Part shown: piece after piece, positions 1-43,721 of the stretch
Numbering within the stretch: position 1 is the first letter of the stretch
How the letters are laid out: each line of letters begins with the position of its first letter
Source of the DNA: a bacterium
GTDB lineage: Bacteria > Patescibacteriota > Minisyncoccia > 2-02-FULL-40-12 > IGHO2-12-FULL-4
Direction of reading: 5' to 3'
Assembly (NCBI GenBank): GCA_030695705.1
Contig: JAUYPS010000048.1
Span: forward strand, 1-43,721
DNA length: 43,721 bases
The notes under the pieces: model-generated
What the model was told of the DNA's origin: nothing
Database searches by the model: none
Seen by the model: the letters and a program-made list of their open reading frames with translations, nothing else
Translations under genes and position numbers: made by a program

Positions 1-1
1 A

Positions 2-2320
2 TTCCACGGCCAGGCCTCTTTGTATTCCTGGTTCGATGTTCTTAATGCCGGTCCCAATCCTTCGCTGAGATTCGACCCGTTCGATGACGATGTGGCCGAG
101 TACTTCCAAAACTCCAGAGACGGATACCGCTTCTTAAACCCGGGTTATACGCTGGGCGGGCCGGTTATCAAAGACAGAATCTGGTTTTTCTCAAGCTATT
201 TTTACCAGGGATCGAGAACAGACCGGTCGGTAAAGTTTTTGGCAGACGGGAAAACCAGGGATTTTGTCAGCCGGCAAAGGCAGGATTTCGCTTTGAACAA
301 AGTTGATTTCGCCCCTTTCGGCAACCTCAAAGGTTCTTTCAGCTACTACTATAAACCGTTAAAGACAATGGGCCTTCTTCCCAGCCAGCAAGGCACTGAT
401 TCTCCCAACTCCCCCTTCTCTCAGAAAGGCTATCGTCGGCCAGCCTCTTCCTATCAATGGCAGCTGGACTATATCGTCAGCAATAAGCTTCTGCTCGGCG
501 GTTTCGGCGGGTATCACTACAGCAACTTCAAAGATTACGGCACTCCCCGGGGAACTTATTATGCTTTTGCCAACTCCAACCTGAATGTCAATCTTCCCAT
601 TCCGGATAGTTTCCGGTATTCCGCCGGAAACATTACCGACAACAACATTCAAACGGTTCAGGATATTTACTCCCGGCACAACGCTAATTTGGTCGCTTCC
701 TATTTTACGGAAGGACTAGGTTTTCTTCCCGGCCAGCATAACATCAAAGCCGGTTACGACCTGAACCGGCTACATAATTCGCCGGTGGCCGACACTTGGC
801 CGGACGGATTTATCATCATGGTTTGGGACCGCGAGCGGCGTAAAATTACCGGACCAGGAAGTTCTCGAGGAGAATTGGGCTACTATGTGAACAGAGTTTT
901 CGGTACGGCCGGCCATGTGGCCAGTTCTAATCAGGGCTTATTTCTGCAGGATAGCTGGCAGGTAAAGTGGGGGTTCGCCTCCAGGCTCACTCTCAATGTG
1001 GGTCTGCGGACGGAAAAGGAGTTCGTCCCCTCTTTCCGGAACGACAGCGGCATTGCTTCCAAAGCCATTCAATTTGATTTTGCTGATAAAATTGCTCCGC
1101 GCCTGGGATTGGCCTTTGATCCGACCGGAAAGGGCGATACCACCATCCGTTTCAGTTATGGCGTTTATCACGATGTCATGAAATACGAACTTCCGCGAGG
1201 AAGTTTCGGCGGAGATAAGTGGAAAGATTACGTTTATAAGCTGGAAGATCCCAACTTCTTCAATATCAGACCCAGGCCGGCGCCCAACAGCCAGGCCGGA
1301 AATTTCCCGGGAGACTTGATTGAAGTGGTAGATTGGCGGATTCCTTCCAATGATCCGGAAAATAATCTGGTTGATCCGAACCTAAAGCCGGTGCGGCTAC
1401 ATGCTTTTGATTTCGACATGGAACGGACTTATCGGAGCAGCTGGATTTACGGTTTGCGTCTGGTCCGAAAGGTTTTGGACCGAACTGTCGAAGATGTGGG
1501 AACCCTTACCGACCACGGCGAACTTTACCGCATTACCAATCCGGGCTTTGGCGCTTCGCTTGACCCGCACAACTTCCCTTCTGATTTTCCGGAGCGGGTG
1601 ACTCCTCGCGCCAAAAGGAATTACAACGCGATGGAATTGAAGCTGGAGCGGCGGGAACAAGAGTATCTTGTTTCGGCCAGCTATACTTTCAGCCGTTTGG
1701 ATGGCAATTACGGCGGGCTGGCTTCATCGGACGAAAACGGCCGGACCAGTCCCAATGTCAATCGGTATTTCGACCTCCCTTGGATGAATTACGACTCTAA
1801 CGGAAAGCTGGTTTACGGAAGACTGGCTACGGACAGGCCTCATTTGTTCAAGTTTTTCGGCTCTTACGGGTTAAAGTCAAGATTCGGCACGACCCAGATC
1901 AGCCCGGTTTTATTCCTGATGAGCGGAACCCCGCTGTCGACGGAAGCGCAGATTATCTCTTCCACGCCGGTCTTTGTGAACGGAAGAGGCGACATGGGTC
2001 GTACTCCGGTCTTCTCCAATACCGACCTGAAAATTTCCCAGGACTTTAAAGTAAGTTCTGCCAGAGACAATCTGAAAATCAGGCTGGAAGCGGTAGTGGG
2101 TAATTTATTTAACCAGCGGACCGTCACCAATAAAGTATCCAACTATCTCCATCCTAACGACGGCCAGATCCAGTTCGACAACATGGCCGATGCGTTTAAA
2201 GGATACGACTACGAGGCCTTGCGCCTGGAACAGGAGTTAAGAACCGATCCGCGTTACGGAATGGCCAGCGGTTTCCAAAGTCCGCGGTCAATCAGGATTG
2301 GATTGCATTTTATTTTTTGA
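2..2320 (+). CDS. TonB-dependent-receptor-like outer-membrane beta-barrel protein, C-terminal ~770 aa (5' end cut by window edge)
   Basis: The frame is open from nt 2, upstream of the listed 20..2320 ORF. Motifs GGPVIKDRIWFFSSY and DRPHLFKFFGSYGL, and the C-terminus ...IRIGLHFIF with a terminal aromatic residue, are typical of TonB-dependent receptor-type barrels. A hairpin terminator follows. Confidence 0.65.
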   Translation, partial: FHGQASLYSWFDVLNAGPNPSLRFDPFDDDVAEYFQNSRDGYRFLNPGYTLGGPVIKDRIWFFSSYFYQGSRTDRSVKFLADGKTRDFVSRQRQDFALNKVDFAPFGNLKGSFSYYYKPLKTMGLLPSQQGTDSPNSPFSQKGYRRPASSYQWQLDYIVSNKLLLGGFGGYHYSNFKDYGTPRGTYYAFANSNLNVNLPIPDSFRYSAGNITDNNIQTVQDIYSRHNANLVASYFTEGLGFLPGQHNIKAGYDLNRLHNSPVADTWPDGFIIMVWDRERRKITGPGSSRGELGYYVNRVFGTAGHVASSNQGLFLQDSWQVKWGFASRLTLNVGLRTEKEFVPSFRNDSGIASKAIQFDFADKIAPRLGLAFDPTGKGDTTIRFSYGVYHDVMKYELPRGSFGGDKWKDYVYKLEDPNFFNIRPRPAPNSQAGNFPGDLIEVVDWRIPSNDPENNLVDPNLKPVRLHAFDFDMERTYRSSWIYGLRLVRKVLDRTVEDVGTLTDHGELYRITNPGFGASLDPHNFPSDFPERVTPRAKRNYNAMELKLERREQEYLVSASYTFSRLDGNYGGLASSDENGRTSPNVNRYFDLPWMNYDSNGKLVYGRLATDRPHLFKFFGSYGLKSRFGTTQISPVLFLMSGTPLSTEAQIISSTPVFVNGRGDMGRTPVFSNTDLKISQDFKVSSARDNLKIRLEAVVGNLFNQRTVTNKVSNYLHPNDGQIQFDNMADAFKGYDYEALRLEQELRTDPRYGMASGFQSPRSIRIGLHFIF

Positions 2321-2329
2321 AAGTTACAG

Positions 2330-2365
2330 CCCCCCTTTCGGCCTCAAAGCCGGAAGGGGTTTTTA
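2330..2365 (+). terminator. Rho-independent terminator after the barrel gene
   Basis: Hairpin ccccctttcggc / gccggaagggg with one mismatch, followed by a short T-run (ggggttttt). Confidence 0.6.
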
Positions 2366-2431
2366 TTTACAGGAGATTTCTTTTATCGTACTCTTAGTTA
2401 AACAAAAGAGAACTTTAATAAAGAGGTAATA

Positions 2432-3511
2432 GTGTTAAAATTTGTATTGGTTATTTTTTTTATGGCAGTTTCTCTGGGAAATATTTTTGCCCAAGTTCCA
2501 GGTCGTGGCGGTTCTTCTTATCTTTGGTACTACCGGGAATGGAAGGGACTTAATGGGTTTAGCGATTGTTATGGCGTCATCAAAAATTTTCATCTGGCGC
2601 ACGCCCAAGCTTATATCAAGGATAATCTGCAATATATGTATAATCAAGGCGGCCAAAGGAGACTGAATGTTATGATTTTTCATGCGCGAGACGCCAGATT
2701 AGTAGCGGCAGGATGTCCGTCAGTAAGCAACATTCCGGGAAACGGAACAATAATGAAGTATTATATAGGAAGCGATCTGGTTATTGGTACAGCCGACGAC
2801 GTGCTGGAGTTGCAATATTTGGAAAATTTATATAATTATGTTGACTATGCGGCTAGTCTCGGTTTTAAGGAGTTCATGGTAATGATGTCTCCGCAGTCAG
2901 CCAATTGGCCCGGATTCTGGTCAAATTTTGATCAATTTATGGCGGCTGGATTGTATGCGGAAAATCGACATATTCTCCAACTGGTGTATCAAACAATGCA
3001 AAATACCGGCCGCCCATTCAAGATTGTTTTGGCTGACGAGCCTCTTCAAAGCCCGCACAATGGTCAATATTATGACAGTGTTTATAGTTATGTGGCGCGT
3101 ATGTGGTCAGATTATTTTGAAGATGGAGGAAATCTGGCCGTTACCGGAGGGATTACCATGGCGGATGCCACCGGTTCCGATATAGAAAATCAAGTTAATG
3201 CTTTTCTTGATATATGCGACTCCGCCGGGTACGGCCGACCCTTATTTTATGTGCTGAATATTTTCGGCGATGAACAAAGAGGTTTTACCAACTTTCACCA
3301 GGCGCTGATCGCTCGCGGGTCGTTCGCGGAGCCGGTGATAATCGGGTCAACTTTCTATAATGATTCCGAAACTGCTTATAATTTAAGAAGCGTTTCCAAC
3401 AAGACTGGCAGAGTTATTGAGTTTGTATTGCAATGGCCGAAAATGAGAGCCAACGGTTTGGATAACATCTATGTTTCGGAGTTTTTCAACTATGCTATTT
3501 ATGGTTTTTGA
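2432..3511 (+). CDS. Secreted protein of unknown function (weak TIM-barrel glycosidase-like flavour only)
   Basis: 359-aa ORF with a GTG start 4-5 nt after RBS aagagg. N-terminal signal peptide MLKFVLVIFFMAVSLGNIFAQ. I recognise no confident family motif. Confidence 0.6.
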   Translation: MLKFVLVIFFMAVSLGNIFAQVPGRGGSSYLWYYREWKGLNGFSDCYGVIKNFHLAHAQAYIKDNLQYMYNQGGQRRLNVMIFHARDARLVAAGCPSVSNIPGNGTIMKYYIGSDLVIGTADDVLELQYLENLYNYVDYAASLGFKEFMVMMSPQSANWPGFWSNFDQFMAAGLYAENRHILQLVYQTMQNTGRPFKIVLADEPLQSPHNGQYYDSVYSYVARMWSDYFEDGGNLAVTGGITMADATGSDIENQVNAFLDICDSAGYGRPLFYVLNIFGDEQRGFTNFHQALIARGSFAEPVIIGSTFYNDSETAYNLRSVSNKTGRVIEFVLQWPKMRANGLDNIYVSEFFNYAIYGF

Positions 3512-3518
3512 TTAACAT

Positions 3519-3555
3519 TCCCTTACTCGGATTTGAGTGAGGGATTTACTTTTTT
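3519..3555 (+). terminator. Rho-independent terminator
   Basis: Hairpin tcccttactc-ggattt-gagtgaggga followed by tttactttttt. Confidence 0.55.
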
Positions 3556-3578
3556 AGCCGGGAGAATAGAATAAAAAC

Positions 3579-4139
3579 ATGAACATCAACGAAAAAATCG
3601 TGGATTTTGAAGTAGATGCCTATTACCAAGATGAGATTAAAAAGATTAAGTCGGCCGATTATCGCGGCCAATGGCTGATTTTGTTTTTCTATCCGGCGGA
3701 TTTTACTTTTGTCTGCCCTACCGAGCTTGAAGAACTGGCCGACCACTACGAAGAGTTTAAAAAAATGGGAGTGGAAGTCATGAGTGTCAGCACCGACACG
3801 GTTTATGTTCACAAAGCTTGGCATGATCAGTCCGAAACCATCAAAAAAATCCAATTTCCCATGCTGGCTGATCCTACCGGTAATTTGGCCAGGCAATTCG
3901 GCGTTTACATCGAAAAAGAGGGCTTGGCTTTGCGTGGAACATTCATTATCGACCCTGATGGGATTCTGAAGGCCTGCGAAGTGCATGACAATAGCATCGG
4001 CCGGAGCGTCAAAGAGTTAATCCGGAAAATTAAAGCCGCCCAATTCGTGGCCAAACACGGCGATCAGGTCTGCCCGGCCAGCTGGGAAGAAGGAGAAGAG
4101 ACTTTGAAGCCAGGATTGGATTTGGTGGGGAAGATTTGA
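3579..4139 (+). CDS. ahpC: Typical 2-Cys peroxiredoxin (AhpC/Prx1 family)
   Basis: Peroxidatic motif FFYPADFTFVCPTE and C-terminal resolving Cys context GDQVCPASW. 186 aa, which is the canonical length. Confidence 0.93.
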   Translation: MNINEKIVDFEVDAYYQDEIKKIKSADYRGQWLILFFYPADFTFVCPTELEELADHYEEFKKMGVEVMSVSTDTVYVHKAWHDQSETIKKIQFPMLADPTGNLARQFGVYIEKEGLALRGTFIIDPDGILKACEVHDNSIGRSVKELIRKIKAAQFVAKHGDQVCPASWEEGEETLKPGLDLVGKI

Positions 4140-4185
4140 TAAAATTAAAACAGGTTAAAAACCTGGTGGATCGAAAAAGAGTCAA

Positions 4186-4212
4186 ACAAAAAACCGCGTC
4201 TCGCGGTTTTTT
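4186..4212 (+). terminator. Rho-independent terminator of the peroxiredoxin gene
   Basis: aaaaaaccgcg-tct-cgcggtttttt: a GC-rich stem flanked by an A-run and a T-run. Confidence 0.75.
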
Positions 4213-4547
4213 GTTGTGGACCCGACGAGATTTGCACTCGTTTCTCTGCATGACAATGACAGAATTTTACTACATAAAACTACGGGCCCGGGTCCACGAC
4301 GGAAGTTTATCAAAAAGAAAAAGGACCCACAAATGAATGTAGATCCTTTATTCTGTCATGCAGATAAGCTCGTAGTTAAACATAGCTATTCCGTCATTAT
4401 CATAAGTATATCAAAATCAAAATTAATGTCAAATGAAACCCAAAAATGGGATAAAAGGGCCGTTTTTAGTTGACTCTAGAGCAATTTTGACAAAGACCCT
4501 ACTACTCTTTTGAACCCACTTAGATATTAGCGAAGTGCCTATGCCTA

Positions 4548-4706
4548 CTTCTTTTCAAATATGAGCTCGCCGGAATAAATAAGCGAAGATTTCTGAAATC
4601 AAGCCGGTTACAGAAAATTGGGTCGGATTCTTAGACGGGGTACCAATTTTTGTCGGCTTGATGAAGAAATCGAGTATTATTTATCGGCGAGTGATTCTTG
4701 AAAAGA
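4548..4706. repeat. Family D foldback element, copy D1 (~159 bp long hairpin, MITE-like)
   Basis: Self-complementary end to end (ttcttttcaa.../...ttgaaaagag; ctcgccggaataaata/tatttatcggcgag; aatcaagccgg/ccggcttgat). The ~87-nt core 4594-4680 differs at only 5 positions from 27107-27182. Confidence 0.8.
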
Positions 4707-4728
4707 GGGCGGCATAGACACGAAGCGA

Positions 4729-5643
4729 CTATCTTTTCTTATGAAACTTCTGATGCACTTCTTTAAGTCCCCTGTCGGTGACATGAGTGTAGATTTGAGT
4801 AGTGGTAATCGAGGAGTGGCCGAGAATGGCCTGAACGGAGCGGATATCGGCGCCATTTTGCAGTAAATCAGTAGCTAGTCCATGGCGCAAAGTATGCGGC
4901 GAAACATTTTTACCAACGATGCCGGCTCTGATGGCATGCTTCTTAACGATCCGCTGAATACTGCGGGAAGTCAGCCGCAGGTTTTCGTATTTGGCAAAGT
5001 TCTCTTTGGGGGGAATGCGGATAAAAAGAGCTGGATCGGCATCGGTTCGCTTTTTTAAATACCCGTCTAAAGACGTTTTGGCGCCGTCAGAAAAGAAAAC
5101 CAGCCGAATCTTCGAGCCTTTTCCTCTGACCGGCACCTCTCCCCTGCCAAGATCTATTTTATCTCGATCCAAAGAGCAAAGCTCCGCCACTCGCAAGCCG
5201 GTGCTGAAAAGAGTTTCTAAAATGGCTTTGTCGCGGAGATTAGTTAAGTCAGAACCTCCCGGGGAATTTAAAAGCCGTTCCAGTTCATTTGTTTCCAGAA
5301 AATCGATCTGCCGTTCTTCCTGTTTGCCCAGTTCCACCTTTTCGGCCGAAACAGTTTTGATTTCTCTTTTGGCCAGATATTTTAAAAAAGCTCGTAGGGC
5401 GATGATGTGGTAATTTTGGGTAATCTTCTTAAGCGGCTTGCCGTGAGCGTTAGTCGAACGGTTGAGGTGTAGGCGAAACTTTCTAATTACTTCTTCGGTA
5501 ATTTGTTGGGGCTGGGAGACTTGGGCAAAATCAAAAAATCGCTTGAGGTAATGATGATAGTTTTCCGTCGTTTTCGGCGAACGGTTTTTCTCTATCTCTA
5601 AATACTCGAGAAACTGAGTTTTTAACTGTTTAAGATCGGCCAT
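4729..5643 (-). CDS. xerC: Tyrosine site-specific recombinase, XerC/XerD family
   Basis: 304 aa. N-terminal SAM-like core-binding region (LEYLEIEKNRSPKTTENYHHYLKRFFDF). C-terminal catalytic motifs GLRVAEL, HTLRHGLATDLL and LGHSSITTTQIYTHV. XerC cannot be distinguished from XerD by eye. Confidence 0.88.
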   Translation of the reverse strand: MADLKQLKTQFLEYLEIEKNRSPKTTENYHHYLKRFFDFAQVSQPQQITEEVIRKFRLHLNRSTNAHGKPLKKITQNYHIIALRAFLKYLAKREIKTVSAEKVELGKQEERQIDFLETNELERLLNSPGGSDLTNLRDKAILETLFSTGLRVAELCSLDRDKIDLGRGEVPVRGKGSKIRLVFFSDGAKTSLDGYLKKRTDADPALFIRIPPKENFAKYENLRLTSRSIQRIVKKHAIRAGIVGKNVSPHTLRHGLATDLLQNGADIRSVQAILGHSSITTTQIYTHVTDRGLKEVHQKFHKKR

Positions 5644-5647
5644 TTAT

Positions 5648-5893
5648 TTACAATTTATATGTTTTTTCGTTTCGATATCCAATGTCAATAATACGAATTA
5701 TTTTTTTATTTTTATCTTTGATAAAAATAATTCTGATTTTGCCCTTACGAAGCCGAAAAACATCCCCATGCCCTTGTAGCTTTTTAATATCTAAACCATG
5801 CCAGTTTAGAGTTAAAATTTTCTCAATTAACGCTATAAGAATAGCCCTTTGGTCTATACTGAATTTCGACAGTAGTTTGCTAAGAGTTGGCAT
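5648..5893 (-). CDS. RelE/ParE-family type II toxin (putative)
   Basis: 81 aa. The pattern KKLQGHGDVFRLRKGKIRIIF...IRIIDIGYRNEKTYK matches the RelE/ParE signature (kLkG..d.yRiRvGdyRiiy...I..I.hR...Y). Confidence 0.65.
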   Translation of the reverse strand: MPTLSKLLSKFSIDQRAILIALIEKILTLNWHGLDIKKLQGHGDVFRLRKGKIRIIFIKDKNKKIIRIIDIGYRNEKTYKL

Positions 5894-5894
5894 A

Positions 5895-6164
5895 AGGGGG
5901 TGTAGTATCCGAACAGAATCAATTTAGCGGAGCGAATTAGGGCAAGATTCACGGCGCGAGAAGCGATGTGTACTTGACGGAACATGAGCGACGAGCAACG
6001 AAGAAGCTTGCCCTAATTCGCTCCGCCCGAAGGGAAGTTAAAAAATGGCTGATTTCTTTGTTGCTCCTCCTCGAAGTACTTAAAGTACTCCTTCATAGTC
6101 GCGCCGCGAAATCATCTCATTTTTTAGCTTCTAATCTTGATTCATGTTCGGTTACTACACCCCT
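5895..6164. repeat. Family E 270-bp foldback element filling the antitoxin-toxin intergenic gap
   Basis: Outer arms agggggtgtagtatccgaacagaatcaatttagc (5895-5928) and gcttctaatcttgattcatgttcggttactacacccct (6127-6164) are inverted repeats. There is also a perfect inner 20-bp inverted repeat, gcggagcgaattagggcaag / cttgccctaattcgctccgc. Confidence 0.7.
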
Positions 6165-6402
6165 AAGCATTTAATTTACGAAGAGCCTTTAAGATTTTTC
6201 TGGCATCTACGCCATTTTTATTGATTTTGGTGAAGTCAATTACTGTTTCCCACAGTTCTTCGTCGTCTTCATTAACAGAGGATATTTTAAAAACCGGTTT
6301 AGATTTTTTGACGACAATAAAAGATTCGCCTTTTTTGACGCGTGAGGCGTATTTTTGTATGTTTTCTCTTAATTCTTTTAATCCCAAAATTTGTGTTTTC
6401 AT
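6163..6402 (-). CDS. Phd/YefM-family type II antitoxin (putative)
   Basis: 79 aa. The N-terminus MKTQILGLKELRENIQKYASRVKKGESFIVVKKSKPVFKISSV fits the Phd/YefM fold signature. Confidence 0.7.
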   Translation of the reverse strand: MKTQILGLKELRENIQKYASRVKKGESFIVVKKSKPVFKISSVNEDDEELWETVIDFTKINKNGVDARKILKALRKLNA

Positions 6403-6516
6403 AAATCAAGTTTATCTTAAGGTTAACTTAAAGTCAAATTCTTGGCAAAAACTAGGCAGTGTGCTATAAAAAGACAGTTTATTTACATATTACATAAAAA
6501 AGAGGATGGATTTAAT

Positions 6517-6990
6517 ATGAAAGGATTGTATGATCACTTACAGAATATTGAAAATCTTGCCAAACTAGCCGAGGAAAAAATAGAAGGACTGGAAGAAACT
6601 GTCATCAAAAGCCAAAAAGAATTAAAAATTTGGCAAGGTCTGCTGAATTTTTCTCAGACCTGCCGAAGATTGGCCAATGAAGAAGCCACGGAAACCAAAA
6701 AAGATCAGTTGCGTTACAAATGGATCAAAGTAGCTATTCGAGGTGCCGGAGTATGGTCTTCGGAGGCGGGCAATGTGAATCTGAAGGCCTGGGAAAAGTA
6801 TCAAGGTTTCCCGAATGGTTTGGAAAACTTACGTCCCTATGCAGACGGCGACCGCAGTGCTAACCACATGGCGCACCGGCCCAAGAAAGACGAGTTTGAT
6901 TCCAATACTACCGATTTTGACACCTTGATCGACTGTCAGCTGGCCGTGGAAAAAGCTCATGATGATTGGAAGAAGAAAAATAAAAAATAA
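6517..6990 (+). CDS. Hypothetical protein (coiled-coil N-terminus)
   Basis: ATG at 6517 is preceded by RBS aaagaggatgg. The listed ORF 6442..6990 extends upstream without an RBS. No family recognised. Confidence 0.55.
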   Translation: MKGLYDHLQNIENLAKLAEEKIEGLEETVIKSQKELKIWQGLLNFSQTCRRLANEEATETKKDQLRYKWIKVAIRGAGVWSSEAGNVNLKAWEKYQGFPNGLENLRPYADGDRSANHMAHRPKKDEFDSNTTDFDTLIDCQLAVEKAHDDWKKKNKK

Positions 6991-6999
6991 GTTAATTGC

Positions 7000-7024
7000 A
7001 CCGCTCAAAAAGCGGTTTTATTTT
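7000..7024 (+). terminator. Rho-independent terminator
   Basis: accgct-caaaa-agcggt followed by tttatttt. Confidence 0.6.
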
Positions 7025-7039
7025 GCCAAAATAAAACTG

Positions 7040-7068
7040 TTGCTTTAACTAAAAAACCGTGTTATCAT
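7040..7068 (+). promoter_or_regulatory. Candidate sigma70-type promoter of rpsO
   Basis: TTGCTT (7040-7045), a 17-nt spacer, then TATCAT (7063-7068), about 60 nt upstream of the rpsO ATG. Confidence 0.35.
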
Positions 7069-7128
7069 GAAACACATCAAGGTTTGATCTTTTTGCAGAT
7101 CCAAAGTCGAACCTTTATCGAATTGACT

Positions 7129-7395
7129 ATGATCAACGCTCAACAAAAGACAAAAATAATTCAAAAGTTCTCCAATCACAATAAAGACACCGGCTCCGCC
7201 GAGGTGCAGATTGCTTTATTCAGCGAAGAAATAGAACGACTGGCCAAGCATCTCAAGAAGCACGCCAAGGACAACAGTTCTCGCATCGGTCTGCTCAAAA
7301 TGGTAGCCAAAAGAAGGCGTCTTTTGGAGTATCTCAAGAAACAAAACGTCAAAAAGTATAGCAAAGTGATTAAAGGATTGGAACTCAAGAAATAG
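7129..7395 (+). CDS. rpsO: 30S ribosomal protein S15
   Basis: 89 aa counted from the ATG at 7129. The motifs DTGSAEVQIALFSEEIERLAKHLKKHAKDNSSRIGLLKMVAKRRRLLEYL are canonical S15. Confidence 0.93.
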   Translation: MINAQQKTKIIQKFSNHNKDTGSAEVQIALFSEEIERLAKHLKKHAKDNSSRIGLLKMVAKRRRLLEYLKKQNVKKYSKVIKGLELKK

Positions 7396-7409
7396 AGTGA
7401 TAACGACGT

Positions 7410-7946
7410 ATGACAACCAAGAATAACCATAATAAAAAATCCAAGGATATGAGCGCCCAAAATCAGCGAGTGGGTGTTTTTGTTGATGCCCAAAATATGT
7501 ATCATTCGGCCAAGAATCTTTATCACGCCAGAGCTAATTTTAAGAAGATTTTAGAAGCATCAGTTGGAGAAAGGCAGTTGATTCGCGCTTTTGCTTATGT
7601 TATTAAAACGGAAAGTGGCGAAGAAAAGGCCTTTTTTGAGGCCTTGGAAAAGAGTGGCTATGAAATCAAAGAAAAGGATTTGCAGATTTTTCCGGGAGGA
7701 ATGAAAAAAGCGGACTGGGATGTGGGCATGGCCATTGATGCCATAATTTTGGCAGACAAGATTGATGTGGCTGTTTTGGTTACCGGAGATGGCGATTTTG
7801 TTCCTTTAGTCGAGTATTTGAAGGTAAACAAAGGATTAAAAGTAGAGGTGTTTTCTTTTGAGAGAAGCACTTCGGCCCGGCTGAAAGAATCAGTAGATGT
7901 GTTTTCGGACTTGGGCTCGGATCATAAGAAATTTTTGATTTACTAA
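7410..7946 (+). CDS. NYN-domain (LabA/DUF88-like) putative ribonuclease
   Basis: VGVFVDAQNMYHSAK, DWDVGMAIDAI and VAVLVTGDGDFVPLVEYLK are the acidic PIN-like NYN motifs. Confidence 0.85.
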   Translation: MTTKNNHNKKSKDMSAQNQRVGVFVDAQNMYHSAKNLYHARANFKKILEASVGERQLIRAFAYVIKTESGEEKAFFEALEKSGYEIKEKDLQIFPGGMKKADWDVGMAIDAIILADKIDVAVLVTGDGDFVPLVEYLKVNKGLKVEVFSFERSTSARLKESVDVFSDLGSDHKKFLIY

Positions 7947-7956
7947 AGTAATTAAA

Positions 7957-8078
7957 AAATAAATAAGTAGTGATGAAGAGGAATTGCGAAGGGTAAATGA
8001 TGGGGCATACGCCAAAGGGTTCAATTTTTGAACTTTTTGGCCTGAATCCCTAAATTACTCCCCTCTCTATTTATTTAT
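7957..8078 (+). promoter_or_regulatory. Extended imperfect hairpin in the pnp leader
   Basis: aaataaata (7957-7965) pairs with tatttattt (8069-8077). G-rich and C-rich inner segments pair, and there is a central hairpin ccaaagggttca-attttt-tgaactttttgg. It ends 12 nt before the pnp ATG. Confidence 0.35.
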
Positions 8079-8089
8079 CCATTGTTTAG

Positions 8090-10195
8090 ATGGATATAAA
8101 AACATATAAGCAGGACTTTGCCGGAAGAGAACTTTTTGTGGAATTAGGCCGGCTGGCTAATCAGGCCAACGGCTCTGTCCGCGTCCAGTACGGGGAAACA
8201 ACTCTTTTGGTTACGGCTACCATGTCGGCGCACCCGAAAGATGCTGACTACTTTCCTCTCTCGGTGGACTATGAAGAGAAGTATTATGCCGCCGGTAAAA
8301 TTAAAGGATCCAAGTGGATCAAGAGAGAAAGCCGGCCCTCGGAGGAGGCCATTTTGGCTGGAAGATTGATTGATCGTTCTCTGCGACCCCGTTTTAACAA
8401 TGGCATCCGCAATGAAGTCCAGGTAGTGCCGACCGTGCTTACTTTCGATAGTGTTAATGACCCGGATGTCGTGGCTCTTTTCGGAGCTTCTTTGTCTTTG
8501 ATGATTTCGGATATTCCTTTCAATGGACCGGTAGCGGCGGTGCGAGTAGGACGGGTTGATGGAAAATTGGTTATTAATCCAACTTACGAACAAAGAAAAA
8601 CTAGCGATTTCGATATTGTGGTTGCCGGGACCGCCAATCGGATTAACATGATTGAGGCCGGAGCCAAAATCGTGCCGGAAAAAGAAATGGCCGAAGCGGT
8701 GGAATTCGGGTTTAAAGAATTACAGAAGTTAATTAAATTCCAGGAGCAGATTGTCTCGGAAATATTCGCCAAAAAGAAAGATTTACTGGTTTTCTCTCAT
8801 GACGAATCATTAGTTAAGTTGGTTCGTGATTTTGTTACTCCCAAATTGGAAAAAGTTCTCTATACTCCGCACAAAAATGAGTATGTAGAGGGTTTGCACC
8901 GGACTAGCGAAGAACTGGCCGGTTTTATCAGTTCGGAATTTACCGGACATCCCGACTTGTCAAAAAAACTGAAAGAAGCATCCAAACTTTTTGAGGAAGA
9001 AATCGACAAGATTGTGCATAGAAATATTGTTGAGAAGGAAAAGCGTCCGGACGGCCGGAAAATTGATGAGTTGAGAAAATTATCCGGTGATACGGGAATT
9101 TTGCCGCATTCGCACGGAACAGGACTTTTTGATCGCGGAACTACCCAGGTCTTGACTGTGCTGACTTTGGCTTCTCCCGGTATGGAACAGTGGGTAGAGA
9201 CCATGGAGATCGAGCTCACCAAGAAACGCTTCATGCATCATTACATCTTTCCTCCTTTCAGCGTGGGAGAGGTGGGCAGGATGGGTTTTACCGGCCGGAG
9301 GGAAATTGGCCACGGCGCTTTGGCGGAAAGGGCCTTAGAACCCTTAATTCCTTCTAAAGACGACTTCCCCTACACCATCAGAGTTGTTTCCGAAACGCTT
9401 TCTTCCAACGGTTCTTCCTCCATGGCCTCTGTCTGCGCTTCCAGTTTGGCTTTGATGGATGGAGGAGTGCCAATCAAATCCCATGTAGGCGGAATCGCCA
9501 TGGGATTGATGTTTGGGGAAGACGATGAGAAGTATAAAATTTTAACCGACATTCAAGGTCCGGAAGATCACCATGGCGATATGGATTTGAAAGTGGCCGG
9601 GACAAAAGAAGGGGTTACCGCCATTCAGATGGATGTGAAAATAGAAGGTATTACTATGAAAATTTTTGAAGAATCGTTAGTTCAGGCCAAAAAAGCGCGT
9701 TTGGAGATTTTGGATACCCTGGCCGGAGCTATCAAAGAGCCACGAGCTGAACTTTCTTCCTATGCTCCTCGAATTAAGACCGTTAAAATCAATCCGGATA
9801 AGATTCGCACCTTGATTGGTCCGGGCGGCAAGATGATAAATGATATTATCGATCAAACGGGAGTGGATATTGATATAGAAGATGATGGGAGCGTCTTTAT
9901 CACGGCTGACAACCCGGAGAGTATGGACAAGGCCATTAAATTAATTGAATCTGTAACTTATGAGGAAAAGCCGGGTGATGAATTCGATGGTAAAGTATCT
10001 CGTATTTTGGACTTTGGCGCAATGATAGAGTATCTGCCTGGACGAGAGGGACTGGTTTATGTTTCAGAGATCTCCCATGAGCGTATCCGTCACCCTGCTG
10101 ATGTGTTAAAAATCGGGCAAAGTGTACATGTGAGAGTGAAAAACATTGACGAGTATGGTAGAATAAACTTATCAATGAAAACAGCTAAACAATAA
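8090..10195 (+). CDS. pnp: Polyribonucleotide nucleotidyltransferase (PNPase)
   Basis: 701 aa with two RNase PH domains (GSVRVQYGETTLLVTAT; HGTGLFDRGTTQVLTV), then KH (IGPGGKMINDI) and S1 (GKVSRILDFGAMIEY) domains. Confidence 0.97.
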   Translation: MDIKTYKQDFAGRELFVELGRLANQANGSVRVQYGETTLLVTATMSAHPKDADYFPLSVDYEEKYYAAGKIKGSKWIKRESRPSEEAILAGRLIDRSLRPRFNNGIRNEVQVVPTVLTFDSVNDPDVVALFGASLSLMISDIPFNGPVAAVRVGRVDGKLVINPTYEQRKTSDFDIVVAGTANRINMIEAGAKIVPEKEMAEAVEFGFKELQKLIKFQEQIVSEIFAKKKDLLVFSHDESLVKLVRDFVTPKLEKVLYTPHKNEYVEGLHRTSEELAGFISSEFTGHPDLSKKLKEASKLFEEEIDKIVHRNIVEKEKRPDGRKIDELRKLSGDTGILPHSHGTGLFDRGTTQVLTVLTLASPGMEQWVETMEIELTKKRFMHHYIFPPFSVGEVGRMGFTGRREIGHGALAERALEPLIPSKDDFPYTIRVVSETLSSNGSSSMASVCASSLALMDGGVPIKSHVGGIAMGLMFGEDDEKYKILTDIQGPEDHHGDMDLKVAGTKEGVTAIQMDVKIEGITMKIFEESLVQAKKARLEILDTLAGAIKEPRAELSSYAPRIKTVKINPDKIRTLIGPGGKMINDIIDQTGVDIDIEDDGSVFITADNPESMDKAIKLIESVTYEEKPGDEFDGKVSRILDFGAMIEYLPGREGLVYVSEISHERIRHPADVLKIGQSVHVRVKNIDEYGRINLSMKTAKQ

Positions 10196-10239
10196 GAGCA
10201 GGTAATAAAATCTCAAGAGGCCTCCGGTGAACAAAGTTT

Positions 10240-11655
10240 TTGTTCCGTCAACAGTCCCCCAGACTGTTGACTCTCAAAAACTGTTCCCCTCCGCCTCTGG
10301 ATGATTTATTTCATGTTTCAAATTTAGCTTCACTCTTAATGGATGATCCAAAATTTTCGGTGCCGTCTAATTTACCGGTTGCCCAAGGGACGGCAGGTGT
10401 TCCGGCGCCTAAAAGCGATACCTCTTTCCGCTCTTCTATTCGGACCATGGAAAGCGATATAAAATCAGCTCAAACCGGGCAGACCCCTAAAGCATTTGAA
10501 GTTAAACCGCCCTTATTTTCTCCAACTCCTAAGCCGGTGCAACCCCCAGTTGCTATAAAGCCACTGTCTCCAATTCCAGGAGTTCCTCCTACCGGAATTA
10601 AACTAGGAGAAGCAGAAAAAAGAACTGCTCCTTTGCCGGGACAGGAAAAGTTAATCCCCTTTAGGCCGGAACAGAATCCGCCAGTTGGCAGATCGGAAAT
10701 TAAAGTAGCTCCTGCTACGCCCACTCCTCCTGTTGTTCCTGCGGCCCCGCTTCCGCTTCCGCCAATGTCTCCAAAACAACCTCCGGCACCGCTCGTCAGG
10801 CCCTTGCCAAGTCAGGGAGGTATTGCTGTTCCCCCGAAACAATTTTCTTTTGGAAATAAAAAAATCATGGCCGGCGCGGCACTGGTAGTTCTTATCGTAT
10901 TAGGCGGAATTTTGTATCTGCGCTCCGGACAAGAACCGGAAGATATTTCTGTAGCAACTCCCACGCCGTCTACCACCGTTTCTCCGGAGCTCACCTTGGG
11001 AGGAGGATCTTCTGTCACCACTTTATCCGGAATTTTTGGCCAGGCGTCCAGTACTGTTTTTCCAGGTATTTCCGACTCTTTCTCTACTTTTCAAAGTGGA
11101 ATGATTGGTTTAAGTAGTGATAATCCAAATAAAAACGTTTTAGTATCAATCAAAAAACCATCCGGAGAAAATTATAAGTTTTCAGAGTTTCTTGATCAAT
11201 TTTCAATTGTAGGTTTTCCAGTAAATTTAATCTCCGCTTTGGCAGACAACGATTTTAATTTAATTTTAACAAAACAAACAGAATTTTTTGACGAGAATGG
11301 GAAATTAATTGCTAATCCATCAGCCGAAATGCTTTTAACTCCCAAAATTGCTTTGGCGGTCAGAGTAATTGATGCCACGGAAGCCCGCAATCAGCTTACT
11401 TTGTGGGAAAATACGATGAAAGAAAGCTTTGGGGACTTTGGGGAATTTTATGATATTTTTTCGGTGCCAACGGAAAAAGTACCTTTCTCGGACAACCTTT
11501 ATCAAGGCGTTCCCATCAGATTTCTCAACTTTCCTTATGCGGACAAGGCCATTGATTACGCTATTGTTACCGCCAAAAACGGCAATGACTACTTAATTAT
11601 CGCCAACTCTCGAGAGCAAATGTACTCGATCATTGACAAACTGCTTGGCTTCTAA
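10240..11655 (+). CDS. Proline-rich, single-pass membrane protein of unknown function
   Basis: Long ORF with a Pro-rich low-complexity N-terminal half, a TM helix IMAGAALVVLIVLGGILYL, and a ~250-aa C-terminal domain. The start is uncertain: TTG at 10240 or ATG at 10339. Confidence 0.65.
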   Translation: MFRQQSPRLLTLKNCSPPPLDDLFHVSNLASLLMDDPKFSVPSNLPVAQGTAGVPAPKSDTSFRSSIRTMESDIKSAQTGQTPKAFEVKPPLFSPTPKPVQPPVAIKPLSPIPGVPPTGIKLGEAEKRTAPLPGQEKLIPFRPEQNPPVGRSEIKVAPATPTPPVVPAAPLPLPPMSPKQPPAPLVRPLPSQGGIAVPPKQFSFGNKKIMAGAALVVLIVLGGILYLRSGQEPEDISVATPTPSTTVSPELTLGGGSSVTTLSGIFGQASSTVFPGISDSFSTFQSGMIGLSSDNPNKNVLVSIKKPSGENYKFSEFLDQFSIVGFPVNLISALADNDFNLILTKQTEFFDENGKLIANPSAEMLLTPKIALAVRVIDATEARNQLTLWENTMKESFGDFGEFYDIFSVPTEKVPFSDNLYQGVPIRFLNFPYADKAIDYAIVTAKNGNDYLIIANSREQMYSIIDKLLGF

Positions 11656-11663
11656 CTGACCAT

Positions 11664-11739
11664 GCAAATCAGCCATACACCCACTTGAAGATTCCGAGCG
11701 ATAAGTCGAGGTCGAAAGTGGGTGGTATGGCCGATTTGC
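11664..11739. repeat. Family A palindromic element, copy A1 (intergenic, 76 bp, diverged)
   Basis: gcaaatcagccatacacccacttga...tcgaaagtgggtggtatggccgatttgc. It shares the termini and architecture of the copies at 26763, 42572 and 43667, and starts 9 nt after the upstream stop codon. Confidence 0.85.
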
Positions 11740-11867
11740 TCTCTTAGTTGTCCACAGTTTTCCTATTGACTTTTTCTTTGCGAACTGATACTCTTTAACT
11801 AGATCTTTTTACTGGCCGTTTCTGCTTTTATAGAACGGCTGGAAATTTTTTACCTTCCGAAGGGCAT

Positions 11868-11923
11868 TCGTCCTCAAGTCAGAAATTTAGGATGTTAATG
11901 CCCTTCTTTTTTTTAATCATAAA
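11868..11923 (+). terminator. Structured hairpin plus T8 run (terminator-like)
   Basis: gaagggcat (11868-11876) pairs with atgcccttc (11907-11915), with an inner tcct...agga stem, followed by tttttttt. Confidence 0.55.
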
Positions 11924-11993
11924 CTAGTTTTATAATAATTTCCCCAAAATAATTGTAAAAGATAAAATTTTGTGCTAACATTACACTTCAAAT

Positions 11994-12365
11994 ATGGATA
12001 TTAATGAAAAACAAAAACTAATAAAGAGTTTGCAGGAAGAAGAAAAGTTGATCTTATCTGAATTGACTGAATTAGCCAGAAAAAACCCAAATGTTAAGGG
12101 TGACTTTAACGTGCCTTTTCCTAACGAAGGCGATAGTTTGGACGAAAATGCCAGAGAAATTACCGAATTTGAAAGAACAAAAGCGGTTGTAGATAATCTC
12201 GAAAAACGCCTAAAAGATATCAGCACTACGATAGAAAAATTAAACGCGAACTCTTACGGTGTCTGTGAAAAATGTTCAGTAGAAATTAGCGCCGACCGTC
12301 TACAAGCCATGCCAACAGCCAATCTTTGCATTAATTGCGCCAAGGTCCATTCTCACGAAGTTTGA
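11994..12365 (+). CDS. DksA/TraR-family C4 zinc-finger protein
   Basis: 123 aa. Coiled-coil N-terminus and C-terminal CEKCSVEISADRLQAMPTANLCINC (CxxC-N17-CxxC). Confidence 0.8.
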   Translation: MDINEKQKLIKSLQEEEKLILSELTELARKNPNVKGDFNVPFPNEGDSLDENAREITEFERTKAVVDNLEKRLKDISTTIEKLNANSYGVCEKCSVEISADRLQAMPTANLCINCAKVHSHEV

Positions 12366-12393
12366 TACTATTTTAGAGGGATTTAAATAAAAC

Positions 12394-13929
12394 ATGCCTG
12401 TTAGGGTAAATTCGGCGGCCATAAACGCTTTAGAAGCGGTTAAAATAGATGTGGAAGTTGATTGTAATAAAGGTTTACATGCTTTTACTATTGTCGGTCT
12501 TGCCGACAAAAGCGTGGAAGAATCAAAGGATCGTCTCGATGCCGCGATCAGAAATAGCGGTTTTGCCAATCCAAAGTCAAAAAATTTAAAAGTGGTGGTC
12601 AATCTGGCTCCGGCCAGCATCAAAAAAAGCGGATCTTTGCTGGATTTACCGATTGCCATCGGCTATTTATTAGCTACCTCCCAGTTAAAATTTAATAATC
12701 AGGAAACTCGCCTCTTTGTGGGCGAGCTTTCTTTAGATGGACTGATTAGACCAGTTCGTGGGGTCTTATCGATTGCTATTTTAGCCAAAGAACTTGGATT
12801 AGCAGAAATAATTGTGCCAAAATCGAATGCCAAAGAAGCGGCCATGATCCAAGACATCAAAGTGATCGGTGCGACCTCTTTAAAAGAAGTTACCTCTTAC
12901 CTCAAAGAAGAAATAGTTCTAGAAAGCGAAAAACGGCCCTACCTGGCACAGAACAGAAGTTTTGATACCGAACCAGACCTTTCTTCGATTAAAGGGCAGG
13001 AGAGCGCAAAAAGGGCCTTGCTGATAGCGGCGGCCGGCGGACATAATATTTTAATGTTCGGACCTCCTGGATCCGGCAAGACCATCTTGGCTAAATCCTT
13101 GCGAGGTATTTTACCCCCAATGTCTTATGAAGAAGCGATTGATGTAACCAGAATTTATAGTGTGGCGGGATTGACTGGAGAATCCGGATTAATTAACCAA
13201 CGGCCTTTTAGGAGTCCCCATCACACCACCTCTGCCCCGGCCATAATCGGCGGAGGCAATATCCCCCGCCCCGGAGAAATTAGTTTATCTCATCGTGGTA
13301 TCCTTTTTCTTGACGAACTCCCGGAATTTCCTAGAAATGTCTTGGAATCGTTAAGACAGCCGATGGAAGATGGCCAGGTAACCGTTTCCAGAACATCCGG
13401 TTCTGGGCATTTTCCCGCCAGATTCATGCTGGTTGGCGCCATGAATCCTTGTCCTTGTGGGAACTTAGGAAGTGAAAAAGAGGCCTGTGTTTGTCTGCCG
13501 ATGGTGGCCTTGAAGTATCGAAAAAAGATCTCCGGACCGCTCTTAGACCGGATTGATTTACAGGTCTTCGTTCCCCGCGAAACATATAAAAACCTAAGTA
13601 GTCAAGAGAAGACAGAGACGTCCTATAAAATAAGAGAAAAAGTTGCCTTTGCTAGAAAAATTGAAGCGGAACGGCTCAAAAAGTATGGATTTTTGATTAA
13701 TTCCGAAATAAATCTTAAAAACATAAAAGAAATTTGTCCCCTTTCATCCGGGGCAGAGGCCATTCTTGGGAAAATTGTGGAGAAAAAGAACATCTCCGGG
13801 CGGGGATATCACCGTATTTTAAAGATTTCCCGAACGATTGCTGATTTGGAACAAAGCGAGGAAATTAAAGAGCAGCACATCGCCGAAGCCGTAAACTTCC
13901 GATTATCAGAGCTTTCGCAGATGGTTTAG
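12394..13929 (+). CDS. comM: YifB/ComM-family Mg-chelatase-like AAA+ ATPase
   Basis: 511 aa. Lon-protease-like N-domain, IKGQESAKRALLIAAAGGHNILMFGPPGSGKT (Walker A), and ILFLDELPEF (Walker B). Confidence 0.93.
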   Translation: MPVRVNSAAINALEAVKIDVEVDCNKGLHAFTIVGLADKSVEESKDRLDAAIRNSGFANPKSKNLKVVVNLAPASIKKSGSLLDLPIAIGYLLATSQLKFNNQETRLFVGELSLDGLIRPVRGVLSIAILAKELGLAEIIVPKSNAKEAAMIQDIKVIGATSLKEVTSYLKEEIVLESEKRPYLAQNRSFDTEPDLSSIKGQESAKRALLIAAAGGHNILMFGPPGSGKTILAKSLRGILPPMSYEEAIDVTRIYSVAGLTGESGLINQRPFRSPHHTTSAPAIIGGGNIPRPGEISLSHRGILFLDELPEFPRNVLESLRQPMEDGQVTVSRTSGSGHFPARFMLVGAMNPCPCGNLGSEKEACVCLPMVALKYRKKISGPLLDRIDLQVFVPRETYKNLSSQEKTETSYKIREKVAFARKIEAERLKKYGFLINSEINLKNIKEICPLSSGAEAILGKIVEKKNISGRGYHRILKISRTIADLEQSEEIKEQHIAEAVNFRLSELSQMV

Positions 13930-13937
13930 GTTTTTGG

Positions 13938-14197
13938 GCGTAATCCCCGCTCCCCCATTTCAAAGATTCCCTCGAGATCAAATCCTGGTTTGATTTCGTC
14001 ATAAATCCTTATAAAAATCAGGTACCTGGTCGGCCTACAAAAATTAAAAGATTTACCTAAAGCAAATCTTTTAATTTATTTGTTTAATCAGAATTAATCG
14101 CCTCCCTCCTAGTTTGTTATAAGGCCTTTATTTCCTCAATCATCCTGGATTTGCTATCACTCGGTCATATTTTGAAATGGAGGAGTGGGGATTACGC
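13938..14197. mobile_element. Family G 260-bp MITE-like foldback with 27-bp terminal inverted repeats
   Basis: TIR-L gcgtaatccccgctcccccatttcaaa (13938-13964) against the reverse complement of TIR-R tttgaaatggaggagtggggattacgc (14171-14197) gives 25/27. The interior is also self-complementary (ataaatccttataa/ttataaggcctttat; central aaaagattt...aaatctttt). Confidence 0.7.
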
Positions 14198-14263
14198 TTA
14201 AGATTTACTTAAATTTACAAATCTGCTACTTTAAACTCAAGTAATTTGAAAAGAAGGGGAAAT

Positions 14264-14656
14264 ATGGCTGAAAAGAAGGCGTGGCGTCTGATTTTTGCCG
14301 AAGGTTTGCTTGGAAATTACATAAATGGAGAGGTGCAATGGACTTTTAGAAAATACAGTCCTAGGTCGCATGAATTCAAAAAAGGGCAGATTATTGAGGG
14401 GCACTTTCTTGAAGGAGTGATGCTTTTGCTTGAAGTCATGGAGGATACACAAATTAAGTTCTTTTCTTATATTACTGCGGATGAATGCAGAGAATGGGGC
14501 GGGGATAATTGTTCTCATCCTGAAATGATGCAGCAAATGAGGAAATACAATCCAGGAGTAACGGAAAATGACAAGGCAACAATGATCAAAACTCGTTTGG
14601 CGCGGATTAAGAATCGGCCAATTGCCGGACCTTTGCCGGAAGGGTTGAGGAAATGA
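14264..14656 (+). CDS. Hypothetical protein, possibly ASCH/PUA-like fold
   Basis: ATG at 14264 follows RBS aagaagggga. The layout (G..WTFRKY...FKKGQII...LLLEV...) loosely resembles ASCH-domain proteins such as YqfB. The assignment is weak. Confidence 0.5.
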   Translation: MAEKKAWRLIFAEGLLGNYINGEVQWTFRKYSPRSHEFKKGQIIEGHFLEGVMLLLEVMEDTQIKFFSYITADECREWGGDNCSHPEMMQQMRKYNPGVTENDKATMIKTRLARIKNRPIAGPLPEGLRK

Positions 14657-14805
14657 GCGAAGAACTCATAATCTGTCCATGCTGTGAAGGACAAAAGATC
14701 TGGCCATTTGCCGATGTGGCTTATGGCATGACTTGTCCGGTATGCGCCGGTGTTGGCAGAGTTGATCCGGAGTTGGCCAAGTTGGCCATAAAGAATGGTT
14801 GGTAA
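14653..14805 (+). CDS. 50-aa DnaJ-type zinc-finger mini-protein (absent from the ORF track because it is <60 aa)
   Basis: My own translation is MSEELIICPCCEGQKIWPFADVAYGMTCPVCAGVGRVDPELAKLAIKNGW. It has two CxxCxGx(G/K) motifs. The start overlaps the upstream stop (ATGA at 14653-14656), and a terminator follows directly. Confidence 0.5.
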   Translation: MSEELIICPCCEGQKIWPFADVAYGMTCPVCAGVGRVDPELAKLAIKNGW

Positions 14806-14830
14806 AACCGCTAAATTAAGCGGTTTTTTT
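14804..14830 (+). terminator. Rho-independent terminator
   Basis: aaaaccgc-taaattaa-gcggttttttt. Confidence 0.7.
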
Positions 14831-14858
14831 AATGCGCCAAGTGAGTGGCATATTCATT

Positions 14859-14920
14859 TGTCACTGTGACACTATGACACTATGACACTATGACACTATG
14901 ACGTGTCACTATGTCACTAT
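14859..14920. repeat. 8-bp tandem array (GACACTAT x4 perfect, plus degenerate/inverted units)
   Basis: tgtcactgt GACACTAT GACACTAT GACACTAT GACACTAT gacgtgtcactat gtcactat. The four perfect units span 14868-14899 and are flanked by the palindromic cores tgtcac-t-gtgaca and gacgtgtc. Confidence 0.85.
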
Positions 14921-14964
14921 ACTGGTTTTGATTTCTAAAACTCTAGTGATACAATCGAACAATT

Positions 14965-15200
14965 ATGAATGATTTCCTAAGAAAATTTGTTGAATGGTCA
15001 AAATTAAAGTTTAAAATACATACTTCATCCGATATAGATTTCTACTTTATCACCATACATTCTCATTAGACAATAATCAGTATAGTGCCAACTTATCTCA
15101 AATAAGAACCATGAGCAGTAAAAGATTATTGAGGAGGGTAAACAAAATGACAGTGGAGGATTTTAACAAGGTAACAACTATTCTCAAGAATCTTACTTAA
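14965..15200 (+). pseudogene. Remnant of a PemK/MazF-family toxin gene (internal deletion plus frameshift)
   Basis: N-terminal fragment MNDFLRKFVEWSKLKFKIH... stops at 15067-15069. In another frame, ...SQIRTMSSKRLLRRVNKMTVEDFNKVTTILKNL ends at 15200. This resembles the conserved MazF-like C-terminus (QiRtid.kRL...iG.ls.edf). Confidence 0.45.
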
Positions 15201-15206
15201 AATAAC

Positions 15207-15230
15207 GGCTCCCCCAATAAAGGGGGAGCC
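15207..15230. terminator. GC-rich hairpin between convergent genes
   Basis: ggctccccc-aataaa-gggggagcc, a perfect 9-bp stem. There is no strong T-run on either side. Confidence 0.4.
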
Positions 15231-15320
15231 TCGGAGCTCTGTTACCAGAGCCAAAGTATGTTTTGAGTGTATCATGGCCTAGACGAAAAAGTCAAGAACC
15301 TGTTCCTCGGGGAACCGTAA

Positions 15321-16373
15321 TTACTTAGCCAAAGGGTTTCTGGCGCCATGGACTTCGAAGTGCAAGTGACAGCCGGTAGAACGGCCGGTAGTGCCCATTA
15401 AGGCGATTTGCTGGCCTTTTTGAACTGATTCCCCTCCGGCAATGAGTAGTTTACTGCCATGAGCGTAAATTGTCTCCGTTCCATTGGGATGGACAAGTTT
15501 AATGAACTTTCCGAATCCCCCGTTCCAGCCGACCGCGTCCGCCGTGGCGGCAATACCGGCGGCTGAGGCGTAAATCGGCGTCCCGCAGGAATTGGCAATA
15601 TCCACTCCATTTCTGCCGTGAATTCTACCCCAGTTTCGCCCGGTGGTAGGAAGCATAAAGTAACCGCCATAATCCGGCAGATAGCTGAATTTTTTTACGT
15701 TTGAGGAGGCCACAGAACCGGTTGGAGTGGCAATTTTACCCTCTGGGATAATAATTTCCGCATCTATCTGAATAGAGCCATCTTTTGGCAAAGCGTTAAA
15801 AGCAATGATCTTTTCTTCTTCCGCTCCATATTTTTTGGCAATAGTGCCAATACTGTCGCCTTTTTTGACTTTATGGATTACCCCGTCAATGGGGGGAATT
15901 TTCAACTCGTCACCTGGTTTGATACTATTTATGTTATTAAGATTATTGGCCCAAATGATTGTATTGACGCTGACTCCGAAGTCGGAAGCGATAAAAGAAA
16001 GAGTGTCCCCTTCTTGTACCGTATAAACAGCCACCTGGTTGCTTTGATGATCGGACCCGCTAAAACTGGAAAGGTCATTTTCCATGGAATTAAAAGCCAA
16101 AAGGGCGGTTTGCTGAACAGTGCTGTTCGTGGAATTTCCTTTAAATCCTTGCCCCCCCAAGCCGATGAAGGACGACTCGTTGCTTATTTCAGCCGATTGA
16201 GCCCGGTTTAATAAAATAGCGGAAATATTACTTACATCGATATATCTTTTAATTTTATTTTCAATATTTTCTTTTTCACCATGATAACCGGTCGAACCGT
16301 TGTTGGCGATCATTGTGGCAGACAAAAGAATGATGACAAACAAAGAAAAAACGTCTTTTTTAAATAAAGACAT
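15321..16373 (-). CDS. LysM-repeat / M23-family peptidoglycan endopeptidase
   Basis: N-terminal TM/signal segment. Two LysM repeats (YTVQEGDTLSFIASDFGVSVNTIIWANNL; HKVKKGDSIGTIAKKYG). M23 motifs HGRNGVDIA, GTPIYASAAG and GCHLHFEV. Confidence 0.93.
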   Translation of the reverse strand: MSLFKKDVFSLFVIILLSATMIANNGSTGYHGEKENIENKIKRYIDVSNISAILLNRAQSAEISNESSFIGLGGQGFKGNSTNSTVQQTALLAFNSMENDLSSFSGSDHQSNQVAVYTVQEGDTLSFIASDFGVSVNTIIWANNLNNINSIKPGDELKIPPIDGVIHKVKKGDSIGTIAKKYGAEEEKIIAFNALPKDGSIQIDAEIIIPEGKIATPTGSVASSNVKKFSYLPDYGGYFMLPTTGRNWGRIHGRNGVDIANSCGTPIYASAAGIAATADAVGWNGGFGKFIKLVHPNGTETIYAHGSKLLIAGGESVQKGQQIALMGTTGRSTGCHLHFEVHGARNPLAK

Positions 16374-16556
16374 GACAACTGCTATTTTGTCTTTCCACCC
16401 GTTTTCCAGTTTACTGACATGAAAACCGTGAGCGGACAGATTATTTTTTATTTCTGTATCAATAAGAGTTGATATTACAAAACAAAAATCCTCACCGGAG
16501 AATCGTTAAATACCATCTATTTCTCTATGTTATAATCCTAGCCGTTTAGGACTTAG

Positions 16557-16973
16557 TTGTCAAAATTTTTCATGATGACCGAACCAAATCAAGACAACAG
16601 AAAATCTTTGGGGTTTTTCGGCGAAAATATTGCCAAACGTTTTCTGGAGAGCAGGGGATACGAGATCTTGGCCAGAAATTATCAGAAACCCTGGGGTGAA
16701 ATAGACATTATTGCCAAAAAAGAAGGGGTGATCGTATTTTGTGAGGTAAAAACAAACAGCAAAAAGTTTCCCGGTCCGTCAGCCGGAGGATTTAATCCGG
16801 AAGTGCGAGTCAATCCGATGAAAGCCAGGCATATTATCAGAACGGCGGATTTATTTATGAAAAGCCGTTATCCCGGGGAGAGGGAGTGGAGAATTGATAT
16901 CATCGCCATAACCCTCGACTCTTTTGATAAAAAAGCTGGAATTAAGCACTTTAAAAACGCAGTAACCGGATAG
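16557..16973 (+). CDS. yraN: YraN-family (UPF0102) endonuclease-like protein
   Basis: GENIAKRFLESRGYEILARNYQKPWGEIDIIAKKEGVIVFCEVKT is the family signature. The start is uncertain (TTG at 16557 or ATG at 16572), and a TATAAT box lies at 16531-16536. Confidence 0.82.
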   Translation: MSKFFMMTEPNQDNRKSLGFFGENIAKRFLESRGYEILARNYQKPWGEIDIIAKKEGVIVFCEVKTNSKKFPGPSAGGFNPEVRVNPMKARHIIRTADLFMKSRYPGEREWRIDIIAITLDSFDKKAGIKHFKNAVTG

Positions 16974-16993
16974 GAGAATGGCTACTGCGTTAA

Positions 16994-17911
16994 TTATTTG
17001 GAGTCATCTTCGAGTGGCTTGTCTATCGTTTCCACCACTCTTACCAAACTTTGAAGCTTGCTGTCATAGAAACAGATCCAGAAGTGTTTCGGAGAGTTCT
17101 TGACGAAATATTCTCTGTCAATGAGCAGAGGCCTAAGCCGCAACCGGGCGTCGGTAAGGGTAAATGTAAGCATCTTACGGGCCTTGGAATTTTCCAACTC
17201 TTGTCTATGGAACACAGTATTTTTTTGGATAAATAGCATTCCCTGGTCCAAAATTCGGACATCGAATCCGCTATGGCCGAGAATTCTTTTGCGGGCGGTA
17301 GAATTGTTAGCCAGGGTGAGGATTTGATGATCTGATTCAGAATAAGGTTCAGTATTGTTAATCGTTTCCAGAAATACCCAGTAGGCCTTGTCGCCGTCAA
17401 AAGCGTAAAAAAATGCCGGTTTTATTCTCATATCTTGCCAAAAGTCGGGATGGTCTGCGCTTCTTCGCAATTGATCCGGATGGCTGGCATACGATTGTTT
17501 GATGGATTCCCATTGTTTAAATTGATGGGCGTTGACAATGACATTATCCGTTCCCGCTTTGAAATAGGTGACCAGCCAGAAATCCTTTTTGTATTTTTTT
17601 AAAAATGTCTTGCGGTCAATCTGTTCTTCCCATTCTTTGTTGTGTTCAAAAAACGCATACTCTTTTTGATGGGCCGGTAAAATAAATTCAGTTCTCTCCA
17701 GTACATAATTGCTGGCAAAAATACCGGAAAGATAGGTGTTTCCCTCCCGGTCGTCTTTTTTATCAAGGAAACGGACGGGCAGAATCCTGGCATTGTTCCA
17801 AAATTCCAGGGAATTGGTGTCATAAGCAAATTTGTCCGGGATAAGATCTTGCGGCAAAGCGTTTCTGCAAAATACCAGAAACAATATTAAAAAAAAGACC
17901 GATTTAAACAT
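16994..17911 (-). CDS. Secreted protein of unknown function
   Basis: 305-aa ORF with signal peptide MFKSVFFLILFLVFCRNALPQ. No family recognised. Confidence 0.65.
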   Translation of the reverse strand: MFKSVFFLILFLVFCRNALPQDLIPDKFAYDTNSLEFWNNARILPVRFLDKKDDREGNTYLSGIFASNYVLERTEFILPAHQKEYAFFEHNKEWEEQIDRKTFLKKYKKDFWLVTYFKAGTDNVIVNAHQFKQWESIKQSYASHPDQLRRSADHPDFWQDMRIKPAFFYAFDGDKAYWVFLETINNTEPYSESDHQILTLANNSTARKRILGHSGFDVRILDQGMLFIQKNTVFHRQELENSKARKMLTFTLTDARLRLRPLLIDREYFVKNSPKHFWICFYDSKLQSLVRVVETIDKPLEDDSK

Positions 17912-18061
17912 GGTCCACTCCTGTTTTTAAAGAAACTCAAGTTACTTAAATGCTAGCACTCTGGAATTTTTTGGCAAATTATCGTTTTGTTTCCTGCTAA
18001 TTTCTTATGAGATTTATCCTGCTCCGTCCCACTCACCTCTTTTAAAGATGTCTTCGCGCCG

Positions 18062-18255
18062 TCCCCATTGCTTTTTTCGGACGCTCGCTTTTTTCCAGCG
18101 AAAAAGCTCGCTTGATGCGGCCTGTGGATTCAGGAGCAGACTCCTGACCAGCGAACCTCCATTTCTAAGCCATAAGTCCAACTCTAAGGAATAAACTAAG
18201 AAACGGAGGTTCGCAAGCAATCCACAGGCCACAACGCCTCCAAAAGCAATAGGGA
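18062..18255. repeat. Family F ~190-bp imperfect foldback
   Basis: tccccattgcttttttcgg (18062-18080) pairs with cctccaaaagcaataggga (18237-18255). The inner long stem is gcggcctgtggatt...gcgaacctcc / ggaggttcgc...aatccacaggccac. Confidence 0.55.
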
Positions 18256-18302
18256 CTGCGCTTATTCTGCATTGCGCCAAGTGCCTCATTTAATATGTCC
18301 TA

Positions 18303-18337
18303 GTGACAAGTGAATACGCCACCTGGGTGGCGTATTC
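18303..18337. repeat. Family H palindromic element (second partial copy at 14845-14864)
   Basis: gtgacaagtgaatacgccac-ctg-ggtggcgtattc. The reverse complement of its 20-mer matches gtggcatattcatttgtcac (14845-14864) at 18/20. Both loci are preceded by the same 11-mer, tgcgccaagtg (14833-14843 and 18273-18283). Confidence 0.6.
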
Positions 18338-18367
18338 AAAAACCCTTAAAAACAAGGGTTTTTGAGG

Positions 18368-18397
18368 TTGACGAGGGTGGGTCTGATTTGGTATAAT
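18368..18397 (+). promoter_or_regulatory. Near-consensus sigma70 promoter for the glycine-zipper gene
   Basis: TTGACG (18368-18373), an 18-nt spacer, then TATAAT (18392-18397), about 100 nt upstream of the ATG at 18496. Confidence 0.55.
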
Positions 18398-18426
18398 ATA
18401 AGTACAGTTAAAGCACTTAAACAACG

Positions 18427-18467
18427 GTTACACGGCAGCCCTGTGCAACACAGGGCTGCCGTGTAAC
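18427..18467. repeat. Family C palindrome, copy C1 (perfect 19-bp arms) in a 5' UTR
   Basis: gttacacggcagccctgtg-caa-cacagggctgccgtgtaac. The terminal 14-mers match the copy inside holA (31540-31579) at 13/14. It lies between the promoter above and the RBS aaggag. Confidence 0.8.
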
Positions 18468-18495
18468 GACGTGTAACGAACATAAAGGAGACGGT

Positions 18496-19257
18496 ATGAG
18501 AAAGATGGTTTTGATTGTTTTAATGTTTTTGGCGGTTCCGGTTTCGTCTTTCGCCCAGCACCGTTATTTGGGTGAGGGCGGGGCAAAGATTCTGCAATGC
18601 GCTCGGTTTTACTCTTCGCTCGAGGCACAACTGCTTTGCGCGAGAGGGGACGAGCTTTCGGCCGGCCAGATCGAAAGATTGGGCCTGGTCGATCGAAACG
18701 AGCGCATCGGTCAGTACGGTGGGAATTACGGCTATAACGGCGGGGACGGGTATTTTTACCCCACCGATTCCTACGGCCGACCGACAGGCACCCGCGAGCG
18801 GATTGTGACAGGTGGCGCCATTGGCGCATTACTTGGCGCAGGAGTTGGCGCAATCTTCAACCGAGGTGGCACTGGCGCATTACTTGGCGCAGGTGCTGGC
18901 GCAGTGGTTGGCGTAATCTCCGGCTCCAAAGCTGGCAAGAGGGCCAAGCAAGAAGCGCAGGTGCGGGAAACTCAATACCGTGCTGAGACGCAGGCCAGAG
19001 CCGAAGTTCAGCAGCAAGTCGCCGAGGAATCCCAACAGATTCCTCTAGTCATTCGAAATACAACCGGCTTCACGGCTCGATTGTATCAGGATGACAGGCG
19101 GGTTCGTGATCTCCGCCCGGGCCAGTCGTTTTCCGGTCCGGAAGCAGAGTACCGGGCCGAGCTGCGGGTTCCCGCTCGCGGCGGTTATGTGGAATTGGTC
19201 GAAGCGGAGCTTCGACCCCACGAGAGAGGGTGGGACATCGTCCCACCGAAGTTCTAG
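18496..19257 (+). CDS. Secreted glycine-zipper protein
   Basis: Signal peptide MRKMVLIVLMFLAVPVSSFAQ. Duplicated glycine-zipper segments GGAIGALLGAGVGAIF and GTGALLGAGAGAVVGVISG, also visible as a nucleotide repeat ggcgcattacttggcgcagg. Gln/Arg/Ala-rich coiled segment. Confidence 0.7.
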   Translation: MRKMVLIVLMFLAVPVSSFAQHRYLGEGGAKILQCARFYSSLEAQLLCARGDELSAGQIERLGLVDRNERIGQYGGNYGYNGGDGYFYPTDSYGRPTGTRERIVTGGAIGALLGAGVGAIFNRGGTGALLGAGAGAVVGVISGSKAGKRAKQEAQVRETQYRAETQARAEVQQQVAEESQQIPLVIRNTTGFTARLYQDDRRVRDLRPGQSFSGPEAEYRAELRVPARGGYVELVEAELRPHERGWDIVPPKF

Positions 19258-19260
19258 TTA

Positions 19261-19310
19261 AGCCCCTGCGCTTGCTGTGATAAACAGCGGGCGGCAGGGG
19301 CGCTTTTTTA
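19261..19310 (+). terminator. Rho-independent terminator
   Basis: gcccctgc...ctgt-gataa-acag...gcaggggc followed by a T6 run. Confidence 0.7.
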
Positions 19311-19368
19311 TGTGGAGTGTGTTTAAGTAAAGAAACAACTGTTCCTATCAAATCAAAGGAGAATTTCC

Positions 19369-20081
19369 ATGATAAGACTGATTTTGTTCGCTGTTTTGTT
19401 TGTTTTGACCGCTGCTTTGCCGTTACAGGCCGCCCAATCCAAGGATCGGGACGAAGCGCCGGTTCGCTGGGGGGTCAATGTTTCTCTGCCGGCTTCCTGG
19501 GAGTTTGCCTACGGGCTAAAGCCGATCTCCAAGCCCGACCAGATCGTTCTGAAAGGATCGGAATTCCAAATCGGGTTCATTCGCGGCCGTGAGCTCGGCG
19601 GCGACTGGGGCGTTTCCTTGGTCAGAAAGAAAATTTTTGACTCCATGCTGGCGGTCGGCGAGACAAAAGAGGATTGCTGGAGCGGTTACGACGGCACCGG
19701 TTTTATTAGAAGATGTTATCGCTATGGCGATTCAGCCTGCTTAAGGAGGCCCAGATAACCGGTATCGAGATTCACCAGTATGCGCCTTTTGTCACCATTA
19801 AAAGGCATGTACAGTTCGGCATGAACTTTGCCGCCGGCGTTGGCGCCATTCAAGGAGTGGGGGAGAAGCACTATTTCTATGAGGACTTCAGTACCCACCC
19901 TGTTTCTCAAGGAGAGGAGATCACCGTTATTCCGGCCAAGGAAGTGTTTCGGGAGTCGAGCGGTCTGCCGGTGATGCCTCTGGGCAAAATCGAACTGGTC
20001 GTGGCGGTCATGCCGGCGCCGGGATTGAAAGTTAAATTTAGCGGAAATCAGCCCGAAACGGCCGATGGCAAATTGAAATGA
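19369..20081 (+). pseudogene. Secreted (possibly beta-barrel-type) protein gene interrupted by a frameshift near 19735-19745
   Basis: ORFs 19369..19758 (signal peptide MIRLILFAVLFVLTAALPLQA) and 19713..20081 overlap in different frames and read as one protein if a single 1-nt shift is allowed. Alternating hydrophobic patterns (WGVNVSLPASWEF, QIGFIRG, VQFGMNFAAGVGA) are present. Confidence 0.5.
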
Positions 20082-20102
20082 AATGTCATCTTTGGTATAA
20101 TT

Positions 20103-20348
20103 ATGCTAATGATTCCGCCATTTATTCAGCCATTTTTATGGTCTTACGATGTGGAAAAGCTGGACCTAGAGCGAGATAAAAAAAGAATTGTTACCAATGT
20201 TCTTAATTTGGGAACGACCAAGGCCACTAAGTGGCTGTTTGAGATTTATAGCCGTGAAGATATCAAAAAAACAGTGGCCAATCCTTTGACTGGAGAGTGG
20301 AGCCCAAAGTCTCTTAATTTCTGGAGGATTATTTTTAACCTCCAATAA
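20103..20348 (+). CDS. Small conserved protein, putative partner/antitoxin of the downstream AbiEii-like gene
   Basis: 81 aa, ending 2 nt before the next ORF. The pattern FLWSYDVEKLDLERDKKRIVTNVLNLGT...WLF..Y....IK resembles small proteins I recall upstream of AbiEii-type nucleotidyltransferases. This is from memory and not verified. Confidence 0.45.
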   Translation: MLMIPPFIQPFLWSYDVEKLDLERDKKRIVTNVLNLGTTKATKWLFEIYSREDIKKTVANPLTGEWSPKSLNFWRIIFNLQ

Positions 20349-20350
20349 TA

Positions 20351-20745
20351 ATGATGTTTTATAATATTTTAGACCAGAAAAGATTGGACTTACTGCCGAT
20401 TTTTAAAAATTTTAAAAAAGATTTTTATCTTGGCGGCGGCACGGCGCTGGTTTTGCAAATAGGGCATCGGGACAGCGTTGACTTTGATTTTTTTAAAGAG
20501 GGGGATATTGATACACCAAAACTGTTTTCCGATTTGGAAGAATTTTTTCCAGAACATCATTGGCGGATTTATTGGAAAAAGCTTCGGAAAAGTTTCCGGA
20601 TATTGACCGAAACTTAATTTTAAAAAGCTTGGTCTATTTTGAAGATGTCAATCTCGAACCGATTATGTTCAAGAATGATAACCATGTTGATTTTGAAGAA
20701 GTAAAAAAGTTTTTAGAAGAGAAAGTAAAAGAGTTGCCGCTATGA
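20351..20745 (+). pseudogene. AbiEii/AbiGii-family nucleotidyltransferase toxin gene, truncated and frameshifted
   Basis: The N-terminal piece has the family signature FYLGGGTALVLQIGHRDSVDFDFF. The frame breaks near 20560-20617, and the C-terminal piece (ILKSLVYFEDVNLEPIMF...) continues in another frame. The total of ~130 aa is well below the usual >200 aa. Confidence 0.55.
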
Positions 20746-20848
20746 AAAAATTTGCACAAAAAAAGCAAATTAGCCCGAAAACACTGACTTGCTTAAATTT
20801 GGTTTGTGGATAAAAAAATTGTAATAGTTGGCGCCTGTTATATAATAA

Positions 20849-21649
20849 ATGTACATGGATTCCACCAAGAAAAAAGAACTGTTGCTTTTGATTGTGGCTG
20901 TTATCGTGATTATTGGCGGAGTTTTTTGGTTTTTACCATCACGACCATTCCAGAGCGCACCGCTAACTGCGCAAGAAAAATTTGAACAACTTTTTTTGGC
21001 TAATCACTATCCCAAATTACCTTTTGACCGCTACAATAACCTTCGGCTGGTCTCTTCCGGAGGCGATAAAAAGATGCTGACGGCTCTTTTCCAAATATCC
21101 CTGGATACCCAAAGTATAAAAGAAGTTTTTGGGCAATATTTTGAAGAAGAGGCGTATGCTAATGTCAAAGAACAGAGAATTACTAGGGGATTTAAACTTT
21201 CCGGAGAGATTAACGGTCAGCCGTTGACGATTAGAATGACCAAGGCCGCTGATTCAGAGACGATTTCCAATATAGCTCTTACTTTTCAGCCACAAGATGG
21301 GGTGCCAATATTTTCATACGACAAACTGCCGTCAAATTTCCCGGCCGACATTCCAGTGGAGTATAGCACTCTTGTTACTCAAATTACTCAAAACGACACC
21401 GTCCGAATAAACGACAAAACCCAGGGAACTTTGGTTATTAACAGCGCCAATACCGGCGACGAAAATTTTGCCATATATCTGAATTACCTGGGGGGACACG
21501 ACTGGACGATCCTCAAACAACTCAATGACCCGAAGCAAGCGGTCAAATCAATTTTTGCTTCTAATGAAAGTGGTTCCATGGTTGTAAATATCACTCCCGG
21601 CCGGTCCCCCGACGTCTCAATTGTTTCAATCTTCTTTCTCACCCCTTAG
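20849..21649 (+). CDS. Membrane-anchored protein of unknown function
   Basis: 266 aa. N-terminal TM anchor LLLLIVAVIVIIGGVFWFL followed by an extracytoplasmic domain. Confidence 0.65.
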   Translation: MYMDSTKKKELLLLIVAVIVIIGGVFWFLPSRPFQSAPLTAQEKFEQLFLANHYPKLPFDRYNNLRLVSSGGDKKMLTALFQISLDTQSIKEVFGQYFEEEAYANVKEQRITRGFKLSGEINGQPLTIRMTKAADSETISNIALTFQPQDGVPIFSYDKLPSNFPADIPVEYSTLVTQITQNDTVRINDKTQGTLVINSANTGDENFAIYLNYLGGHDWTILKQLNDPKQAVKSIFASNESGSMVVNITPGRSPDVSIVSIFFLTP

Positions 21650-21740
21650 CGGTAGCAACTCCCAGACCTATACAAGATCCGATCTTGTATAGCCACTAAT
21701 CAGCCCGAGATGGCCGATTGCAAAAGATGAGATACATCGA

Positions 21741-21769
21741 TTTGCGTTTTGGCTGATTTTGTGCTACAA
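21741..21769 (+). promoter_or_regulatory. Candidate promoter with extended -10
   Basis: TTGCGT (21741-21746), a 17-nt spacer ending in TGC, then TACAAT (21764-21769). The RBS aaggagg precedes the GTG at 21835. Confidence 0.45.
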
Positions 21770-21834
21770 TTAACAGATAGGTTAGCTCTTAAAAAAACAA
21801 CATTTTTGGCCCTAATGGGCCATAAGGAGGATTT

Positions 21835-22716
21835 GTGAAAAAGCAGATTTTCGGTCTTTTGTTGATGGTTATGTCTCTGTCTCTGTCTCTGCCCACAGTA
21901 GTTTGGGGACAGATAACTAGTCAGGAAGAGATCTTTCCCCAGTTTGCGGTGGGGGGAGGGACAGAGTATGCCGACGGTTTCCGGCTAGTCAGTGGCTGGG
22001 AAACCGGCGTGATTGTCAAAAACAAGACCGGGGTTCCAGCCAAAGTTAGGGTTTTGTTTGCTGGTCATCGGGCTGACCAGTTAAGGGGCCTTATTAAGGT
22101 GCAGTACCCGGGTGAAAACAGTTTGGCTGACATCACGGATATAGACCCCATGACCAAGGTTCTTTTCTTTCCCTTGGAAGTGGCCCCATTTGGGTCGGTA
22201 CAGGCCATCATCAGTTGGCCCAAACCAGAGGTAGAGGCGGGTTGGTTGAAGGTGCAGGTGGAAACACCCAGTCAACCCAGATATCCGATAGTCAGTGTTT
22301 TTTTGCAATACCGCTACAAAGTAAACAGTTTGGTAACGGGACAGGCCACCGTCAATCCAGGCTATTACAACGGCGTAAACAGGGATATCTCCTTTTACGC
22401 CAGGCGGTACACCGGTGCCAATCAGGATCGGTCGGAGACTGGCCTAGCACTGGTCAATTTAAGCTTTAACCGTCCGTCCACCTGCACTTTCACCCGACGA
22501 AACCGCGATGGAGGAATCTTGGACTCCTTCAATGAGGTTATCCCCGGCTTGGGACATTTTGCCCGCTTCCTGGGCGAAATGGGGCCCTCTTTGAACCTTA
22601 TTAATTACGAGGGTTCAATGGAGGTGAGCTGCACCGCAACTGTCATCATCGTGGTCTTACAAATGACTGGAAATGGGTCGAACTTTAACTTTTCGACCAT
22701 CAACATCGGCCCCTAG
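21835..22716 (+). CDS. Secreted protein of unknown function
   Basis: 293 aa with a GTG start after the strong RBS aaggagg. Signal peptide MKKQIFGLLLMVMSLSLSLPTVVWG. Confidence 0.7.
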   Translation: MKKQIFGLLLMVMSLSLSLPTVVWGQITSQEEIFPQFAVGGGTEYADGFRLVSGWETGVIVKNKTGVPAKVRVLFAGHRADQLRGLIKVQYPGENSLADITDIDPMTKVLFFPLEVAPFGSVQAIISWPKPEVEAGWLKVQVETPSQPRYPIVSVFLQYRYKVNSLVTGQATVNPGYYNGVNRDISFYARRYTGANQDRSETGLALVNLSFNRPSTCTFTRRNRDGGILDSFNEVIPGLGHFARFLGEMGPSLNLINYEGSMEVSCTATVIIVVLQMTGNGSNFNFSTINIGP

Positions 22717-22822
22717 GGAGGGGGACGACGGCCACGTCGGCAATATAGAAATATGTTGCCGGCGTTTTTTTATCCACAAAAAAAATTTGTTGATTGTCTT
22801 AATCGAAGATATAATAAGACAT

Positions 22823-25800
22823 ATGAAGAAGTTTCTATTTATCTTGGCTGTTTTTATTTTCGCTTTGCCAATTGTGGCGTCCGCAGATTTGAGTGCGGGA
22901 GAAATAATTGAGGTTGATTTTAGTAAACCAGCTGAACCGGCTTGTCTTACTTCTAACTATAAAACGGCCTTCACTAATGACGGCACACCAATTTATTACA
23001 CCTTGTGCGATATCCATGTCGGCCAGTATAATGAGGCATTTAACCAGTGGAGCACTAAACTTATTTACGCCGAAGGGCAACCCTTCCCGACCATCAACTG
23101 GTCGGCCAAGTTGACCATCGTCAGACCCAATACCTCCAATAAGATTACCGGTATCGCCTCTTTCGCCTCGTATCTAGTTTATGCGGATAATTTAAGTATC
23201 GCAGAATGTGACGCTCCGGCTAATGCCGGTCGAAGCATATGCCTTGATGTGGCTCACGCCCCTCTCGGCTCTGCCGACGGCAATTATCAGGATACTTACA
23301 CTCTGACCGGCAACGGCGTTTTGCATATCTTGGACGATCAGGATTTAGTGAATTTTGGTTTTGATATGGGCTTCACTTTTGATAATCCTCCCTCCGCTCC
23401 AACTCAAAACATTTCTCAGAATACCGCTTTCACTGTCAACATTAAGCCGGCGTCGGCCACCCTTTATGTCAATCCTTTGAGTTTATCTTTTAGTAGCGCT
23501 GAAAGTAAATTTAGAGATACGGTGTGGATTCAAAATTTTCAAAAAAACGGCACTGGTTTTACTGTTAATTGTACTGCTGAAAATGTCACGGCCGGTTTTA
23601 CCGGTTTAAAATATCCATGTCCTACTGTGAATATCAAAACCGCTGAAAATTTTTTGATGGAGGTTGACCAGGCGACCGCTCCTCAAACCGGTCAGACTTA
23701 TGAGGCGGATATTGTCATTACGGCCAGTCCGGATTCCGATACGCCCGGCGGAGTTTTGAATTCTCCCCAGACGATTCATGTTTCTTATGTTAGTTCCGCT
23801 ACCCCTCCCCAGACCTGTCCGACTGGTTACACCGGCACCTATCCTAACTGTGTTCCCCCTTCCGGTCCCGGTCCTGCAACCTGCACTAGTAATCCGGTTT
23901 TGACCGTAGATAAGACCTATATTCCTAATATAGGCAAAGATAATGCGGTGACTTTCACCGGCACTTCCAGTCCGACTGGTCAGATCTATTATTGGCATGG
24001 CACTGACCCGGGGAGTAGCACAGATATCTATAATGGTGTGGCCGATGGGACGACTAATTTTAGTAAATTGTATAATGTCAGTACCCAAGGCACCTACACC
24101 AGGTATTTCACTTATACCCAGTCCGATGGCGGGGCCTGCACAAGCAATACAGTAACGGTGACTGCGGCCAAGCCCGGCGGCGGCCCCACCTCCGATATTT
24201 CCTGCAGTGTCAGTCCAAGCTTTGACAGCAGTGTGCCGTATCAATTTAAGCTCTCGGTCAACAATGCAAAATCTGGGTACAACTACAGTTGGTCGGCACC
24301 TTGCAATTGGGTAGCTAATGGGGCGGGTTATCAGACCCTTGATATTGATTGCGGTGGCCAGACGGGCTTATTTAGCGCCACGGTGACCGAAGCGGCCACG
24401 GGCAAAAGCGCCACTTGTCCCAACTTTTGTAGTGGCCCGGATTCGACATACTGCCAATCGGCACCACCACCACCACCGCCCGGTTCTGATTTCCTTAAGG
24501 CGGCCAAGGGCACGATGCAGACATTTACGGACTGTGACGAAGAATACCCGTATAGCTGTTTTTCTTATCAGCAATGGCGCCCAGTAGAACCCTACGCCAG
24601 CACCATTATTTGGCCGGCGCCGCTCACGCTGGAAGATACAGATGGCCGTCGGGCGGTCGGGTTCAAATTTGATGCTGGTTCGTATACCTTTGATGGGGTT
24701 AGACAAAGACAGTTTGATTGTACTGGAGACGGCACTTACGAAAAGACCTTGACGGTAACACAATTTACTTTTCCCGGCGACACGACTAACGCCGGCAGCA
24801 CGACCGATGGCATTTGCAATTATCCCACTGCGGGTACCTATACCGCTCGTGCTCGGGCACTCGATGCTGGTGGTGGAGTGGCGTTATGCGCCACCCCTGG
24901 ATATGTTGAAAAAATTCTCTGCGAAGGTACGGCCACCATCAAGGTCGGTCCGGTCATACCTCCGACGGTTACCCTAACACACAGTGGCACTTTATATTTC
25001 AAAAGCGGTAATCAATATATCCTTGCTTGGGAGGTAACCCATGCCGATTCATGCGTGGCGTCGTCTACACCGGAACATACAAATTGGAAGAATGGACAAT
25101 CTAAATCTACTCTCGGAGGTACACAGAATATTGGCGGTGTTAATACGACCACTATTTTCCATCTTACCTGCACCGGCCCAGGGGGAACAGTCAGAAGTGA
25201 ACCTCCGGCGGAGATACGGGTGGGGAGTGATTACTTTAAATATCCCATGAACTTGACTTTGCCGGATTACTGCGCCTCCGGTCCGGCGGCCACCATTGCC
25301 TGGGAATATAATGTGCCATCTTCTATTTATAACGGTCAGAGCGCTTACGAAGTGGAGATTGATGATAATGCTAATTTTAACAGTCCGGAAATTAAAACCG
25401 GGAAAGTGCTGTCCAGCAATCAATCTTATTCGACTGGAGTCGGTGTCCTACAATACAACAAGACCTATAATTTTCATGTCAGGGTCTGGAACGATTTTAA
25501 TCAGCCGTCCCCTTCCGGGAGTACTTGGAGCGCGCCGACTACTTGGGATACACCCAAGCATGCTTATCCGACGGCCGATTACACCTTTTCTCCGGCCAGT
25601 CCTCAAAGCGGTTCAGCAGTGCAGTTTACCGACCAGACCACTTTCTCCGGCGGTGGAACTCGTGCCTGGGCTTGGAATTTTGGCGACGGCAATACCGCCA
25701 CTCAACAAAACCCCAGTCACGCTTTCACCAACTCTGGCAGTTATACGGTGACCGATACGGCGACCGATGGCGACGGTTACTCCTGTTCTTCGTCAAAGAC

Positions 25801-26446
25801 GGTTACCGTGCAGTCCTCACCTACGGCGAGCAATCCCCAAGCGTCTCAACCAAATTACTGCGCTTCCGGTCCGGCGGCCGCGGTTAGTTGGACATATTCT
25901 GATCCGAGTAATTCTCCCCAGTCGGCCTATCAGGTCCAAATTGACGATCAGTCCTCTTTCAATAGTCCGGAAGTCGACTCTGGGAGAATAACTTCTAGTA
26001 ACAACTCATATTCAAGTGGCCCAGGTATTCTTCAATTTAATACGACCTATGAGGCAAGGGTGAAGGTTTGGAACTCTCAAGGAGCAGAATCCGCTTGGGT
26101 TAAAAGTGGAAGCTTTAAAACTCCCAAACATGCCTACCCTCAACCCGATTTTATCTGGTCTCCTACCAATCCGGCCCAAAACCAAATTGTCCAATTTACA
26201 GACCAAACTATTTTCTTTGACTCGGGAGGGGTTGGCCAAAGAAGCTGGGCGTGGACTTTTGGAGATAGCCCCTCCTCAACTATTCAGAATCCCACTCATA
26301 CGTACGCCGACTCCGGTGTCTATACCGTAAACCTAACGGCTACCGATAAAGACGGCTATACTTGTGATTTTTCTCCGCCTCCAGGTAAAACTATTACCAT
26401 CAAACCGCCTATACCTATCTGGAAAGAAGTTTCTCCGAAGCCATAG
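22823..26446 (+). CDS. Large (1207-aa) cell-surface protein with tandem [FN3-like + PKD] modules
   Basis: The ATG at 22823 gives signal peptide MKKFLFILAVFIFALPIVASA. The listed ORF start at 22673 would overlap the previous gene. Two PKD domains (WAWNFGDGNTATQQNPSHAFTNSGSYTVTDTATDGDG; WAWTFGDSPSSTIQNPTHTYADSGVYTVNLTATDKDG) are each preceded by a homologous ~100-aa module. A poly-Pro linker is present. Confidence 0.85.
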   Translation: MKKFLFILAVFIFALPIVASADLSAGEIIEVDFSKPAEPACLTSNYKTAFTNDGTPIYYTLCDIHVGQYNEAFNQWSTKLIYAEGQPFPTINWSAKLTIVRPNTSNKITGIASFASYLVYADNLSIAECDAPANAGRSICLDVAHAPLGSADGNYQDTYTLTGNGVLHILDDQDLVNFGFDMGFTFDNPPSAPTQNISQNTAFTVNIKPASATLYVNPLSLSFSSAESKFRDTVWIQNFQKNGTGFTVNCTAENVTAGFTGLKYPCPTVNIKTAENFLMEVDQATAPQTGQTYEADIVITASPDSDTPGGVLNSPQTIHVSYVSSATPPQTCPTGYTGTYPNCVPPSGPGPATCTSNPVLTVDKTYIPNIGKDNAVTFTGTSSPTGQIYYWHGTDPGSSTDIYNGVADGTTNFSKLYNVSTQGTYTRYFTYTQSDGGACTSNTVTVTAAKPGGGPTSDISCSVSPSFDSSVPYQFKLSVNNAKSGYNYSWSAPCNWVANGAGYQTLDIDCGGQTGLFSATVTEAATGKSATCPNFCSGPDSTYCQSAPPPPPPGSDFLKAAKGTMQTFTDCDEEYPYSCFSYQQWRPVEPYASTIIWPAPLTLEDTDGRRAVGFKFDAGSYTFDGVRQRQFDCTGDGTYEKTLTVTQFTFPGDTTNAGSTTDGICNYPTAGTYTARARALDAGGGVALCATPGYVEKILCEGTATIKVGPVIPPTVTLTHSGTLYFKSGNQYILAWEVTHADSCVASSTPEHTNWKNGQSKSTLGGTQNIGGVNTTTIFHLTCTGPGGTVRSEPPAEIRVGSDYFKYPMNLTLPDYCASGPAATIAWEYNVPSSIYNGQSAYEVEIDDNANFNSPEIKTGKVLSSNQSYSTGVGVLQYNKTYNFHVRVWNDFNQPSPSGSTWSAPTTWDTPKHAYPTADYTFSPASPQSGSAVQFTDQTTFSGGGTRAWAWNFGDGNTATQQNPSHAFTNSGSYTVTDTATDGDGYSCSSSKTVTVQSSPTASNPQASQPNYCASGPAAAVSWTYSDPSNSPQSAYQVQIDDQSSFNSPEVDSGRITSSNNSYSSGPGILQFNTTYEARVKVWNSQGAESAWVKSGSFKTPKHAYPQPDFIWSPTNPAQNQIVQFTDQTIFFDSGGVGQRSWAWTFGDSPSSTIQNPTHTYADSGVYTVNLTATDKDGYTCDFSPPPGKTITIKPPIPIWKEVSPKP

Positions 26447-26464
26447 CGTTGCAAAGTTCCGTCA

Positions 26465-26496
26465 ATTAAAAACCCTGTTAACAGGGTTTTTAATTG
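26465..26496 (+). terminator. Rho-independent terminator
   Basis: aattaaaaaccctg-ttaa-cagggtttttaatt. Confidence 0.75.
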
Positions 26497-26530
26497 AAAA
26501 TAAAGCGATTTCGAGCTACCATTAAGTCAA

Positions 26531-27061
26531 ATGAACGGGAAAGAATTTATCACTCAAAATACCAAAGAAACCCAGAAATTGGGGGGGATTTTGGCTAAAG
26601 AAATCGTTAGCAAACCTTCTTCGGAAAAAGCAGCGGTTATTGGCTTGGAGGGGGAGTTAGGAGCAGGTAAGACCACCTTCATAAAAGGTTTCGCCAAGGC
26701 CTTGGGAATAAAAGAAAAGATCTTAAGCCCCACTTTTGTTTTGATTAAGTCATATAAAATCGGCAAATCAGCCATACATCCACTCGAAAATTCTCGAGCG
26801 ACAAGTCGAGGGTCGAGAGTGGGTGGTATGGCTGATTTGCCGACTAACGAATATAAATTTTTAGTGCACATCGAGGCCTATCGCTTAAAAGACCATCGGG
26901 GTTTGCTTCCTTTAGGAATTAAAGAAATTTTAGCCGATCCGCAAAACATTATTCTGATTGAATGGTCAGACCGGGTTGCAAAAATCCTTCCCAGGAAATA
27001 CATCAAAATACACGTAGATCATATTGAAGAAAATATTAGGAAAATAAGAATACGCACCTAA
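26531..27061 (+). CDS. tsaE: tRNA t6A37 biosynthesis ATPase TsaE, carrying an in-frame palindromic-element insertion
   Basis: GLEGELGAGKTTFIKGFAKAL (Walker A), SPTFVLIKSY and HIEAYRL. At 176 aa it is about 26 aa longer than usual because of element A2. Confidence 0.85.
   Translation: MNGKEFITQNTKETQKLGGILAKEIVSKPSSEKAAVIGLEGELGAGKTTFIKGFAKALGIKEKILSPTFVLIKSYKIGKSAIHPLENSRATSRGSRVGGMADLPTNEYKFLVHIEAYRLKDHRGLLPLGIKEILADPQNIILIEWSDRVAKILPRKYIKIHVDHIEENIRKIRIRT
26763..26840. repeat. Family A palindromic element, copy A2 (78 bp, in frame inside tsaE)
   Basis: gcaaatcagccatacatccactcgaaaattctcgagcgacaagtcgagggtcgagagtgggtggtatggctgatttgc. It is translated as (G)KSAIHPLENSRATSRGSRVGGMADL(P). Confidence 0.9.
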
Positions 27062-27062
27062 T

Positions 27063-27219
27063 ATTTTTCAAATATGGTTGAGCGGTGCAAATAAACGAAG
27101 GTTTTGGAAATCAAGCCGGTAACAAAAATTGGGTCGGATTCTTAGACGGGGTACCAATTTTTGTCGGCTTGATGACAAAATCGAGTATAATTTGCCCGCG
27201 AAGATATCTTGTAAAATAT
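27063..27219. repeat. Family D foldback element, copy D2 (between tsaE and polA)
   Basis: Same architecture as D1. The core 27107-27182 is about 94% identical to 4594-4680. It occupies almost the whole tsaE-polA spacer. Confidence 0.8.
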
Positions 27220-27238
27220 TAGGTAAGTATTCTTATTT

Positions 27239-29899
27239 ATGAAAAAGTTAATTTTAATCGACGCCAATGCTCTTGTTCACCGGGCTTTCCACGCTTTGCC
27301 TCCGCTTACTTCTCCGGAAGGAATGGTGGTCAATGCCGTTTACGGATTTACCTCGGTTCTAATCAAAGCGATTAAAGACATGAAGCCGGACTATATGGCG
27401 GCGGCCTTTGATTTGGCCGGGCCGACTTTCCGTCATGAGGAGTTTGAGGAGTACAAAGCGCATCGCGAAAAAGCGCCCGATGAACTTTATGCCCAGATTC
27501 CGGTAATTAAAGATATGCTTCGCTCTTTCGGGGTGGAAATATTTGAGCAGGCCGGATTTGAGGCCGACGATTTGATCGGTTCGGTGGCGGAAGAAGCCAA
27601 GAAAGTCAAAGATTTACAGACGGTCATCTTGACGGGGGACTTGGACACTCTTCAGCTGGTGGATGACGAAAAAGTGCTGGTTTTAACTTTGCGCAAAGGA
27701 GTGAGTGACACGGTTTTATACGACGAGAAAGCGGTTAAAGAGCGATACGGCTTAGAACCGTATCAGGTTACTGATTTTAAGGGACTGAAAGGCGATCCAT
27801 CCGACAACATTCCCGGCGTGTCCGGAATCGGAGACAAAACCGCCACGGCTTTGCTTCAAGAATACGAAACTATCGAAAATCTTTACAAAGTTATCCACAC
27901 GCCAGGTTGGACCTTGCAGAAGGGGAAGGGGGTGTTGACGGTTAAATTAGTTGAAAAACTTAAGGAACATCAGGAACAGGCCATTTTCAGTAAACGGCTG
28001 GCGACTATAATTCGGGACGTAAAAATTAATTTTTCCTTGGCGGGAATTGACTGGCAGAACAAGTTCAATCGGGAAGAAATTGTCAGGTTACTGAAGGGTC
28101 TTGGGTTCCACAGTATTTTGCCGCGCTTGAACAATCTTGGCGTCGGTCCGGAACCGGAAGCAGTTGTGCCTGTCCAGATTGGTTTAGAACTGGAAAACAA
28201 AGCAGATCCTAAGTTACCTGTTAAAGCATGCAAAAATGAAAAAGATATTAACGAATTTCTCGATAAATTAAAGCCGGACCAGCCAGTTTATATTTACTAC
28301 AGTGAAAATAACTTCTATTTTTTACAAAGTTATCCACATGCCAGGTTGGACCTGGTAAAGGTGCCGGTTAATTTGATAAAAAATCTCCGGTCATTTTTCG
28401 AAGATGAACAAATACCGAAAAGGGGATATAACTTAAAACCTCTGATTAAAGTACTTCTCGACCACGGCATTCATTTAAAAAATTTGGATTTTGATATTGC
28501 CGTGGCTGCTTATTTGTCGCGGTCTGAAACGCGTGACTATGAGATTGATAAAATTTATTTTACTGAATTTGGCCAGTCGTTATCCGACGGCCCCTTGGCG
28601 ACCATAACCGCTTTGCCCAAATTATATGATGTCTTTTGGGATAAACTTAAGACAAAAAACTTAAATAGGGTTTTTCAGGAAGTTGATCTGCCTTTAGTGC
28701 CGGTGTTGGCTGAAATGGAAAGAAACGGAATTAAAATCGATTTGGATGGCCTAAAGACCCTTTCTCAAAAAGTCGAAAAGGAAGTTATTAAATTAGAGAA
28801 AGAGATTTATAAAATGGCCGGTGAGGAATTTAATATCAGTTCCCCCCAGCAGCTGGGCAAAATATTATTTGATAAACTGCTTTTAAAAACCAAAGTGCGC
28901 AAGACGCTGGGAGGAGCGCGGTCTACTGCTGTCTCTGAACTGGAAAAACTAAGAGACGAACATCCGATTATTGAATTAATTATTCAATATCGCGAATTGC
29001 AGAAACTCAAGACCACTTATATTGAGCCGTTTCCTGTTTTGGTTAATGCCAAGGACCAGCGTCTCCACACCACTTACAATCAGATGGGTACGGTTACCGG
29101 CCGGCTTTCCAGCCAGGATCCGAACCTACAGAATATTCCTATTCGGACTGAGTTGGGCCAGGAATTTCGCCGGACTTTTGTAGCGGAAGACGGTTACGAA
29201 TTAATTTCCTTAGATTATTCCCAACTTGAACTTCGCATTGCCGCTTTTTTATCCGGCGACCAAAAAATGCTTGATGCTTTCAGAAGAGGAGAGGATATTC
29301 ATACCCGCACGGCGGTGGAAATTTTTGAAGTTTCTCCGGAAAAAGTCACCCCCAATATGCGGCGCGAAGCCAAGGCGCTGAACTTTGGCATTTTATACGG
29401 CATGGGGGTTTTGGGATTTGCCCGTTCGGCGGGAGTGGATCGTTTGCGGGCTAGGGAATTTATTACCAAATATTTCAAGGAATTTTCAGGAATGGCCCGC
29501 TATATTGAGCATCTGAAAGAACAAGTCAGGAAAAATGGCTTTGTAGAAACATATTTCGGACGACGAAGGGAGTTGCCGGAAATTAATTCCGGTCTGCCCC
29601 AACTGGTAGCCCAGGCGGAAAGGATGGCTTCCAATGCCCCTATTCAGGGCACGGAGGCGGATATAATGAAACTGGCCATGATTAAGGTTTATGATTACGT
29701 TCATGCCGGTCATTTAGAAAGTGAAGCTCGCATTTTGCTTCAAGTCCACGATGAGCTATTATGTGAGGTGAAAGAGGAGAAAGCTCGGGAATTATCCTTA
29801 AAATTCAAGGAAATCATGGAGAAGGTCTGGGAGGTAGATGTGCCGATTATTGTTGACGTTAAAATAGGTAAAAACTGGGCGGAAATGAAAAAAATATAA
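27239..29899 (+). CDS. polA: DNA polymerase I
   Basis: 886 aa. 5'-nuclease domain (LILIDANALVHRAFHAL; GDPSDNIPGVSGIGDKTA). Polymerase motifs DYSQLELRIAAFLSGD, RREAKALNFGILYG and QVHDELL. Confidence 0.97.
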   Translation: MKKLILIDANALVHRAFHALPPLTSPEGMVVNAVYGFTSVLIKAIKDMKPDYMAAAFDLAGPTFRHEEFEEYKAHREKAPDELYAQIPVIKDMLRSFGVEIFEQAGFEADDLIGSVAEEAKKVKDLQTVILTGDLDTLQLVDDEKVLVLTLRKGVSDTVLYDEKAVKERYGLEPYQVTDFKGLKGDPSDNIPGVSGIGDKTATALLQEYETIENLYKVIHTPGWTLQKGKGVLTVKLVEKLKEHQEQAIFSKRLATIIRDVKINFSLAGIDWQNKFNREEIVRLLKGLGFHSILPRLNNLGVGPEPEAVVPVQIGLELENKADPKLPVKACKNEKDINEFLDKLKPDQPVYIYYSENNFYFLQSYPHARLDLVKVPVNLIKNLRSFFEDEQIPKRGYNLKPLIKVLLDHGIHLKNLDFDIAVAAYLSRSETRDYEIDKIYFTEFGQSLSDGPLATITALPKLYDVFWDKLKTKNLNRVFQEVDLPLVPVLAEMERNGIKIDLDGLKTLSQKVEKEVIKLEKEIYKMAGEEFNISSPQQLGKILFDKLLLKTKVRKTLGGARSTAVSELEKLRDEHPIIELIIQYRELQKLKTTYIEPFPVLVNAKDQRLHTTYNQMGTVTGRLSSQDPNLQNIPIRTELGQEFRRTFVAEDGYELISLDYSQLELRIAAFLSGDQKMLDAFRRGEDIHTRTAVEIFEVSPEKVTPNMRREAKALNFGILYGMGVLGFARSAGVDRLRAREFITKYFKEFSGMARYIEHLKEQVRKNGFVETYFGRRRELPEINSGLPQLVAQAERMASNAPIQGTEADIMKLAMIKVYDYVHAGHLESEARILLQVHDELLCEVKEEKARELSLKFKEIMEKVWEVDVPIIVDVKIGKNWAEMKKI
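27890..27928. repeat. Family B element, copy B3 (inside polA; right arm decayed)
   Basis: gttatccacacgccaggttggaccttgcagaag... shares tttacaaaGTTATCCACA-GCCAGGTTGGACCT with copy B4. It is translated as VIHTPGWTLQKGKG. Confidence 0.6.
28329..28367. repeat. Family B element, copy B4 (inside polA, different reading frame; right arm decayed)
   Basis: gttatccacatgccaggttggacctggtaaaggtgcc..., translated as SYPHARLDLVKVP. Confidence 0.6.
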
Positions 29900-30870
29900 T
29901 GAGTCATAAAGCAAAAATTTTTATAATTGTTATGGTTGCTATTGTTTTAAGCATGATCGGAATAGTTTTTGGAACAAGAAATAATATTGAAATAGGAGGG
30001 GAATTGGCCGGCATGAGTTTGCCGGAGTCCGATCTATCCGGAGAAAGGTGTCAAAATGCCAAGCGGAGACCGGTAGCGGTCATGCTATCGTCTGATCCGG
30101 AAACCCGGCCTCTGTCGGGAATAGGAGAGGCGGATCTGGTTTTTGAAATGCCGGTGACCGATGGCGGAGTAACCAGAATGATGGCTGTTTTCCAGTGTGA
30201 ATTGCCAAGTGAAATCGGTTCAATCCGTTCAGCGCGGGAAGATTTTATTCCCTGGGTGCAGGGTTTGGGGGCGGTTTATGCGCATTGGGGAGGGGAGAAA
30301 GACGCTTTGAGCAAGCTTAACGGGGGAATTGTTGACAATATCGATGCCATGAAATACGAAGGGACTTATTATTACCGTAAAAATGACGTCCGTCCGCCGC
30401 ACAACGGCTTTACCAGTTTCCAATTGCTTGCCCAGGCCAGTGCCAAGTTGGGATACAACTTAGAAAAATCAGCCACCTCTTACAAGCACGAAAAGGGAAA
30501 AAGTTTAGAAATAACGGACCCCCCAGCTCTTTATGAAGGTAACTTTTCTGTGCAGTGGAGGTATCAGCAGGACAGTAATACTTATCGGCGCTGGCGTGGC
30601 GGGAAAGAGGAAATAGATCACAATACCTCTAAACAAGTTGAGGTCAGCAATGTGGTCTTACTAAAAACAACTTGGTCACCGATTAGCAAGGATTACATTA
30701 ATGTGAAAACAATCGGCTCCGGAGAAGCGGTTATTTATAAAAATGGAGAAGCGGTTAACGGCACTTGGGAAAAAAGAACCGCCACCGACTCCCTGGTTTT
30801 TTACGATTCCACCGGCCAGAAAATTAAATTCACCATCGGCGCTATCTGGATCGAAACCTTGATTAAATGA
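29899..30870 (+). CDS. DUF3048-family secreted/membrane-anchored protein
   Basis: N-terminal TM anchor. RPVAVMLSSDPETRPLSGIGEADLVFEMPVTDGGVTRMMAVFQ and PPHNGFTS match my memory of DUF3048. The start overlaps the polA stop (TAATG). Confidence 0.78.
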   Translation: MSHKAKIFIIVMVAIVLSMIGIVFGTRNNIEIGGELAGMSLPESDLSGERCQNAKRRPVAVMLSSDPETRPLSGIGEADLVFEMPVTDGGVTRMMAVFQCELPSEIGSIRSAREDFIPWVQGLGAVYAHWGGEKDALSKLNGGIVDNIDAMKYEGTYYYRKNDVRPPHNGFTSFQLLAQASAKLGYNLEKSATSYKHEKGKSLEITDPPALYEGNFSVQWRYQQDSNTYRRWRGGKEEIDHNTSKQVEVSNVVLLKTTWSPISKDYINVKTIGSGEAVIYKNGEAVNGTWEKRTATDSLVFYDSTGQKIKFTIGAIWIETLIK

Positions 30871-31760
30871 CCCTCTCACTCTATTATGGAACGGATAGTT
30901 TTCGAGTTAAGGAAGCAGTAGAGAAAAAGGCCGCTTCTTTTTTGGCTAAATACAAAGACGGTTTGGTGGAGAGGTTGGATTTTGAGAAGGAAAATTGTCT
31001 GGAAGAAGTGGAAAATATTTTGAAAAGACGCTCTTTTTTCAATGAGCCGGAATTAATAATCGTTTATGCCCATATTTCCGCCAAGGACTTGCCAAAAAAG
31101 AATAAAAAACTTTTTGAACTTTTAACCAAGAAAGCGGAAGAAACAAAAGAATTTGAAAGCATCAAAGGATCTGCCTTGGAAAAGTGGGCTTTGGAGAAAA
31201 TAACCCAAGCCGGTTTTAGCATAAAATCACTGGCTCTAAAAAAACTGATTCTTCGAGTTGTTTCGCAAGGGCAGTTGTCCCAGGAAATTGATAAGCTGAT
31301 CGCTTACCAAAGTTATCACGGCAAAAAGGAAATAGACGACCAAGCCCTAGTTATCCACTTACCAGGTTGGACCTGGAATGTGGATAACTTTGCTTTGATT
31401 GATGCTATTGGGTCTCGCGATATTAAAAAATCAGTAGCGCTTTTAAACCAAACCTTGGCTGATGGTATGGAGCCGCATGCTGTTTTGGGCCAAATTATTT
31501 ACCAATTCAGAAATTTGTTGAAGGTAAAGAGTTACACGGCTGCCGTGTATATACACGGCAGCCGTGTAACTGTCGAGAATATTGCTAAGCTAACCGGTCT
31601 GCATCCTTTTGTCGCTCAAAAAACCAGCCGACAAGCCAGACAGTTCGAGTTAGAAGAATTAAAAAAGGCCTATCGGTATTTATCGGAACTGGATATAACA
31701 TCAAAAACCGGCCAAGTTGATTTAACGGCCGGTTTGTTTCAGCTTTTATTGCAAATTTAG
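30867..31760 (+). CDS. holA: DNA polymerase III delta subunit (HolA-like), carrying two palindromic insertions
   Basis: 297 aa. The N-terminus LYYGTDSFRVKEAVEKK and overall layout are typical of short HolA proteins. The start overlaps the upstream stop (ATGA). Confidence 0.7.
   Translation: MTLSLYYGTDSFRVKEAVEKKAASFLAKYKDGLVERLDFEKENCLEEVENILKRRSFFNEPELIIVYAHISAKDLPKKNKKLFELLTKKAEETKEFESIKGSALEKWALEKITQAGFSIKSLALKKLILRVVSQGQLSQEIDKLIAYQSYHGKKEIDDQALVIHLPGWTWNVDNFALIDAIGSRDIKKSVALLNQTLADGMEPHAVLGQIIYQFRNLLKVKSYTAAVYIHGSRVTVENIAKLTGLHPFVAQKTSRQARQFELEELKKAYRYLSELDITSKTGQVDLTAGLFQLLLQI
31350..31388. repeat. Family B palindrome, copy B2 (39 bp = 13 codons, in frame inside holA)
   Basis: gttatccacttaccagg-ttgga-cctggaatgtggataac, with 2 mismatches in the 17-bp arms. 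Translated as VIHLPGWTWNVDN. Confidence 0.85.
31540..31579. repeat. Family C palindrome, copy C2 (perfect 20+20 bp, inside holA)
   Basis: gttacacggctgccgtgtat|atacacggcagccgtgtaac. Translated as (S)YTAAVYIHGSRVT. Confidence 0.85.
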
Positions 31761-31761
31761 G

Positions 31762-31790
31762 TTGACGGAAAACTGTTTTTAACTTACCCT
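31762..31790 (+). promoter_or_regulatory. Candidate promoter of the prkA cluster
   Basis: TTGACG (31762-31767), a 17-nt spacer, then TACCCT (31785-31790; weak -10). An RBS-rich stretch agaggaaagaggaaa precedes the ATG at 31830. Confidence 0.35.
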
Positions 31791-31829
31791 TTTTGTAAAG
31801 AACTTTTACAAGAGGAAAGAGGAAATAAA

Positions 31830-33893
31830 ATGGAGAAAATCAACTCAGAAAACGGAAGTTTGCTTTTTCATGTCCGGGAAGTGGCGAAAAAGCAGCGGCG
31901 GTTTGAAACGGCTGCCCAGAGCGTTTCCAGGATGATTTTGGAAAAAGGCCTGGAGAAGAGAATTCACGCCGGCCGGACAGTCTACGATTTCAATTTCTTT
32001 CGGCAAGGCAAAAAACACCTTATTGGTTGGTACGACGAAATCAACGATTTTGTTCACTTTATCAAAGATGCCGCCGAAGGTGGTTCGGCTGCTGAGATGG
32101 GATTTGTTCTGGTCGGTGAGCCCGGCAATGGCAAGACATTTTTTGTCGATTATATTTGCGAGTATTATCGGCGGTTTCTGGCCTTGCCGGAAAACCGGAG
32201 ATTTACTTTTAAATTTACCGGATTGGACAAAGCGCTTGGCTATAACGAAAAAGTTGCCGAGCTGGAGTCCTTGACTTTCGAAGATCCGATGATTATGGCG
32301 CTGAATCTGTTTGAAGAACGCAGCCAGACGGAATCTTGGCTTATCAAAGCCGGTTTCGGAGAAAAGTATCTGGAGGAGCTTTTTGACCTAAGACGGTCAT
32401 TGGGCGCTTCCTCCGAATATCTTTTATACGCCCTGAAAGAGCGTTTTGGCGGAGATATCGAAAAGTGTCTGGAGTATGTTAAAGTATTTCCTGTCCCAAT
32501 GCGGGAGAGTTTGGGAACGGTTACCGGCAAATACTCGGCCGGAGACAAGATTACCTCTTCAGGTACCGACCTGAAAGGAGAGGAATCGCTCCAGCATCTT
32601 CTTTTGCTCGGGTTGGACGATCCAAACAAGTTTGATTTGAAGCGCGGCGCTTTGGCGCGGGTGGCTGGTTCCGGTATTCATTTTGCCGATGAGCTTTTCC
32701 GCAACAAGAAAGATCTTGTCCAAATTTATCTGCAAGTCATTCAAAACCGAATTGTGGAAATATCCGCTTTTATCTGGCCGATTGATGTTCTGATTATCGG
32801 AACCAGCAATAACGACGCTTTCAATCAATTCATTTCGGATAAAGATGAGGCGCCGATTCATGATCGGTGCCGTATTTGCTACGTTTCTCACAATACCGAC
32901 CACAGGATTCAGATGAAGTTGACTTCTTACATTATTGGCGGAAAGAAACGGACTACCGTTTTAGGCAGTGAGATGCACGAGGATCCAAATTTGAATTACG
33001 CCGCTTCTGTCAGCGTGGTTTTGACTCGTCTTCCGCTATCAGAAAAACTTACCCCCGTTGAAACGATGAAATTGGCGGCAGGAGAAACGGCCGGTGAGAA
33101 GGGTAACAAAACTTTGAAAGAAGTTATTGATACCGTTAACGCTAATCCGGATGTTACGAAAAGATGGGGGCAAGGAGGCATCGGCTATCGCAATTTGGGC
33201 AAAACTATCCAGATTCTGGCCGCGATGCATGAGTCAAACGAAGGCAAATGTCTCTTCGCCAAGGACGTTTTCAAGGCATTCGAAAGAATCATCCTTGATT
33301 ATGTGCCGGAAGCATCACATCGCGACAAGTTTATGCAAGATCTGAAGATTGCCAGGAAACTTTACCGTGAACAGATCAAAACGGCCATTTTCAACGCTTA
33401 TCGCGATGACCCGCAGGCGATTCGTAAAGATGTAATGAGTTACGTTAATATGGTTATCGGCATGGACGCGGAAAATTTGGGTCCGGATAAAATGTGGAAA
33501 TACAAGGATCCGCAAACCGGCGAAATCAAGCCGATTAAAATTGATACGAATTATATTAATAGCGTTGAAAAACGCCTCGGTCTTGCTACCCAGGAACGGC
33601 ATGATTCGTTTCGAAATACGATTCGCAAAATTTATGGCCAGAAAGTAGCTACCGATCCGAATTACGATTTCATGGATAACCAGGAACTGGTCAAAGCTGT
33701 TACCGATGTCCGGTTGGAATCAGATGTGGCTGGTGCGGGTAGTTTGGTTGGCGCTTTGGCCAACCGGACCAATGAAGAAAATGTCAAAATCTATAACCGG
33801 ATGATTAAGACGATGCTTGAGAAGCTCGGCTACTGTCTGACTTGCGCCTCCGGGACCATTGAATACTATTGCGAAAAAGAAGATGAAAGCTGA
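31830..33893 (+). CDS. prkA: PrkA/YeaG-family AAA+-like serine protein kinase
   Basis: 687 aa. Walker A VGEPGNGKTFF. Collinear by eye with E. coli YeaG (e.g. ALARVAGSGIHFADELFRNKKDLVQIYLQVIQ... against ALCRANQGIMEFVEMFKAPIKVLHPLLTATQ; IHDRCRICYVSHN against FLDRVYIVKVPY). Confidence 0.88.
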   Translation: MEKINSENGSLLFHVREVAKKQRRFETAAQSVSRMILEKGLEKRIHAGRTVYDFNFFRQGKKHLIGWYDEINDFVHFIKDAAEGGSAAEMGFVLVGEPGNGKTFFVDYICEYYRRFLALPENRRFTFKFTGLDKALGYNEKVAELESLTFEDPMIMALNLFEERSQTESWLIKAGFGEKYLEELFDLRRSLGASSEYLLYALKERFGGDIEKCLEYVKVFPVPMRESLGTVTGKYSAGDKITSSGTDLKGEESLQHLLLLGLDDPNKFDLKRGALARVAGSGIHFADELFRNKKDLVQIYLQVIQNRIVEISAFIWPIDVLIIGTSNNDAFNQFISDKDEAPIHDRCRICYVSHNTDHRIQMKLTSYIIGGKKRTTVLGSEMHEDPNLNYAASVSVVLTRLPLSEKLTPVETMKLAAGETAGEKGNKTLKEVIDTVNANPDVTKRWGQGGIGYRNLGKTIQILAAMHESNEGKCLFAKDVFKAFERIILDYVPEASHRDKFMQDLKIARKLYREQIKTAIFNAYRDDPQAIRKDVMSYVNMVIGMDAENLGPDKMWKYKDPQTGEIKPIKIDTNYINSVEKRLGLATQERHDSFRNTIRKIYGQKVATDPNYDFMDNQELVKAVTDVRLESDVAGAGSLVGALANRTNEENVKIYNRMIKTMLEKLGYCLTCASGTIEYYCEKEDES

Positions 33894-33904
33894 AAAGTGA
33901 TAAA

Positions 33905-35065
33905 ATGGGAAACGAAACATTTGACGAACTTTTAAAAAGAGACGAACAAAGAGTGGCTGACGGTTTCAAAAAGAAAATCAAATTAAAGCGAGTATTAGTC
34001 GGCCACGACAAAGTTCTCACTGTTCCTTATGTGGAAGAAGAAAAACTTCTTCACGGCGATTTTGAGCCAACAGGAGAGCATGGCGAAGATGAGGCTGGCC
34101 GCGGCGAAGGAGAAATAGGCGACATTATTGCCCGCTCCAGACCGCAAGGAGGTGGCGGCGATTCCGGCGATGATGAAGATGATGATTCTTCGGACGCCGG
34201 TGAGGGTAATGGGGGAGAGCATGGTCTGGAAAGCGATATTTTCCAGCTCGGTAAAGAGTTGACCGAAAAACTCAAGCTTCCCAATTTGAAAGACAAGGGG
34301 AAAAAAGTGCCGACGGATGACTATATTTACGATTTGACTGACCGACACCGCGGTTCCGGCCAGTTTCTGGATCGAAAAGAGACGCTCAAGAGTATTATTA
34401 AAAGCAATGTTGCTCTTGGTCTCGTCAGCGGCGATAACGTCGACCCTTCCAAACTGGCCATCGGACCACATGATTATATTTTTCGTGTTTTGTCAAAGGA
34501 AAAGGTCTGGAAGTCGCCGGCCGTGGTTTTTTTTATGAGGGACTATTCCAGATCAATGTATGGTGCACCGACCAAAGCGGTGGTGGACCAGCATCTGATG
34601 ATCTATTCCTGGCTTATGGTTCAGCACGAAAAGTTGGTCATTCCACGATTCATTGTTCACAATGCGGAAGCAAAAGAGGTTCCGGCGCACAGATACTTCG
34701 GAGCTAACTCTAGCGGCGGAACTTTTATTCCCTCCGGCTATAGCAAGATTATGGAGATAATTGTGGAAGAAAATCTGGCGAGGAATTACAACCTCTATCT
34801 TTTCCAGGGAACCGACGGAGAGGACGACGATGACGGCCAAGTGGCTATTCCTTGGGTTAAAAAGTTGTTGGAATTTTTTAACCGGATAGGGGTGAGTGTT
34901 TTGAACACTTTCCGTGGTGAACAAAAAACCGTTTTTGAAAAATATATCGCAGAAGGCGGCTTTCTTGACCAAAAGGATCTCTTTCGAATGCATGTGATGT
35001 CTTCAAAAAATCCAAGCGAGACGGATAACCAAGAAGCGGTCAAAGCGTTGATTGCGCAGGATTAA
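33905..35065 (+). CDS. yeaH: YeaH/YhbH-family protein (DUF444, vWA-like)
   Basis: 386 aa. Acidic Gly/Asp-rich segment, then AVVFFMRDYSRSMYG and LYLFQGTDGEDDDD (MIDAS-like D.S.S ... DG.d). Located 11 nt after prkA. Confidence 0.82.
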   Translation: MGNETFDELLKRDEQRVADGFKKKIKLKRVLVGHDKVLTVPYVEEEKLLHGDFEPTGEHGEDEAGRGEGEIGDIIARSRPQGGGGDSGDDEDDDSSDAGEGNGGEHGLESDIFQLGKELTEKLKLPNLKDKGKKVPTDDYIYDLTDRHRGSGQFLDRKETLKSIIKSNVALGLVSGDNVDPSKLAIGPHDYIFRVLSKEKVWKSPAVVFFMRDYSRSMYGAPTKAVVDQHLMIYSWLMVQHEKLVIPRFIVHNAEAKEVPAHRYFGANSSGGTFIPSGYSKIMEIIVEENLARNYNLYLFQGTDGEDDDDGQVAIPWVKKLLEFFNRIGVSVLNTFRGEQKTVFEKYIAEGGFLDQKDLFRMHVMSSKNPSETDNQEAVKALIAQD

Positions 35066-35068
35066 ACA

Positions 35069-35097
35069 ACGGGTGATATTAGTTCATCCGTTTTTTT
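35069..35097 (+). terminator. Terminator-like hairpin between yeaH and spoVR
   Basis: acgggtga-tattagt-tcatccgt (one G-T pair) followed by a T7 run. It sits in a 119-nt gap. Confidence 0.5.
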
Positions 35098-35184
35098 ATT
35101 CGCATCTGATAGTCCGCTCCGGCTGGACGAGGTCTGACAGATGCTGTAAGGTATGGTAAAAGTACCTTTAAAAAGAGGTGAGAG

Positions 35185-36891
35185 ATGGAATTAATAGACC
35201 AGAAAACGAAGAAAGTTATGCAAGAATGTCGAGTCCGGGCCGCCGAGGCCGGCTTGAAGATCGAAGGAGAAACGTTGGAATATATCGCCACCAACCAGGA
35301 TATGCTGGAGCTTCGGCCCAAAGGCATGATTCCTACGCTTTATGACTTTTGGGTTGACGATCTGGAAGTGCTTGGAAATAAATGGGTTTATAAAGCATAT
35401 CCGCATAATGCTTACGAAACGGTCGTAAATACTCATCCGCCGATATCGTTTTATAATGACAACAATCCGGACTGGCTGAACATAATGATTTTCTATCATG
35501 TGTTGGGCCATATTGATTTTTTTCAGAACAGCGTTTTTTTCCGCAATACATGGGGGATGGACTTTTGCGGCGAAGCGCTGGCTGACAAACGACTGATTGA
35601 GAGAATTCGGGAGGAAAAAGGGGCGGAGAAAAGATGGGTTGATTATGTGGTTGAATTTGCCCGTGGCGTTGACAACCTGGTCGGTTATTACCGTGAATTA
35701 GGAGAGGACGATCGGGTGCAGGCCGAAGGGCTTCTTGGAAGTTTTTCCGAAAAAGTAAACTTTTATTTCGGAGATTTTTTACGATACCGCTACGAGGAGA
35801 AAACAGTAACATTGAAACTGTATCACGAAGAGCTGGAGCGTCTGAACCGATGTCTAAAAGAGTTTGGGGATAAGCAGGGAGAAATGGCGTTTTTTGAGGA
35901 CTCATTTTTAAAAAGCCGTTTTCCTGAATTTAATAGTGCTTTTAAAAAGGTCCGTGACAAAAACAAAAATAAAAAGTCTAAATCTACCGATCTTTTCCAG
36001 TATTTGACCGAGCATTCCCGTTTTATCAATGAAGAAGAAAATAAATGGATGAAGGATGTCTTAGATGTGGTCAGGCGGACTTCTCTGCATTTCCAGCCGC
36101 ATTTCAGAACTCATAACTGCAACGAAGGATGGGCCAGTTTATGGCATGAGCGGCTCTACATAGCCGATTCGCGCATAAGTTCTCACGAAGTGGGTTTTGC
36201 CAGGGTTAATTCCGGCGTGGTGGTTGATCCGAAGATCGGCTTCAATCCGTATATCGGATTCAAACGGCTTTATGAGTTCCTGGAAGAGTTGGCCGATAAA
36301 GGCAAGCTTTCCCGTGATTACCAACTGATAAAAGACATCAAAGAAAGAGAGCGGTTTGATCGGCGGCCGGAAGAAGGGTTTGGCAGGAAAGTGCTTTTTG
36401 AGGCGAGGAATAATTTTGACGATGCCATGCTGGTCAATTTCCTTTCTGACGAGGATTTTCAGGACTTCATGGACCGCTATAATCTTTTCAACGTCGGTCG
36501 GCGATACAATCCAGATGAAAATGTCATTGAGCATTACATCAAGTCCCGGAGCGGAAAGGAATACCGCAAGATGATGAATGACCGTTTGTATCATCCGCCG
36601 TGCATCCTGGTAAACGAAGAAAAAGCGGATAATAAAAACGAGCTGTTTCTGGAGCATGTCTTTGAAGGGCGGACCTTGGTGACCAGATATGTTCCGGCCG
36701 CTTTGGAAGGTTTATCTTATCTGTGGGGCGATGTCGTCTGTTTGGAAACAACCGAGTTCGAGTGGGATCCCGAAGATAAGAATCGGAAACTTTTCGATCC
36801 GGAGCATGAAGTGGAATACCGGAAAGTCCATGTTCTTTACACCACTGATGGAACAACAACGGAAAGAGAAGAATTGGAGGAGGAGGAATGA
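35185..36891 (+). CDS. spoVR: SpoVR/YcgB-family protein
   Basis: 568 aa. FYHVLGHIDFFQNS and HNCNEGWASLWHERL are SpoVR-family signatures. Confidence 0.87.
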   Translation: MELIDQKTKKVMQECRVRAAEAGLKIEGETLEYIATNQDMLELRPKGMIPTLYDFWVDDLEVLGNKWVYKAYPHNAYETVVNTHPPISFYNDNNPDWLNIMIFYHVLGHIDFFQNSVFFRNTWGMDFCGEALADKRLIERIREEKGAEKRWVDYVVEFARGVDNLVGYYRELGEDDRVQAEGLLGSFSEKVNFYFGDFLRYRYEEKTVTLKLYHEELERLNRCLKEFGDKQGEMAFFEDSFLKSRFPEFNSAFKKVRDKNKNKKSKSTDLFQYLTEHSRFINEEENKWMKDVLDVVRRTSLHFQPHFRTHNCNEGWASLWHERLYIADSRISSHEVGFARVNSGVVVDPKIGFNPYIGFKRLYEFLEELADKGKLSRDYQLIKDIKERERFDRRPEEGFGRKVLFEARNNFDDAMLVNFLSDEDFQDFMDRYNLFNVGRRYNPDENVIEHYIKSRSGKEYRKMMNDRLYHPPCILVNEEKADNKNELFLEHVFEGRTLVTRYVPAALEGLSYLWGDVVCLETTEFEWDPEDKNRKLFDPEHEVEYRKVHVLYTTDGTTTEREELEEEE

Positions 36892-39056
36892 ACGATAATA
36901 CGGAACGGGCCATTGAAACTTTAAAAGTTGATCTTGAACACAGTGAAAAAAGACCGGTGATGGATTTTCAGGAATATCTTGATATTGCCAAGGACAATCC
37001 CGAAAAGATTTTCCGCAACATTTTCCGGCTTTTCCATGATATGGTTAAAAGCTATGTCGAGAAGGGGGAGGATGAGTATCCTGATGATCCCGAGAGTATC
37101 GGTTTTATGAAATATGACTGTTCCCGGCTTTTTGTCCACGGATCGAACAATCCGTTTTTTGCCGACCGTCTTTTTGCCAATCGGTTTGTCCGGCAGGCGG
37201 AGGCGTTAAGGCAGGGCTCCCAGCAGAACAGGATTTATGTCTATGAGGGGCCGCCGGGTTGCGGCAAGAGTACCTTTCTTAATAATCTCCTCCGCTCTTT
37301 TGAGGAATATTCCAACACGGAAGAAGGGCGGAGCTATGAAATTTTCTGGGATATCAAAATAGGCAATGATCAAGTTCAAGTGCCTTGTCCAAGTCATGAT
37401 TATCCGATTCTGCTTATTCCCAAAAATTACCGCGTTAACTTTCTGGATAATCTCTTGTCGGAGAAGATGACGGAATTCAAACACCGTGTTTCCAATGACA
37501 AGGAGTACGAATGGCTGTTTGAAGGAGATGTCTGCACGATTTGCCGTTCGCTTTTTCGGGGTTTGCTTGAGAAGCTTAACTCTTTGGAGCAAGTTCTGGG
37601 AATGGTCAAAATCCGTCCCTACAAGTTTGATCGGCGACTGGGCGAGGGGATCAGTGTTTTCAATCCCGGCGACCAGCCCTCCAAATTGACTTTTTTAAGC
37701 GATAAGCAGATTCAAGAAAGACTTGACCGGATTTTCGGAGCTAACTTGGTAAAATATGTTTTTTCCCTCCAGGCCAGAACCAATAATGGGATTTATGTCT
37801 TGATGGACATCAAATCCCACAACAAGGGACGGCTTTTGGAACTTCATAATGTCATTTCGGAGGGTATTCACAAAGTCAACGGAATAGTTGAAGAAAGAAT
37901 CAGCTCGCTTTTTGTCGCCCTGATGAATCCTGAAGACAAAAAAGCGCTGGAAGAAGAGAAAATCGAGTCGTTTCTGGAAAGAATCCAGTATAACGCGATT
38001 CCTTACGTTCTTGATGTGCCGACCGAAGTCAAAATCTGCCAGAGCACCTTTGGTGAACAGATTGGCGTGAATTTTCTTCCGGGGGTCATTGAAAACTTTG
38101 CGAGAGTAATTATTTCTTCGCGGATGAACGTCGAGTGCGTTTCGCTTAAAGAATGGATTCCGGATATCTCCAGGTACAAAAAATACTGTGACGAGGCCGG
38201 TCTTCTTCTGCGGACGGAAATTTATGGAGGGGTTATTCCGTCCTGGCTGTCCGAGGAAGACAGAAAAAAGTTGACGGCCAAAGTCAGGCGCCGCCTTATT
38301 GCCGAAGGCGAACAAGAGGGAAAAAAGGGATTTTCGGGGCGGGAATCCATCCGTCTTTTTGGGGAGTTTTTTAGCCGGTATGGAGAAAAACCGAATCTGA
38401 TCAACATGAACAATGTTGCTGATTTTTTCCGACAGCAAATCGGCAAAGAACAACGGAACCAAAATATTCCCAAGAACTTCATCATCTCGCTTCTGAACTG
38501 GTACAATTATAGGGTTTTGAGTGAAGTGAAAGAATCCCTCTACTTCTATAATGAAGAGCAGATCGTGGAAATCGTTCTACATTATCTTTGCGCCGTTAAT
38601 TATGATATTGGGGCGAATGTTCGCTGTCCCTGGACCGGGCGGACCATAGAAGTGACGGTTGATTTCCTAAAAATTGCGGGCGCTTATTTTGTCGGCAAAG
38701 ATATAAACGATCAGGAGGCCTTACTGATCGCCGGAGAAGTTCAAAAAAAATATGTTGAAGTGGTTGCGGCGGAAAGGAGCCAAATAACGGAGACCGAACT
38801 CTATAAAGAGCTTTTTGTCGCTTGCGTGCGCAATCTGAAAGAAAAAACATTTGAACCATTTCTCAAGAGTGACAACTTTAAGGAAGCGGTCAAAGCATTC
38901 GGTACTGGCGAATTTGAGACGTTCGATACGCGTCTTCGGGAGCATGTCGCCTATATGGTTAATAATCTGGTTAATCAGTTCGGCTATACCGAACAAGGCG
39001 CGAAGGAAATATGTCTTTATGTTGTTGACCAAAAACTAATCGAAAAGTTTTCTTAA
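36888..39056 (+). CDS. Second, divergent PrkA-like P-loop ATPase
   Basis: 722 aa. Walker A YEGPPGCGKSTFLNNL. The later block GIYVLMDIKSHNKGRLLELHNVISEG...FVALMNPED...FLERIQYNAIPYVLD parallels the PrkA block in the first gene. Its ATG overlaps the spoVR stop (ATGA). Confidence 0.7.
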   Translation: MNDNTERAIETLKVDLEHSEKRPVMDFQEYLDIAKDNPEKIFRNIFRLFHDMVKSYVEKGEDEYPDDPESIGFMKYDCSRLFVHGSNNPFFADRLFANRFVRQAEALRQGSQQNRIYVYEGPPGCGKSTFLNNLLRSFEEYSNTEEGRSYEIFWDIKIGNDQVQVPCPSHDYPILLIPKNYRVNFLDNLLSEKMTEFKHRVSNDKEYEWLFEGDVCTICRSLFRGLLEKLNSLEQVLGMVKIRPYKFDRRLGEGISVFNPGDQPSKLTFLSDKQIQERLDRIFGANLVKYVFSLQARTNNGIYVLMDIKSHNKGRLLELHNVISEGIHKVNGIVEERISSLFVALMNPEDKKALEEEKIESFLERIQYNAIPYVLDVPTEVKICQSTFGEQIGVNFLPGVIENFARVIISSRMNVECVSLKEWIPDISRYKKYCDEAGLLLRTEIYGGVIPSWLSEEDRKKLTAKVRRRLIAEGEQEGKKGFSGRESIRLFGEFFSRYGEKPNLINMNNVADFFRQQIGKEQRNQNIPKNFIISLLNWYNYRVLSEVKESLYFYNEEQIVEIVLHYLCAVNYDIGANVRCPWTGRTIEVTVDFLKIAGAYFVGKDINDQEALLIAGEVQKKYVEVVAAERSQITETELYKELFVACVRNLKEKTFEPFLKSDNFKEAVKAFGTGEFETFDTRLREHVAYMVNNLVNQFGYTEQGAKEICLYVVDQKLIEKFS

Positions 39057-39076
39057 GCGGGTTTTACCCGCTTTTA
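39055..39076 (+). terminator. Rho-independent terminator of the prkA cluster
   Basis: aagcggg-tttta-cccgctt followed by ttat. Confidence 0.6.
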
Positions 39077-39133
39077 TATTAAACATTTACCAACTATTGC
39101 TTTTGTATTATAGTTTATAAAATATCAGTTTCC

Positions 39134-39165
39134 ATGGACTATACGAAATATGGACTATACGAAAT
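39134..39165 (+). repeat. Perfect 16-bp tandem duplication spanning the glycosyltransferase start codon
   Basis: ATGGACTATACGAAAT at 39134-39149 is repeated exactly at 39150-39165. Confidence 0.9.
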
Positions 39166-40784
39166 TAAGCAAATATTCCGACCTTTCTGATAGAAAGGAA
39201 AGGTTTTTATATCGTTTTTTTGAGATTCTCCCCGGAGGGCTGGCTTGGGGCACTTTAGTTTTGATTATTATTGGATCGTTTCTGGTTCCTGTTTGGATGG
39301 CCATTTTTATCATTATCTTTGACATCTATTGGTTGATAAAAACCGTTTACTTATCCTTTCACCTCAATCATTCTTTTAGGAAGATGAGGAAGAATATTTC
39401 TACGGATTGGCTTAAAAAGTTATCAGAACTGCCGACCCAAGATTATCAGTTGAAAACTGTAAAATCTTGGCAGGATATTTATCATCTTATTATTCTGCCT
39501 CGCTACAAAGAAAGCATAGAAATCGTGACGGCTACTCTCGAGGGATTGATTCGTTCTGATTACCCTAAAAATAAAATGATCGTAGTGCTTGGGCAAGAAG
39601 AAAGAGCCGGCCAGCAAGCCAATAGCATTAAAGATTATCTGGAGAAAGAATACGGGCACCATTTCTTTAAATTTTTAATAACTGAACATCCGGCCGACTT
39701 AGCAGGGGAGTTGGCGGGAAAAGGTTCAAACGCTTCTTTTGCCGCCGAACAAGCCAAGGCGCAAATAATTGATCGTTTGAGTATTCCGTACTCGAACATC
39801 ATTGTTTCTAATTTTGATGTTGATACGGTAGTACCGTCGCATTTTTTTTCTTGTCTGACTTGGCATTATCTTACTACCCCCGATCCTTTGCATGCTTCTT
39901 ACCAGCCGGTGCCTTTTTTTGTAAATAACATTTGGGAGGCCCCGGCTTTTGCCCGGGTCTTTGCTTTTTCAACCACTTTTTGGCAAATGATTCAGCAGGC
40001 CCGTCCAGAGCAGCTGGTAACTTTTTCCTCCCAGTCGATTAGTTTCAAGGCCTTAGTGGAGGTCGGTTTCTGGCAGCGCAACATGGTTTCCGAGGATTCG
40101 CGAATTTTTTGGCAATGTCTTTTGCATTATGACGGTAATTGGCGGACCGTCCCTCTTCACTATCCGGTTTATATGGATGCCAACGTGGCGCCGACTTTTT
40201 GGCAAACCCTGAAGAATCAGTATAAACAGATTCTTCGTTGGCATTTTGGGGCGGAGAATAATCCTTACTTCATGTTTGGATTTTGGAAAAACAAAAAAAT
40301 CCCCGGGAGTTTGAAACGCTATTTCATTTGGACCATGGGAGAAAAAACCCATTCTAGCGCCACCAATGCCTTAATTATTTTTTTGCTTGGCTGGTTGCCT
40401 TTACTGATGGGTGGCTCTGCTTTTAATCAAACCGTTTTATCTTTAAATCTTCCTCACTTTACCCGTAATATTATGTTATTGGCGATGTTGGGGTTGATTT
40501 CTTCCGCTGCTATTTCTGTTATTTTTTTACCTCCTCGGCCGCCTAACTACGGACGCTTCAAGTGGGTCTGGATGTTTTTGCAGTGGATTTTATTTCCCAT
40601 TAACTTTATATTTTTCGGGGCTGTCCCTGCGCTTGATGCCCAGACTCGTTTGATGCTTGGCAAGTATCTTGGCTTTTGGGTAACACCGAAAGTTAGGAGC
40701 AATCGTAGTATTGAAAAAGACCCTGCAATCAGCTATTCTCCGGTAACAGAGCACCTTGAAAATAAGGAGAACGGAAATGGTTGA
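39150..40784 (+). CDS. Multi-pass membrane family-2 glycosyltransferase (processive, cellulose-synthase-like)
   Basis: 544 aa. N- and C-terminal TM helices, IILPRYKESIEIV, FDVDT, VSEDSRIF and the Q(Q/R)xRW-type motif QILRWHFG. Confidence 0.8.
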   Translation: MDYTKLSKYSDLSDRKERFLYRFFEILPGGLAWGTLVLIIIGSFLVPVWMAIFIIIFDIYWLIKTVYLSFHLNHSFRKMRKNISTDWLKKLSELPTQDYQLKTVKSWQDIYHLIILPRYKESIEIVTATLEGLIRSDYPKNKMIVVLGQEERAGQQANSIKDYLEKEYGHHFFKFLITEHPADLAGELAGKGSNASFAAEQAKAQIIDRLSIPYSNIIVSNFDVDTVVPSHFFSCLTWHYLTTPDPLHASYQPVPFFVNNIWEAPAFARVFAFSTTFWQMIQQARPEQLVTFSSQSISFKALVEVGFWQRNMVSEDSRIFWQCLLHYDGNWRTVPLHYPVYMDANVAPTFWQTLKNQYKQILRWHFGAENNPYFMFGFWKNKKIPGSLKRYFIWTMGEKTHSSATNALIIFLLGWLPLLMGGSAFNQTVLSLNLPHFTRNIMLLAMLGLISSAAISVIFLPPRPPNYGRFKWVWMFLQWILFPINFIFFGAVPALDAQTRLMLGKYLGFWVTPKVRSNRSIEKDPAISYSPVTEHLENKENGNG

Positions 40785-41421
40785 AAGAACTCCGGAAATT
40801 AAACAAGTTACGATCGATTTTTATAACCGGTTTTGCTATCAATACTGGGAAAGGCATCCCAATGCGCCGGTAAAGTCGATGGAAAAATTCGCCAAAATGC
40901 TGCGGGGTCCGAATATTCTTGATTTGGGATGCGGGGGCGGACACTCGGCGGTATTTAAAATGATGGGTATAAAGCTTGGTCTTGGTATGCATTTGAATCC
41001 TATCGCAGCAGATATTAGTCCCATTATGTGTCTGGCGGCAAAACAAAAAGGCGGTTTGCCAGCTGTGGTAATGGACCAGGAAAATCTTTGTTTTAAACCG
41101 AACAGCTTTGACGGAGCATGGTTATCGAAATCGCTCCTTCATTCTCCTTCGGAAGTCGTGCCGGGGATTCTGGCCGATCTACGGCTGATCCTAAAACCTC
41201 GGGGCGTTCTTTTCCTCGGCATGCAGGCGAGCATCGGACAGTATATAGAAACTGAACTAAAAACAACCGAGATCGGCACTAGGTACTATTGTTATTGGCC
41301 GACTTATCGCTTACACGGCCTGCTGGAAACTTTAGGTTTCGCAGTGGAGGAGCTGTCTATTCACGGCAAGGACTCCTTAAATAAGAGAAATTACTTCGAA
41401 ATTTTCGCTGTTAAGGAGTAG
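40777..41421 (+). CDS. Class I SAM-dependent methyltransferase
   Basis: ATG at 40777 after RBS aaggag, overlapping the GT2 3' end by 8 nt. Motif I ILDLGCGGGHSA and post-I/II regions are present. Confidence 0.8.
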   Translation: MVERTPEIKQVTIDFYNRFCYQYWERHPNAPVKSMEKFAKMLRGPNILDLGCGGGHSAVFKMMGIKLGLGMHLNPIAADISPIMCLAAKQKGGLPAVVMDQENLCFKPNSFDGAWLSKSLLHSPSEVVPGILADLRLILKPRGVLFLGMQASIGQYIETELKTTEIGTRYYCYWPTYRLHGLLETLGFAVEELSIHGKDSLNKRNYFEIFAVKE

Positions 41422-41422
41422 A

Positions 41423-41461
41423 GTTATCCACATCCCAGGTCCAACCTGGGATGTGGATAAC
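41423..41461. repeat. Family B palindrome, copy B1 (perfect 17-bp arms), acting as a hairpin between convergent genes
   Basis: gttatccacatcccagg-tccaa-cctgggatgtggataac. The loop is inverted relative to the holA/polA copies. It starts 2 nt after the methyltransferase stop and touches the recG stop codon. Confidence 0.8.
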
Positions 41462-43656
41462 TATTCGAAGTGGCGGATTTTTTGGAATTGGGCCAGTTGA
41501 TTTTTGAGTAAAGGATAAGATGATAATCCCGGATCTTCTTTAAGTAAAAGCTTGGCTTCTAACCGGGCTTTTTTTATTAATTCTAAATCAGTCAGAGAGG
41601 CCATAGCCAGATCCGGCATTCCGGATTGTTTGTTTCCGGTAAATTCTCCCGGTCCGCGTAATTTCAAGTCCTCTTCAGCTAACTGGAATCCGTCTTCACA
41701 ATTTTCCAAACATTTGAGCCGTTTATTTTCGAAGCGATTATCTCCGCCGTTGACCAAAAGGCAGGAGGACTGATGTTCAGCGCGTCCGACTCGCCCGCGG
41801 AATTGATGAAGCTGGGCCAGGCCAAATCTTTCCGCATTCTCAATTAGCATGACCGAAGCGTTGGGGATATCGACACCCACTTCCACTACGGAAGTGGAGA
41901 CCAGAATGTCGTAAAAGCCGTTTTTGAATCCGGCCATTATTTTTTCTTTTTCTTTTGGTTTCATTTTTCCGTGAAGCATGGCAATTTTAAACTGCGGAAA
42001 AATCTTTTTAGAAAGCTTTTCGTATTCTTCGGTGACGGCTTTTACTTCCGACCAAAGCACATTCATTTTGTCTTTGCCGTTTTTGGCTTTTATTGTTTCT
42101 TGGGGGTTAGCCAGTTCAATGCGGGGACAGATTACAAAGATCTGCCGGCCAGCTTTTATCTCTTTTTCCAGAAATTGATAGGCCTTTTGTTCCTGATTTT
42201 TTGCAATTACTTTAGTCGTAATTTTTTTGCGATTTTTTGGTTTTTCTTTAATCAAAGAAATATCCAGATCTCCATAAATAGTTAGGGCCAGAGTGCGGGG
42301 GATAGGAGTGGCCGTCATACTCAAGAGATGCGGAACGTGGGCGGAGTTTTTAAGCAGAGCGGCCCGCTGTTCAACTCCAAATCGATGCTGTTCATCTAAA
42401 ATTGCCAATCCTAGTTCTTTGAATCTGACATCTTTTTGGATAACTGCATGCGTGCCGATTAAAATCCCGATTTCTCCTTTGGCAATTTTTTCTTGCATTA
42501 TTTTCTTGCTTACTTTTTTCTCTAGACCGTTACGGCTAAATCGGGCCTCACTTCCGGTAAGTAGCCCAATTACTAAACCAGGCAAGTCAGCCGTATGCCC
42601 ACTCGAAAATTCCCGAGCGACAAGTCGAGGGTCGAGAGTGGGTGGTATGGCTGATTTGCCTAATAAAGAAGTTATTGTGCCGAAGTGTTGGCGGGCCAGA
42701 ATCTCGGTCGGAGCCATAAAGACCGCCTGTTTTTTTTGGCGGGCTGTTTGGTAAGCAGCTGTTAAGGCCACCACGGTTTTACCAGAGCCAACGTCTCCAT
42801 TCAAAAGACGGTTCATGGGGTATTTTTTTTCCAGATCTTTTAGAATCTCAAAGGTCGCTATTTTTTGGTCGCCGGTCAGTTCAAAGGGCAAAGAATCAAC
42901 AAAACTTTTTACTTTTTGCGGTTCAAATTTTATGGGGACAGATTTTAGCTGCAAAGCTTGCCGGCGACTGGCAATTGATTTTAATTGGAATAAAAATAAT
43001 TCCTCAAAAGCCATTCTTTGTCTTGACTGTTTTGCCTCTTCTGGAGAATCCGGGAAATGGATACTTTTGACGGCGGAATTAAGTGAAGGGAAATCATATT
43101 TTTCTAGAACGTGTTTCGGCAAGGGATCAGATGAAATGTCCACAGCAGATAAGAGGGGCTTTATTAAAAAACGGAGATATTTAGAAGTTACTCCTTCTGT
43201 TTCCGGGTAGACCGGAACAAGTCGGCCGGTATGAGTCGGAAAGTTAGAGGTGAGTTTTTCGTAAGCGGGATTAGAAAGGTATAATCCGTGCTTATCTAAA
43301 GATGTTTTTCCAGAAATACTGACCCGGGTCTCTAAAGGAAGGGAATTTTCCAGATAGGGCTGATTGAACCAGATCGCCCGCACCACTCCGCTGTGATCCT
43401 GAACGAAGGCCTCCGTTACCGATCTTCTGTGCCACAAAGAAGTTGTTTTTATTTTTATAATCTCTCCTTGCAGAGAAACTATTTCCCCGGGTTCACGGAT
43501 TTCTTCCGCCGGTACTTGCCGTCTATAATCTTCGTAGCGATGAGGAAAATGCCATAACAAACCCCTGACTGTTTCAATGCCGAGTTTTTTTAGGCGCGGC
43601 AAATTTTTTGATCCTACCCCGGAAAGTTTTTCGATGGGAGTATCGAGAGGAAGCAT
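41461..43656 (-). CDS. recG: ATP-dependent DNA helicase RecG, carrying an in-frame palindromic-element insertion
   Basis: 731 aa. N-terminus LSGVGSKNLPRLKKLGIETVRGLLWHFPHRYEDY, wedge domain, and helicase motifs GDVGSGKT, DEQHRFGV, MTATPIPRT and QLHQFRGRVGR. Confidence 0.95.
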   Translation of the reverse strand: MLPLDTPIEKLSGVGSKNLPRLKKLGIETVRGLLWHFPHRYEDYRRQVPAEEIREPGEIVSLQGEIIKIKTTSLWHRRSVTEAFVQDHSGVVRAIWFNQPYLENSLPLETRVSISGKTSLDKHGLYLSNPAYEKLTSNFPTHTGRLVPVYPETEGVTSKYLRFLIKPLLSAVDISSDPLPKHVLEKYDFPSLNSAVKSIHFPDSPEEAKQSRQRMAFEELFLFQLKSIASRRQALQLKSVPIKFEPQKVKSFVDSLPFELTGDQKIATFEILKDLEKKYPMNRLLNGDVGSGKTVVALTAAYQTARQKKQAVFMAPTEILARQHFGTITSLLGKSAIPPTLDPRLVAREFSSGHTADLPGLVIGLLTGSEARFSRNGLEKKVSKKIMQEKIAKGEIGILIGTHAVIQKDVRFKELGLAILDEQHRFGVEQRAALLKNSAHVPHLLSMTATPIPRTLALTIYGDLDISLIKEKPKNRKKITTKVIAKNQEQKAYQFLEKEIKAGRQIFVICPRIELANPQETIKAKNGKDKMNVLWSEVKAVTEEYEKLSKKIFPQFKIAMLHGKMKPKEKEKIMAGFKNGFYDILVSTSVVEVGVDIPNASVMLIENAERFGLAQLHQFRGRVGRAEHQSSCLLVNGGDNRFENKRLKCLENCEDGFQLAEEDLKLRGPGEFTGNKQSGMPDLAMASLTDLELIKKARLEAKLLLKEDPGLSSYPLLKNQLAQFQKIRHFE
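42572..42649. repeat. Family A palindromic element, copy A3 (78 bp, in frame inside recG, antisense orientation relative to the gene)
   Basis: gcaagtcagccgtatgcccactcgaaaattcccgagcgacaagtcgagggtcgagagtgggtggtatggctgatttgc. On the recG strand it is translated as (G)KSAIPPTLDPRLVAREFSSGHTADL(P). Confidence 0.9.
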
Positions 43657-43666
43657 GGTCTTATTA

Positions 43667-43721
43667 GCAAATCAGCCATACACCCACTCGAAAATTCCCG
43701 AGCGACAAGTCGAGGGTCGAG
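43667..43721. repeat. Family A palindromic element, copy A4 (left part; truncated by window end)
   Basis: gcaaatcagccatacacccactcgaaaattcccgagcgacaagtcgagggtcgag. It begins 10 nt beyond the recG start codon, i.e. in the recG 5' leader. Confidence 0.85.

Follow-up and report, generated by a model that had tools for sequence, protein, structure and literature searches.

What are the palindromic repeats that recur along this contig of a Parcubacteria-group (CPR) bacterium, and how do several of them come to lie inside housekeeping genes with the reading frames unbroken? The window analyzed here is a whole NCBI MAG contig of 43,721 bp, and the PolA relatives are found in MAGs of the Parcubacteria-group and Yanofskybacteria. 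Perfect inverted 14-mers separated by no more than 250 nt occur at 8 loci in the window (1.4 expected, with a maximum of 3 in shuffled sequences), and the elements listed below together comprise about 1.6 kb, or 3.7% of the window. It appears very probable that these families are short, non-autonomous, hairpin-forming selfish DNA that has spread within and between Parcubacteria-group genomes. The system behaves like the Rickettsia palindromic elements (RPEs), an interpretation proposed in an earlier note on this DNA and supported by the present analysis, but consists of unrelated, shorter elements in a different phylum.

The earlier note counted eight families (A to H), and this inventory has to be revised. 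The putative family F (~190 bp) is copy D2, that is, the ~160-nt core of family D together with the outer inverted arms specific to that copy; family H could not be confidently identified, the candidates at 20046-20072 and 21698-21724 being weak; and two additional families, I and J, are present. The claim that all repeats form hairpins holds for most copies (fold z-scores of about -4.5 to -11.5 across the window families), the exceptions being the half copies B1 and B2 in polA, which do not fold. The families were also said to share no sequence, but G is distantly D-like (a TTTCAAA boundary motif and a weak nhmmer match), and the core of B resembles the small palindrome J. The reported six intragenic copies are all there, in unbroken frames: tsaE and recG each contain a copy of A, polA contains two copies of B, and holA contains one copy each of B and C. 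The remaining copies are located 0-30 nt away from gene ends, in agreement with their description as gene-boundary copies. The copies that persist are found either at gene boundaries or as stop-free, in-frame insertions that map to variable loops on the surface of housekeeping proteins.

These families are dispersed and are not local duplications, the possibility that the earlier note named as its own refutation: further copies of A, B, C, D, I and J exist in other genomes and at non-homologous sites, and only E and G are single copies, for which no second copy was found in the window or in all the related DNA examined (loci of the latter are denoted L001 to L039). The viral contigs scanned contained no match to the arm of A, the end of G or the inner arm of E. 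Exact-protein look-ups with the window proteins yielded no match either, and a tRNA search of the window revealed nothing relevant.

Family A is the most informative one. The copies in the window and the two genes that host them are as follows.

A1, 11664..11739, plus strand: 76-nt hairpin, 8 nt past the stop codon of the ORF 10240-11655; fold z = -7.2
A2, 26763..26840, plus strand: 78 nt (26 codons), in frame in tsaE; encodes GKSAIHPLENSRATSRGSRVGGMADLP
A3, 42582..42659, plus strand: in frame in recG, in the orientation opposite to that of the gene; encodes GKSAIPPTLDPRLVAREFSSGHTADLP
A4, 43667..43721, plus strand: truncated by the end of the contig; lies 10 nt upstream of the recG start codon
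tsaE, 26531..27061, plus strand: host of A2; the Pfam TsaE match falls into two stretches
recG, 41461..43656, minus strand: host of A3

Self-BLAST, a repeat search and folding all recover this family as it was originally described, with four copies of 76-78 nt (DNA-fold z-scores from -4.6 to -7.9). Three relatives (L010, L007 and L011) have a tsaE gene in which the A2 site is unoccupied, the difference being exactly 78 nt; hence A2 is a clean 78-nt insertion without target duplication. No target-site duplication is seen in this comparison of filled and empty sites, and no direct repeat was detected in 34 A flanks; nor do the flanks contain a fixed target motif or tetranucleotide, the sole signal being a purine at -1 and a pyrimidine at +1. 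A longer element bounded by A termini was not found. A search with the A arm pattern identifies 6 loci in GTDB genomes (two MAGs labelled Saccharibacteria and one labelled Giovannonibacteria) and 28 loci in metagenomes; an nhmmer search of the window and 39 loci yields about 38 unique copies, approximately half of which are located inside housekeeping genes and half between genes. In addition to TsaE and RecG, which are identified by Pfam and PDB alignments, the host genes recognized by Pfam encode the delta-prime subunit, SpoU methylase, Wzy_C, GT1, UvrC, TsaD, RNase HII and GT2. Some of these insertions are retained in orthologs (SpoU in 4 contigs, TsaD, and RecG, where the ortholog of A3 is present in L032). 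Non-orthologous A copies are 88-96% identical, compared with ~77-86% for the flanking orthologous genes.

The hairpins are maintained through compensatory substitutions. Among 27 A copies, 98.9% of the cells are paired, and 8 pairs have changed on both sides, a number that is reached in none of 500 shuffles. The single-sided mismatches are strand-specific: 20 cells are G.T on the plus strand of the element versus 4 that are A.C, irrespective of the strand of the host gene, a count that is based on ~12-14 independent events. The 3' arm is nearly invariant, and changes in the 5' arm are limited to those that keep G.T on one strand. With respect to local GC skew, the orientation of A is unbiased (15 vs 15), so that a replication-fork mechanism acting on lagging-strand single-stranded DNA, of the IS200/IS605 type, is unsupported. 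The A loop hosts two other mini-hairpins, one of which is also found in the L010 copies of B; elements are nested inside the apical loops of other elements.

Of 12 independent intragenic A events, 11 use the same (KSAI) frame. This dominant frame encodes a hydrophilic peptide that has GKSAI at the start and ADLP at the end in both orientations because the element is palindromic; the central part is not preserved in this way, and at one site in TsaD the central peptide differs depending on the orientation of the element (L029 vs L036). Judging from the open reading frame, the inserted peptides are probably translated; the junction-spanning tryptic peptides expected in that case would include SAIHPLENSR and VGGMADLPTNEYK. 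When the four A-encoded peptides were concatenated and compared with 5.8 billion protein sequences, the TsaE of the window itself was the only match, since 27-amino-acid peptides score too low in a collection of this size.

Alignments with PDB entries indicate that the inserts in TsaE and RecG fall between conserved blocks, and that the window TsaE contains ~30 extra residues. In an alignment-based AF2 model of TsaE (mean pLDDT 88.8; a single-sequence AlphaFold model with pLDDT 45 was discarded), the insert, at approximately residues 78-108, is a low-confidence loop (pLDDT 55-73) between the strands 72-76 and 110-115. The A2 insert is thus predicted to lie at the protein surface and to be compatible with the fold. 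Extra residues at this turn, relative to a base state of 29 residues, are present in 26 of the 76 aligned TsaE homologs; in all three cases where the DNA of such inserts was examined, it folds into a hairpin, in one case weakly.

Families B, C and J consist of shorter palindromes.

polA, 27239..29899, plus strand: host of B1 and B2
holA (DNA polymerase III delta), 30867..31760, plus strand: host of B3 and C2
B1, 27882..27929, plus strand: half copy in polA, phase 2, with 27882-27914 conserved; encodes KVIHTPGWTLQKG; z = -0.5
B2, 28321..28368, plus strand: half copy in polA, phase 0, with the half element at 28321-28353; z = -0.7
B3, 31346..31392: full palindrome at 31349-31389, in frame in holA; z = -6.9
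B4, 41419..41465: full palindrome at 41422-41462; z = -9.0
C1, 18427..18467: 41-nt palindrome, 28 nt upstream of the ORF 18496-19257; z = -9.5
C2, 31530..31571: perfect 42-nt palindrome (14 codons), in frame in holA; z = -10.5
J, 21668..21692: 25-nt palindrome TATACAAGATCCGATCTTGTATAG, following the ORF 20849-21649

The four copies of B proposed on first inspection do exist, but the element is a 41-nt palindrome, rather than a 39-bp one, and is represented by two full and two half copies. Both arms carry a perfect TTATCCACA, which occurs at 7 sites in the window versus 0.27 expected. In B1, the conserved parts are the left arm and the loop; B1 and B2 are spaced by 439 nt and are read in different frames. 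B1 and B3 replace native sequence with almost no change in length, which is unusual for a simple insertion. B1 and B2 resemble each other within one genome more than they resemble the orthologous sites of another: the two polA sites contain a simple pair in the window and the same nested-hairpin composite in L010. B4 is located exactly between the stop codons of two convergent genes, the methyltransferase ORF 40756-41421 and recG, and has an ortholog in L010 (12793-12838). Outside the window, B is found in L010, L033/L035, L015/L027 and L039.

Both copies of C were confirmed, with a length of 41-42 nt instead of the proposed 40-41. C2 also has an ortholog in L010, and adds 12 amino acids to the holA product in comparison with L007, L008 and L011. 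Overall, B3, C2 and B4 are shared by the window and L010, the PolA proteins of which are 84% identical, and are missing in L007, L008 and L011. Family C is otherwise represented by copies in L010 and C-like copies in L004/L028. Identical copies of the palindrome J are found in L039 and L027, and polA site 2 of L008 contains a sequence similar to it.

The larger repeats are foldbacks, which are listed here along with the only recombinase gene.

D1, 4522..4734, plus strand: foldback with a core at ~4544-4704 and copy-specific outer arms; z = -9.6
XerC/D-type tyrosine recombinase, 4729..5643, minus strand: only recombinase in the window
E, 5897..6163: 267-nt foldback in a divergent intergenic region; z = -11.5
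I, 10209..10306: ~98-nt foldback directly past the pnp stop codon; z = -6.4
G, 13938..14197: 260-nt foldback with 27-nt terminal inverted repeats; z = -10.2
D2 (the former family F), 27042..27238, plus strand: foldback that fills the tsaE-polA junction; z = -9.9

Family D was correctly reported as having two copies, but each is a foldback of ~200 nt, the reported ~158 bp matching only the conserved core (~160 nt). D1 extends over the stop codon of the XerC/D-like gene. D2 provides the last tsaE codons together with the stop codon, and its end abuts the polA ATG; the same junction is occupied by L010's own copy of A and is empty in L008 and L011. Two further copies are found outside the window, in L001 and L006. 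Across the four copies, compensatory changes affect 29 of 70 pairs, and each copy has its own pair of mutually complementary outer arms. All four copies have the orientation of the flanking genes, and three end at the next start codon. D is followed by unrelated genes (polA, aminoacyl-tRNA synthetase and glycosyltransferase), so that the interpretation of D as a specific leader or riboswitch was rejected. The foldback E was confirmed, with a length of 267 nt instead of the proposed 270, and contains an inner hairpin (5927-6026) with 24-nt arms. G, which begins 9 nt past the comM stop codon, has exactly the length and the terminal repeats originally attributed to it, and I is also found in L002 and L014.

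The search for an enzyme that could mobilize these elements was negative. As the earlier note held, the XerC/D-type gene is the sole recombinase in the window; a link between this gene and family D was rejected because no recombinase is encoded next to the other D copies. In accord with the same note, no transposase domain was identified by Pfam among the window ORFs. In the related loci (147 ORFs), the 25 commonest Pfam families, a set to which single-member families do not belong, include no transposase, and no cognate IS or RAYT gene was seen in the sampled related DNA (~350 kb). We infer that the elements would be mobilized in trans by an enzyme encoded outside the window, and that this enzyme might recognize a folded single strand, as the G.T asymmetry of the A arms suggests. 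Selection would then purge the insertions that break genes, and the survivors would be the gene-boundary copies, possibly acting as RNA stem-loops, and tolerated insertions in protein loops.

Several other explanations of these repeats have to be considered. The repeats could be mainly functional RNA or DNA motifs selected by the host, such as intercistronic stem-loops, terminators, 5' leaders or DnaA-binding sites. This explanation, which we consider unlikely, best fits D and the gene-boundary copies, given the co-orientation of D with the flanking genes, the ends of D at start codons, the dense compensatory change in this family, the many copies exactly at gene ends, and the perfect and over-represented TTATCCACA in both arms of B. 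However, none of the repeat families matches Rfam: there is no match in the window at the gathering score, and at E<=1 there are 3 weak matches only, none of which overlaps a repeat. The unrelated genes downstream of D, the occurrence of the same elements in coding sequence in both orientations and their variable presence among close relatives also argue against host-selected motifs; furthermore, mobility is compatible with co-option, so that such functions would be an addition to selfish spread more than a replacement for it. Even less likely, in our assessment, is that the copies moved between related CPR genomes through homologous recombination, gene conversion or gene-segment transfer instead of transposition, with the symmetry resulting from hairpin-templated repair. 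The replacement of native sequence at near-equal length by B1 and B3, the greater similarity of B1 and B2 within a genome (simple in the window, composite in L010) and the outer arms of D, which vary among copies while remaining complementary within each, are all compatible with such a process; in contrast, A2 is a clean insertion with unrelated flanks, and A is found in at least 12 unrelated genes that have no common flanking homology to serve as a guide.

The prevalence of a single reading frame and the retention of some insertions in orthologs could indicate selection for a function of the inserted peptides as protein modules, the palindromic DNA being incidental. This appears highly improbable given that opposite orientations produce different central peptides at the same TsaD site, that about half of the A copies are intergenic, that B is found in different frames, that the compensatory changes keep base pairing rather than the peptide, and that the insert is modeled as a loop of low confidence. 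Finally, the contig ends inside a copy of A, which implies that the repeat does disturb assembly, and one could suspect that the in-gene repeats are artefacts of assembly or binning. There is hardly any room for this possibility: independent NCBI, JGI, ENA and Logan assemblies agree on the insertions and contain them at orthologous sites (that in recG in L032; B3, C2 and B4 in L010), clean empty sites are present in other independent assemblies, the reading frames are intact, and the insert lengths are multiples of three. Selfish, non-autonomous hairpin DNA remains the preferred reading.

Among the known repeat systems, RPEs show the closest parallel. They are described as several dispersed families of palindromic stem-loops, 105-146 bp long, with many copies in frame in conserved housekeeping genes and the rest intergenic (Ogata et al. 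2000, 2002, as summarized in PMC2229807 and PMC10969869). RPEs, together with the protein-coding palindromic repeats of Wolbachia, resemble the CPR elements in forming dispersed families of long stem-loops. Like RPEs, the CPR elements insert in frame in conserved genes without breaking them, other copies being located between genes; encode a conserved peptide, with inserts that appear to be compatible with the protein fold; lack a clear target duplication or a known transposase; and reside in bacteria with reduced genomes. Unlike RPEs, the hosts of which are Alphaproteobacteria, they are found in CPR/Patescibacteria, and A, B and C are only 41-78 nt long. The presence of A in distinct groups (Parcubacteria-group MAGs and Giovannonibacteria), the nesting of elements in each other's loops and the strand-specific pattern of G.T mismatches are peculiar to the CPR elements. 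The likeness is behavioral; a sequence relationship to the Rickettsia families (RPE-1 to RPE-10) is neither known nor expected.

Classical MITEs (Correia/NEMIS, ERIC, RUP) typically carry TA at their termini, are flanked by target-site duplications and have terminal repeats corresponding to those of a known IS, e.g., IS630-Spn1 in the case of RUP, and the 107-bp form of Correia and ERIC are occasionally fused in frame to ORFs (PMC2229807). They share with the CPR elements the small size, lack of autonomy, inverted ends, stem-loop structure and the predominant location at gene boundaries, but TA termini, a target-site duplication or IS-matching ends were not seen for A; inverted ends are present, and no cognate transposase was found in the window or in the ~350 kb of related DNA examined. 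REPs and REPINs are short imperfect palindromes of 20-40 nt that are mobilized by RAYT; REPs are defined as extragenic and are marked by a GTAG or CGTC tag (PMC3733652). They are similar to B, C and J in size, dense local occurrence and hairpin structure; in contrast, CPR copies are found inside genes, and the A flanks show no consistent GTAG or CGTC tag.

By analogy, the mobilizer could plausibly be an HUH-type enzyme that acts on single strands. Elements of the IS200/IS605 group cause no target duplication, require folded single-stranded ends and are subject to strand-specific constraints; they contain two distinct subterminal hairpins, recognize a fixed 5' target tetranucleotide and show an orientation bias linked to replication. 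The first three features have counterparts in the CPR elements (no target duplication, a presumed dependence on a folded strand, strand-specific constraints), whereas the whole CPR element is a single hairpin, A lacks a fixed 5' tetranucleotide, and its orientation relative to GC skew is even. Short mobile palindromes within protein-coding genes are also represented by the GC clusters and 'byp' elements of fungal mitochondrial genes, of which byp is skipped by the ribosome; the CPR inserts differ in that their frame is open and they are probably translated. PARCELs, another such class of palindromic coding repeats, are tandem and are located in surface-protein genes (PMC2996958), whereas the CPR elements are dispersed single insertions.

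RPE-type DNA in coding genes has so far been treated as peculiar to Rickettsia and a few other endosymbionts. Full-text literature searches gave no description of such elements in CPR, in line with the earlier note, and this behavior seems new for the group. The same behavior in CPR suggests a recurrent susceptibility of reduced, host-dependent genomes to such invasion, and might explain many of the lineage-specific insertions in CPR core proteins, which touch annotation, alignments and phylogenetic markers. Hairpin repeats also account for some contig breaks in CPR MAGs, and family A, with its ~38 copies, provides a defined handle for finding the mobilizing enzyme. More speculatively, and with considerable doubt, CPR may carry a large undescribed set of mini-hairpins whose insertion leaves no target duplication, and which favor the apical loops of other hairpins as well as permissive loops of essential proteins and cross distant CPR lineages by a strand-specific, single-stranded-hairpin mechanism that depends on an unrecognized enzyme. 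If so, these would be a main source of lineage-specific insertions in CPR housekeeping proteins, e.g., at the TsaE turn.

An inverted pair of DnaA-box-like sequences in the window, at 20805 and 22770, was considered as a possible transposon and rejected; the two ORFs between them contain no Pfam domain and have N-terminal hydrophobic segments that are read as signal peptides.

Self-BLAST combined with repeat finding recovers the hairpin and foldback families A–E and G of the earlier note. The family F of that note is copy D2 plus its own outer arms, H was looked for in the window and not found, and two more families listed below, I and J, were missing from its list.

Repeat families and putative DnaA boxes in the window
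A, starts 11664, 26763 (A2, in tsaE), 42582 (A3, in recG) and 43667 (cut by the contig end): 76–78-nt hairpin composed of an outer stem of 23 bp, a single bulge and a small hairpin within
B, 31349 (B3, in holA) and 41422 (B4): full copies of a 41-nt palindrome
B, 27882 (B1) and 28321 (B2), in polA: half copies that have only the left arm and the loop in common with the family
C, 18427 and 31530 (C2, in holA): near-perfect palindrome of 41–42 nt
D, 4522–4734 and 27042–27238 (D2): foldback of about 200 nt
E, 5897–6163: long foldback
G, 13938–14197: long foldback
I, 10209–10306: further copies in L002 and L014 (L numbers denote loci fetched from relatives and metagenomes)
J, 21668–21692: further copies in L039 and L027
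TTATCCACA within B copies: 27891, 28330, 31379, 41424 and 41452
TTATCCACA outside B: 20805 and 22770, an inverted pair 1.9 kb apart

Folding against shuffled sequences gives z = −4.5 to −11.5 for families A–E and G, for which the claim that all the repeats form hairpins holds; the exception is the polA half copies B1 and B2 (z about −0.6). The window has 8 loci at which perfect inverted 14-mers lie within 250 nt of each other, versus 1.4 expected. The B arms contain the canonical DnaA-box sequence TTATCCACA (putative sites), with 7 perfect occurrences in the window versus 0.27 expected; the pair outside B flanks two ORFs (20849–21649 and 21835–22716), whose products both have a hydrophobic N-terminal segment interpreted as a signal peptide. 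Two other perfect palindromes, 4185–4215 and 26462–26497, were rejected as mobile families because they resemble ordinary intrinsic terminators with T-runs; they follow the peroxiredoxin gene and the PKD-domain protein gene, one each, and the latter palindrome is kept at positions 75–110 of L010.

Alignment to solved TsaE and RecG structures reveals about 30 extra residues exactly at the places of A2 and A3, each of which spans 78 nt (26 codons) and begins at codon position 2. B1 and B2 both lie within polA, in different frames, and holA harbours B3 and C2. Frame positions and alignments thus confirm the intragenic copies reported in tsaE, recG, polA (twice) and holA (twice), and the remaining copies indeed sit at gene boundaries, 0–30 nt from gene ends; the final codons of tsaE together with its stop come from D2, whose end abuts the polA ATG.

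Comparison with the syntenic loci of four relatives (L007, L008, L010 and L011) reveals clean insertion. L010, L007 and L011 have no element at the A2 site in tsaE; their sequences there differ from the window by exactly the 78-nt element, and no duplicated flank is found between the filled gene and these three. The tsaE–polA junction contains D2 in the window, a separate A copy in L010 and an unrelated spacer in L007; tsaE and polA overlap in L008 and L011. B3, C2 and B4 are common to the window and L010 and missing in L007, L008 and L011. C2 contributes 12 extra residues to the holA product, and B1 and B3 stand in place of native sequence, with the length nearly unchanged. Simple insertion does not account for B1 and B3, which may result from later trimming in hypervariable linkers or from conversion.

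The repeats are dispersed rather than local. A search with one exact A arm identifies 6 loci in GTDB (one genome per species), namely four contigs of the sister MAG CAZOKW01, another MAG and one Giovannonibacteria genome, and 28 loci in JGI metagenomes. A profile search yields about 38 unique A copies of 76–129 nt each, with no longer element with A ends among them. D is also present in L001 and L006, and copies of B, C-like, I and J elements are found in further loci outside the window. Non-orthologous A copies are 88–96% identical, versus about 77–86% at the DNA level for the flanking genes of those genomes; the difference is suggestive of recent spread or, alternatively, of strong constraint on the element.

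Roughly half of the A copies are located within long ORFs. Besides RecG, in which A occupies the same site outside the window as in the window gene, the hosts identified by Pfam are DNA polymerase III delta-prime, SpoU methylase, O-antigen-ligase-like proteins, GT1 and GT2 glycosyltransferases, UvrC, TsaD and RNase HII. The intragenic copies are subject to a frame filter: with orthologous copies counted once (n = 12 independent events), 11 of 12 read (G/S)KSAI...ADL(P), against an expectation of about one half if stop codons alone counted (p about 0.003). Of the other frames, one has a stop codon and the other open one, which is hydrophobic (ANQPY...WLIC), is used once. In TsaD, A is found at one site in both orientations (L029 versus L036). 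The 6.7-kb contig L036 itself encodes two tsaD genes (2923–4092 and 3–893), about 2 kb apart, each with A at the same codon position in opposite orientations, which suggests that the palindrome was inverted in situ or that the two insertions were independent.

The AlphaFold model of the window TsaE (76 homologs, mean pLDDT 88.8) has a confident core, with the A2 insert as a low-confidence loop between two adjacent strands. Relative to a 29-residue base state, 26 of the 76 aligned homologs (P0126–P0235 alignment) contain 2–31 extra residues at this beta-hairpin turn, which is an insertion hot spot across CPR. The inserts have many different sequences and include two further A copies; GKSAIHLPEN and ADLPKN look, by sequence, like deletion remnants of A. 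Three unrelated inserts for which DNA was retrieved (L040, L041 and L042) all fold into hairpins (z = −2.2 to −5.6), and therefore the phenomenon extends past the window families.

The A hairpin is preserved in evolution. Across 27 aligned copies, 98.9% of the cells are base-paired and 8 pairs are changed on both sides (e.g., CC/GG to AA/TT in L036); these pairing values are reached by 0 of 500 shuffles, and slid controls drop to about 35% paired. The four D copies have a common core of about 160 nt and outer arms that differ among copies while being complementary inside each copy, with compensatory change in 29 of 70 predicted pairs. The 3' arm of A is nearly invariant and single-sided changes cluster in the 5' arm, with G.T on the element plus strand in 20 cells versus A.C in 4, an asymmetry underlain by about 12–14 independent events. 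This pattern goes with the orientation of the element rather than with the coding strand of the host gene and hints at recognition of one particular strand in its folded form. The elements are also nested: in eight A copies of 123–129 nt, the apical region contains a further mini-hairpin, of which there are two kinds. One kind resembles a hairpin found inside both B copies of the L010 polA; the other stands alone at a variable polA site in L007 and L008. A second polA site contains B-type or J-type palindromes, depending on the lineage.

We infer that these elements are most likely mobilised in trans by an enzyme recognising the folded single strand, and that selection would then spare just those copies that sit at gene boundaries or in protein loops able to tolerate them. 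In line with the earlier note, no transposase domain is found in the window, nor do the frequent Pfam families of 147 neighbouring ORFs include one. The A flanks contain no target duplication or fixed target motif, and A orientation shows no bias with GC skew. The XerC/D-like gene was considered as a partner of D and rejected because other D copies show no association with it. It is possible that the gene-boundary copies, D above all, act as RNA stem-loops, given that D is always co-oriented with the neighbouring genes and, in 3 of its 4 copies, directly adjoins the start codon of the following gene; however, the genes downstream of D are unrelated to one another.

Rickettsia palindromic elements (RPEs) comprise several palindromic families inserted in frame into conserved genes, with no clear target duplication and no known transposase (PMC2229807, PMC10969869). 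The window elements match them in all these respects but reside in another phylum, are shorter (41–78 nt for A, B and C versus 105–146 bp), and show spread across CPR groups, nesting and a strand-specific mismatch pattern. They do not fit the definitions of classical MITEs (target duplication, TA ends), REP-RAYT systems (extragenic location, tag) or IS200/IS605-derived elements (fixed target, replication bias). Nothing relevant on palindromic elements or MITEs in CPR, Patescibacteria or Parcubacteria was found in the full text of open-access papers and bioRxiv. The observation in the earlier note is largely correct, and its RPE-like interpretation, in which mini-hairpin elements invade genes of CPR bacteria, is supported.

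The window corresponds to one entire contig of an NCBI metagenome-assembled genome (proteins MDP37313xx, locus tags Q8R34_). Its DNA polymerase I is closest to that of the ENA contig L010 (84%), followed by a 'Parcubacteria group bacterium Gr01-1014_44' protein encoded on MAG CAZOKW01 (L007; 77%), L008 (74%) and Candidatus Yanofskybacteria (64–67%); because of these relatives, the host, previously assumed to be a CPR bacterium, can be assigned to CPR/Patescibacteria. CAZOKW01 (L001, L002, L005, L006 and L007) is titled 'uncultured Candidatus Saccharibacteria'; given that its PolA is the very protein that NCBI names for Gr01-1014_44 and groups with Yanofskybacteria, this label is probably wrong. 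LAGLIDADG homing endonuclease domains, another class of selfish elements in the same genomes, are present in several ORFs of the related contigs L012–L039 (3 plus 2 members). Intron-encoded enzymes of this family are known for CPR rRNA genes, and these ORFs are probably intron-encoded as well.

The window encodes pnp, rpsO, comM, dksA, tsaE, polA, holA, recG, a PrkA-DUF444-SpoVR operon and one XerC/D-type recombinase. This CPR lineage has the PrkA-DUF444-SpoVR-PrkA cluster (31830–39056 in the window), which is similar to yeaG-yeaH-ycgB. Its orientation in the window and L008 is opposite to that in L007, L010 and L011, where just one PrkA gene is called beside it. A 766-aa ORF (20–2320) matches the outer-membrane beta-barrel family OMP_b-brl_4 (E = 4.6e-29), which is unexpected since, to our knowledge, CPR bacteria are thought to lack an outer membrane; this region is GC-rich (51% versus about 43%). 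tRNA and Rfam searches identify no tRNA or Rfam family in the window; the terminator-like palindrome 4185–4215 lies within a weak match to the rimP leader (4145–4242, minus strand; 35.5 bits, below the gathering score of 47; E = 0.035), most likely a hairpin matched by chance. The intergenic region between ORF 14246–14656 and the LysM/M23 peptidase gene contains about five tandem copies of the 8-nt unit TGACACTA (14859–14902). A small hairpin directly upstream of rpsO (ribosomal protein S15; 7077–7116) shows 87–92% conservation in L033 and L035; instead of a mobile repeat, it could represent an autoregulatory leader for S15.

Follow-up and report, generated by a model that had tools for sequence, protein, structure and literature searches.

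An RPE-like palindromic element in tsaE and other coding genes of groundwater Parcubacteria

The element and its copies at the locus

The window, i.e. the whole 43.7-kb stretch of DNA that was analysed, contains an ORF at 26531–27061 that encodes TsaE (PF02367, E = 1.4e-29, 103 bits; TIGR00150, 98 bits against a cutoff of 60). Its product is recorded as MDP3731356.1 on an NCBI MAG contig, and the closest named relatives are Parcubacteria. Within this gene, at 26763–26840 on the plus strand, lies a 78-nt imperfect palindrome, GCAAATCAGCCATACATCCACTCGA AAATTCTCGAGCGACAAGTCGAGGG TCGAGAGTGGGTGGTATGGCTGATTTGC, which splits the TsaE profile match in two. The element consists of a stem of 23 bp, interrupted by a single bulged base, and an asymmetric core of 31 nt, and the window holds four copies of it, all in the same orientation on the plus strand (chance probability 1/8). 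The features are as follows:

11664–11739, plus strand: intergenic element copy, shortened to 76 nt by two 1-nt deletions and diverged in its core, 9 nt past the stop of the ORF at 10240–11655
26531–27061, plus strand: tsaE host gene, intact, 176 aa, with GAGKT, SPTF and AYRL all present
26763–26840, plus strand: element copy in tsaE, element frame +2, read as (G)KSAIHPLENSRATSRGSRVGGMADL(P)
26763–26785, plus strand: left stem arm of this copy, element positions 1–23, pairing with 26817–26840
26786–26816, plus strand: 31-nt asymmetric core, GAAAATTCTCGAGCGACAAGTCGAGGGTCGA, with repeated TCGAG motifs, which confers the polarity of the element
26817–26840, plus strand: right stem arm, element positions 55–78, with one extrahelical base at 26825
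41461–43656, minus strand: recG host gene, 731 aa (NF008168, 815 bits)
42582–42659, plus strand: element copy in recG, the gene being on the minus strand; frame −2, read as KSAIPPTLDPRLVAREFSSGHTADL
43667–43721, plus strand: element copy that runs off the end of the window and lies upstream of recG, 10 nt from its start codon

A preliminary description of this DNA had placed the 78-bp palindrome in tsaE at these very coordinates and intergenic copies at 11664–11739 and from 43667 to the window end, and all three are borne out here. The recG copy that it named also exists, but the interval of 42572–42649 given for it lies 10 nt too low.

The element is bounded by GCAAATC…GATTTGC, and its terminal 15-mer is found at six places in the window, where 0.06 would be expected. 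Across copies, the core is nearly invariant except for two free loop positions (NN), and the stem need only pair: in the recG copy, for instance, three A>G changes in the left arm produce G·T pairs. The identity of the bulged base varies (G, C, T or A), and the base is missing from only two copies, neither of which lies at an internal genic site. As RNA, the 78 nt fold at −47.6 kcal/mol (z = −9.6; none of 200 shuffles does as well), with z-scores of −8 to −9.6 among the element copies; folded as single-stranded DNA, the two strands are equally stable (−25.7 and −25.2 kcal/mol). A search of the whole window against Rfam gave no match at the gathering score, and a search by E-value returned only miRNA-precursor hairpin noise (15–28 bits against cutoffs of 52–117 bits). 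Likewise, a tRNA scan found no tRNA, and terminator and promoter scans around two of the element copies found nothing terminator-like and no U-tail. The window also contains a second family of palindromes, which bears perfect DnaA-box sequences (TTATCCACA) inside genes.

In tsaE, the net gain relative to orthologues with an empty site is exactly 78 nt, i.e. 26 codons, and most of the best 120 TsaE homologues measure 146–150 aa. The element-encoded peptide is GKSAIHPLENSRATSRGSRVGGMADLP. This sequence, the lack of an introduced stop codon and the integrity of the flanking motifs agree with the preliminary description, as does its count of four stop-free frames among the six: the TGA of GGCTGATTT falls in frames +1 and −1 only. 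An alignment of 36 TsaE sequences marks the segment as lineage-specific, with the closest homologues showing the empty site (YKLKTTN-YKLL). The protein of Thermotoga maritima has 3 residues at the position where the window TsaE has 33. More distant TsaEs carry unrelated inserts, or none, in the same loop, and a homologous peptide is found only in close relatives.

The AlphaFold2 model of TsaE has a mean pLDDT of 88.7 with a core above 90, and it places the insert (residues ~77–108) as a coil of low confidence (pLDDT 53–73) between strands 72–76 and 110–115. The core of the model superposes on solved TsaE structures (TM-score 0.72–0.80 to 1HTW), and Foldseek matches the model to 1HTW at E = 1e-12 and to chain E of 6N9A at E = 4e-11. 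As modelled, the tsaE copy elongates a tight β-hairpin turn, the insert being predicted to form a disordered surface loop. In RecG, the insert comes after helicase motif Ia, where the segment aligns between residues 438 and 461 of 1GM5, and the same site is occupied in the recG orthologues of the metagenome contigs L126/L131 and L169. The solved structures of both TsaE and RecG are without the inserted segment. Judged from the sequence, the insert is probably translated as part of its host protein; peptides from such translated inserts would include SAIHPLENSR and VGGMADLPTNEYK.

Host genes, reading frames and site occupancy

When metagenome contigs were scanned for the core pattern, 57 further copies emerged on 54 contigs (L124–L177), all from groundwater-type metagenomes, the source aquifers being of the Hainich and Rifle type. 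Since retrieval relied on the exact core pattern, this sample is biased to intact copies, and the conservation of the core is difficult to gauge from it. A scan of viral contigs yielded no element copy. At the protein level, a concatenated six-frame peptide query against a set of 5.8 billion proteins recovered 14 proteins at E ≤ 1 (SpoU, IscS, TsaE, PMT and RNase HII), and the 31-aa insert peptide, a query too short for significance, had no match in a representative library of 1.84 billion. As a query against genome contigs, the terminal 15-mer was discarded: it is too short for 596 Gb, and its 120 matches were single chance matches in unrelated taxa.

With the element masked for the assignment of ORF identities and orthologous sites merged before counting, the true host genes comprise TsaE, RecG, TsaD, a SpoU methyltransferase, a class-V aminotransferase (IscS-like), LepA, a MurF-type ligase, UvrC, a bacterial PGI, glycosyltransferases of the GT2 and PMT types, and others. 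The element is thus dispersed over many unrelated genic and intergenic sites, which fall into four classes:

internal genic: 15 distinct sites
5′ or N-terminal gene edge: about 9 distinct sites
gene 3′ end: 1 distinct site
intergenic: about 8 distinct sites

Genic copies sit between conserved blocks of their host proteins and occur in both directions relative to transcription (22 sense, 13 antisense); the best-preserved copies are intergenic. The use of frames at the internal sites is strongly constrained. None of the 15 uses a stop-containing frame (P = 0.0023, assuming equal phases), and 13 use frame 2 in either orientation, giving KSAIHPLENSRAKSRGSRVGRMADL or, where the element is flipped, KSAIRPTLDPRLFAREFSSGCMADL. 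The other two begin in frame 0, and in both a 1-nt insertion shifts translation to frame 2 before a hydrophobic WVVWLIC tail would be read. Length variants of 76–77 nt are confined to places outside the internal genic sites, and N-terminal copies in frame −0 fuse with hydrophobic, signal-like segments. These frame statistics look like the signature of selection on a translated product and speak against both excision of the segment from the mRNA and its bypass by the ribosome.

Element occupancy differs between close relatives, as is best seen at tsaE. The internal tsaE site is filled in the window and in contigs L122 and L123, and it is empty in the syntenic relative L121, whose PolA is 87% identical. 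L122 and L123 are independent assemblies from other samples and carry diverged copies at the same tsaE codon, the L123 element having arm changes without compensation. L121 instead has another copy, at the tsaE 3′ end, where the final 24 codons and the stop of the gene come from the element read in frame +1. Old copies erode through in-frame deletion: of the element, L178 retains 29 nt from the 5′ end and L179 the final 11 nt, in both cases in frame. Together, the diverged, remnant and empty sites outline a history of gain, decay and loss at this position. Elsewhere, homologous PMT glycosyltransferases (61% identical) carry the element at different residues, 235 and 353, which implies independent insertions.

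As to how copies arise, the flanks of 53 copies contain no direct repeat that would represent a target-site duplication. Flank position −1 is a purine and position +1 a pyrimidine, and the two are complementary in 29 of the 53 copies, thereby extending the palindrome. A MITE with a 2-nt target duplication was rejected on the same evidence, since the terminal dinucleotides covary as inverted complements (AC…GT) and are not direct repeats. The window encodes no transposase, its sole recombinase being an XerC/D-like tyrosine recombinase at 4729–5643. Given neither a target-site duplication nor a transposase in the window, it is from the distribution of copies alone that we infer transposition. 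An orientation specific to the replication strand was also considered and rejected, as two copies are oppositely oriented on one contig (L173–L175).

Covariation, inversion and conservation of the element

In an alignment of 53 distinct copies, 97% of the stem cells are paired, and compensatory double changes occur at 16 of the 23 pairs. None of 500 shuffles reaches this covariation value, and slid controls pair at only 33–40%. By type, the cells comprise 1147 Watson–Crick, 35 G·T, 18 A·C and 19 other combinations, and those that are not Watson–Crick show no bias to the transcribed (sense) strand. Being both rare and unbiased, the non-Watson–Crick cells make the stem look less like a selected mRNA structure than like a palindrome in DNA.

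Nine internal sites are represented by several contigs, and at five of them (TsaD, LepA, SpoU, IscS and MurF) the element occurs in both orientations at the same residue; in one case it is flipped between two LepA proteins with 98.6% identity. At the same orthologous site, opposite orientations encode different central peptides, PLENSRAKSRGSRVG and PTLDPRLFAREFSSG, and the peptide itself can therefore not be the entity that is conserved or selected.

At orthologous sites, the element is better conserved than the DNA around it: element identity is 98.7% (inverted) against 86% for flanking DNA between L132 and L141, 96% against 66% between L125 and L149, and 91% against 73% between L149 and L153, a comparison that is biased by retrieval via the exact core pattern. 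Under neutral decay at such divergences, a 27-nt core would still almost never be intact in both members of so many pairs. The TsaE orthologues, which were found via the protein and not via the core, keep 26–28 of 31 core positions, while the flanking coding sequence is 67–75% identical. That the element outconserves flanking coding DNA thus requires homogenisation, re-insertion or a constraint at the nucleotide level, and it sets the element apart from a passively decaying insertion. In holA, an unrelated perfect palindrome differs between the window and L121 by a compensated G>C/C>G change, a hint that points to a general process.

Known palindromic repeats, rival explanations and meaning

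Rickettsia palindromic elements (RPEs) are described as ancient and deteriorating. RPE-1 to RPE-8 are palindromic repeats that lie in frame in Rickettsia housekeeping genes (Ogata et al. 2000, 2002, as summarised in PMC10969869 and PMC1166351). The element shares much with them: both are short palindromes dispersed in the coding and noncoding DNA of a reduced genome, lie in frame in unrelated housekeeping genes, have several open frames and no known transposase, insert in non-structured segments compatible with the fold, and come in several families within one genome. The RPE-like behaviour that the preliminary description had proposed is upheld by genic and intergenic dispersal, at least 15 in-frame housekeeping sites and variable presence among relatives. 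The differences are size (~100–150 nt for RPEs, with ~150 nt given in PMC10969869, and 78 nt here) and host phylum, both of which argue against placing the element in the RPE families themselves, and there is no sign of common ancestry. Moreover, a covarying stem, a conserved asymmetric core, flipping in place and conservation above the flanks are features of the present element that were not found in the RPE literature searched. Protein-coding palindromic repeats have also been reported from Wolbachia (Ogata, Suhre and Claverie 2005) and Methanocaldococcus jannaschii (Suyama, Lathe and Bork 2005), as cited in PMC2996958; they represent the same phenomenon, stand-alone palindromes in frame in assorted genes, with unrelated sequences and hosts.

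Intragenic bacterial MITEs such as ERIC, BOX, Correia/NEMIS and QMITE1 (PMC10969869) are likewise small, non-autonomous and flanked by terminal inverted repeats, and they sometimes fuse in frame with host ORFs. Yet the terminal inverted repeats of MITEs are conserved in sequence and matched to an IS transposase, and MITEs make target-site duplications, whereas here the whole arms pair and covary, there is no duplication and no known parent IS, and about half or more of the distinct sites in this sample are genic. REP and REPIN sequences are mobilised by RAYT transposases (PMC3733652). REPIN doublets resemble the element in being hairpin-forming palindromes of similar overall size, and REPs are presumed to act as single-stranded DNA hairpins. 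However, REPs lie outside genes, have one end tagged with GTAG or CGTC and co-occur with a RAYT gene, none of which is seen here; with copies that are mostly genic, no end tag and no Y1 transposase in the window, this assignment was rejected. So was integron attC, given that there are no GTTRRRY core sites and that the elements are not at cassette ends. An incomplete literature search found no prior description of such elements in CPR, Patescibacteria or Parcubacteria. By behaviour, then, the class is a known one, that of RPE-like protein-coding palindromes, and the family is new for Patescibacteria, a lineage in which it had gone unnoticed.

We consider it likely that the element is a non-autonomous hairpin-forming repeat, representing a new RPE-like family of protein-coding palindromes that has multiplied in a clade of groundwater Parcubacteria (CPR/Patescibacteria). 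Such an element would spread as DNA, its new copies landing at many positions; in gene-dense genomes, essential genes would keep only those copies that present an open frame and encode a hydrophilic, loop-compatible peptide. A surviving genic copy would be transcribed and translated within its host protein as a disordered surface loop of ~26 residues with no function of its own. Upkeep of the element would take place at the DNA level, with the arms staying complementary almost wholly via Watson–Crick changes and the whole element flipping in place. Hairpin-forming DNA undergoes template-switch correction of quasipalindromes, as in bacteria, and hairpin-loop inversion, and the minute inversions of chloroplast DNA are associated with hairpins. 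Hairpin or cruciform DNA formed by the element may be subject to both kinds of event. These two processes produce arm-to-arm matching and loop inversion, and both patterns are present here; as mutational processes, they explain maintenance and flipping but not spread. Ectopic conversion between copies may contribute as well, as the arms are inverted repeats and permit either alignment; conversion in either orientation would account for both the flipping and the excess conservation.

Several other explanations have to be weighed against this one. The element could be a functional DNA site at which a host or element protein binds or recombination takes place, kept by selection on its nucleotides and present in genes as a by-product. 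This fits its conservation above flanking coding sequence at orthologous sites, the nearly invariant core with free NN loop positions next to a stem that only has to pair, and the flipped element between near-identical LepA genes—an inversion in situ that could be catalysed by an enzyme such as the tyrosine recombinase of the window. The DnaA-box palindromes likewise illustrate that intragenic palindromes here can resemble protein-binding sites. Yet core conservation is inflated by the way in which contigs were retrieved, some copies decay or vanish while the host gene stays, and occupancy varies among close relatives, which is unexpected for a needed site; we regard a functional site as unlikely. 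We are equally doubtful of a DNA hairpin that is kept up actively and can invert, with a conserved core to which a dedicated recombinase or nuclease responds; for Patescibacteria, this would be a mobile or homing element of a new kind, and more than tolerated junk. If it existed, the element would preserve itself intact and flip at fixed sites in essential genes, thereby switching host proteins between two surface loops.

A function at the RNA level—as an RNase III site, stabiliser or attenuator, or as a segment that is excised from the mRNA or bypassed by ribosomes—is very unlikely. The near-perfect 23-bp duplex does form a very stable RNA hairpin (−47.6 kcal/mol), its stem covaries, and the three changes in the recG copy are compatible with G·U pairs on the plus strand. 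But 22 genic copies are sense and 13 antisense to transcription, the transcribed strand shows no excess of wobble pairs and antisense copies are even biased the wrong way, partial in-frame remnants that have lost the ability to fold persist in intact genes, and neither a U-tail nor a match to an Rfam family was found in the scans described above; excision or bypass, for its part, would tolerate stop-containing frames, which none of the 15 internal sites has. It is similarly quite improbable that many proteins have taken up the encoded peptide as a module under selection, for instance as a common tag for interaction or localisation. The conserved hydrophilic KSAIHPLENSRAKSRGSRVGRMADL encoded by one frame at 13 of 15 internal sites and the merging of N-terminal frame −0 copies with hydrophobic, signal-like segments would suit a module, whereas the flipped element encodes another central peptide at the same residue in orthologues, the best-preserved copies are intergenic, the insert is predicted to be disordered, and close relatives lack the insert or have most of it deleted. 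Finally, all data come from assembled metagenomes, and assembly is difficult for palindromes and repeats, so that a repeat collapsed or mis-joined into coding regions had to be considered. This is exceedingly improbable: the same sites, such as the tsaE codon shared with L122 and L123, are occupied in assemblies that were made independently and stem from different projects and samples, element and flanks both being diverged, frames are always preserved, and in-frame remnants such as those of L178 and L179 are present. In addition, a k-mer above ~25 nt would be expected to fix the orientation.

Palindromes that code for protein were first regarded as a peculiarity of Rickettsia and were later joined by those of Wolbachia and one archaeon; an unrelated family from Parcubacteria now adds to the list, together with signs of several more. 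This suggests that palindromes in essential genes are a recurrent outcome in the very small, gene-dense genomes of host-dependent microbes. Additions of 26 residues to conserved proteins, along with possible new N- and C-termini, matter for the annotation of MAGs as well as for comparative and structural work on the CPR. The many filled, empty, flipped and decayed orthologous sites that are available in public groundwater metagenomes make a good natural system, which allows us to study how palindromes are kept up—through arm-to-arm correction, inversion and conversion—and by what filtering random peptides enter proteins.

Further copies of the 78-nt element

In an IscS-like gene of groundwater metagenome contigs (L152 and L155), the internal copy of the 78-nt element is itself split by a nested insertion of ~20 nt (...ENSRGDSMGGLKHRPPETSPVSESRGSRV...; L152:5417-5542, L155:1976-2017), and a second copy lies at the N-terminus. 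Gene 5′ ends also carry the element elsewhere: on four contigs (L147, L162, L160 and L172), it is found at ORF starts in frame -0 (ANQPYDPLSTLDSSLGSFRVGVWLIC), immediately followed by hydrophobic signal- or TM-like segments. Because the right arm contains ATG GCT GAT in frame 2, the sequence suggests that the element may act as a donor of start codons or N-terminal extensions. One contig encodes two tsaD-like paralogues (L173, L175), both on one strand. Each harbors the element at the same residue, but its orientation is reversed between the two genes and the arm variants differ (GCCATAC vs GAAATAC).

Other repeats and palindromes in the window

Repeats, palindromes and a gene cluster in the window
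4577-4704 and 27089-27215: 128-nt intergenic repeat, two copies, 82-87% identity
14859-14902: short tandem array, 8-nt period, TGACACTA x ~5
27886-27929 and 28325-28368: second-family palindrome, two half copies within polA
31348-31392: second-family palindrome, full copy, in frame within the holA-like gene; peptide ALVIHLPGWTWNVDNF
31530-31571: perfect 21+21-nt palindrome, AGTTACACGGCTGCCGTGTAT / ATACACGGCAGCCGTGTAACT, inside the holA-like ORF 30867-31760
31830-39056: PrkA / DUF444 / SpoVR / PrkA gene cluster, also in L121
41417-41463: second-family palindrome, full copy, intergenic, adjoining the recG 3′ end

Separate from the 78-nt element, a second palindrome family (AGTTATCCAC..CCAGGTTGGACCTGG..GTGGATAACT) is present in the window and in polA and holA of L121, a contig of a syntenic close relative. 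Its arms contain perfect DnaA-box sequences (TTATCCACA). In L121, each of the two polA sites holds one more hairpin of 51 nt; the two hairpins are identical in sequence but differ in the frame in which they are read. The holA gene of L121 contains an additional copy that is absent from the window.

The perfect palindrome of the holA-like ORF is likewise in frame, encoding SYTAAVYIHGSRVTV. Its orthologue in L121 differs by a G>C substitution in one arm that is matched by C>G in the other, so that it too is a perfect palindrome.

Of the two copies of the 128-nt repeat, one is located a short way downstream of the minus-strand gene (4729-5643) for a XerC/D-like tyrosine recombinase, and the second is found between tsaE and polA. 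The repeat contains an internal hairpin (ATCAAGCCGG..AAAATTGG / CCAATTTTTGTCGGCTTGAT), and an Rfam search of the window returned no match for it. The PrkA / DUF444 / SpoVR / PrkA cluster, found here on a Parcubacteria contig, is linked in other bacteria to stress or sporulation.

The TsaE beta-hairpin loop in distant lineages

TsaE gene of a more distant Parcubacteria lineage
L180:3801-4478 and L181:1080-1757: gene for TsaE homologue P0048

In P0048, the same beta-hairpin loop is occupied by a palindrome that is GC-rich and unrelated to the 78-nt element; it has a folding energy of -40.7 kcal/mol and encodes HPEKASGVKPRGGHATLRGPRGFTG. Six further distant TsaE proteins (P0015, P0022, P0029, P0043, P0084 and P0092) have unrelated inserts at this position as well. 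The TsaE beta-hairpin loop looks like a recurrent permissive insertion site.

Follow-up and report, generated by a model that had tools for sequence, protein, structure and literature searches.

The window, the whole 43,721-nucleotide stretch of DNA analysed here, comes from a tiny groundwater bacterium and carries on its forward strand an open reading frame for HolA, the delta subunit of the clamp loader. The protein matches the Pfam family DNA_pol3_delta_C (PF21694, E=3e-24), a profile search matched the protein to the B. subtilis delta subunit (PDB 3zh9_B, E=6e-17), and the top Foldseek matches of its AlphaFold model, which has a mean pLDDT of 85, are 3zh9 and the E. coli delta subunit (1jqj_C), with 8giy_A and 1jr3_D also found. 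The protein thus has the C-terminal domain of delta subunits and the three-domain fold of clamp loaders. These results agree with the original prediction that the gene is holA, and the two palindromes do lie in frame. Family-level relatives have an N-terminal domain longer by about 32 residues. The two palindromes, B2 and C2, belong to different families, B and C, and both families do have the further copies in the window that had been predicted, B1 and C1. The features are as follows.

30867..31760, + strand: holA, clamp-loader delta subunit, open reading frame of 297 amino acids, host of B2 and C2
31349..31389, no strand: B2, family-B palindrome of 19+3+19 nt with two mismatched pairs
31530..31571, no strand: C2, family-C palindrome, perfect, 21+21 nt
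41422..41462, no strand: B1, perfect 19+3+19 copy of the family-B consensus
18427..18467, no strand: C1, perfect 19+3+19 family-C copy in a 5' UTR
27889..27916, + strand: family-B half copy in polA, in frame, read as VIHTPGWTL
28328..28355, + strand: second family-B half copy in polA, in another frame, read as SYPHARLDL

The arms of B2 (31349-31367 and 31371-31389) pair at 17 of 19 positions across a 3-nt loop. The 13 in-frame codons predicted at 31350-31388 are exactly codons 162-174, read as V162-N174 (VIHLPGWTWNVDN), but the palindrome runs one nucleotide further on each side and so measures 41 bp rather than 39 bp. The arms of C2 (31530-31550 and 31551-31571) are 100% complementary with no loop, and the element makes up exactly 14 codons, S222-T235 (SYTAAVYIHGSRVT). 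Its predicted perfection is correct, whereas its predicted extent, 20+20 at 31540-31579, is not: the arms are 21 nt each and the 40-mer that was quoted sits at 31531-31570, about 9 nt lower. The gap between the two elements is 140 nt, not 150 bp. The DNA hairpin energies are -14.4 kcal/mol for B2 (z = -7.2) and -25.1 kcal/mol for C2 (z = -10.3), and the predicted RNA hairpins, at -23.3 and -37.5 kcal/mol respectively, are very stable. In the AlphaFold model B2 falls in a loop of the linker preceding the C-terminal domain, between helices 158-164 and 173-182, with residues 166-173 at a pLDDT below 50. C2 covers the last part of helix 203-230 together with the loop 231-235, between two helices of the C-terminal domain.

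Alignment of HolA proteins does not bear out simple insertion. The net effect of B2 on protein length is one codon relative to empty orthologues, and that of C2 is six codons relative to the family norm and 12 relative to G001, a genome of the same genus. Other copies behave similarly, with net gains of six codons in FemAB, nine in ComEC and three in HolB (a family-C copy), and of two and three codons for the polA half copies at 27889 and 28328, compared with the G004 and G001 orthologues. The elements thus mostly overwrite native codons and do not simply add 13-14. A reading in which they insert at a target site, the TA or TTAA of ASTTAAST, was not supported, since the native stretch that such junctions would enclose has been lost rather than displaced.

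B1 fills the 39-nt gap between the convergent reading frames 40756..41421 (+) and 41461..43656 (-). It is intergenic, as predicted, but it lacks a T-tract and received no call in a terminator scan. C1 lies between a promoter-like site at 18368-18397 (11 of 12 positions matching, 30 nt upstream) and the ATG at 18497, in keeping with the predicted 5' UTR location. The in-frame half copy in polA consists of the left arm, the loop and about 7 nt of the right arm. Chance does not account for the palindromes: the 15-mer core of family C has eight matches in the window against 0.02 expected, and palindromes with arms of at least 16 nt number six, against 0-1 in ten Markov-1 simulations.

The genome to which the window belongs (494 kb, 75% complete; G000) holds about 15 full and seven half copies of family B, eight of them with an identical 37-nt core, and six double copies and one single copy of family C. 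The majority are in frame, in Pfam-confirmed genes with long open frames and frequently within the conserved domain (PolA, HolB, UvrC GIY-YIG, ComEC, FemAB, TruB, Lnt, PMT_2, PMT and GT1 are among the hosts), and nine of the 12 genic B copies share the reading frame (V/L)IHIPG(P/W)TWDVD. Copies are also found in UTRs and gaps. They take either loop orientation and follow no shared rule of placement with respect to starts or domain borders, and many of those of family B are close to a contig end. Across the C copies 97.8% of cells are paired, and in eight of 21 pairs both sides have changed; the corresponding values for B are 87% and seven of 19. None of 500 shuffles reached the observed covariation score, and slid controls scored far lower.

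An orthologous C2 is present at the identical codon of holA in L019, L020, L021, L022, L049 and L050, relatives whose HolA is 70-72% identical to that of the window. The C2-bearing sequences come from independent ENA and JGI metagenome assemblies and comprise three sequence types. Between lineages C2 is 92.9-97.6% identical, compared with 68-76% for the rest of holA, and the identity falls to the gene average exactly at the borders of the element, which are the same in every copy (AAR, then AGTTACACGG...GTGTAACT). Where the residue is the same, all 11-13 codons inside C2 are also the same, as against 49-63% elsewhere in the gene. In L021 and L049 C2 carries a double change, GCCGTGT/ACACGGC to GCCCTGT/ACAGGGC, after which the pairing is still perfect. 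C2 is absent from L023, the nearest relative with DNA, so that one loss or one extra gain must be assumed. The holA tree is star-shaped, with only the group of the window, P0003 and P0011 resolved, so that a single ancestral event cannot be proved from it, and monophyly of the C2-bearing genes was set aside as a claim on the same ground. The perfection of C2 had been taken to imply either a very recent insertion or active maintenance. Occupation of the same codon in HolA proteins about 70% identical does not fit the former but fits the latter, although the maintained property may be a mutational by-product, of arm correction or conversion between copies, rather than a useful hairpin.

The B2 site is occupied in L019-L023 and in L027, either by a perfect variant with four compensated pairs or by a decayed form with an inner stem of 7-9 bp. 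In L023, whose holA is 88.8% identical to that of the window outside the element, B2 is a perfect 19+3+19 palindrome that differs from the window's at eight of 41 positions, as four compensated pairs. In L027 the outer arms have decayed and an 8-bp inner stem is kept, including a compensated pair. The decay is graded across L019-L022 and L027, which marks B2 as an old element. The loop reads TGG in the window's genome and in L023 but CCA or CCG in L021 and L019, so that the spacer is inverted at a single orthologous site. Correction would be neither fast nor universal, because the window's B2 keeps two mismatches, at least one of them apparently shared with P0011, a 91% identical relative (VIHL...). 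Many close relatives, including the same-genus G001, have a holA with neither B2 nor C2, so neither element is needed for the gene.

The persistence of palindromes of this size in an essential gene had been thought remarkable on account of their instability. A palindrome of 42 bp is outside the range of lengths at which strong instability is known in model bacteria from the E. coli palindrome literature, and a search for SbcD, following the suggestion that SbcCD be looked for, found it in none of 31 genomes; the lineage appears to lack SbcCD. Their persistence is therefore less paradoxical than it seemed. With respect to enzymes that might move the elements, the 75% complete genome of the window yielded no PF01797 (Y1/RAYT), PF13358 (DDE_3) or PF01609 (DDE_Tnp_1) match and no tblastn match to the Y1 proteins of relatives, and none was found in the one other named MAG with a B half copy. 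Y1 genes are present in 12 of 30 relatives, with four in G001, and are flanked by palindromes other than B and C; among NCBIfam models their products match that for RAYT best, scoring 52 bits where the cut-off is 80, and none was seen flanked by B or C. A B-like hairpin adjacent to a Y1 gene in G001 (..TATCCCGAGGT-TCA-ACCTCGGGATA..) was considered as a marker of the B enzyme and rejected, as it is single-copy there. ExoVII offered no argument for frequent template switching, xseA being present in G001 and patchy in the order.

The full B and C patterns had no match in 30 relatives, nor had the full B pattern any in a species-representative collection. The B half pattern was missing from all 104 other genomes of the order. 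A looser B pattern identified one copy in that collection, in frame in a UvrD-like helicase gene of a Ca. Harrisonbacteria MAG. The same pattern also gave one actinomycete match, likely due to chance. Neither family was found in viral contigs.

Among known systems, B and C resemble the Rickettsia palindromic elements (RPE), reportedly described by Ogata et al. in 2000 and mentioned in PMC6649704, in being palindromic repeats dispersed through a small genome, in frame in many housekeeping genes and also in non-coding DNA, predicted to be translated as extra surface segments and with no transposase in view; open frames run through copies in holA, polA, holB, uvrC, comEC, femAB, truB, lnt and others. 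RPE, however, are about 100-150 bp long, add a whole, discrete peptide segment and lose repeat identity with time, whereas B and C measure 41-42 bp and lengthen the protein by a net one to nine codons, C2 stays perfect across lineages with HolA about 70% identical, compensated change included, and the phylum is another one. The REP and REPIN elements associated with RAYT (Y1, HUH) transposases (PMC3116915, PMC3337134, PMC3733652) are alike in size, at 20-40 bp per hairpin, in forming stable stem-loops, in comprising several unrelated families per genome and in occurring in single (half) and doubled forms, and the relatives carry several RAYT-like genes directly flanked by palindromes. The arms of B (19 nt) and C (19-21 nt) are those of a short multi-copy hairpin, but REPs are extragenic by definition and number in the hundreds, while B and C have about 7-23 copies, low for REP, and most of these lie in frame in Pfam-confirmed genes. 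The REP tag GTAG/CGTC (PMC3733652) is not shared: the ends of B read A(G/C)TTATCC, with GTAG preceding only B1, and of the C copies the one in contig C11 has the form CTAC...GTAG while the others end in GTAA or GTAT. Nor do the elements match MITEs of the TIR/TSD type, as the whole element is the inverted repeat, no DDE_3 or DDE_Tnp_1 occurs in the 75% complete genome and none of 15 copies shows a direct flank duplication. Known perfect coding inverted repeats similarly sit inside functional protein genes and are gained and lost between species, with an all-or-none perfection that their authors credit to conversion or template switching, not to function; those repeats, however, are unique and local, reach 284 bp and have arms that encode conserved protein, whereas here families are dispersed and encode loop residues. 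Finally, quasi-palindrome template-switch mutagenesis (PMC7202029, PMC8604942, PMC8794818) predicts arm homogenisation, compensated multi-nucleotide changes and spacer inversion, as observed at the orthologous B2 and C2 sites. It is a mutational mechanism rather than an element family, and explains symmetry but not spread or sequence conservation.

The reading that we favour, with a probability of roughly 0.55, is that B2 and C2 are REP- or RPE-like hairpin repeats, old in holA, whose symmetry is kept at the DNA level by arm correction or by copy-to-copy conversion. Two families of 41-42 bp hairpin repeats, REP-like in size and shape and RPE-like in their in-frame genic sites, populate the genome of a Parcubacteria (Patescibacteria) lineage, presumably spread by an enzyme and presumably of no use to the cell. 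Both elements would have entered holA in an ancestor common to relatives that are now about 70% identical in HolA, largely by overwriting existing codons and not by adding 13-14 new ones, and both are predicted to be transcribed and translated as loop residues of the protein. Their symmetry could then be kept by correction of one arm against the other in a replication hairpin through quasi-palindrome template switching, by overwriting of an existing copy with another family member, or by both. Arm homogenisation and spacer inversion through template switching are documented (PMC8604942, PMC8794818, PMC7202029), and coding palindromes are thought to be kept by conversion (PMC6649704). As a coding palindrome pairs each third codon position with a first position, enforced symmetry would leave no site free to drift, which would account for the near-identity across lineages; in a lineage apparently without SbcCD the hairpins would not be attacked. 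Arm correction alone preserves symmetry and not sequence, and the 93-98% identity also needs something further, for which purifying selection on the loop peptide, a conserved master copy and a sequence-specific reader are candidates.

REP-type repeats are by definition extragenic, and the classic genic palindromes of Rickettsia are longer and decaying. Here 41-42 bp hairpins lie in the clamp loader and in core replication and repair genes, symmetric across proteins about 70% identical and replacing native codons. If their upkeep is mutational, they would be a natural record of DNA-level processes fixing part of the sequence of an essential protein, and a test bed for quasi-palindrome correction beyond E. 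coli and yeast.

It is possible, though we think unlikely, that selection instead keeps the hairpins because they are useful, B as inverted DnaA boxes, akin to a datA/DARS-like cluster, serving DnaA titration or replication control and C as a site for a sequence-specific DNA-binding protein, or either as an mRNA structure that would slow ribosomes or stabilise the transcript at the domain borders of HolA. An exact DnaA-box 9-mer, TTATCCACA, lies in each B arm, and 33 of the 49 perfect DnaA boxes in the genome, against about five expected, are within B copies; in G001 three boxes of this kind, including a perfect one, lie in the 180 bp that directly follow the dnaA domain match. Neither dnaA nor oriC is in the assembled contigs of the window's genome. 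All five B2-bearing relatives L019-L023 retain an intact right-arm box, including those in which the left arm has decayed, but the left-arm boxes are lost in L019-L022, and in L027 the box has decayed to CGTGGGCAA though the inner stem is kept. The sequence of C2 is conserved beyond its symmetry, at 93-98% across diverged lineages, and the stability of both RNA hairpins would also suit a function. Against this, holA lacks both elements in the many close relatives noted above, G001 included, the copies occupy unrelated genes, UTRs and gaps with no shared position relative to starts or domain borders, and Rfam gave nothing near threshold for the elements. An operator of two 15-bp dyads, each a dimer site, is rejected for C, since the dyad within the arm is broken in three of six copies while the arm-to-arm pairing is perfect. 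A broader proposal, which we regard as similarly doubtful, is that hairpin-directed copying, carried out by an enzyme of the RAYT kind or through polymerase template switching onto other family copies, keeps replacing loops of essential proteins with the version of the family current at the time, and that the B arms are also true DnaA boxes forming a chromosome-wide DnaA-binding network. In that case a DNA repeat system, and not protein-level evolution, would determine part of the sequence of HolA, HolB, PolA, DnaE and others in these reduced genomes.

That there is no maintenance at all seems improbable. On this view B and C would be active mobile elements (MITE, RPE or REP type) that strongly prefer certain targets and that entered the same permissive holA loops separately and recently in each lineage, C2 being perfect simply because it is young. 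The eight B copies with an identical core do suggest recent spread, and the families are absent from 104 other genomes of the order and, one MAG apart, from the species set. Y1 transposases (IS200/IS605) are target-specific, and the same loops hold different insertions elsewhere (L010, P0008, P0010 and P0012 at the C2 site, G001 at the holB and polA sites), while orthologous B2 copies differ in subfamily variant and loop orientation. With only about six C copies per genome, however, it is very unlikely that one and the same nucleotide of holA was hit in at least three lineages. The identical borders of all C2 copies, the graded decay of B2 in L019-L022 and L027, the lack of any target-site duplication or transposase among those sought and length changes far below the element length also count against it. 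It is very improbable that the palindromes formed within holA itself, through local inverted duplication of its native sequence or hairpin extension, and do not belong to a mobile family. Empty C2 sites (L051, CCCGCTGCCGAT) have 8 nt in common with the C core GCTGCCG, both B2 and the FemAB copy end where the native codons are similar (GTT AT..., ...AAT AAC TTT), and template switching can extend inverted repeats (PMC13100816), but the same 37-41 nt sequences recur at more than 20 (B) and seven (C) unrelated loci and the net gains do not equal one arm, so that the family census largely refutes a purely local origin. An assembly or chimera artefact from fold-back reads is scarcely credible. Two contigs of this assembly do end in long perfect palindromes of fold-back-like appearance, C37 (142 nt, centred on a C copy) and C47 (80 nt), yet B2 and C2 lie mid-contig, span 41-42 bp and leave the frame of an essential gene open, and the same elements occur at the same codons in the independent ENA and JGI assemblies of related organisms, indirect evidence that the palindromes are genuine. 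For annotation, such segments can mimic conserved motifs, break assemblies and mislead marker-gene alignments in Patescibacteria.

Both palindromes lie within holA, which is carried on contig C19 (the window) of a 494-kb assembly in 49 contigs with 43% G+C and ~75% completeness (G000). Homologues bear names such as 'Parcubacteria group bacterium' and 'Candidatus Harrisonbacteria', pointing to Parcubacteria/Patescibacteria. The product matches Pfam DNA_pol3_delta_C (E=3e-24) and, by profile, the B. subtilis delta subunit 3zh9_B (E=6e-17), and its AlphaFold model (mean pLDDT 85) has delta subunits as its top Foldseek matches (3zh9, 1jqj_C, 8giy_A and 1jr3_D). The peptides originally predicted for B2 and C2 are retained, with C2 placed ~9 nt lower than was first proposed.

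holA, its palindromes and related features of the window
30867..31760, + strand: holA, 297-residue ORF, clamp-loader delta subunit
31349-31389, in holA: B2, arms of 19 nt, loop of 3 nt, 2 mismatched pairs
31530-31571, in holA: C2, perfect 21+21 palindrome, exactly 14 codons
39-nt gap between convergent genes: B1, family B, filling the gap
5′ UTR: C1, family C
20805, 22770, 27891, 28330, 31379, 41424, 41452: perfect DnaA-box 9-mers

The window contains eight matches to the family-C core against 0.02 expected and six long palindromes against 0-1 in simulated sequence, and the DNA hairpins of B2 and C2 exceed shuffled sequences in stability by 7-10 sd; with these counts and energies, B2 and C2 cannot be chance products. 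In the AlphaFold model residues 166-173 of B2 have a pLDDT below 50 and form a loop between helices 158-164 and 173-182, directly preceding the Pfam C-terminal domain (start at 175). C2 provides an extension of helix 203-230 and the loop 231-235, ahead of helix 236-243. The length of HolA differs among orthologues at both sites. The N-terminal domain in this genus also lacks ~32 residues between V66 and Y67 (window 30867-31100, compared with the family-level relatives L003-L012, which have them).

A scan of the whole G000 assembly gave ~15 full copies of family B, with the consensus A(G/C)TTATCCACATCCCAGGT-CCA/TGG-ACCTGGGATGTGGATAA(C/G)T and a 37-nt core identical in eight, and ~7 'half' copies made up of the left arm, the loop and ~7 nt of the right arm. 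Family C has the unit ACA(C/G)GGC(A/T)GCC(C/G)TGT, two side by side in each element, and is present as six double copies and one single copy. Most copies of both families are within long open reading frames, and in Pfam-confirmed hosts (PMT_2 and PMT glycosyltransferases, a GT1, FemAB, ComEC, a UvrC GIY-YIG domain, TruB, Lnt and HolB/delta′) they are often in the conserved domain itself. Two of the family C copies are in Lnt and one in HolB/delta′, polA has two B half copies, and two more host genes look like IleRS and DnaE, judging by motifs alone. The frame (V/L)IHIPG(P/W)TWDVD is used by 9 of the 12 genic B copies; one other is read in a second open frame, and two are half copies in a frame that would contain TAA if the copy were full. 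C1 follows a promoter match of 11/12, in agreement with its description as a 5′-UTR hairpin, while B1 has no T-tract and does not bear out the suggestion of a terminator-like hairpin.

Several further arrangements were seen in G000. A further in-frame peptide, AIHLLENSRATSRGSRVGRMADL, recurs in three unrelated proteins (the PMT_2 glycosyltransferase of C10, UvrC of C28 and a 447-residue membrane protein of C42). In truB (C21:7044-7110) and upstream of rplR (C23:15080-15132), B half copies are followed by ~19-21-nt tandem duplications of the loop and a right-arm segment (GGTTGGACCTGGGAAAGAA x2; AGGTTGGACCTGGGATGATTA x2), which show signs of replication slippage at hairpins. Many B copies are within 100-1100 nt of a contig end, which makes the repeats a probable cause of breaks in the assembly. 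Contigs C37 (6094-6235) and C47 (8243-8322) end in perfect palindromes of 142 and 80 nt, the former centred on a family-C copy; both look like fold-back assembly artefacts.

Neither family turned up in its exact form among 30 relatives, the order's 104 other genomes or viral contigs, and by itself this would point to a recent burst; holA contradicts this. Three metagenome-derived HolA proteins (P0001, P0002 and P0009), 70-72% identical to that of the window, have SYTAA(V/L)Y(L)(H/Q)GSRV in the corresponding position, and in their DNA, loci L019-L022, L049 and L050 from independent ENA and JGI assemblies, the C2 palindrome has identical borders. Between lineages C2 is 92.9-97.6% identical, against 68-76% for the remainder of holA, where third codon positions are near saturation (50-60% identical); residues in common use the identical codon in all 11-13 cases inside C2 versus 49-63% elsewhere. 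As identity drops to the gene average right outside C2, a recent recombination tract is excluded. Of the two explanations first offered for its perfection, very recent insertion does not fit its presence in ~70%-identical HolA proteins, and upkeep does.

Both B2 and C2 are absent from HolA of the same-genus genome G001 and from P0004, P0005, P0007, P0010 and P0012. C2 is also missing from L023, the window's nearest relative with DNA, and the holA tree, with the inserts left out, is a star except for the grouping of the window with P0003 and P0011, so that one loss or one extra gain has to be assumed. The holA genes of L023 (scaffold ERZ28563803; a deletion and a frameshift past the C2 site) and L051 (Ga0209542_10036136; most of the middle domain missing) look damaged or chimeric. 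P0013, with both ends those of P0002 and a divergent middle without B2, is either a mosaic allele or an assembly chimera. Further afield, the UvrD-like helicase gene of a Ca. Harrisonbacteria MAG (L061:4370-4420) has an in-frame B half copy, VIHIQGSTLYE, with its 10-nt tail GTGGATAACT as a direct repeat flanking the inner hairpin, a layout not found in G000.

Symmetry has been kept through change. C2 of L021 and L049 has a double change that retains perfect pairing and replaces V/H with L/Q, a variant also present at another G000 locus (contig C37). B2 of L023, in DNA 88.8% identical outside B2, is a perfect 19+3+19 palindrome; eight of its 41 positions differ from those of the window's copy, and these form four compensated pairs. 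In L019-L022 the right arm and an inner stem of 7-9 bp are retained, and in L027, where the outer arms have decayed, an 8-bp inner stem is kept with a compensated pair. Some lineages have TGG as the B2 loop; at the same site others have CCA or CCG. With paralogous and orthologous copies pooled, 97.8% of family C cells are paired, with both sides changed in 8 of 21 pairs, and 87% of family B cells, with both sides changed in 7 of 19; no shuffle of 500 reached the covariation score of either family, and slid controls were far lower.

For a palindrome to stay perfect at an old site there must be upkeep, which might proceed through intramolecular template switching at a quasi-palindrome, a process that makes the two arms alike and inverts the spacer (PMC7202029, PMC8604942, PMC8794818), or through conversion from other copies of the family. 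The L023 variant of B2 belongs to a subfamily (…ACGCAAGGT) also found at other loci, and looks more like a swap to this variant than four separate compensations. In C2 the pairing partner of a third codon position is a first position, and enforced symmetry, by making every change non-synonymous somewhere, would partly account for the low divergence. Coding palindromes of Nematomorpha were viewed similarly by their authors, as conversion-maintained and possibly parasitic, in contrast to the palindromic elements of Rickettsia, which decay (PMC6649704). For Patescibacteria/CPR, a search of the available literature found no paper that deals with repeats of the REP, RAYT or RPE kind. To the known cases the present data add orthologue evidence for perfect symmetry upheld long-term within an essential gene, compensated variants with loop inversion, overwriting of host codons and the apparent absence of SbcCD from the lineage.

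It seems unlikely that the hairpins serve the cell, for example through the predicted DnaA boxes in the B arms. Each B arm does contain the exact 9-mer TTATCCACA, found 49 times in the 494 kb against ~5 expected; 33 of these are within B copies and the other 16 are possibly decayed B remnants. G001 has a small cluster of boxes just past its dnaA domain match, dnaA and oriC not being among the assembled G000 contigs, and the sequence of C2 is itself conserved, beyond its symmetry. In L027, however, the box has decayed while the stem is kept, close relatives do without both elements, and the B and C copies are in scattered contexts. At the IS50 end a DnaA box serves Tn5 transposition, and by this parallel the boxes in B could serve the element and not the host.

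SbcCD, raised as a check in the original prediction, appears to be missing from the lineage: SbcD was not found in G000 (~75% complete) or in 30 relatives, 26 of high quality, nor SbcC in G000. The assembled 75% of G000 has no Y1, DDE_3 or DDE_Tnp_1 transposase. Y1_Tnp genes are present in 12 of the 30 relatives, with four in G001; among NCBIfam models they match RAYT best, at a score under its cut-off. In G001 and G004 relatives (L053-L058) such RAYT-like genes, of 212-263 residues, directly adjoin palindromes; one G004 gene (L057) has a ACAATGGGCATCTTTGCAAGG.. palindrome on both sides, of a family present as an orphan at G000 C20:4695-4746. One G001 gene adjoins a B-like hairpin that is single-copy in G001. 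As neither B nor C was found beside the relatives' Y1 genes, the connection to REP/RAYT is a lead and not a result; the Ca. Harrisonbacteria MAG with the B half copy has no detected Y1 gene.

Measured between conserved flanks as anchors, the net length changes at seven sites suggest that the elements mostly overwrite native codons rather than simply add to them.

Net length changes at seven element sites
holA B2, family B: 17 residues vs 16 in empty orthologues, net +1 codon (L023 +3)
holA C2, family C: 13 residues in place of 7 (family norm), net +6 codons; +12 vs G001 (shorter loop)
femAB, family B: net +6 codons
comEC, family B: net +9 codons
polA site 1, B half: net +2 codons
polA site 2, B half: net +3 codons
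holB, family C: net +3 codons

Element ends often match similar native codons, such as GTT AT.. and ..AAT AAC TTT, and other lineages have different, unrelated insertions in the same loops. Replacement guided by microhomology may underlie this pattern, or old remnants of elements may have been re-used, or insertions may have been trimmed afterwards. At the loops holding the C copy of holB and a B half copy of polA in G000, G001 has other insertions of ~37 (holB, L036) and ~13 residues (polA, L043), and one segment of the holB insertion resembles a decayed B right arm (..TGGCCTCTGGATAATTT).

Follow-up and report, generated by a model that had tools for sequence, protein, structure and literature searches.

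The recG gene near the right-hand end of the window (the whole 43,721-nt stretch of DNA analysed here) contains an 80-nt hairpin repeat, beginning GGCAAGTC and ending GATTTGCC, which lies in frame and antisense to the gene. A preliminary description had placed a 78-bp element at 42572–42649; the repeat is real, but these coordinates are about 10 nt too far to the left, and the 78-nt core occupies 42582–42659. Another copy is read in the sense direction within tsaE, a third is intergenic, and a fourth is incomplete (Table 1). When the window is scanned with a covariance model built on the family these are the only copies found, all of them on the forward strand as had been described; full copies score 85–104 bits as opposed to 29–41 bits on the reverse strand (101 and 29 bits respectively for c3), and no chance matches are expected in the window (none in 100 shuffles). 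The intergenic copy c1 begins 9 nt past the stop codon of an open reading frame at 10240–11655, and its deletions disrupt the frames that genic copies use; c4 is just upstream of the recG start codon and would therefore fall in the recG 5′ leader. Predicted folding energies range from −48.6 to −55.8 kcal/mol with z-scores from −8 to −11, that of c3 being −48.6 kcal/mol on the forward strand (z = −8.2).

Table 1. Positions of the hairpin repeat copies, their parts and their host genes in the window.
Feature	Coordinates	Strand	Remarks
Copy c1, intergenic	11664..11739	+	85 bits; two 1-nt deletions
tsaE, 176 aa, host of c2	26531..27061	+	Pfam TsaE match in two parts, split by the insert
Copy c2, in tsaE, sense	26762..26841	+	104 bits; reads GKSAIHPLENSRATSRGSRVGGMADLP
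recG, 731 aa, host of c3	41461..43656	-	100% match to NCBI MAG RecG; 1GM5 E = 8.5e-139
Copy c3, 80-nt hairpin repeat	42581..42660	+ (own orientation)	in frame within - strand recG
c3 5′ arm, GGCAAGTCAGCCGTATGCCCACTC	42581..42604	+	four transitions relative to consensus
c3 conserved core	42605..42635	+	internal loops, inner stem, apical loop
c3 3′ arm, GAGTGGGTGGTATGGCTGATTTGCC	42636..42660	+	carries the extra unpaired base
Copy c4, 5′ arm and core only, cut by contig end	43666..43721	+	10 nt upstream of recG ATG

The element starts with GGCAAATC and ends with GATTTGCC. Its outer stem of 24 bp, in which the 3′ arm is longer by one base, is joined through an internal loop to an inner stem of 6 bp that is closed by an apical loop of 8 nt; the arms are terminal inverted repeats of 24–25 nt, and the palindrome is asymmetric because of the extra unpaired base. 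In c3 the core is composed, in order, of a GAAAAT internal loop, the inner stem with a bulged A, the apical loop GCGAnnAG, and a 3′ internal loop TCGA. Among 48 aligned copies, 97.3% of outer-stem cells and 99.7% of inner-stem cells are paired, compensatory double changes are seen in 11 of the 24 outer-stem pairs, the loops are nearly invariant, and the 3′-arm bulge is present in 47 copies. None of 500 shuffles reaches the observed pairing and covariation, and slid controls pair at 32–40%. The two strands are not equivalent: G·U outnumbers A·C by 16 pair types to 6, and the forward strand folds more stably in 44 of 49 copies. The 5′-arm transitions of c3 give G·U pairs on the forward strand and C·A mismatches on the recG mRNA strand, and suggested that genic copies evolve weaker hairpins in the mRNA; this idea was rejected, as the forward strand has a stability advantage of 3–4 kcal/mol whether a copy is forward-genic, reverse-genic or non-genic.

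In both tsaE and recG the codon phase is set by the hairpin's first base on the strand that is read, so that the two genes read the element in frame from opposite strands, as the preliminary description had held. The resulting peptides share the ends GKSAI…ADLP and have different, hydrophilic middles, the whole recG peptide being GKSAIPPTLDPRLVAREFSSGHTADLP (RecG residues 333–359). Because the arms are near-perfect inverted repeats in one codon phase, both strands are open in the first-base phase. Four of the six frames of the consensus are open, which has a probability of 0.20 among shuffled hairpins of equal composition and of 0.05 at genome composition; stop-codon depletion is thus a weak sign of adaptation, and the earlier proposal that selection acts on the element for tolerability in open reading frames is not supported as it stood, as any such effect is inseparable from filtering at the level of the host. 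The clearest signal of selection is the covariation of the hairpin rather than its coding capacity. The conserved reading frames do suggest that the element is translated as part of the host proteins, and the junction-spanning tryptic peptides, if translated, would include SAIPPTLDPR and EFSSGHTADLPGLVIGLLTGSEAR for RecG and SAIHPLENSR for TsaE.

The RecG insert is located between FMAPTEILARQH and GLLTGS. It is absent from the RecG proteins of T. maritima (1GM5) and E. coli (9WM0), and 115 of the 120 closest homologues lack it as well; in a neighbour-joining tree computed without support values the five carriers can be explained by three or more gains or else by several precise losses. Where the palindrome is missing, the linker after motif Ia is short, in agreement with the earlier account of an insertion there, and each RecG orthologue with the 26–27-aa segment whose DNA was read also has the palindrome. 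The insert junctions match exactly between the window recG and that of locus L003; the closest empty orthologues are about 70–76% identical, with linkers that are unalignable at the nucleotide level and so give no exact insertion length. An exhaustive protein search with the 31-aa RecG segment returned two matches, from a query too short (few bits) to be fit for counts. Locus L015 of the metagenome scan also bears a recG, which is similar to P0002. In an AlphaFold2 model, RecG residues 334–357 are coil with pLDDT below 50, flanked by regions at 84–93, and the loop sits between a helix at 318–332 (the motif Ia helix) and a strand at 362–366. The 27 residues are lineage-specific and predicted to be disordered, and they probably form a surface loop that the protein tolerates.

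RecG orthologues as distant as 63% identity (P0012) nonetheless keep the peptide, and inserts occupy shared sites in TsaD and SpoU over several genomes, as might be expected of a functional protein module, perhaps an interaction or regulatory loop, whose retention in RecG and the other hosts is explained by selection on the protein; the apparent recruitment of a second reverse frame as the start of a signal peptide (see below) could be taken the same way. We think this very unlikely, given that two unrelated middles are found at one site in orthologues, that the same DNA is also intergenic, that AlphaFold2 predicts disorder in the RecG segment, and that nucleotide changes compensate the stem rather than conserve the peptide. 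A tolerated loop remains our preferred reading.

About 60 distinct copies of the element were found in 56 groundwater metagenome loci from related Patescibacteria, and the metagenome-assembled genome CAZOKW01 has at least nine copies on five contigs. As the two scans behind these counts looked for exact 21–22-nt words from the core, divergent relatives are unsampled and conservation of the 3′ core is partly built in. Two of nine contig matches, L009 (Acidimicrobiaceae) and L010 (Chloroflexi), were rejected as chance matches having only the 22-mer in common. Approximately 36 copies are internal to long intact open reading frames. Apart from RecG, which was identified separately, Pfam names ten hosts: TsaE, TsaD, MurF, UvrC, HolB, a SpoU methylase, GT1 and GT2 glycosyltransferases, a PGI-like isomerase and a class-V aminotransferase. 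For four of these (TsaD, SpoU, the aminotransferase and TsaE) the Pfam match falls into two stretches.

Frame use in this census is non-random and the host reading frames are intact, contrary to what random insertion followed by pseudogenisation would give. The GKSA…ADLP frame, which the preliminary description had suggested might always be used, is the one read in most internal copies (about 30 of about 36; some 17 in forward frame 1 and some 13 in reverse frame 1), the exceptions being 81-nt variants and the second reverse frame. Five copies are forward hybrids in which the 81-nt variant is read in frame 2 and then in frame 1; the second reverse frame, which is hydrophobic (…RVGVWLIC), is used in four genomes, in each case at the N-terminal end of a secreted protein. 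The two stop-containing frames are unused except in one diverged partial copy (L050) with a mutated stop, and a nested variant, longer by 48 or 51 nt, therefore keeps the frame.

These patterns also bear on whether the element is taken out, either ahead of translation or following it, in the manner of a small intron, of an intervening sequence processed by RNase or of an intein-like segment, such that the peptides are never present in RecG or TsaE. The hairpin is very stable inside mRNAs, and these bacteria have many intervening sequences in their rRNA genes (the 16S gene of L022 spans 2.68 kb and has group I intron-like matches). Excision, however, would require neither open frames nor lengths divisible by three. 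The internal genic copies, roughly 36 of them, are nevertheless all open and in frame, a one-base shift in entry phase compensates for the length of the 81-nt variants, the nested variant adds whole codons, and frame-breaking deletions occur only in intergenic copy c1. The choice of frame moreover tracks the protein context, hydrophilic in soluble loops and hydrophobic in the signal peptide, and among four loci with copies Rfam gave only weak, generic hairpin matches (miRNA models) and no intron or ribozyme match to the element. Removal is therefore highly improbable, and we favour retention of the element as a tolerated part of its host proteins.

Use of both strands proves to be more extensive than had been claimed, in that single slots in TsaD and MurF hold the element either way round. 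In TsaD the copy is forward in L065 and reverse in L055 with identical flanks (TGAAAAGTTT|...|ACAAATTA), and in MurF it is forward in L024 and reverse in L033 at the same nucleotide position. Forward and reverse states are interspersed in a neighbour-joining tree of TsaD (without support values), which also has many empty sites, and two tsaD paralogues on one contig have opposite orientations. These observations suggest that copies change orientation in place, although independent insertion both ways round at one nucleotide would, strictly, also account for them. The common orientation of the four window copies does not reflect a fixed orientation relative to replication, as opposite orientations are found 2–5 kb apart in L004, L012 and L065. 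At orthologous sites the element is 86–94% identical, compared with 68–81% for flanking coding DNA. Retention of this kind, with better conservation than in the neighbouring coding DNA, is odd for junk and could mean a host function. Separately, a T at alignment column 27 occurs in 7 of 9 CAZOKW01 copies and in 4 of 39 elsewhere; this genome-specific variant speaks for homogenisation of copies within a genome.

Conservation above that of the flanking DNA, together with the strong covariation, the nearly invariant loops, the extrahelical base and the strand asymmetry in G·U pairs and folding energy, is consistent with a structured RNA or DNA hairpin that benefits the host (in protein binding, processing or termination, or as a nucleoid or replication signal) and for which location within a reading frame is incidental; c1, c4 and a copy at 12392–12471 of L001 all lie just past a stop codon or just before a start codon. 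Such an explanation seems unlikely overall. A role at the mRNA level is hard to square with one gene slot holding either orientation relative to transcription, close orthologues manage without the element, its hosts are functionally unrelated, the core is conserved in part because of the way copies were searched for, and Rfam 15 has no match in the window at gathering thresholds. We thus continue to regard the element as a dispersed, tolerated palindrome and turn to whether it belongs to a known class.

Among 52 copies, direct repeats of 2–5 nt at the boundaries are at or below chance, an apparent GC…GC boundary repeat is part of the self-complementary stem, and no target consensus was found at copy boundaries. 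No transposase, RAYT or TnpA gene was seen in the window, and no parent insertion sequence with the same ends was found in the window or in about 360 kb of related loci (about 400 kb in all). With no transposase, target-site duplication or target consensus found, it is the patchy distribution and the copy number, and these only, that suggest the element is mobile. Hammerhead (CUGANGA…GAAA), k-turn and attC box patterns were judged by eye and none fits. An integron attC site was rejected, as RYYYAAC and GTTRRRY boxes are absent, the ends are GGCAAATC and GATTTGCC, and copies are inside housekeeping reading frames. Membership of the REP/RAYT class was likewise rejected for an 80-nt, mostly genic element that starts with GGCAAATC and has no RAYT gene nearby, as was a classical MITE, for which the terminal inverted repeats are present but target-site duplication is not. 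Five properties typical of Rickettsia palindromic elements (RPEs) are seen: a dispersed multi-copy repeat, with a predicted long stem-loop, in frame in intact genes, absent from most orthologues, and in a predicted loop position.

RPEs are 105–150 nt long (Ogata et al. 2000, 2002, as summarised in PMC2229807 and PMC10969869), protein-coding palindromic repeats have also been described in Wolbachia (Ogata 2005, via PMC2229807), and an experiment with an RPE-minus guanylate kinase is on record (PMC2229807). The resemblance covers small dispersed hairpin repeats in a reduced genome, both intergenic and in frame in intact housekeeping genes, without clear target-site duplication, with several families per lineage and with inserts thought to lie at fold-tolerant positions. 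We do not claim membership of RPE families 1–10 by sequence, as there is no evident sequence relation, the host phylum is Patescibacteria, and the element is shorter at 80 nt. The dense stem covariation, the conserved asymmetric bulge and the nested variant of +48 or +51 nt also set it apart. It is used in frame both ways round, even in one slot of orthologous genes, whereas for RPE-1 inserts in open reading frames essentially one reading frame is known.

MITEs with long inverted repeats (Correia/NEMIS, ERIC and RUP; PMC2229807, PMC3184786) are of similar size class, with inverted termini that fold into stem-loops, high copy number, co-transcription with neighbours and occasional open-frame copies within genes. 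The element differs from them in having neither TA nor other target duplication or consensus and in that most of the copies found are inside reading frames; its arms covary rather than stay constant, and this points to recognition of structure and not of arm sequence. Structure is likewise recognised on one strand, without target duplication, in REP/BIME sequences with RAYT (TnpA-REP) and at the hairpin ends of IS200/IS605 (PMC3733652), and the strand asymmetry and extrahelical base of the element resemble these single-strand transposase substrates. REPs are, however, 20–40 nt, extragenic and tagged with GTAG or CGTC at one end (PMC3733652), and the orientation of the element, unlike theirs, is mixed within a few kb in the three loci noted above. 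PARCELs are similar in being dyad-symmetric coding DNA that yields related peptides from either strand and is associated with mobility, but they form tandem arrays in which an amphipathic motif of 25 residues is repeated, and they lie in surface proteins with no known function. The element, by contrast, enters loops of conserved enzymes as a single copy, and the middles of its two peptides bear no relation to each other. Integron attC sites are imperfect palindromes of 57–141 bp in which the folded single strand with its extrahelical bases matters and structure is conserved more than sequence; the element is not between gene cassettes, has no integrase context, and has a highly conserved core sequence.

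Taken together, we believe that the element is probably a dispersed, non-autonomous, protein-coding palindrome of about 80 bp, similar in kind to RPEs, in a groundwater Patescibacteria (Paceibacteria-like) lineage, which host proteins tolerate as a disordered loop and of which copies are gained, lost and turned round. In recG the antisense element would be translated as a 27-residue loop between the helix following motif Ia and the next β-strand, and the helicase would tolerate it. Permissive loops may gain or lose copies, and copies may be homogenised or re-amplified within genomes; flipping in place would probably occur through recombination or template switching between the arms, or through conversion from another copy. 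Selection would keep the hairpin at the level of single-stranded nucleic acid with a slight preference for one strand, the likely reason being that the folded form is what gets copied, moved or converted. Beyond this, and more doubtfully, the element may be mobile or convertible DNA of a new, structured and strand-specific kind, in which a single-stranded hairpin with covarying stems, invariant loops and a fixed extrahelical base is the substrate of an unrecognised, duplication-free copying or homing mechanism in Patescibacteria; it would also flip in place and so toggle a surface loop of essential enzymes (RecG, TsaD, MurF) between two peptides.

Protein-coding palindromes have hitherto been viewed as a peculiarity of Rickettsia and Wolbachia. 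The finding points to a sequence-unrelated family, and hints at several others, in the Candidate Phyla Radiation with its ultra-small genomes, and suggests that hairpin repeats recurrently invade permissive protein loops when genomes are streamlined and intergenic space is scarce. It offers an explanation for many odd lineage-specific inserts in conserved Patescibacteria proteins, and is relevant to annotation in that inserts inflate protein lengths and split domain matches. The family also poses the mechanistic question of how a hairpin is maintained, moved and flipped in place without target duplication or a visible transposase, and serves as a natural test of where RecG, TsaD and MurF can accommodate 27 additional residues in their loops.

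A covariance model built from the element family finds exactly four copies in the window, all on the + strand as the preliminary description had it, and since full copies score 85–104 bits versus 29–41 bits on the opposite strand, their orientation is unambiguous. The repeat within recG is real, an 80-nt hairpin, although it had been placed at 42572–42649 and its position is corrected in the table. The peptides reported for recG (− strand; GKSAIPPTLDPRLVAREFSSGHTADLP) and tsaE (+ strand; GKSAIHPLENSRATSRGSRVGGMADLP) are correct, as are their shared ends and equivalent phase.

The outer stem of the hairpin is 24 bp with one additional base on the 3' arm, and encloses an internal loop (GAAAAY facing TCGA) and a 6 bp inner stem with a bulged A, capped by an 8-nt loop, GCGAnnAG. 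The recG copy folds as RNA at −48.6 kcal/mol on the + strand (z = −8.2) and −38 kcal/mol on the − strand, and DNA folding parameters give an identical hairpin shape. In long variants of 128–131 nt the apical loop encloses a further hairpin (GGAGATTCT-stem-GCTAAAGCA-stem-AGAAACTTCTCC), with a covarying nested stem (GTCGG/CCGAC versus GGGCGG/CCGCCC); nesting adds 48 or 51 nt, so the reading frame is kept, and one SpoU site has the long form in one locus (L022) and the short form in another (L068). The element matches no Rfam family, we saw no target-site duplication or target motif at copy boundaries, and no transposase lies near it in the window, where neighbours include PNPase, DksA, a ComM-like ATPase, PolA, HolA and a methyltransferase.

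Coordinates of the element copies and associated features (L-numbers are loci from related genomes or metagenomes)
Feature	Source	Coordinates	Strand	Remarks
Element c1	window	11664–11739	+	intergenic, directly after stop codon; two 1-nt deletions
Element c2	window	26762–26841	+	inside tsaE
Element c3	window	42581–42660	+	inside recG (gene on − strand)
Element c4	window	43666–43721	+	truncated by contig end; 10 nt upstream of recG ATG
Long variant	L022	1560–1687
Long variant	L023	912–1042
Long variant	L040	5415–5545
Long variant	L025, L039, L046
Second palindromic family	window	41422–41462; 31349–31389
Second palindromic family	window	27889–27929; 28328–28368		weaker
Direct repeat	window	4577–4704; 27089–27215		second copy begins 28 nt past tsaE stop
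Strong hairpin	window	31527–31574	both	within holA
Strong hairpin	window	18423–18471; 19250–19315	both
Other RecG/TsaD palindromic inserts	L003	10499–10582; 10823–10924
Other RecG/TsaD palindromic insert	L001	11408–11476
tsaD paralogues	L067	8860–10023; 12059–13243		same strand
Secreted protein, second-reverse-frame start	L005	4654–5376
Secreted protein, second-reverse-frame start	L035	676–1392; 2237–3013
Secreted protein, second-reverse-frame start	L052, L064
Extended 16S rRNA gene	L022	4048–6730		2.68 kb
Group II intron domain match	L022	3625–3739		near extended 16S gene

The window is an entire contig (43,721 bp) from a metagenome-assembled bacterium; its RecG shows 100% identity to an NCBI MAG protein, and the nearest named relatives belong to Parcubacteria/Paceibacterota and Yanofskybacteria. 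When 22 close RecG proteins are aligned, a 27-residue insert falls between the post-motif-Ia helix (FMAPTEILARQH) and the strand GLLTGS, and most orthologues have only about 5 residues here, bearing out the short linker expected between motif Ia and GLLTGS. RecG of T. maritima (1GM5) and E. coli (9WM0) is without the insert, and of the 120 best homologues just 5 have it. In a neighbour-joining tree these are P0001/P0002/P0004; P0003, whose sister P0008 is empty; and P0012, whose sister P0011 is empty, a pattern that calls for three or more gains at a single site, or else for several precise losses. No homologous 26-aa segment was found in orthologues lacking the palindrome; the palindrome itself is present at the same recG junction in the DNA of two carriers (L003 and L001). 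In the AlphaFold2 model residues 334–357 are coil with pLDDT <50, between a helix (318–332) and a strand (362–366), and the flanking regions have pLDDT of 84–93. The same linker site holds a different insert, 'FQFPISNEIPNQKSQ', in P0017, P0020 and P0034.

Two exact-word scans, of genome contigs and of metagenome contigs, locate at least nine copies in one MAG (CAZOKW01, which encodes P0004) and further copies in 56 loci from groundwater metagenomes (Rifle, Hainich and others), for a total of about 60 distinct copies; both scans demanded an exact 21–22-nt core word, and conservation of that stretch is therefore partly built in. Two matches in unrelated phyla are chance 22-mers with no element. 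The MAG (GCA_964580765.1) is labelled 'Candidatus Saccharibacteria', yet its RecG (NCBI name 'Parcubacteria group bacterium Gr01-1014_44') clusters with Paceibacteria-like sequences, and the label may be a misassignment. About 36 copies are well within long intact ORFs. Ten hosts are identified by Pfam (TsaE, TsaD, MurF, UvrC, DNA polymerase III delta', SpoU methylase, GT1 and GT2 glycosyltransferases, a PGI-like isomerase and a class-V aminotransferase), and for four (TsaD, SpoU, aminotransferase, TsaE) the match is reported as two stretches; RecG was identified separately, and a PMT-like transferase and an O-antigen ligase were judged by eye. One host-bearing locus, L022, also has an extended 16S rRNA gene with group I intron-like matches and hairpin inserts, and a group II intron domain match nearby.

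Four of the six frames of the consensus element are open; the other two, the third on each strand, have a single TGA within the terminal GGCTGATTTGCC. Two-way coding capacity had been taken as a pointer to selection, but four open frames have a chance probability of P = 0.20 given the element composition, or 0.05 given the genome composition, and are not by themselves evidence of adaptation. With frame 1 starting at the first hairpin base, and orientation relative to the host gene, about 17 genic copies are read in forward frame 1 and about 13 in reverse frame 1. To the question whether genic copies always use the GKSA...ADLP frame, the answer is that most do; the exceptions are five 81-nt hybrids, read in frame 2 and then frame 1, and copies in the second reverse frame. 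The only use of the latter (ANQPYHPLSTLDLSLGNFRVGVWLIC; ending RVGVWLIC) is as the N-terminal start of a secreted protein (about 240 aa) present in four genomes, in which it continues into a hydrophobic signal sequence; in L035 a half copy likewise starts a neighbouring gene's protein. The stop-containing frames are used by no genic copy except L050, which is partial and diverged and has a mutated stop. Host ORFs are intact and frame use is far from random, not the random frames and pseudogenisation that might have been seen. Frame choice tracks protein context, the outcome expected of a translated segment with host-protein tolerance acting as a filter on insertions, and these data count strongly against removal of the element before translation.

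Both orientations occur in one slot. In TsaD, after ...AEKF, three loci (L014, L043, L065) have the element forward and two (L036, L055) have it reversed; flanks in L065 and L055 are identical (TGAAAAGTTT, 80 nt, ACAAATTA), so the element fills exactly the same nucleotides either way. The MurF slot is forward in L024 and reverse in L033, with a rare T:A stem variant in both. Two tsaD paralogues 2 kb apart in L067 share the site of the element but carry it in opposite orientations; the second paralogue also has a divergent C-terminus and an additional insert of another family. Relative to its neighbours the element has no fixed orientation, and the tree of the 30 closest TsaD sequences intermixes forward, reverse, degenerate, remnant and empty states. 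Only 'SKSKIPPL' is left at TsaD site 2 of P0138, and 'LLTLDSRLFP' or 'LLTIDDRLFP' at site 1; these apparent remnants, seen in P0138, P0126, P0127 and P0133–P0135, suggest decay by partial internal deletion of old copies. As there is no target consensus, it would be more economical for the element to invert in place, or to be converted by another copy via the mutually homologous arms, than to insert repeatedly with nucleotide precision. Rival readings are a host-beneficial structured element and a functional peptide module; use of two orientations counts against function at the mRNA level or the peptide level.

Pairing in the outer stem reaches 97.3% over 48 distinct copies, with compensatory double changes in 11 of 24 stem pairs (e.g. 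CC/GG to AA/TT or GA/TC; A/T to C/G); none of 500 shuffles reached the observed pairing values, and slid controls paired at 32–40%. Leaving out the invariant wobble and terminal pair, G.U outnumbers A.C by 16 to 6 pair types. The forward strand folds more stably in 44 of 49 copies irrespective of gene orientation, and the additional base is on the 3' arm in every aligned copy but one. At orthologous sites the element is 86–94% identical versus 68–81% for 300 nt of flanking coding sequence. The best-supported reading is that the unit under selection is the folded single strand. A derived T at alignment column 27 is concentrated in one genome (7/9 copies versus 4/39 elsewhere), a distribution indicative of homogenisation or amplification inside a genome.

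A second palindromic family in the window (AGTTATCCACA..CCAGG...CCTGG..TGTGGATAACT) has arms containing the DnaA-box consensus TTATCCACA. One copy, which forms a perfect 19-bp hairpin, lies between the methyltransferase ORF and recG where these two converge; another is in frame within holA (peptide LVIHLPGWTWNVDNF), and polA has two 71% matches. Three strong hairpins, low-score covariance-model matches on both strands, may represent further elements of palindromic type. The window also has a direct repeat, about 130 bp long and 82–87% identical between copies. RecG and TsaD of relatives carry other lineage-specific in-frame inserts that are likewise DNA palindromes (P0003, P0007, P0008, P0024, P0128 and P0136), including an AT-rich 'ESGIMNQESEKSIIHNSKF' element and a hairpin 102 nt long that folds at −37 kcal/mol. 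Together with the second family in holA, these make in-frame palindrome insertion look general in this lineage.

The best-supported interpretation is that the element is a dispersed hairpin repeat and a protein-coding palindrome like the Rickettsia palindromic elements (RPEs), which with their Wolbachia counterparts are the closest known phenomenon (PMC2229807, PMC10969869, PMC1166351). Beyond the RPE features in reviews, it uses both strands in one slot, and has dense stem covariation with a fixed bulge, and a nested variant. Literature searches gave no earlier account linking palindromic or miniature inverted-repeat elements, or RPE work, with the Candidate Phyla Radiation, Patescibacteria, Parcubacteria or metagenomes; the kind is already known, and the family and host phylum appear new. 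On this reading the repeat has colonised conserved proteins of a streamlined genome at permissive loops, where it would be translated as a disordered loop, and its copies would be gained, lost, homogenised and flipped.
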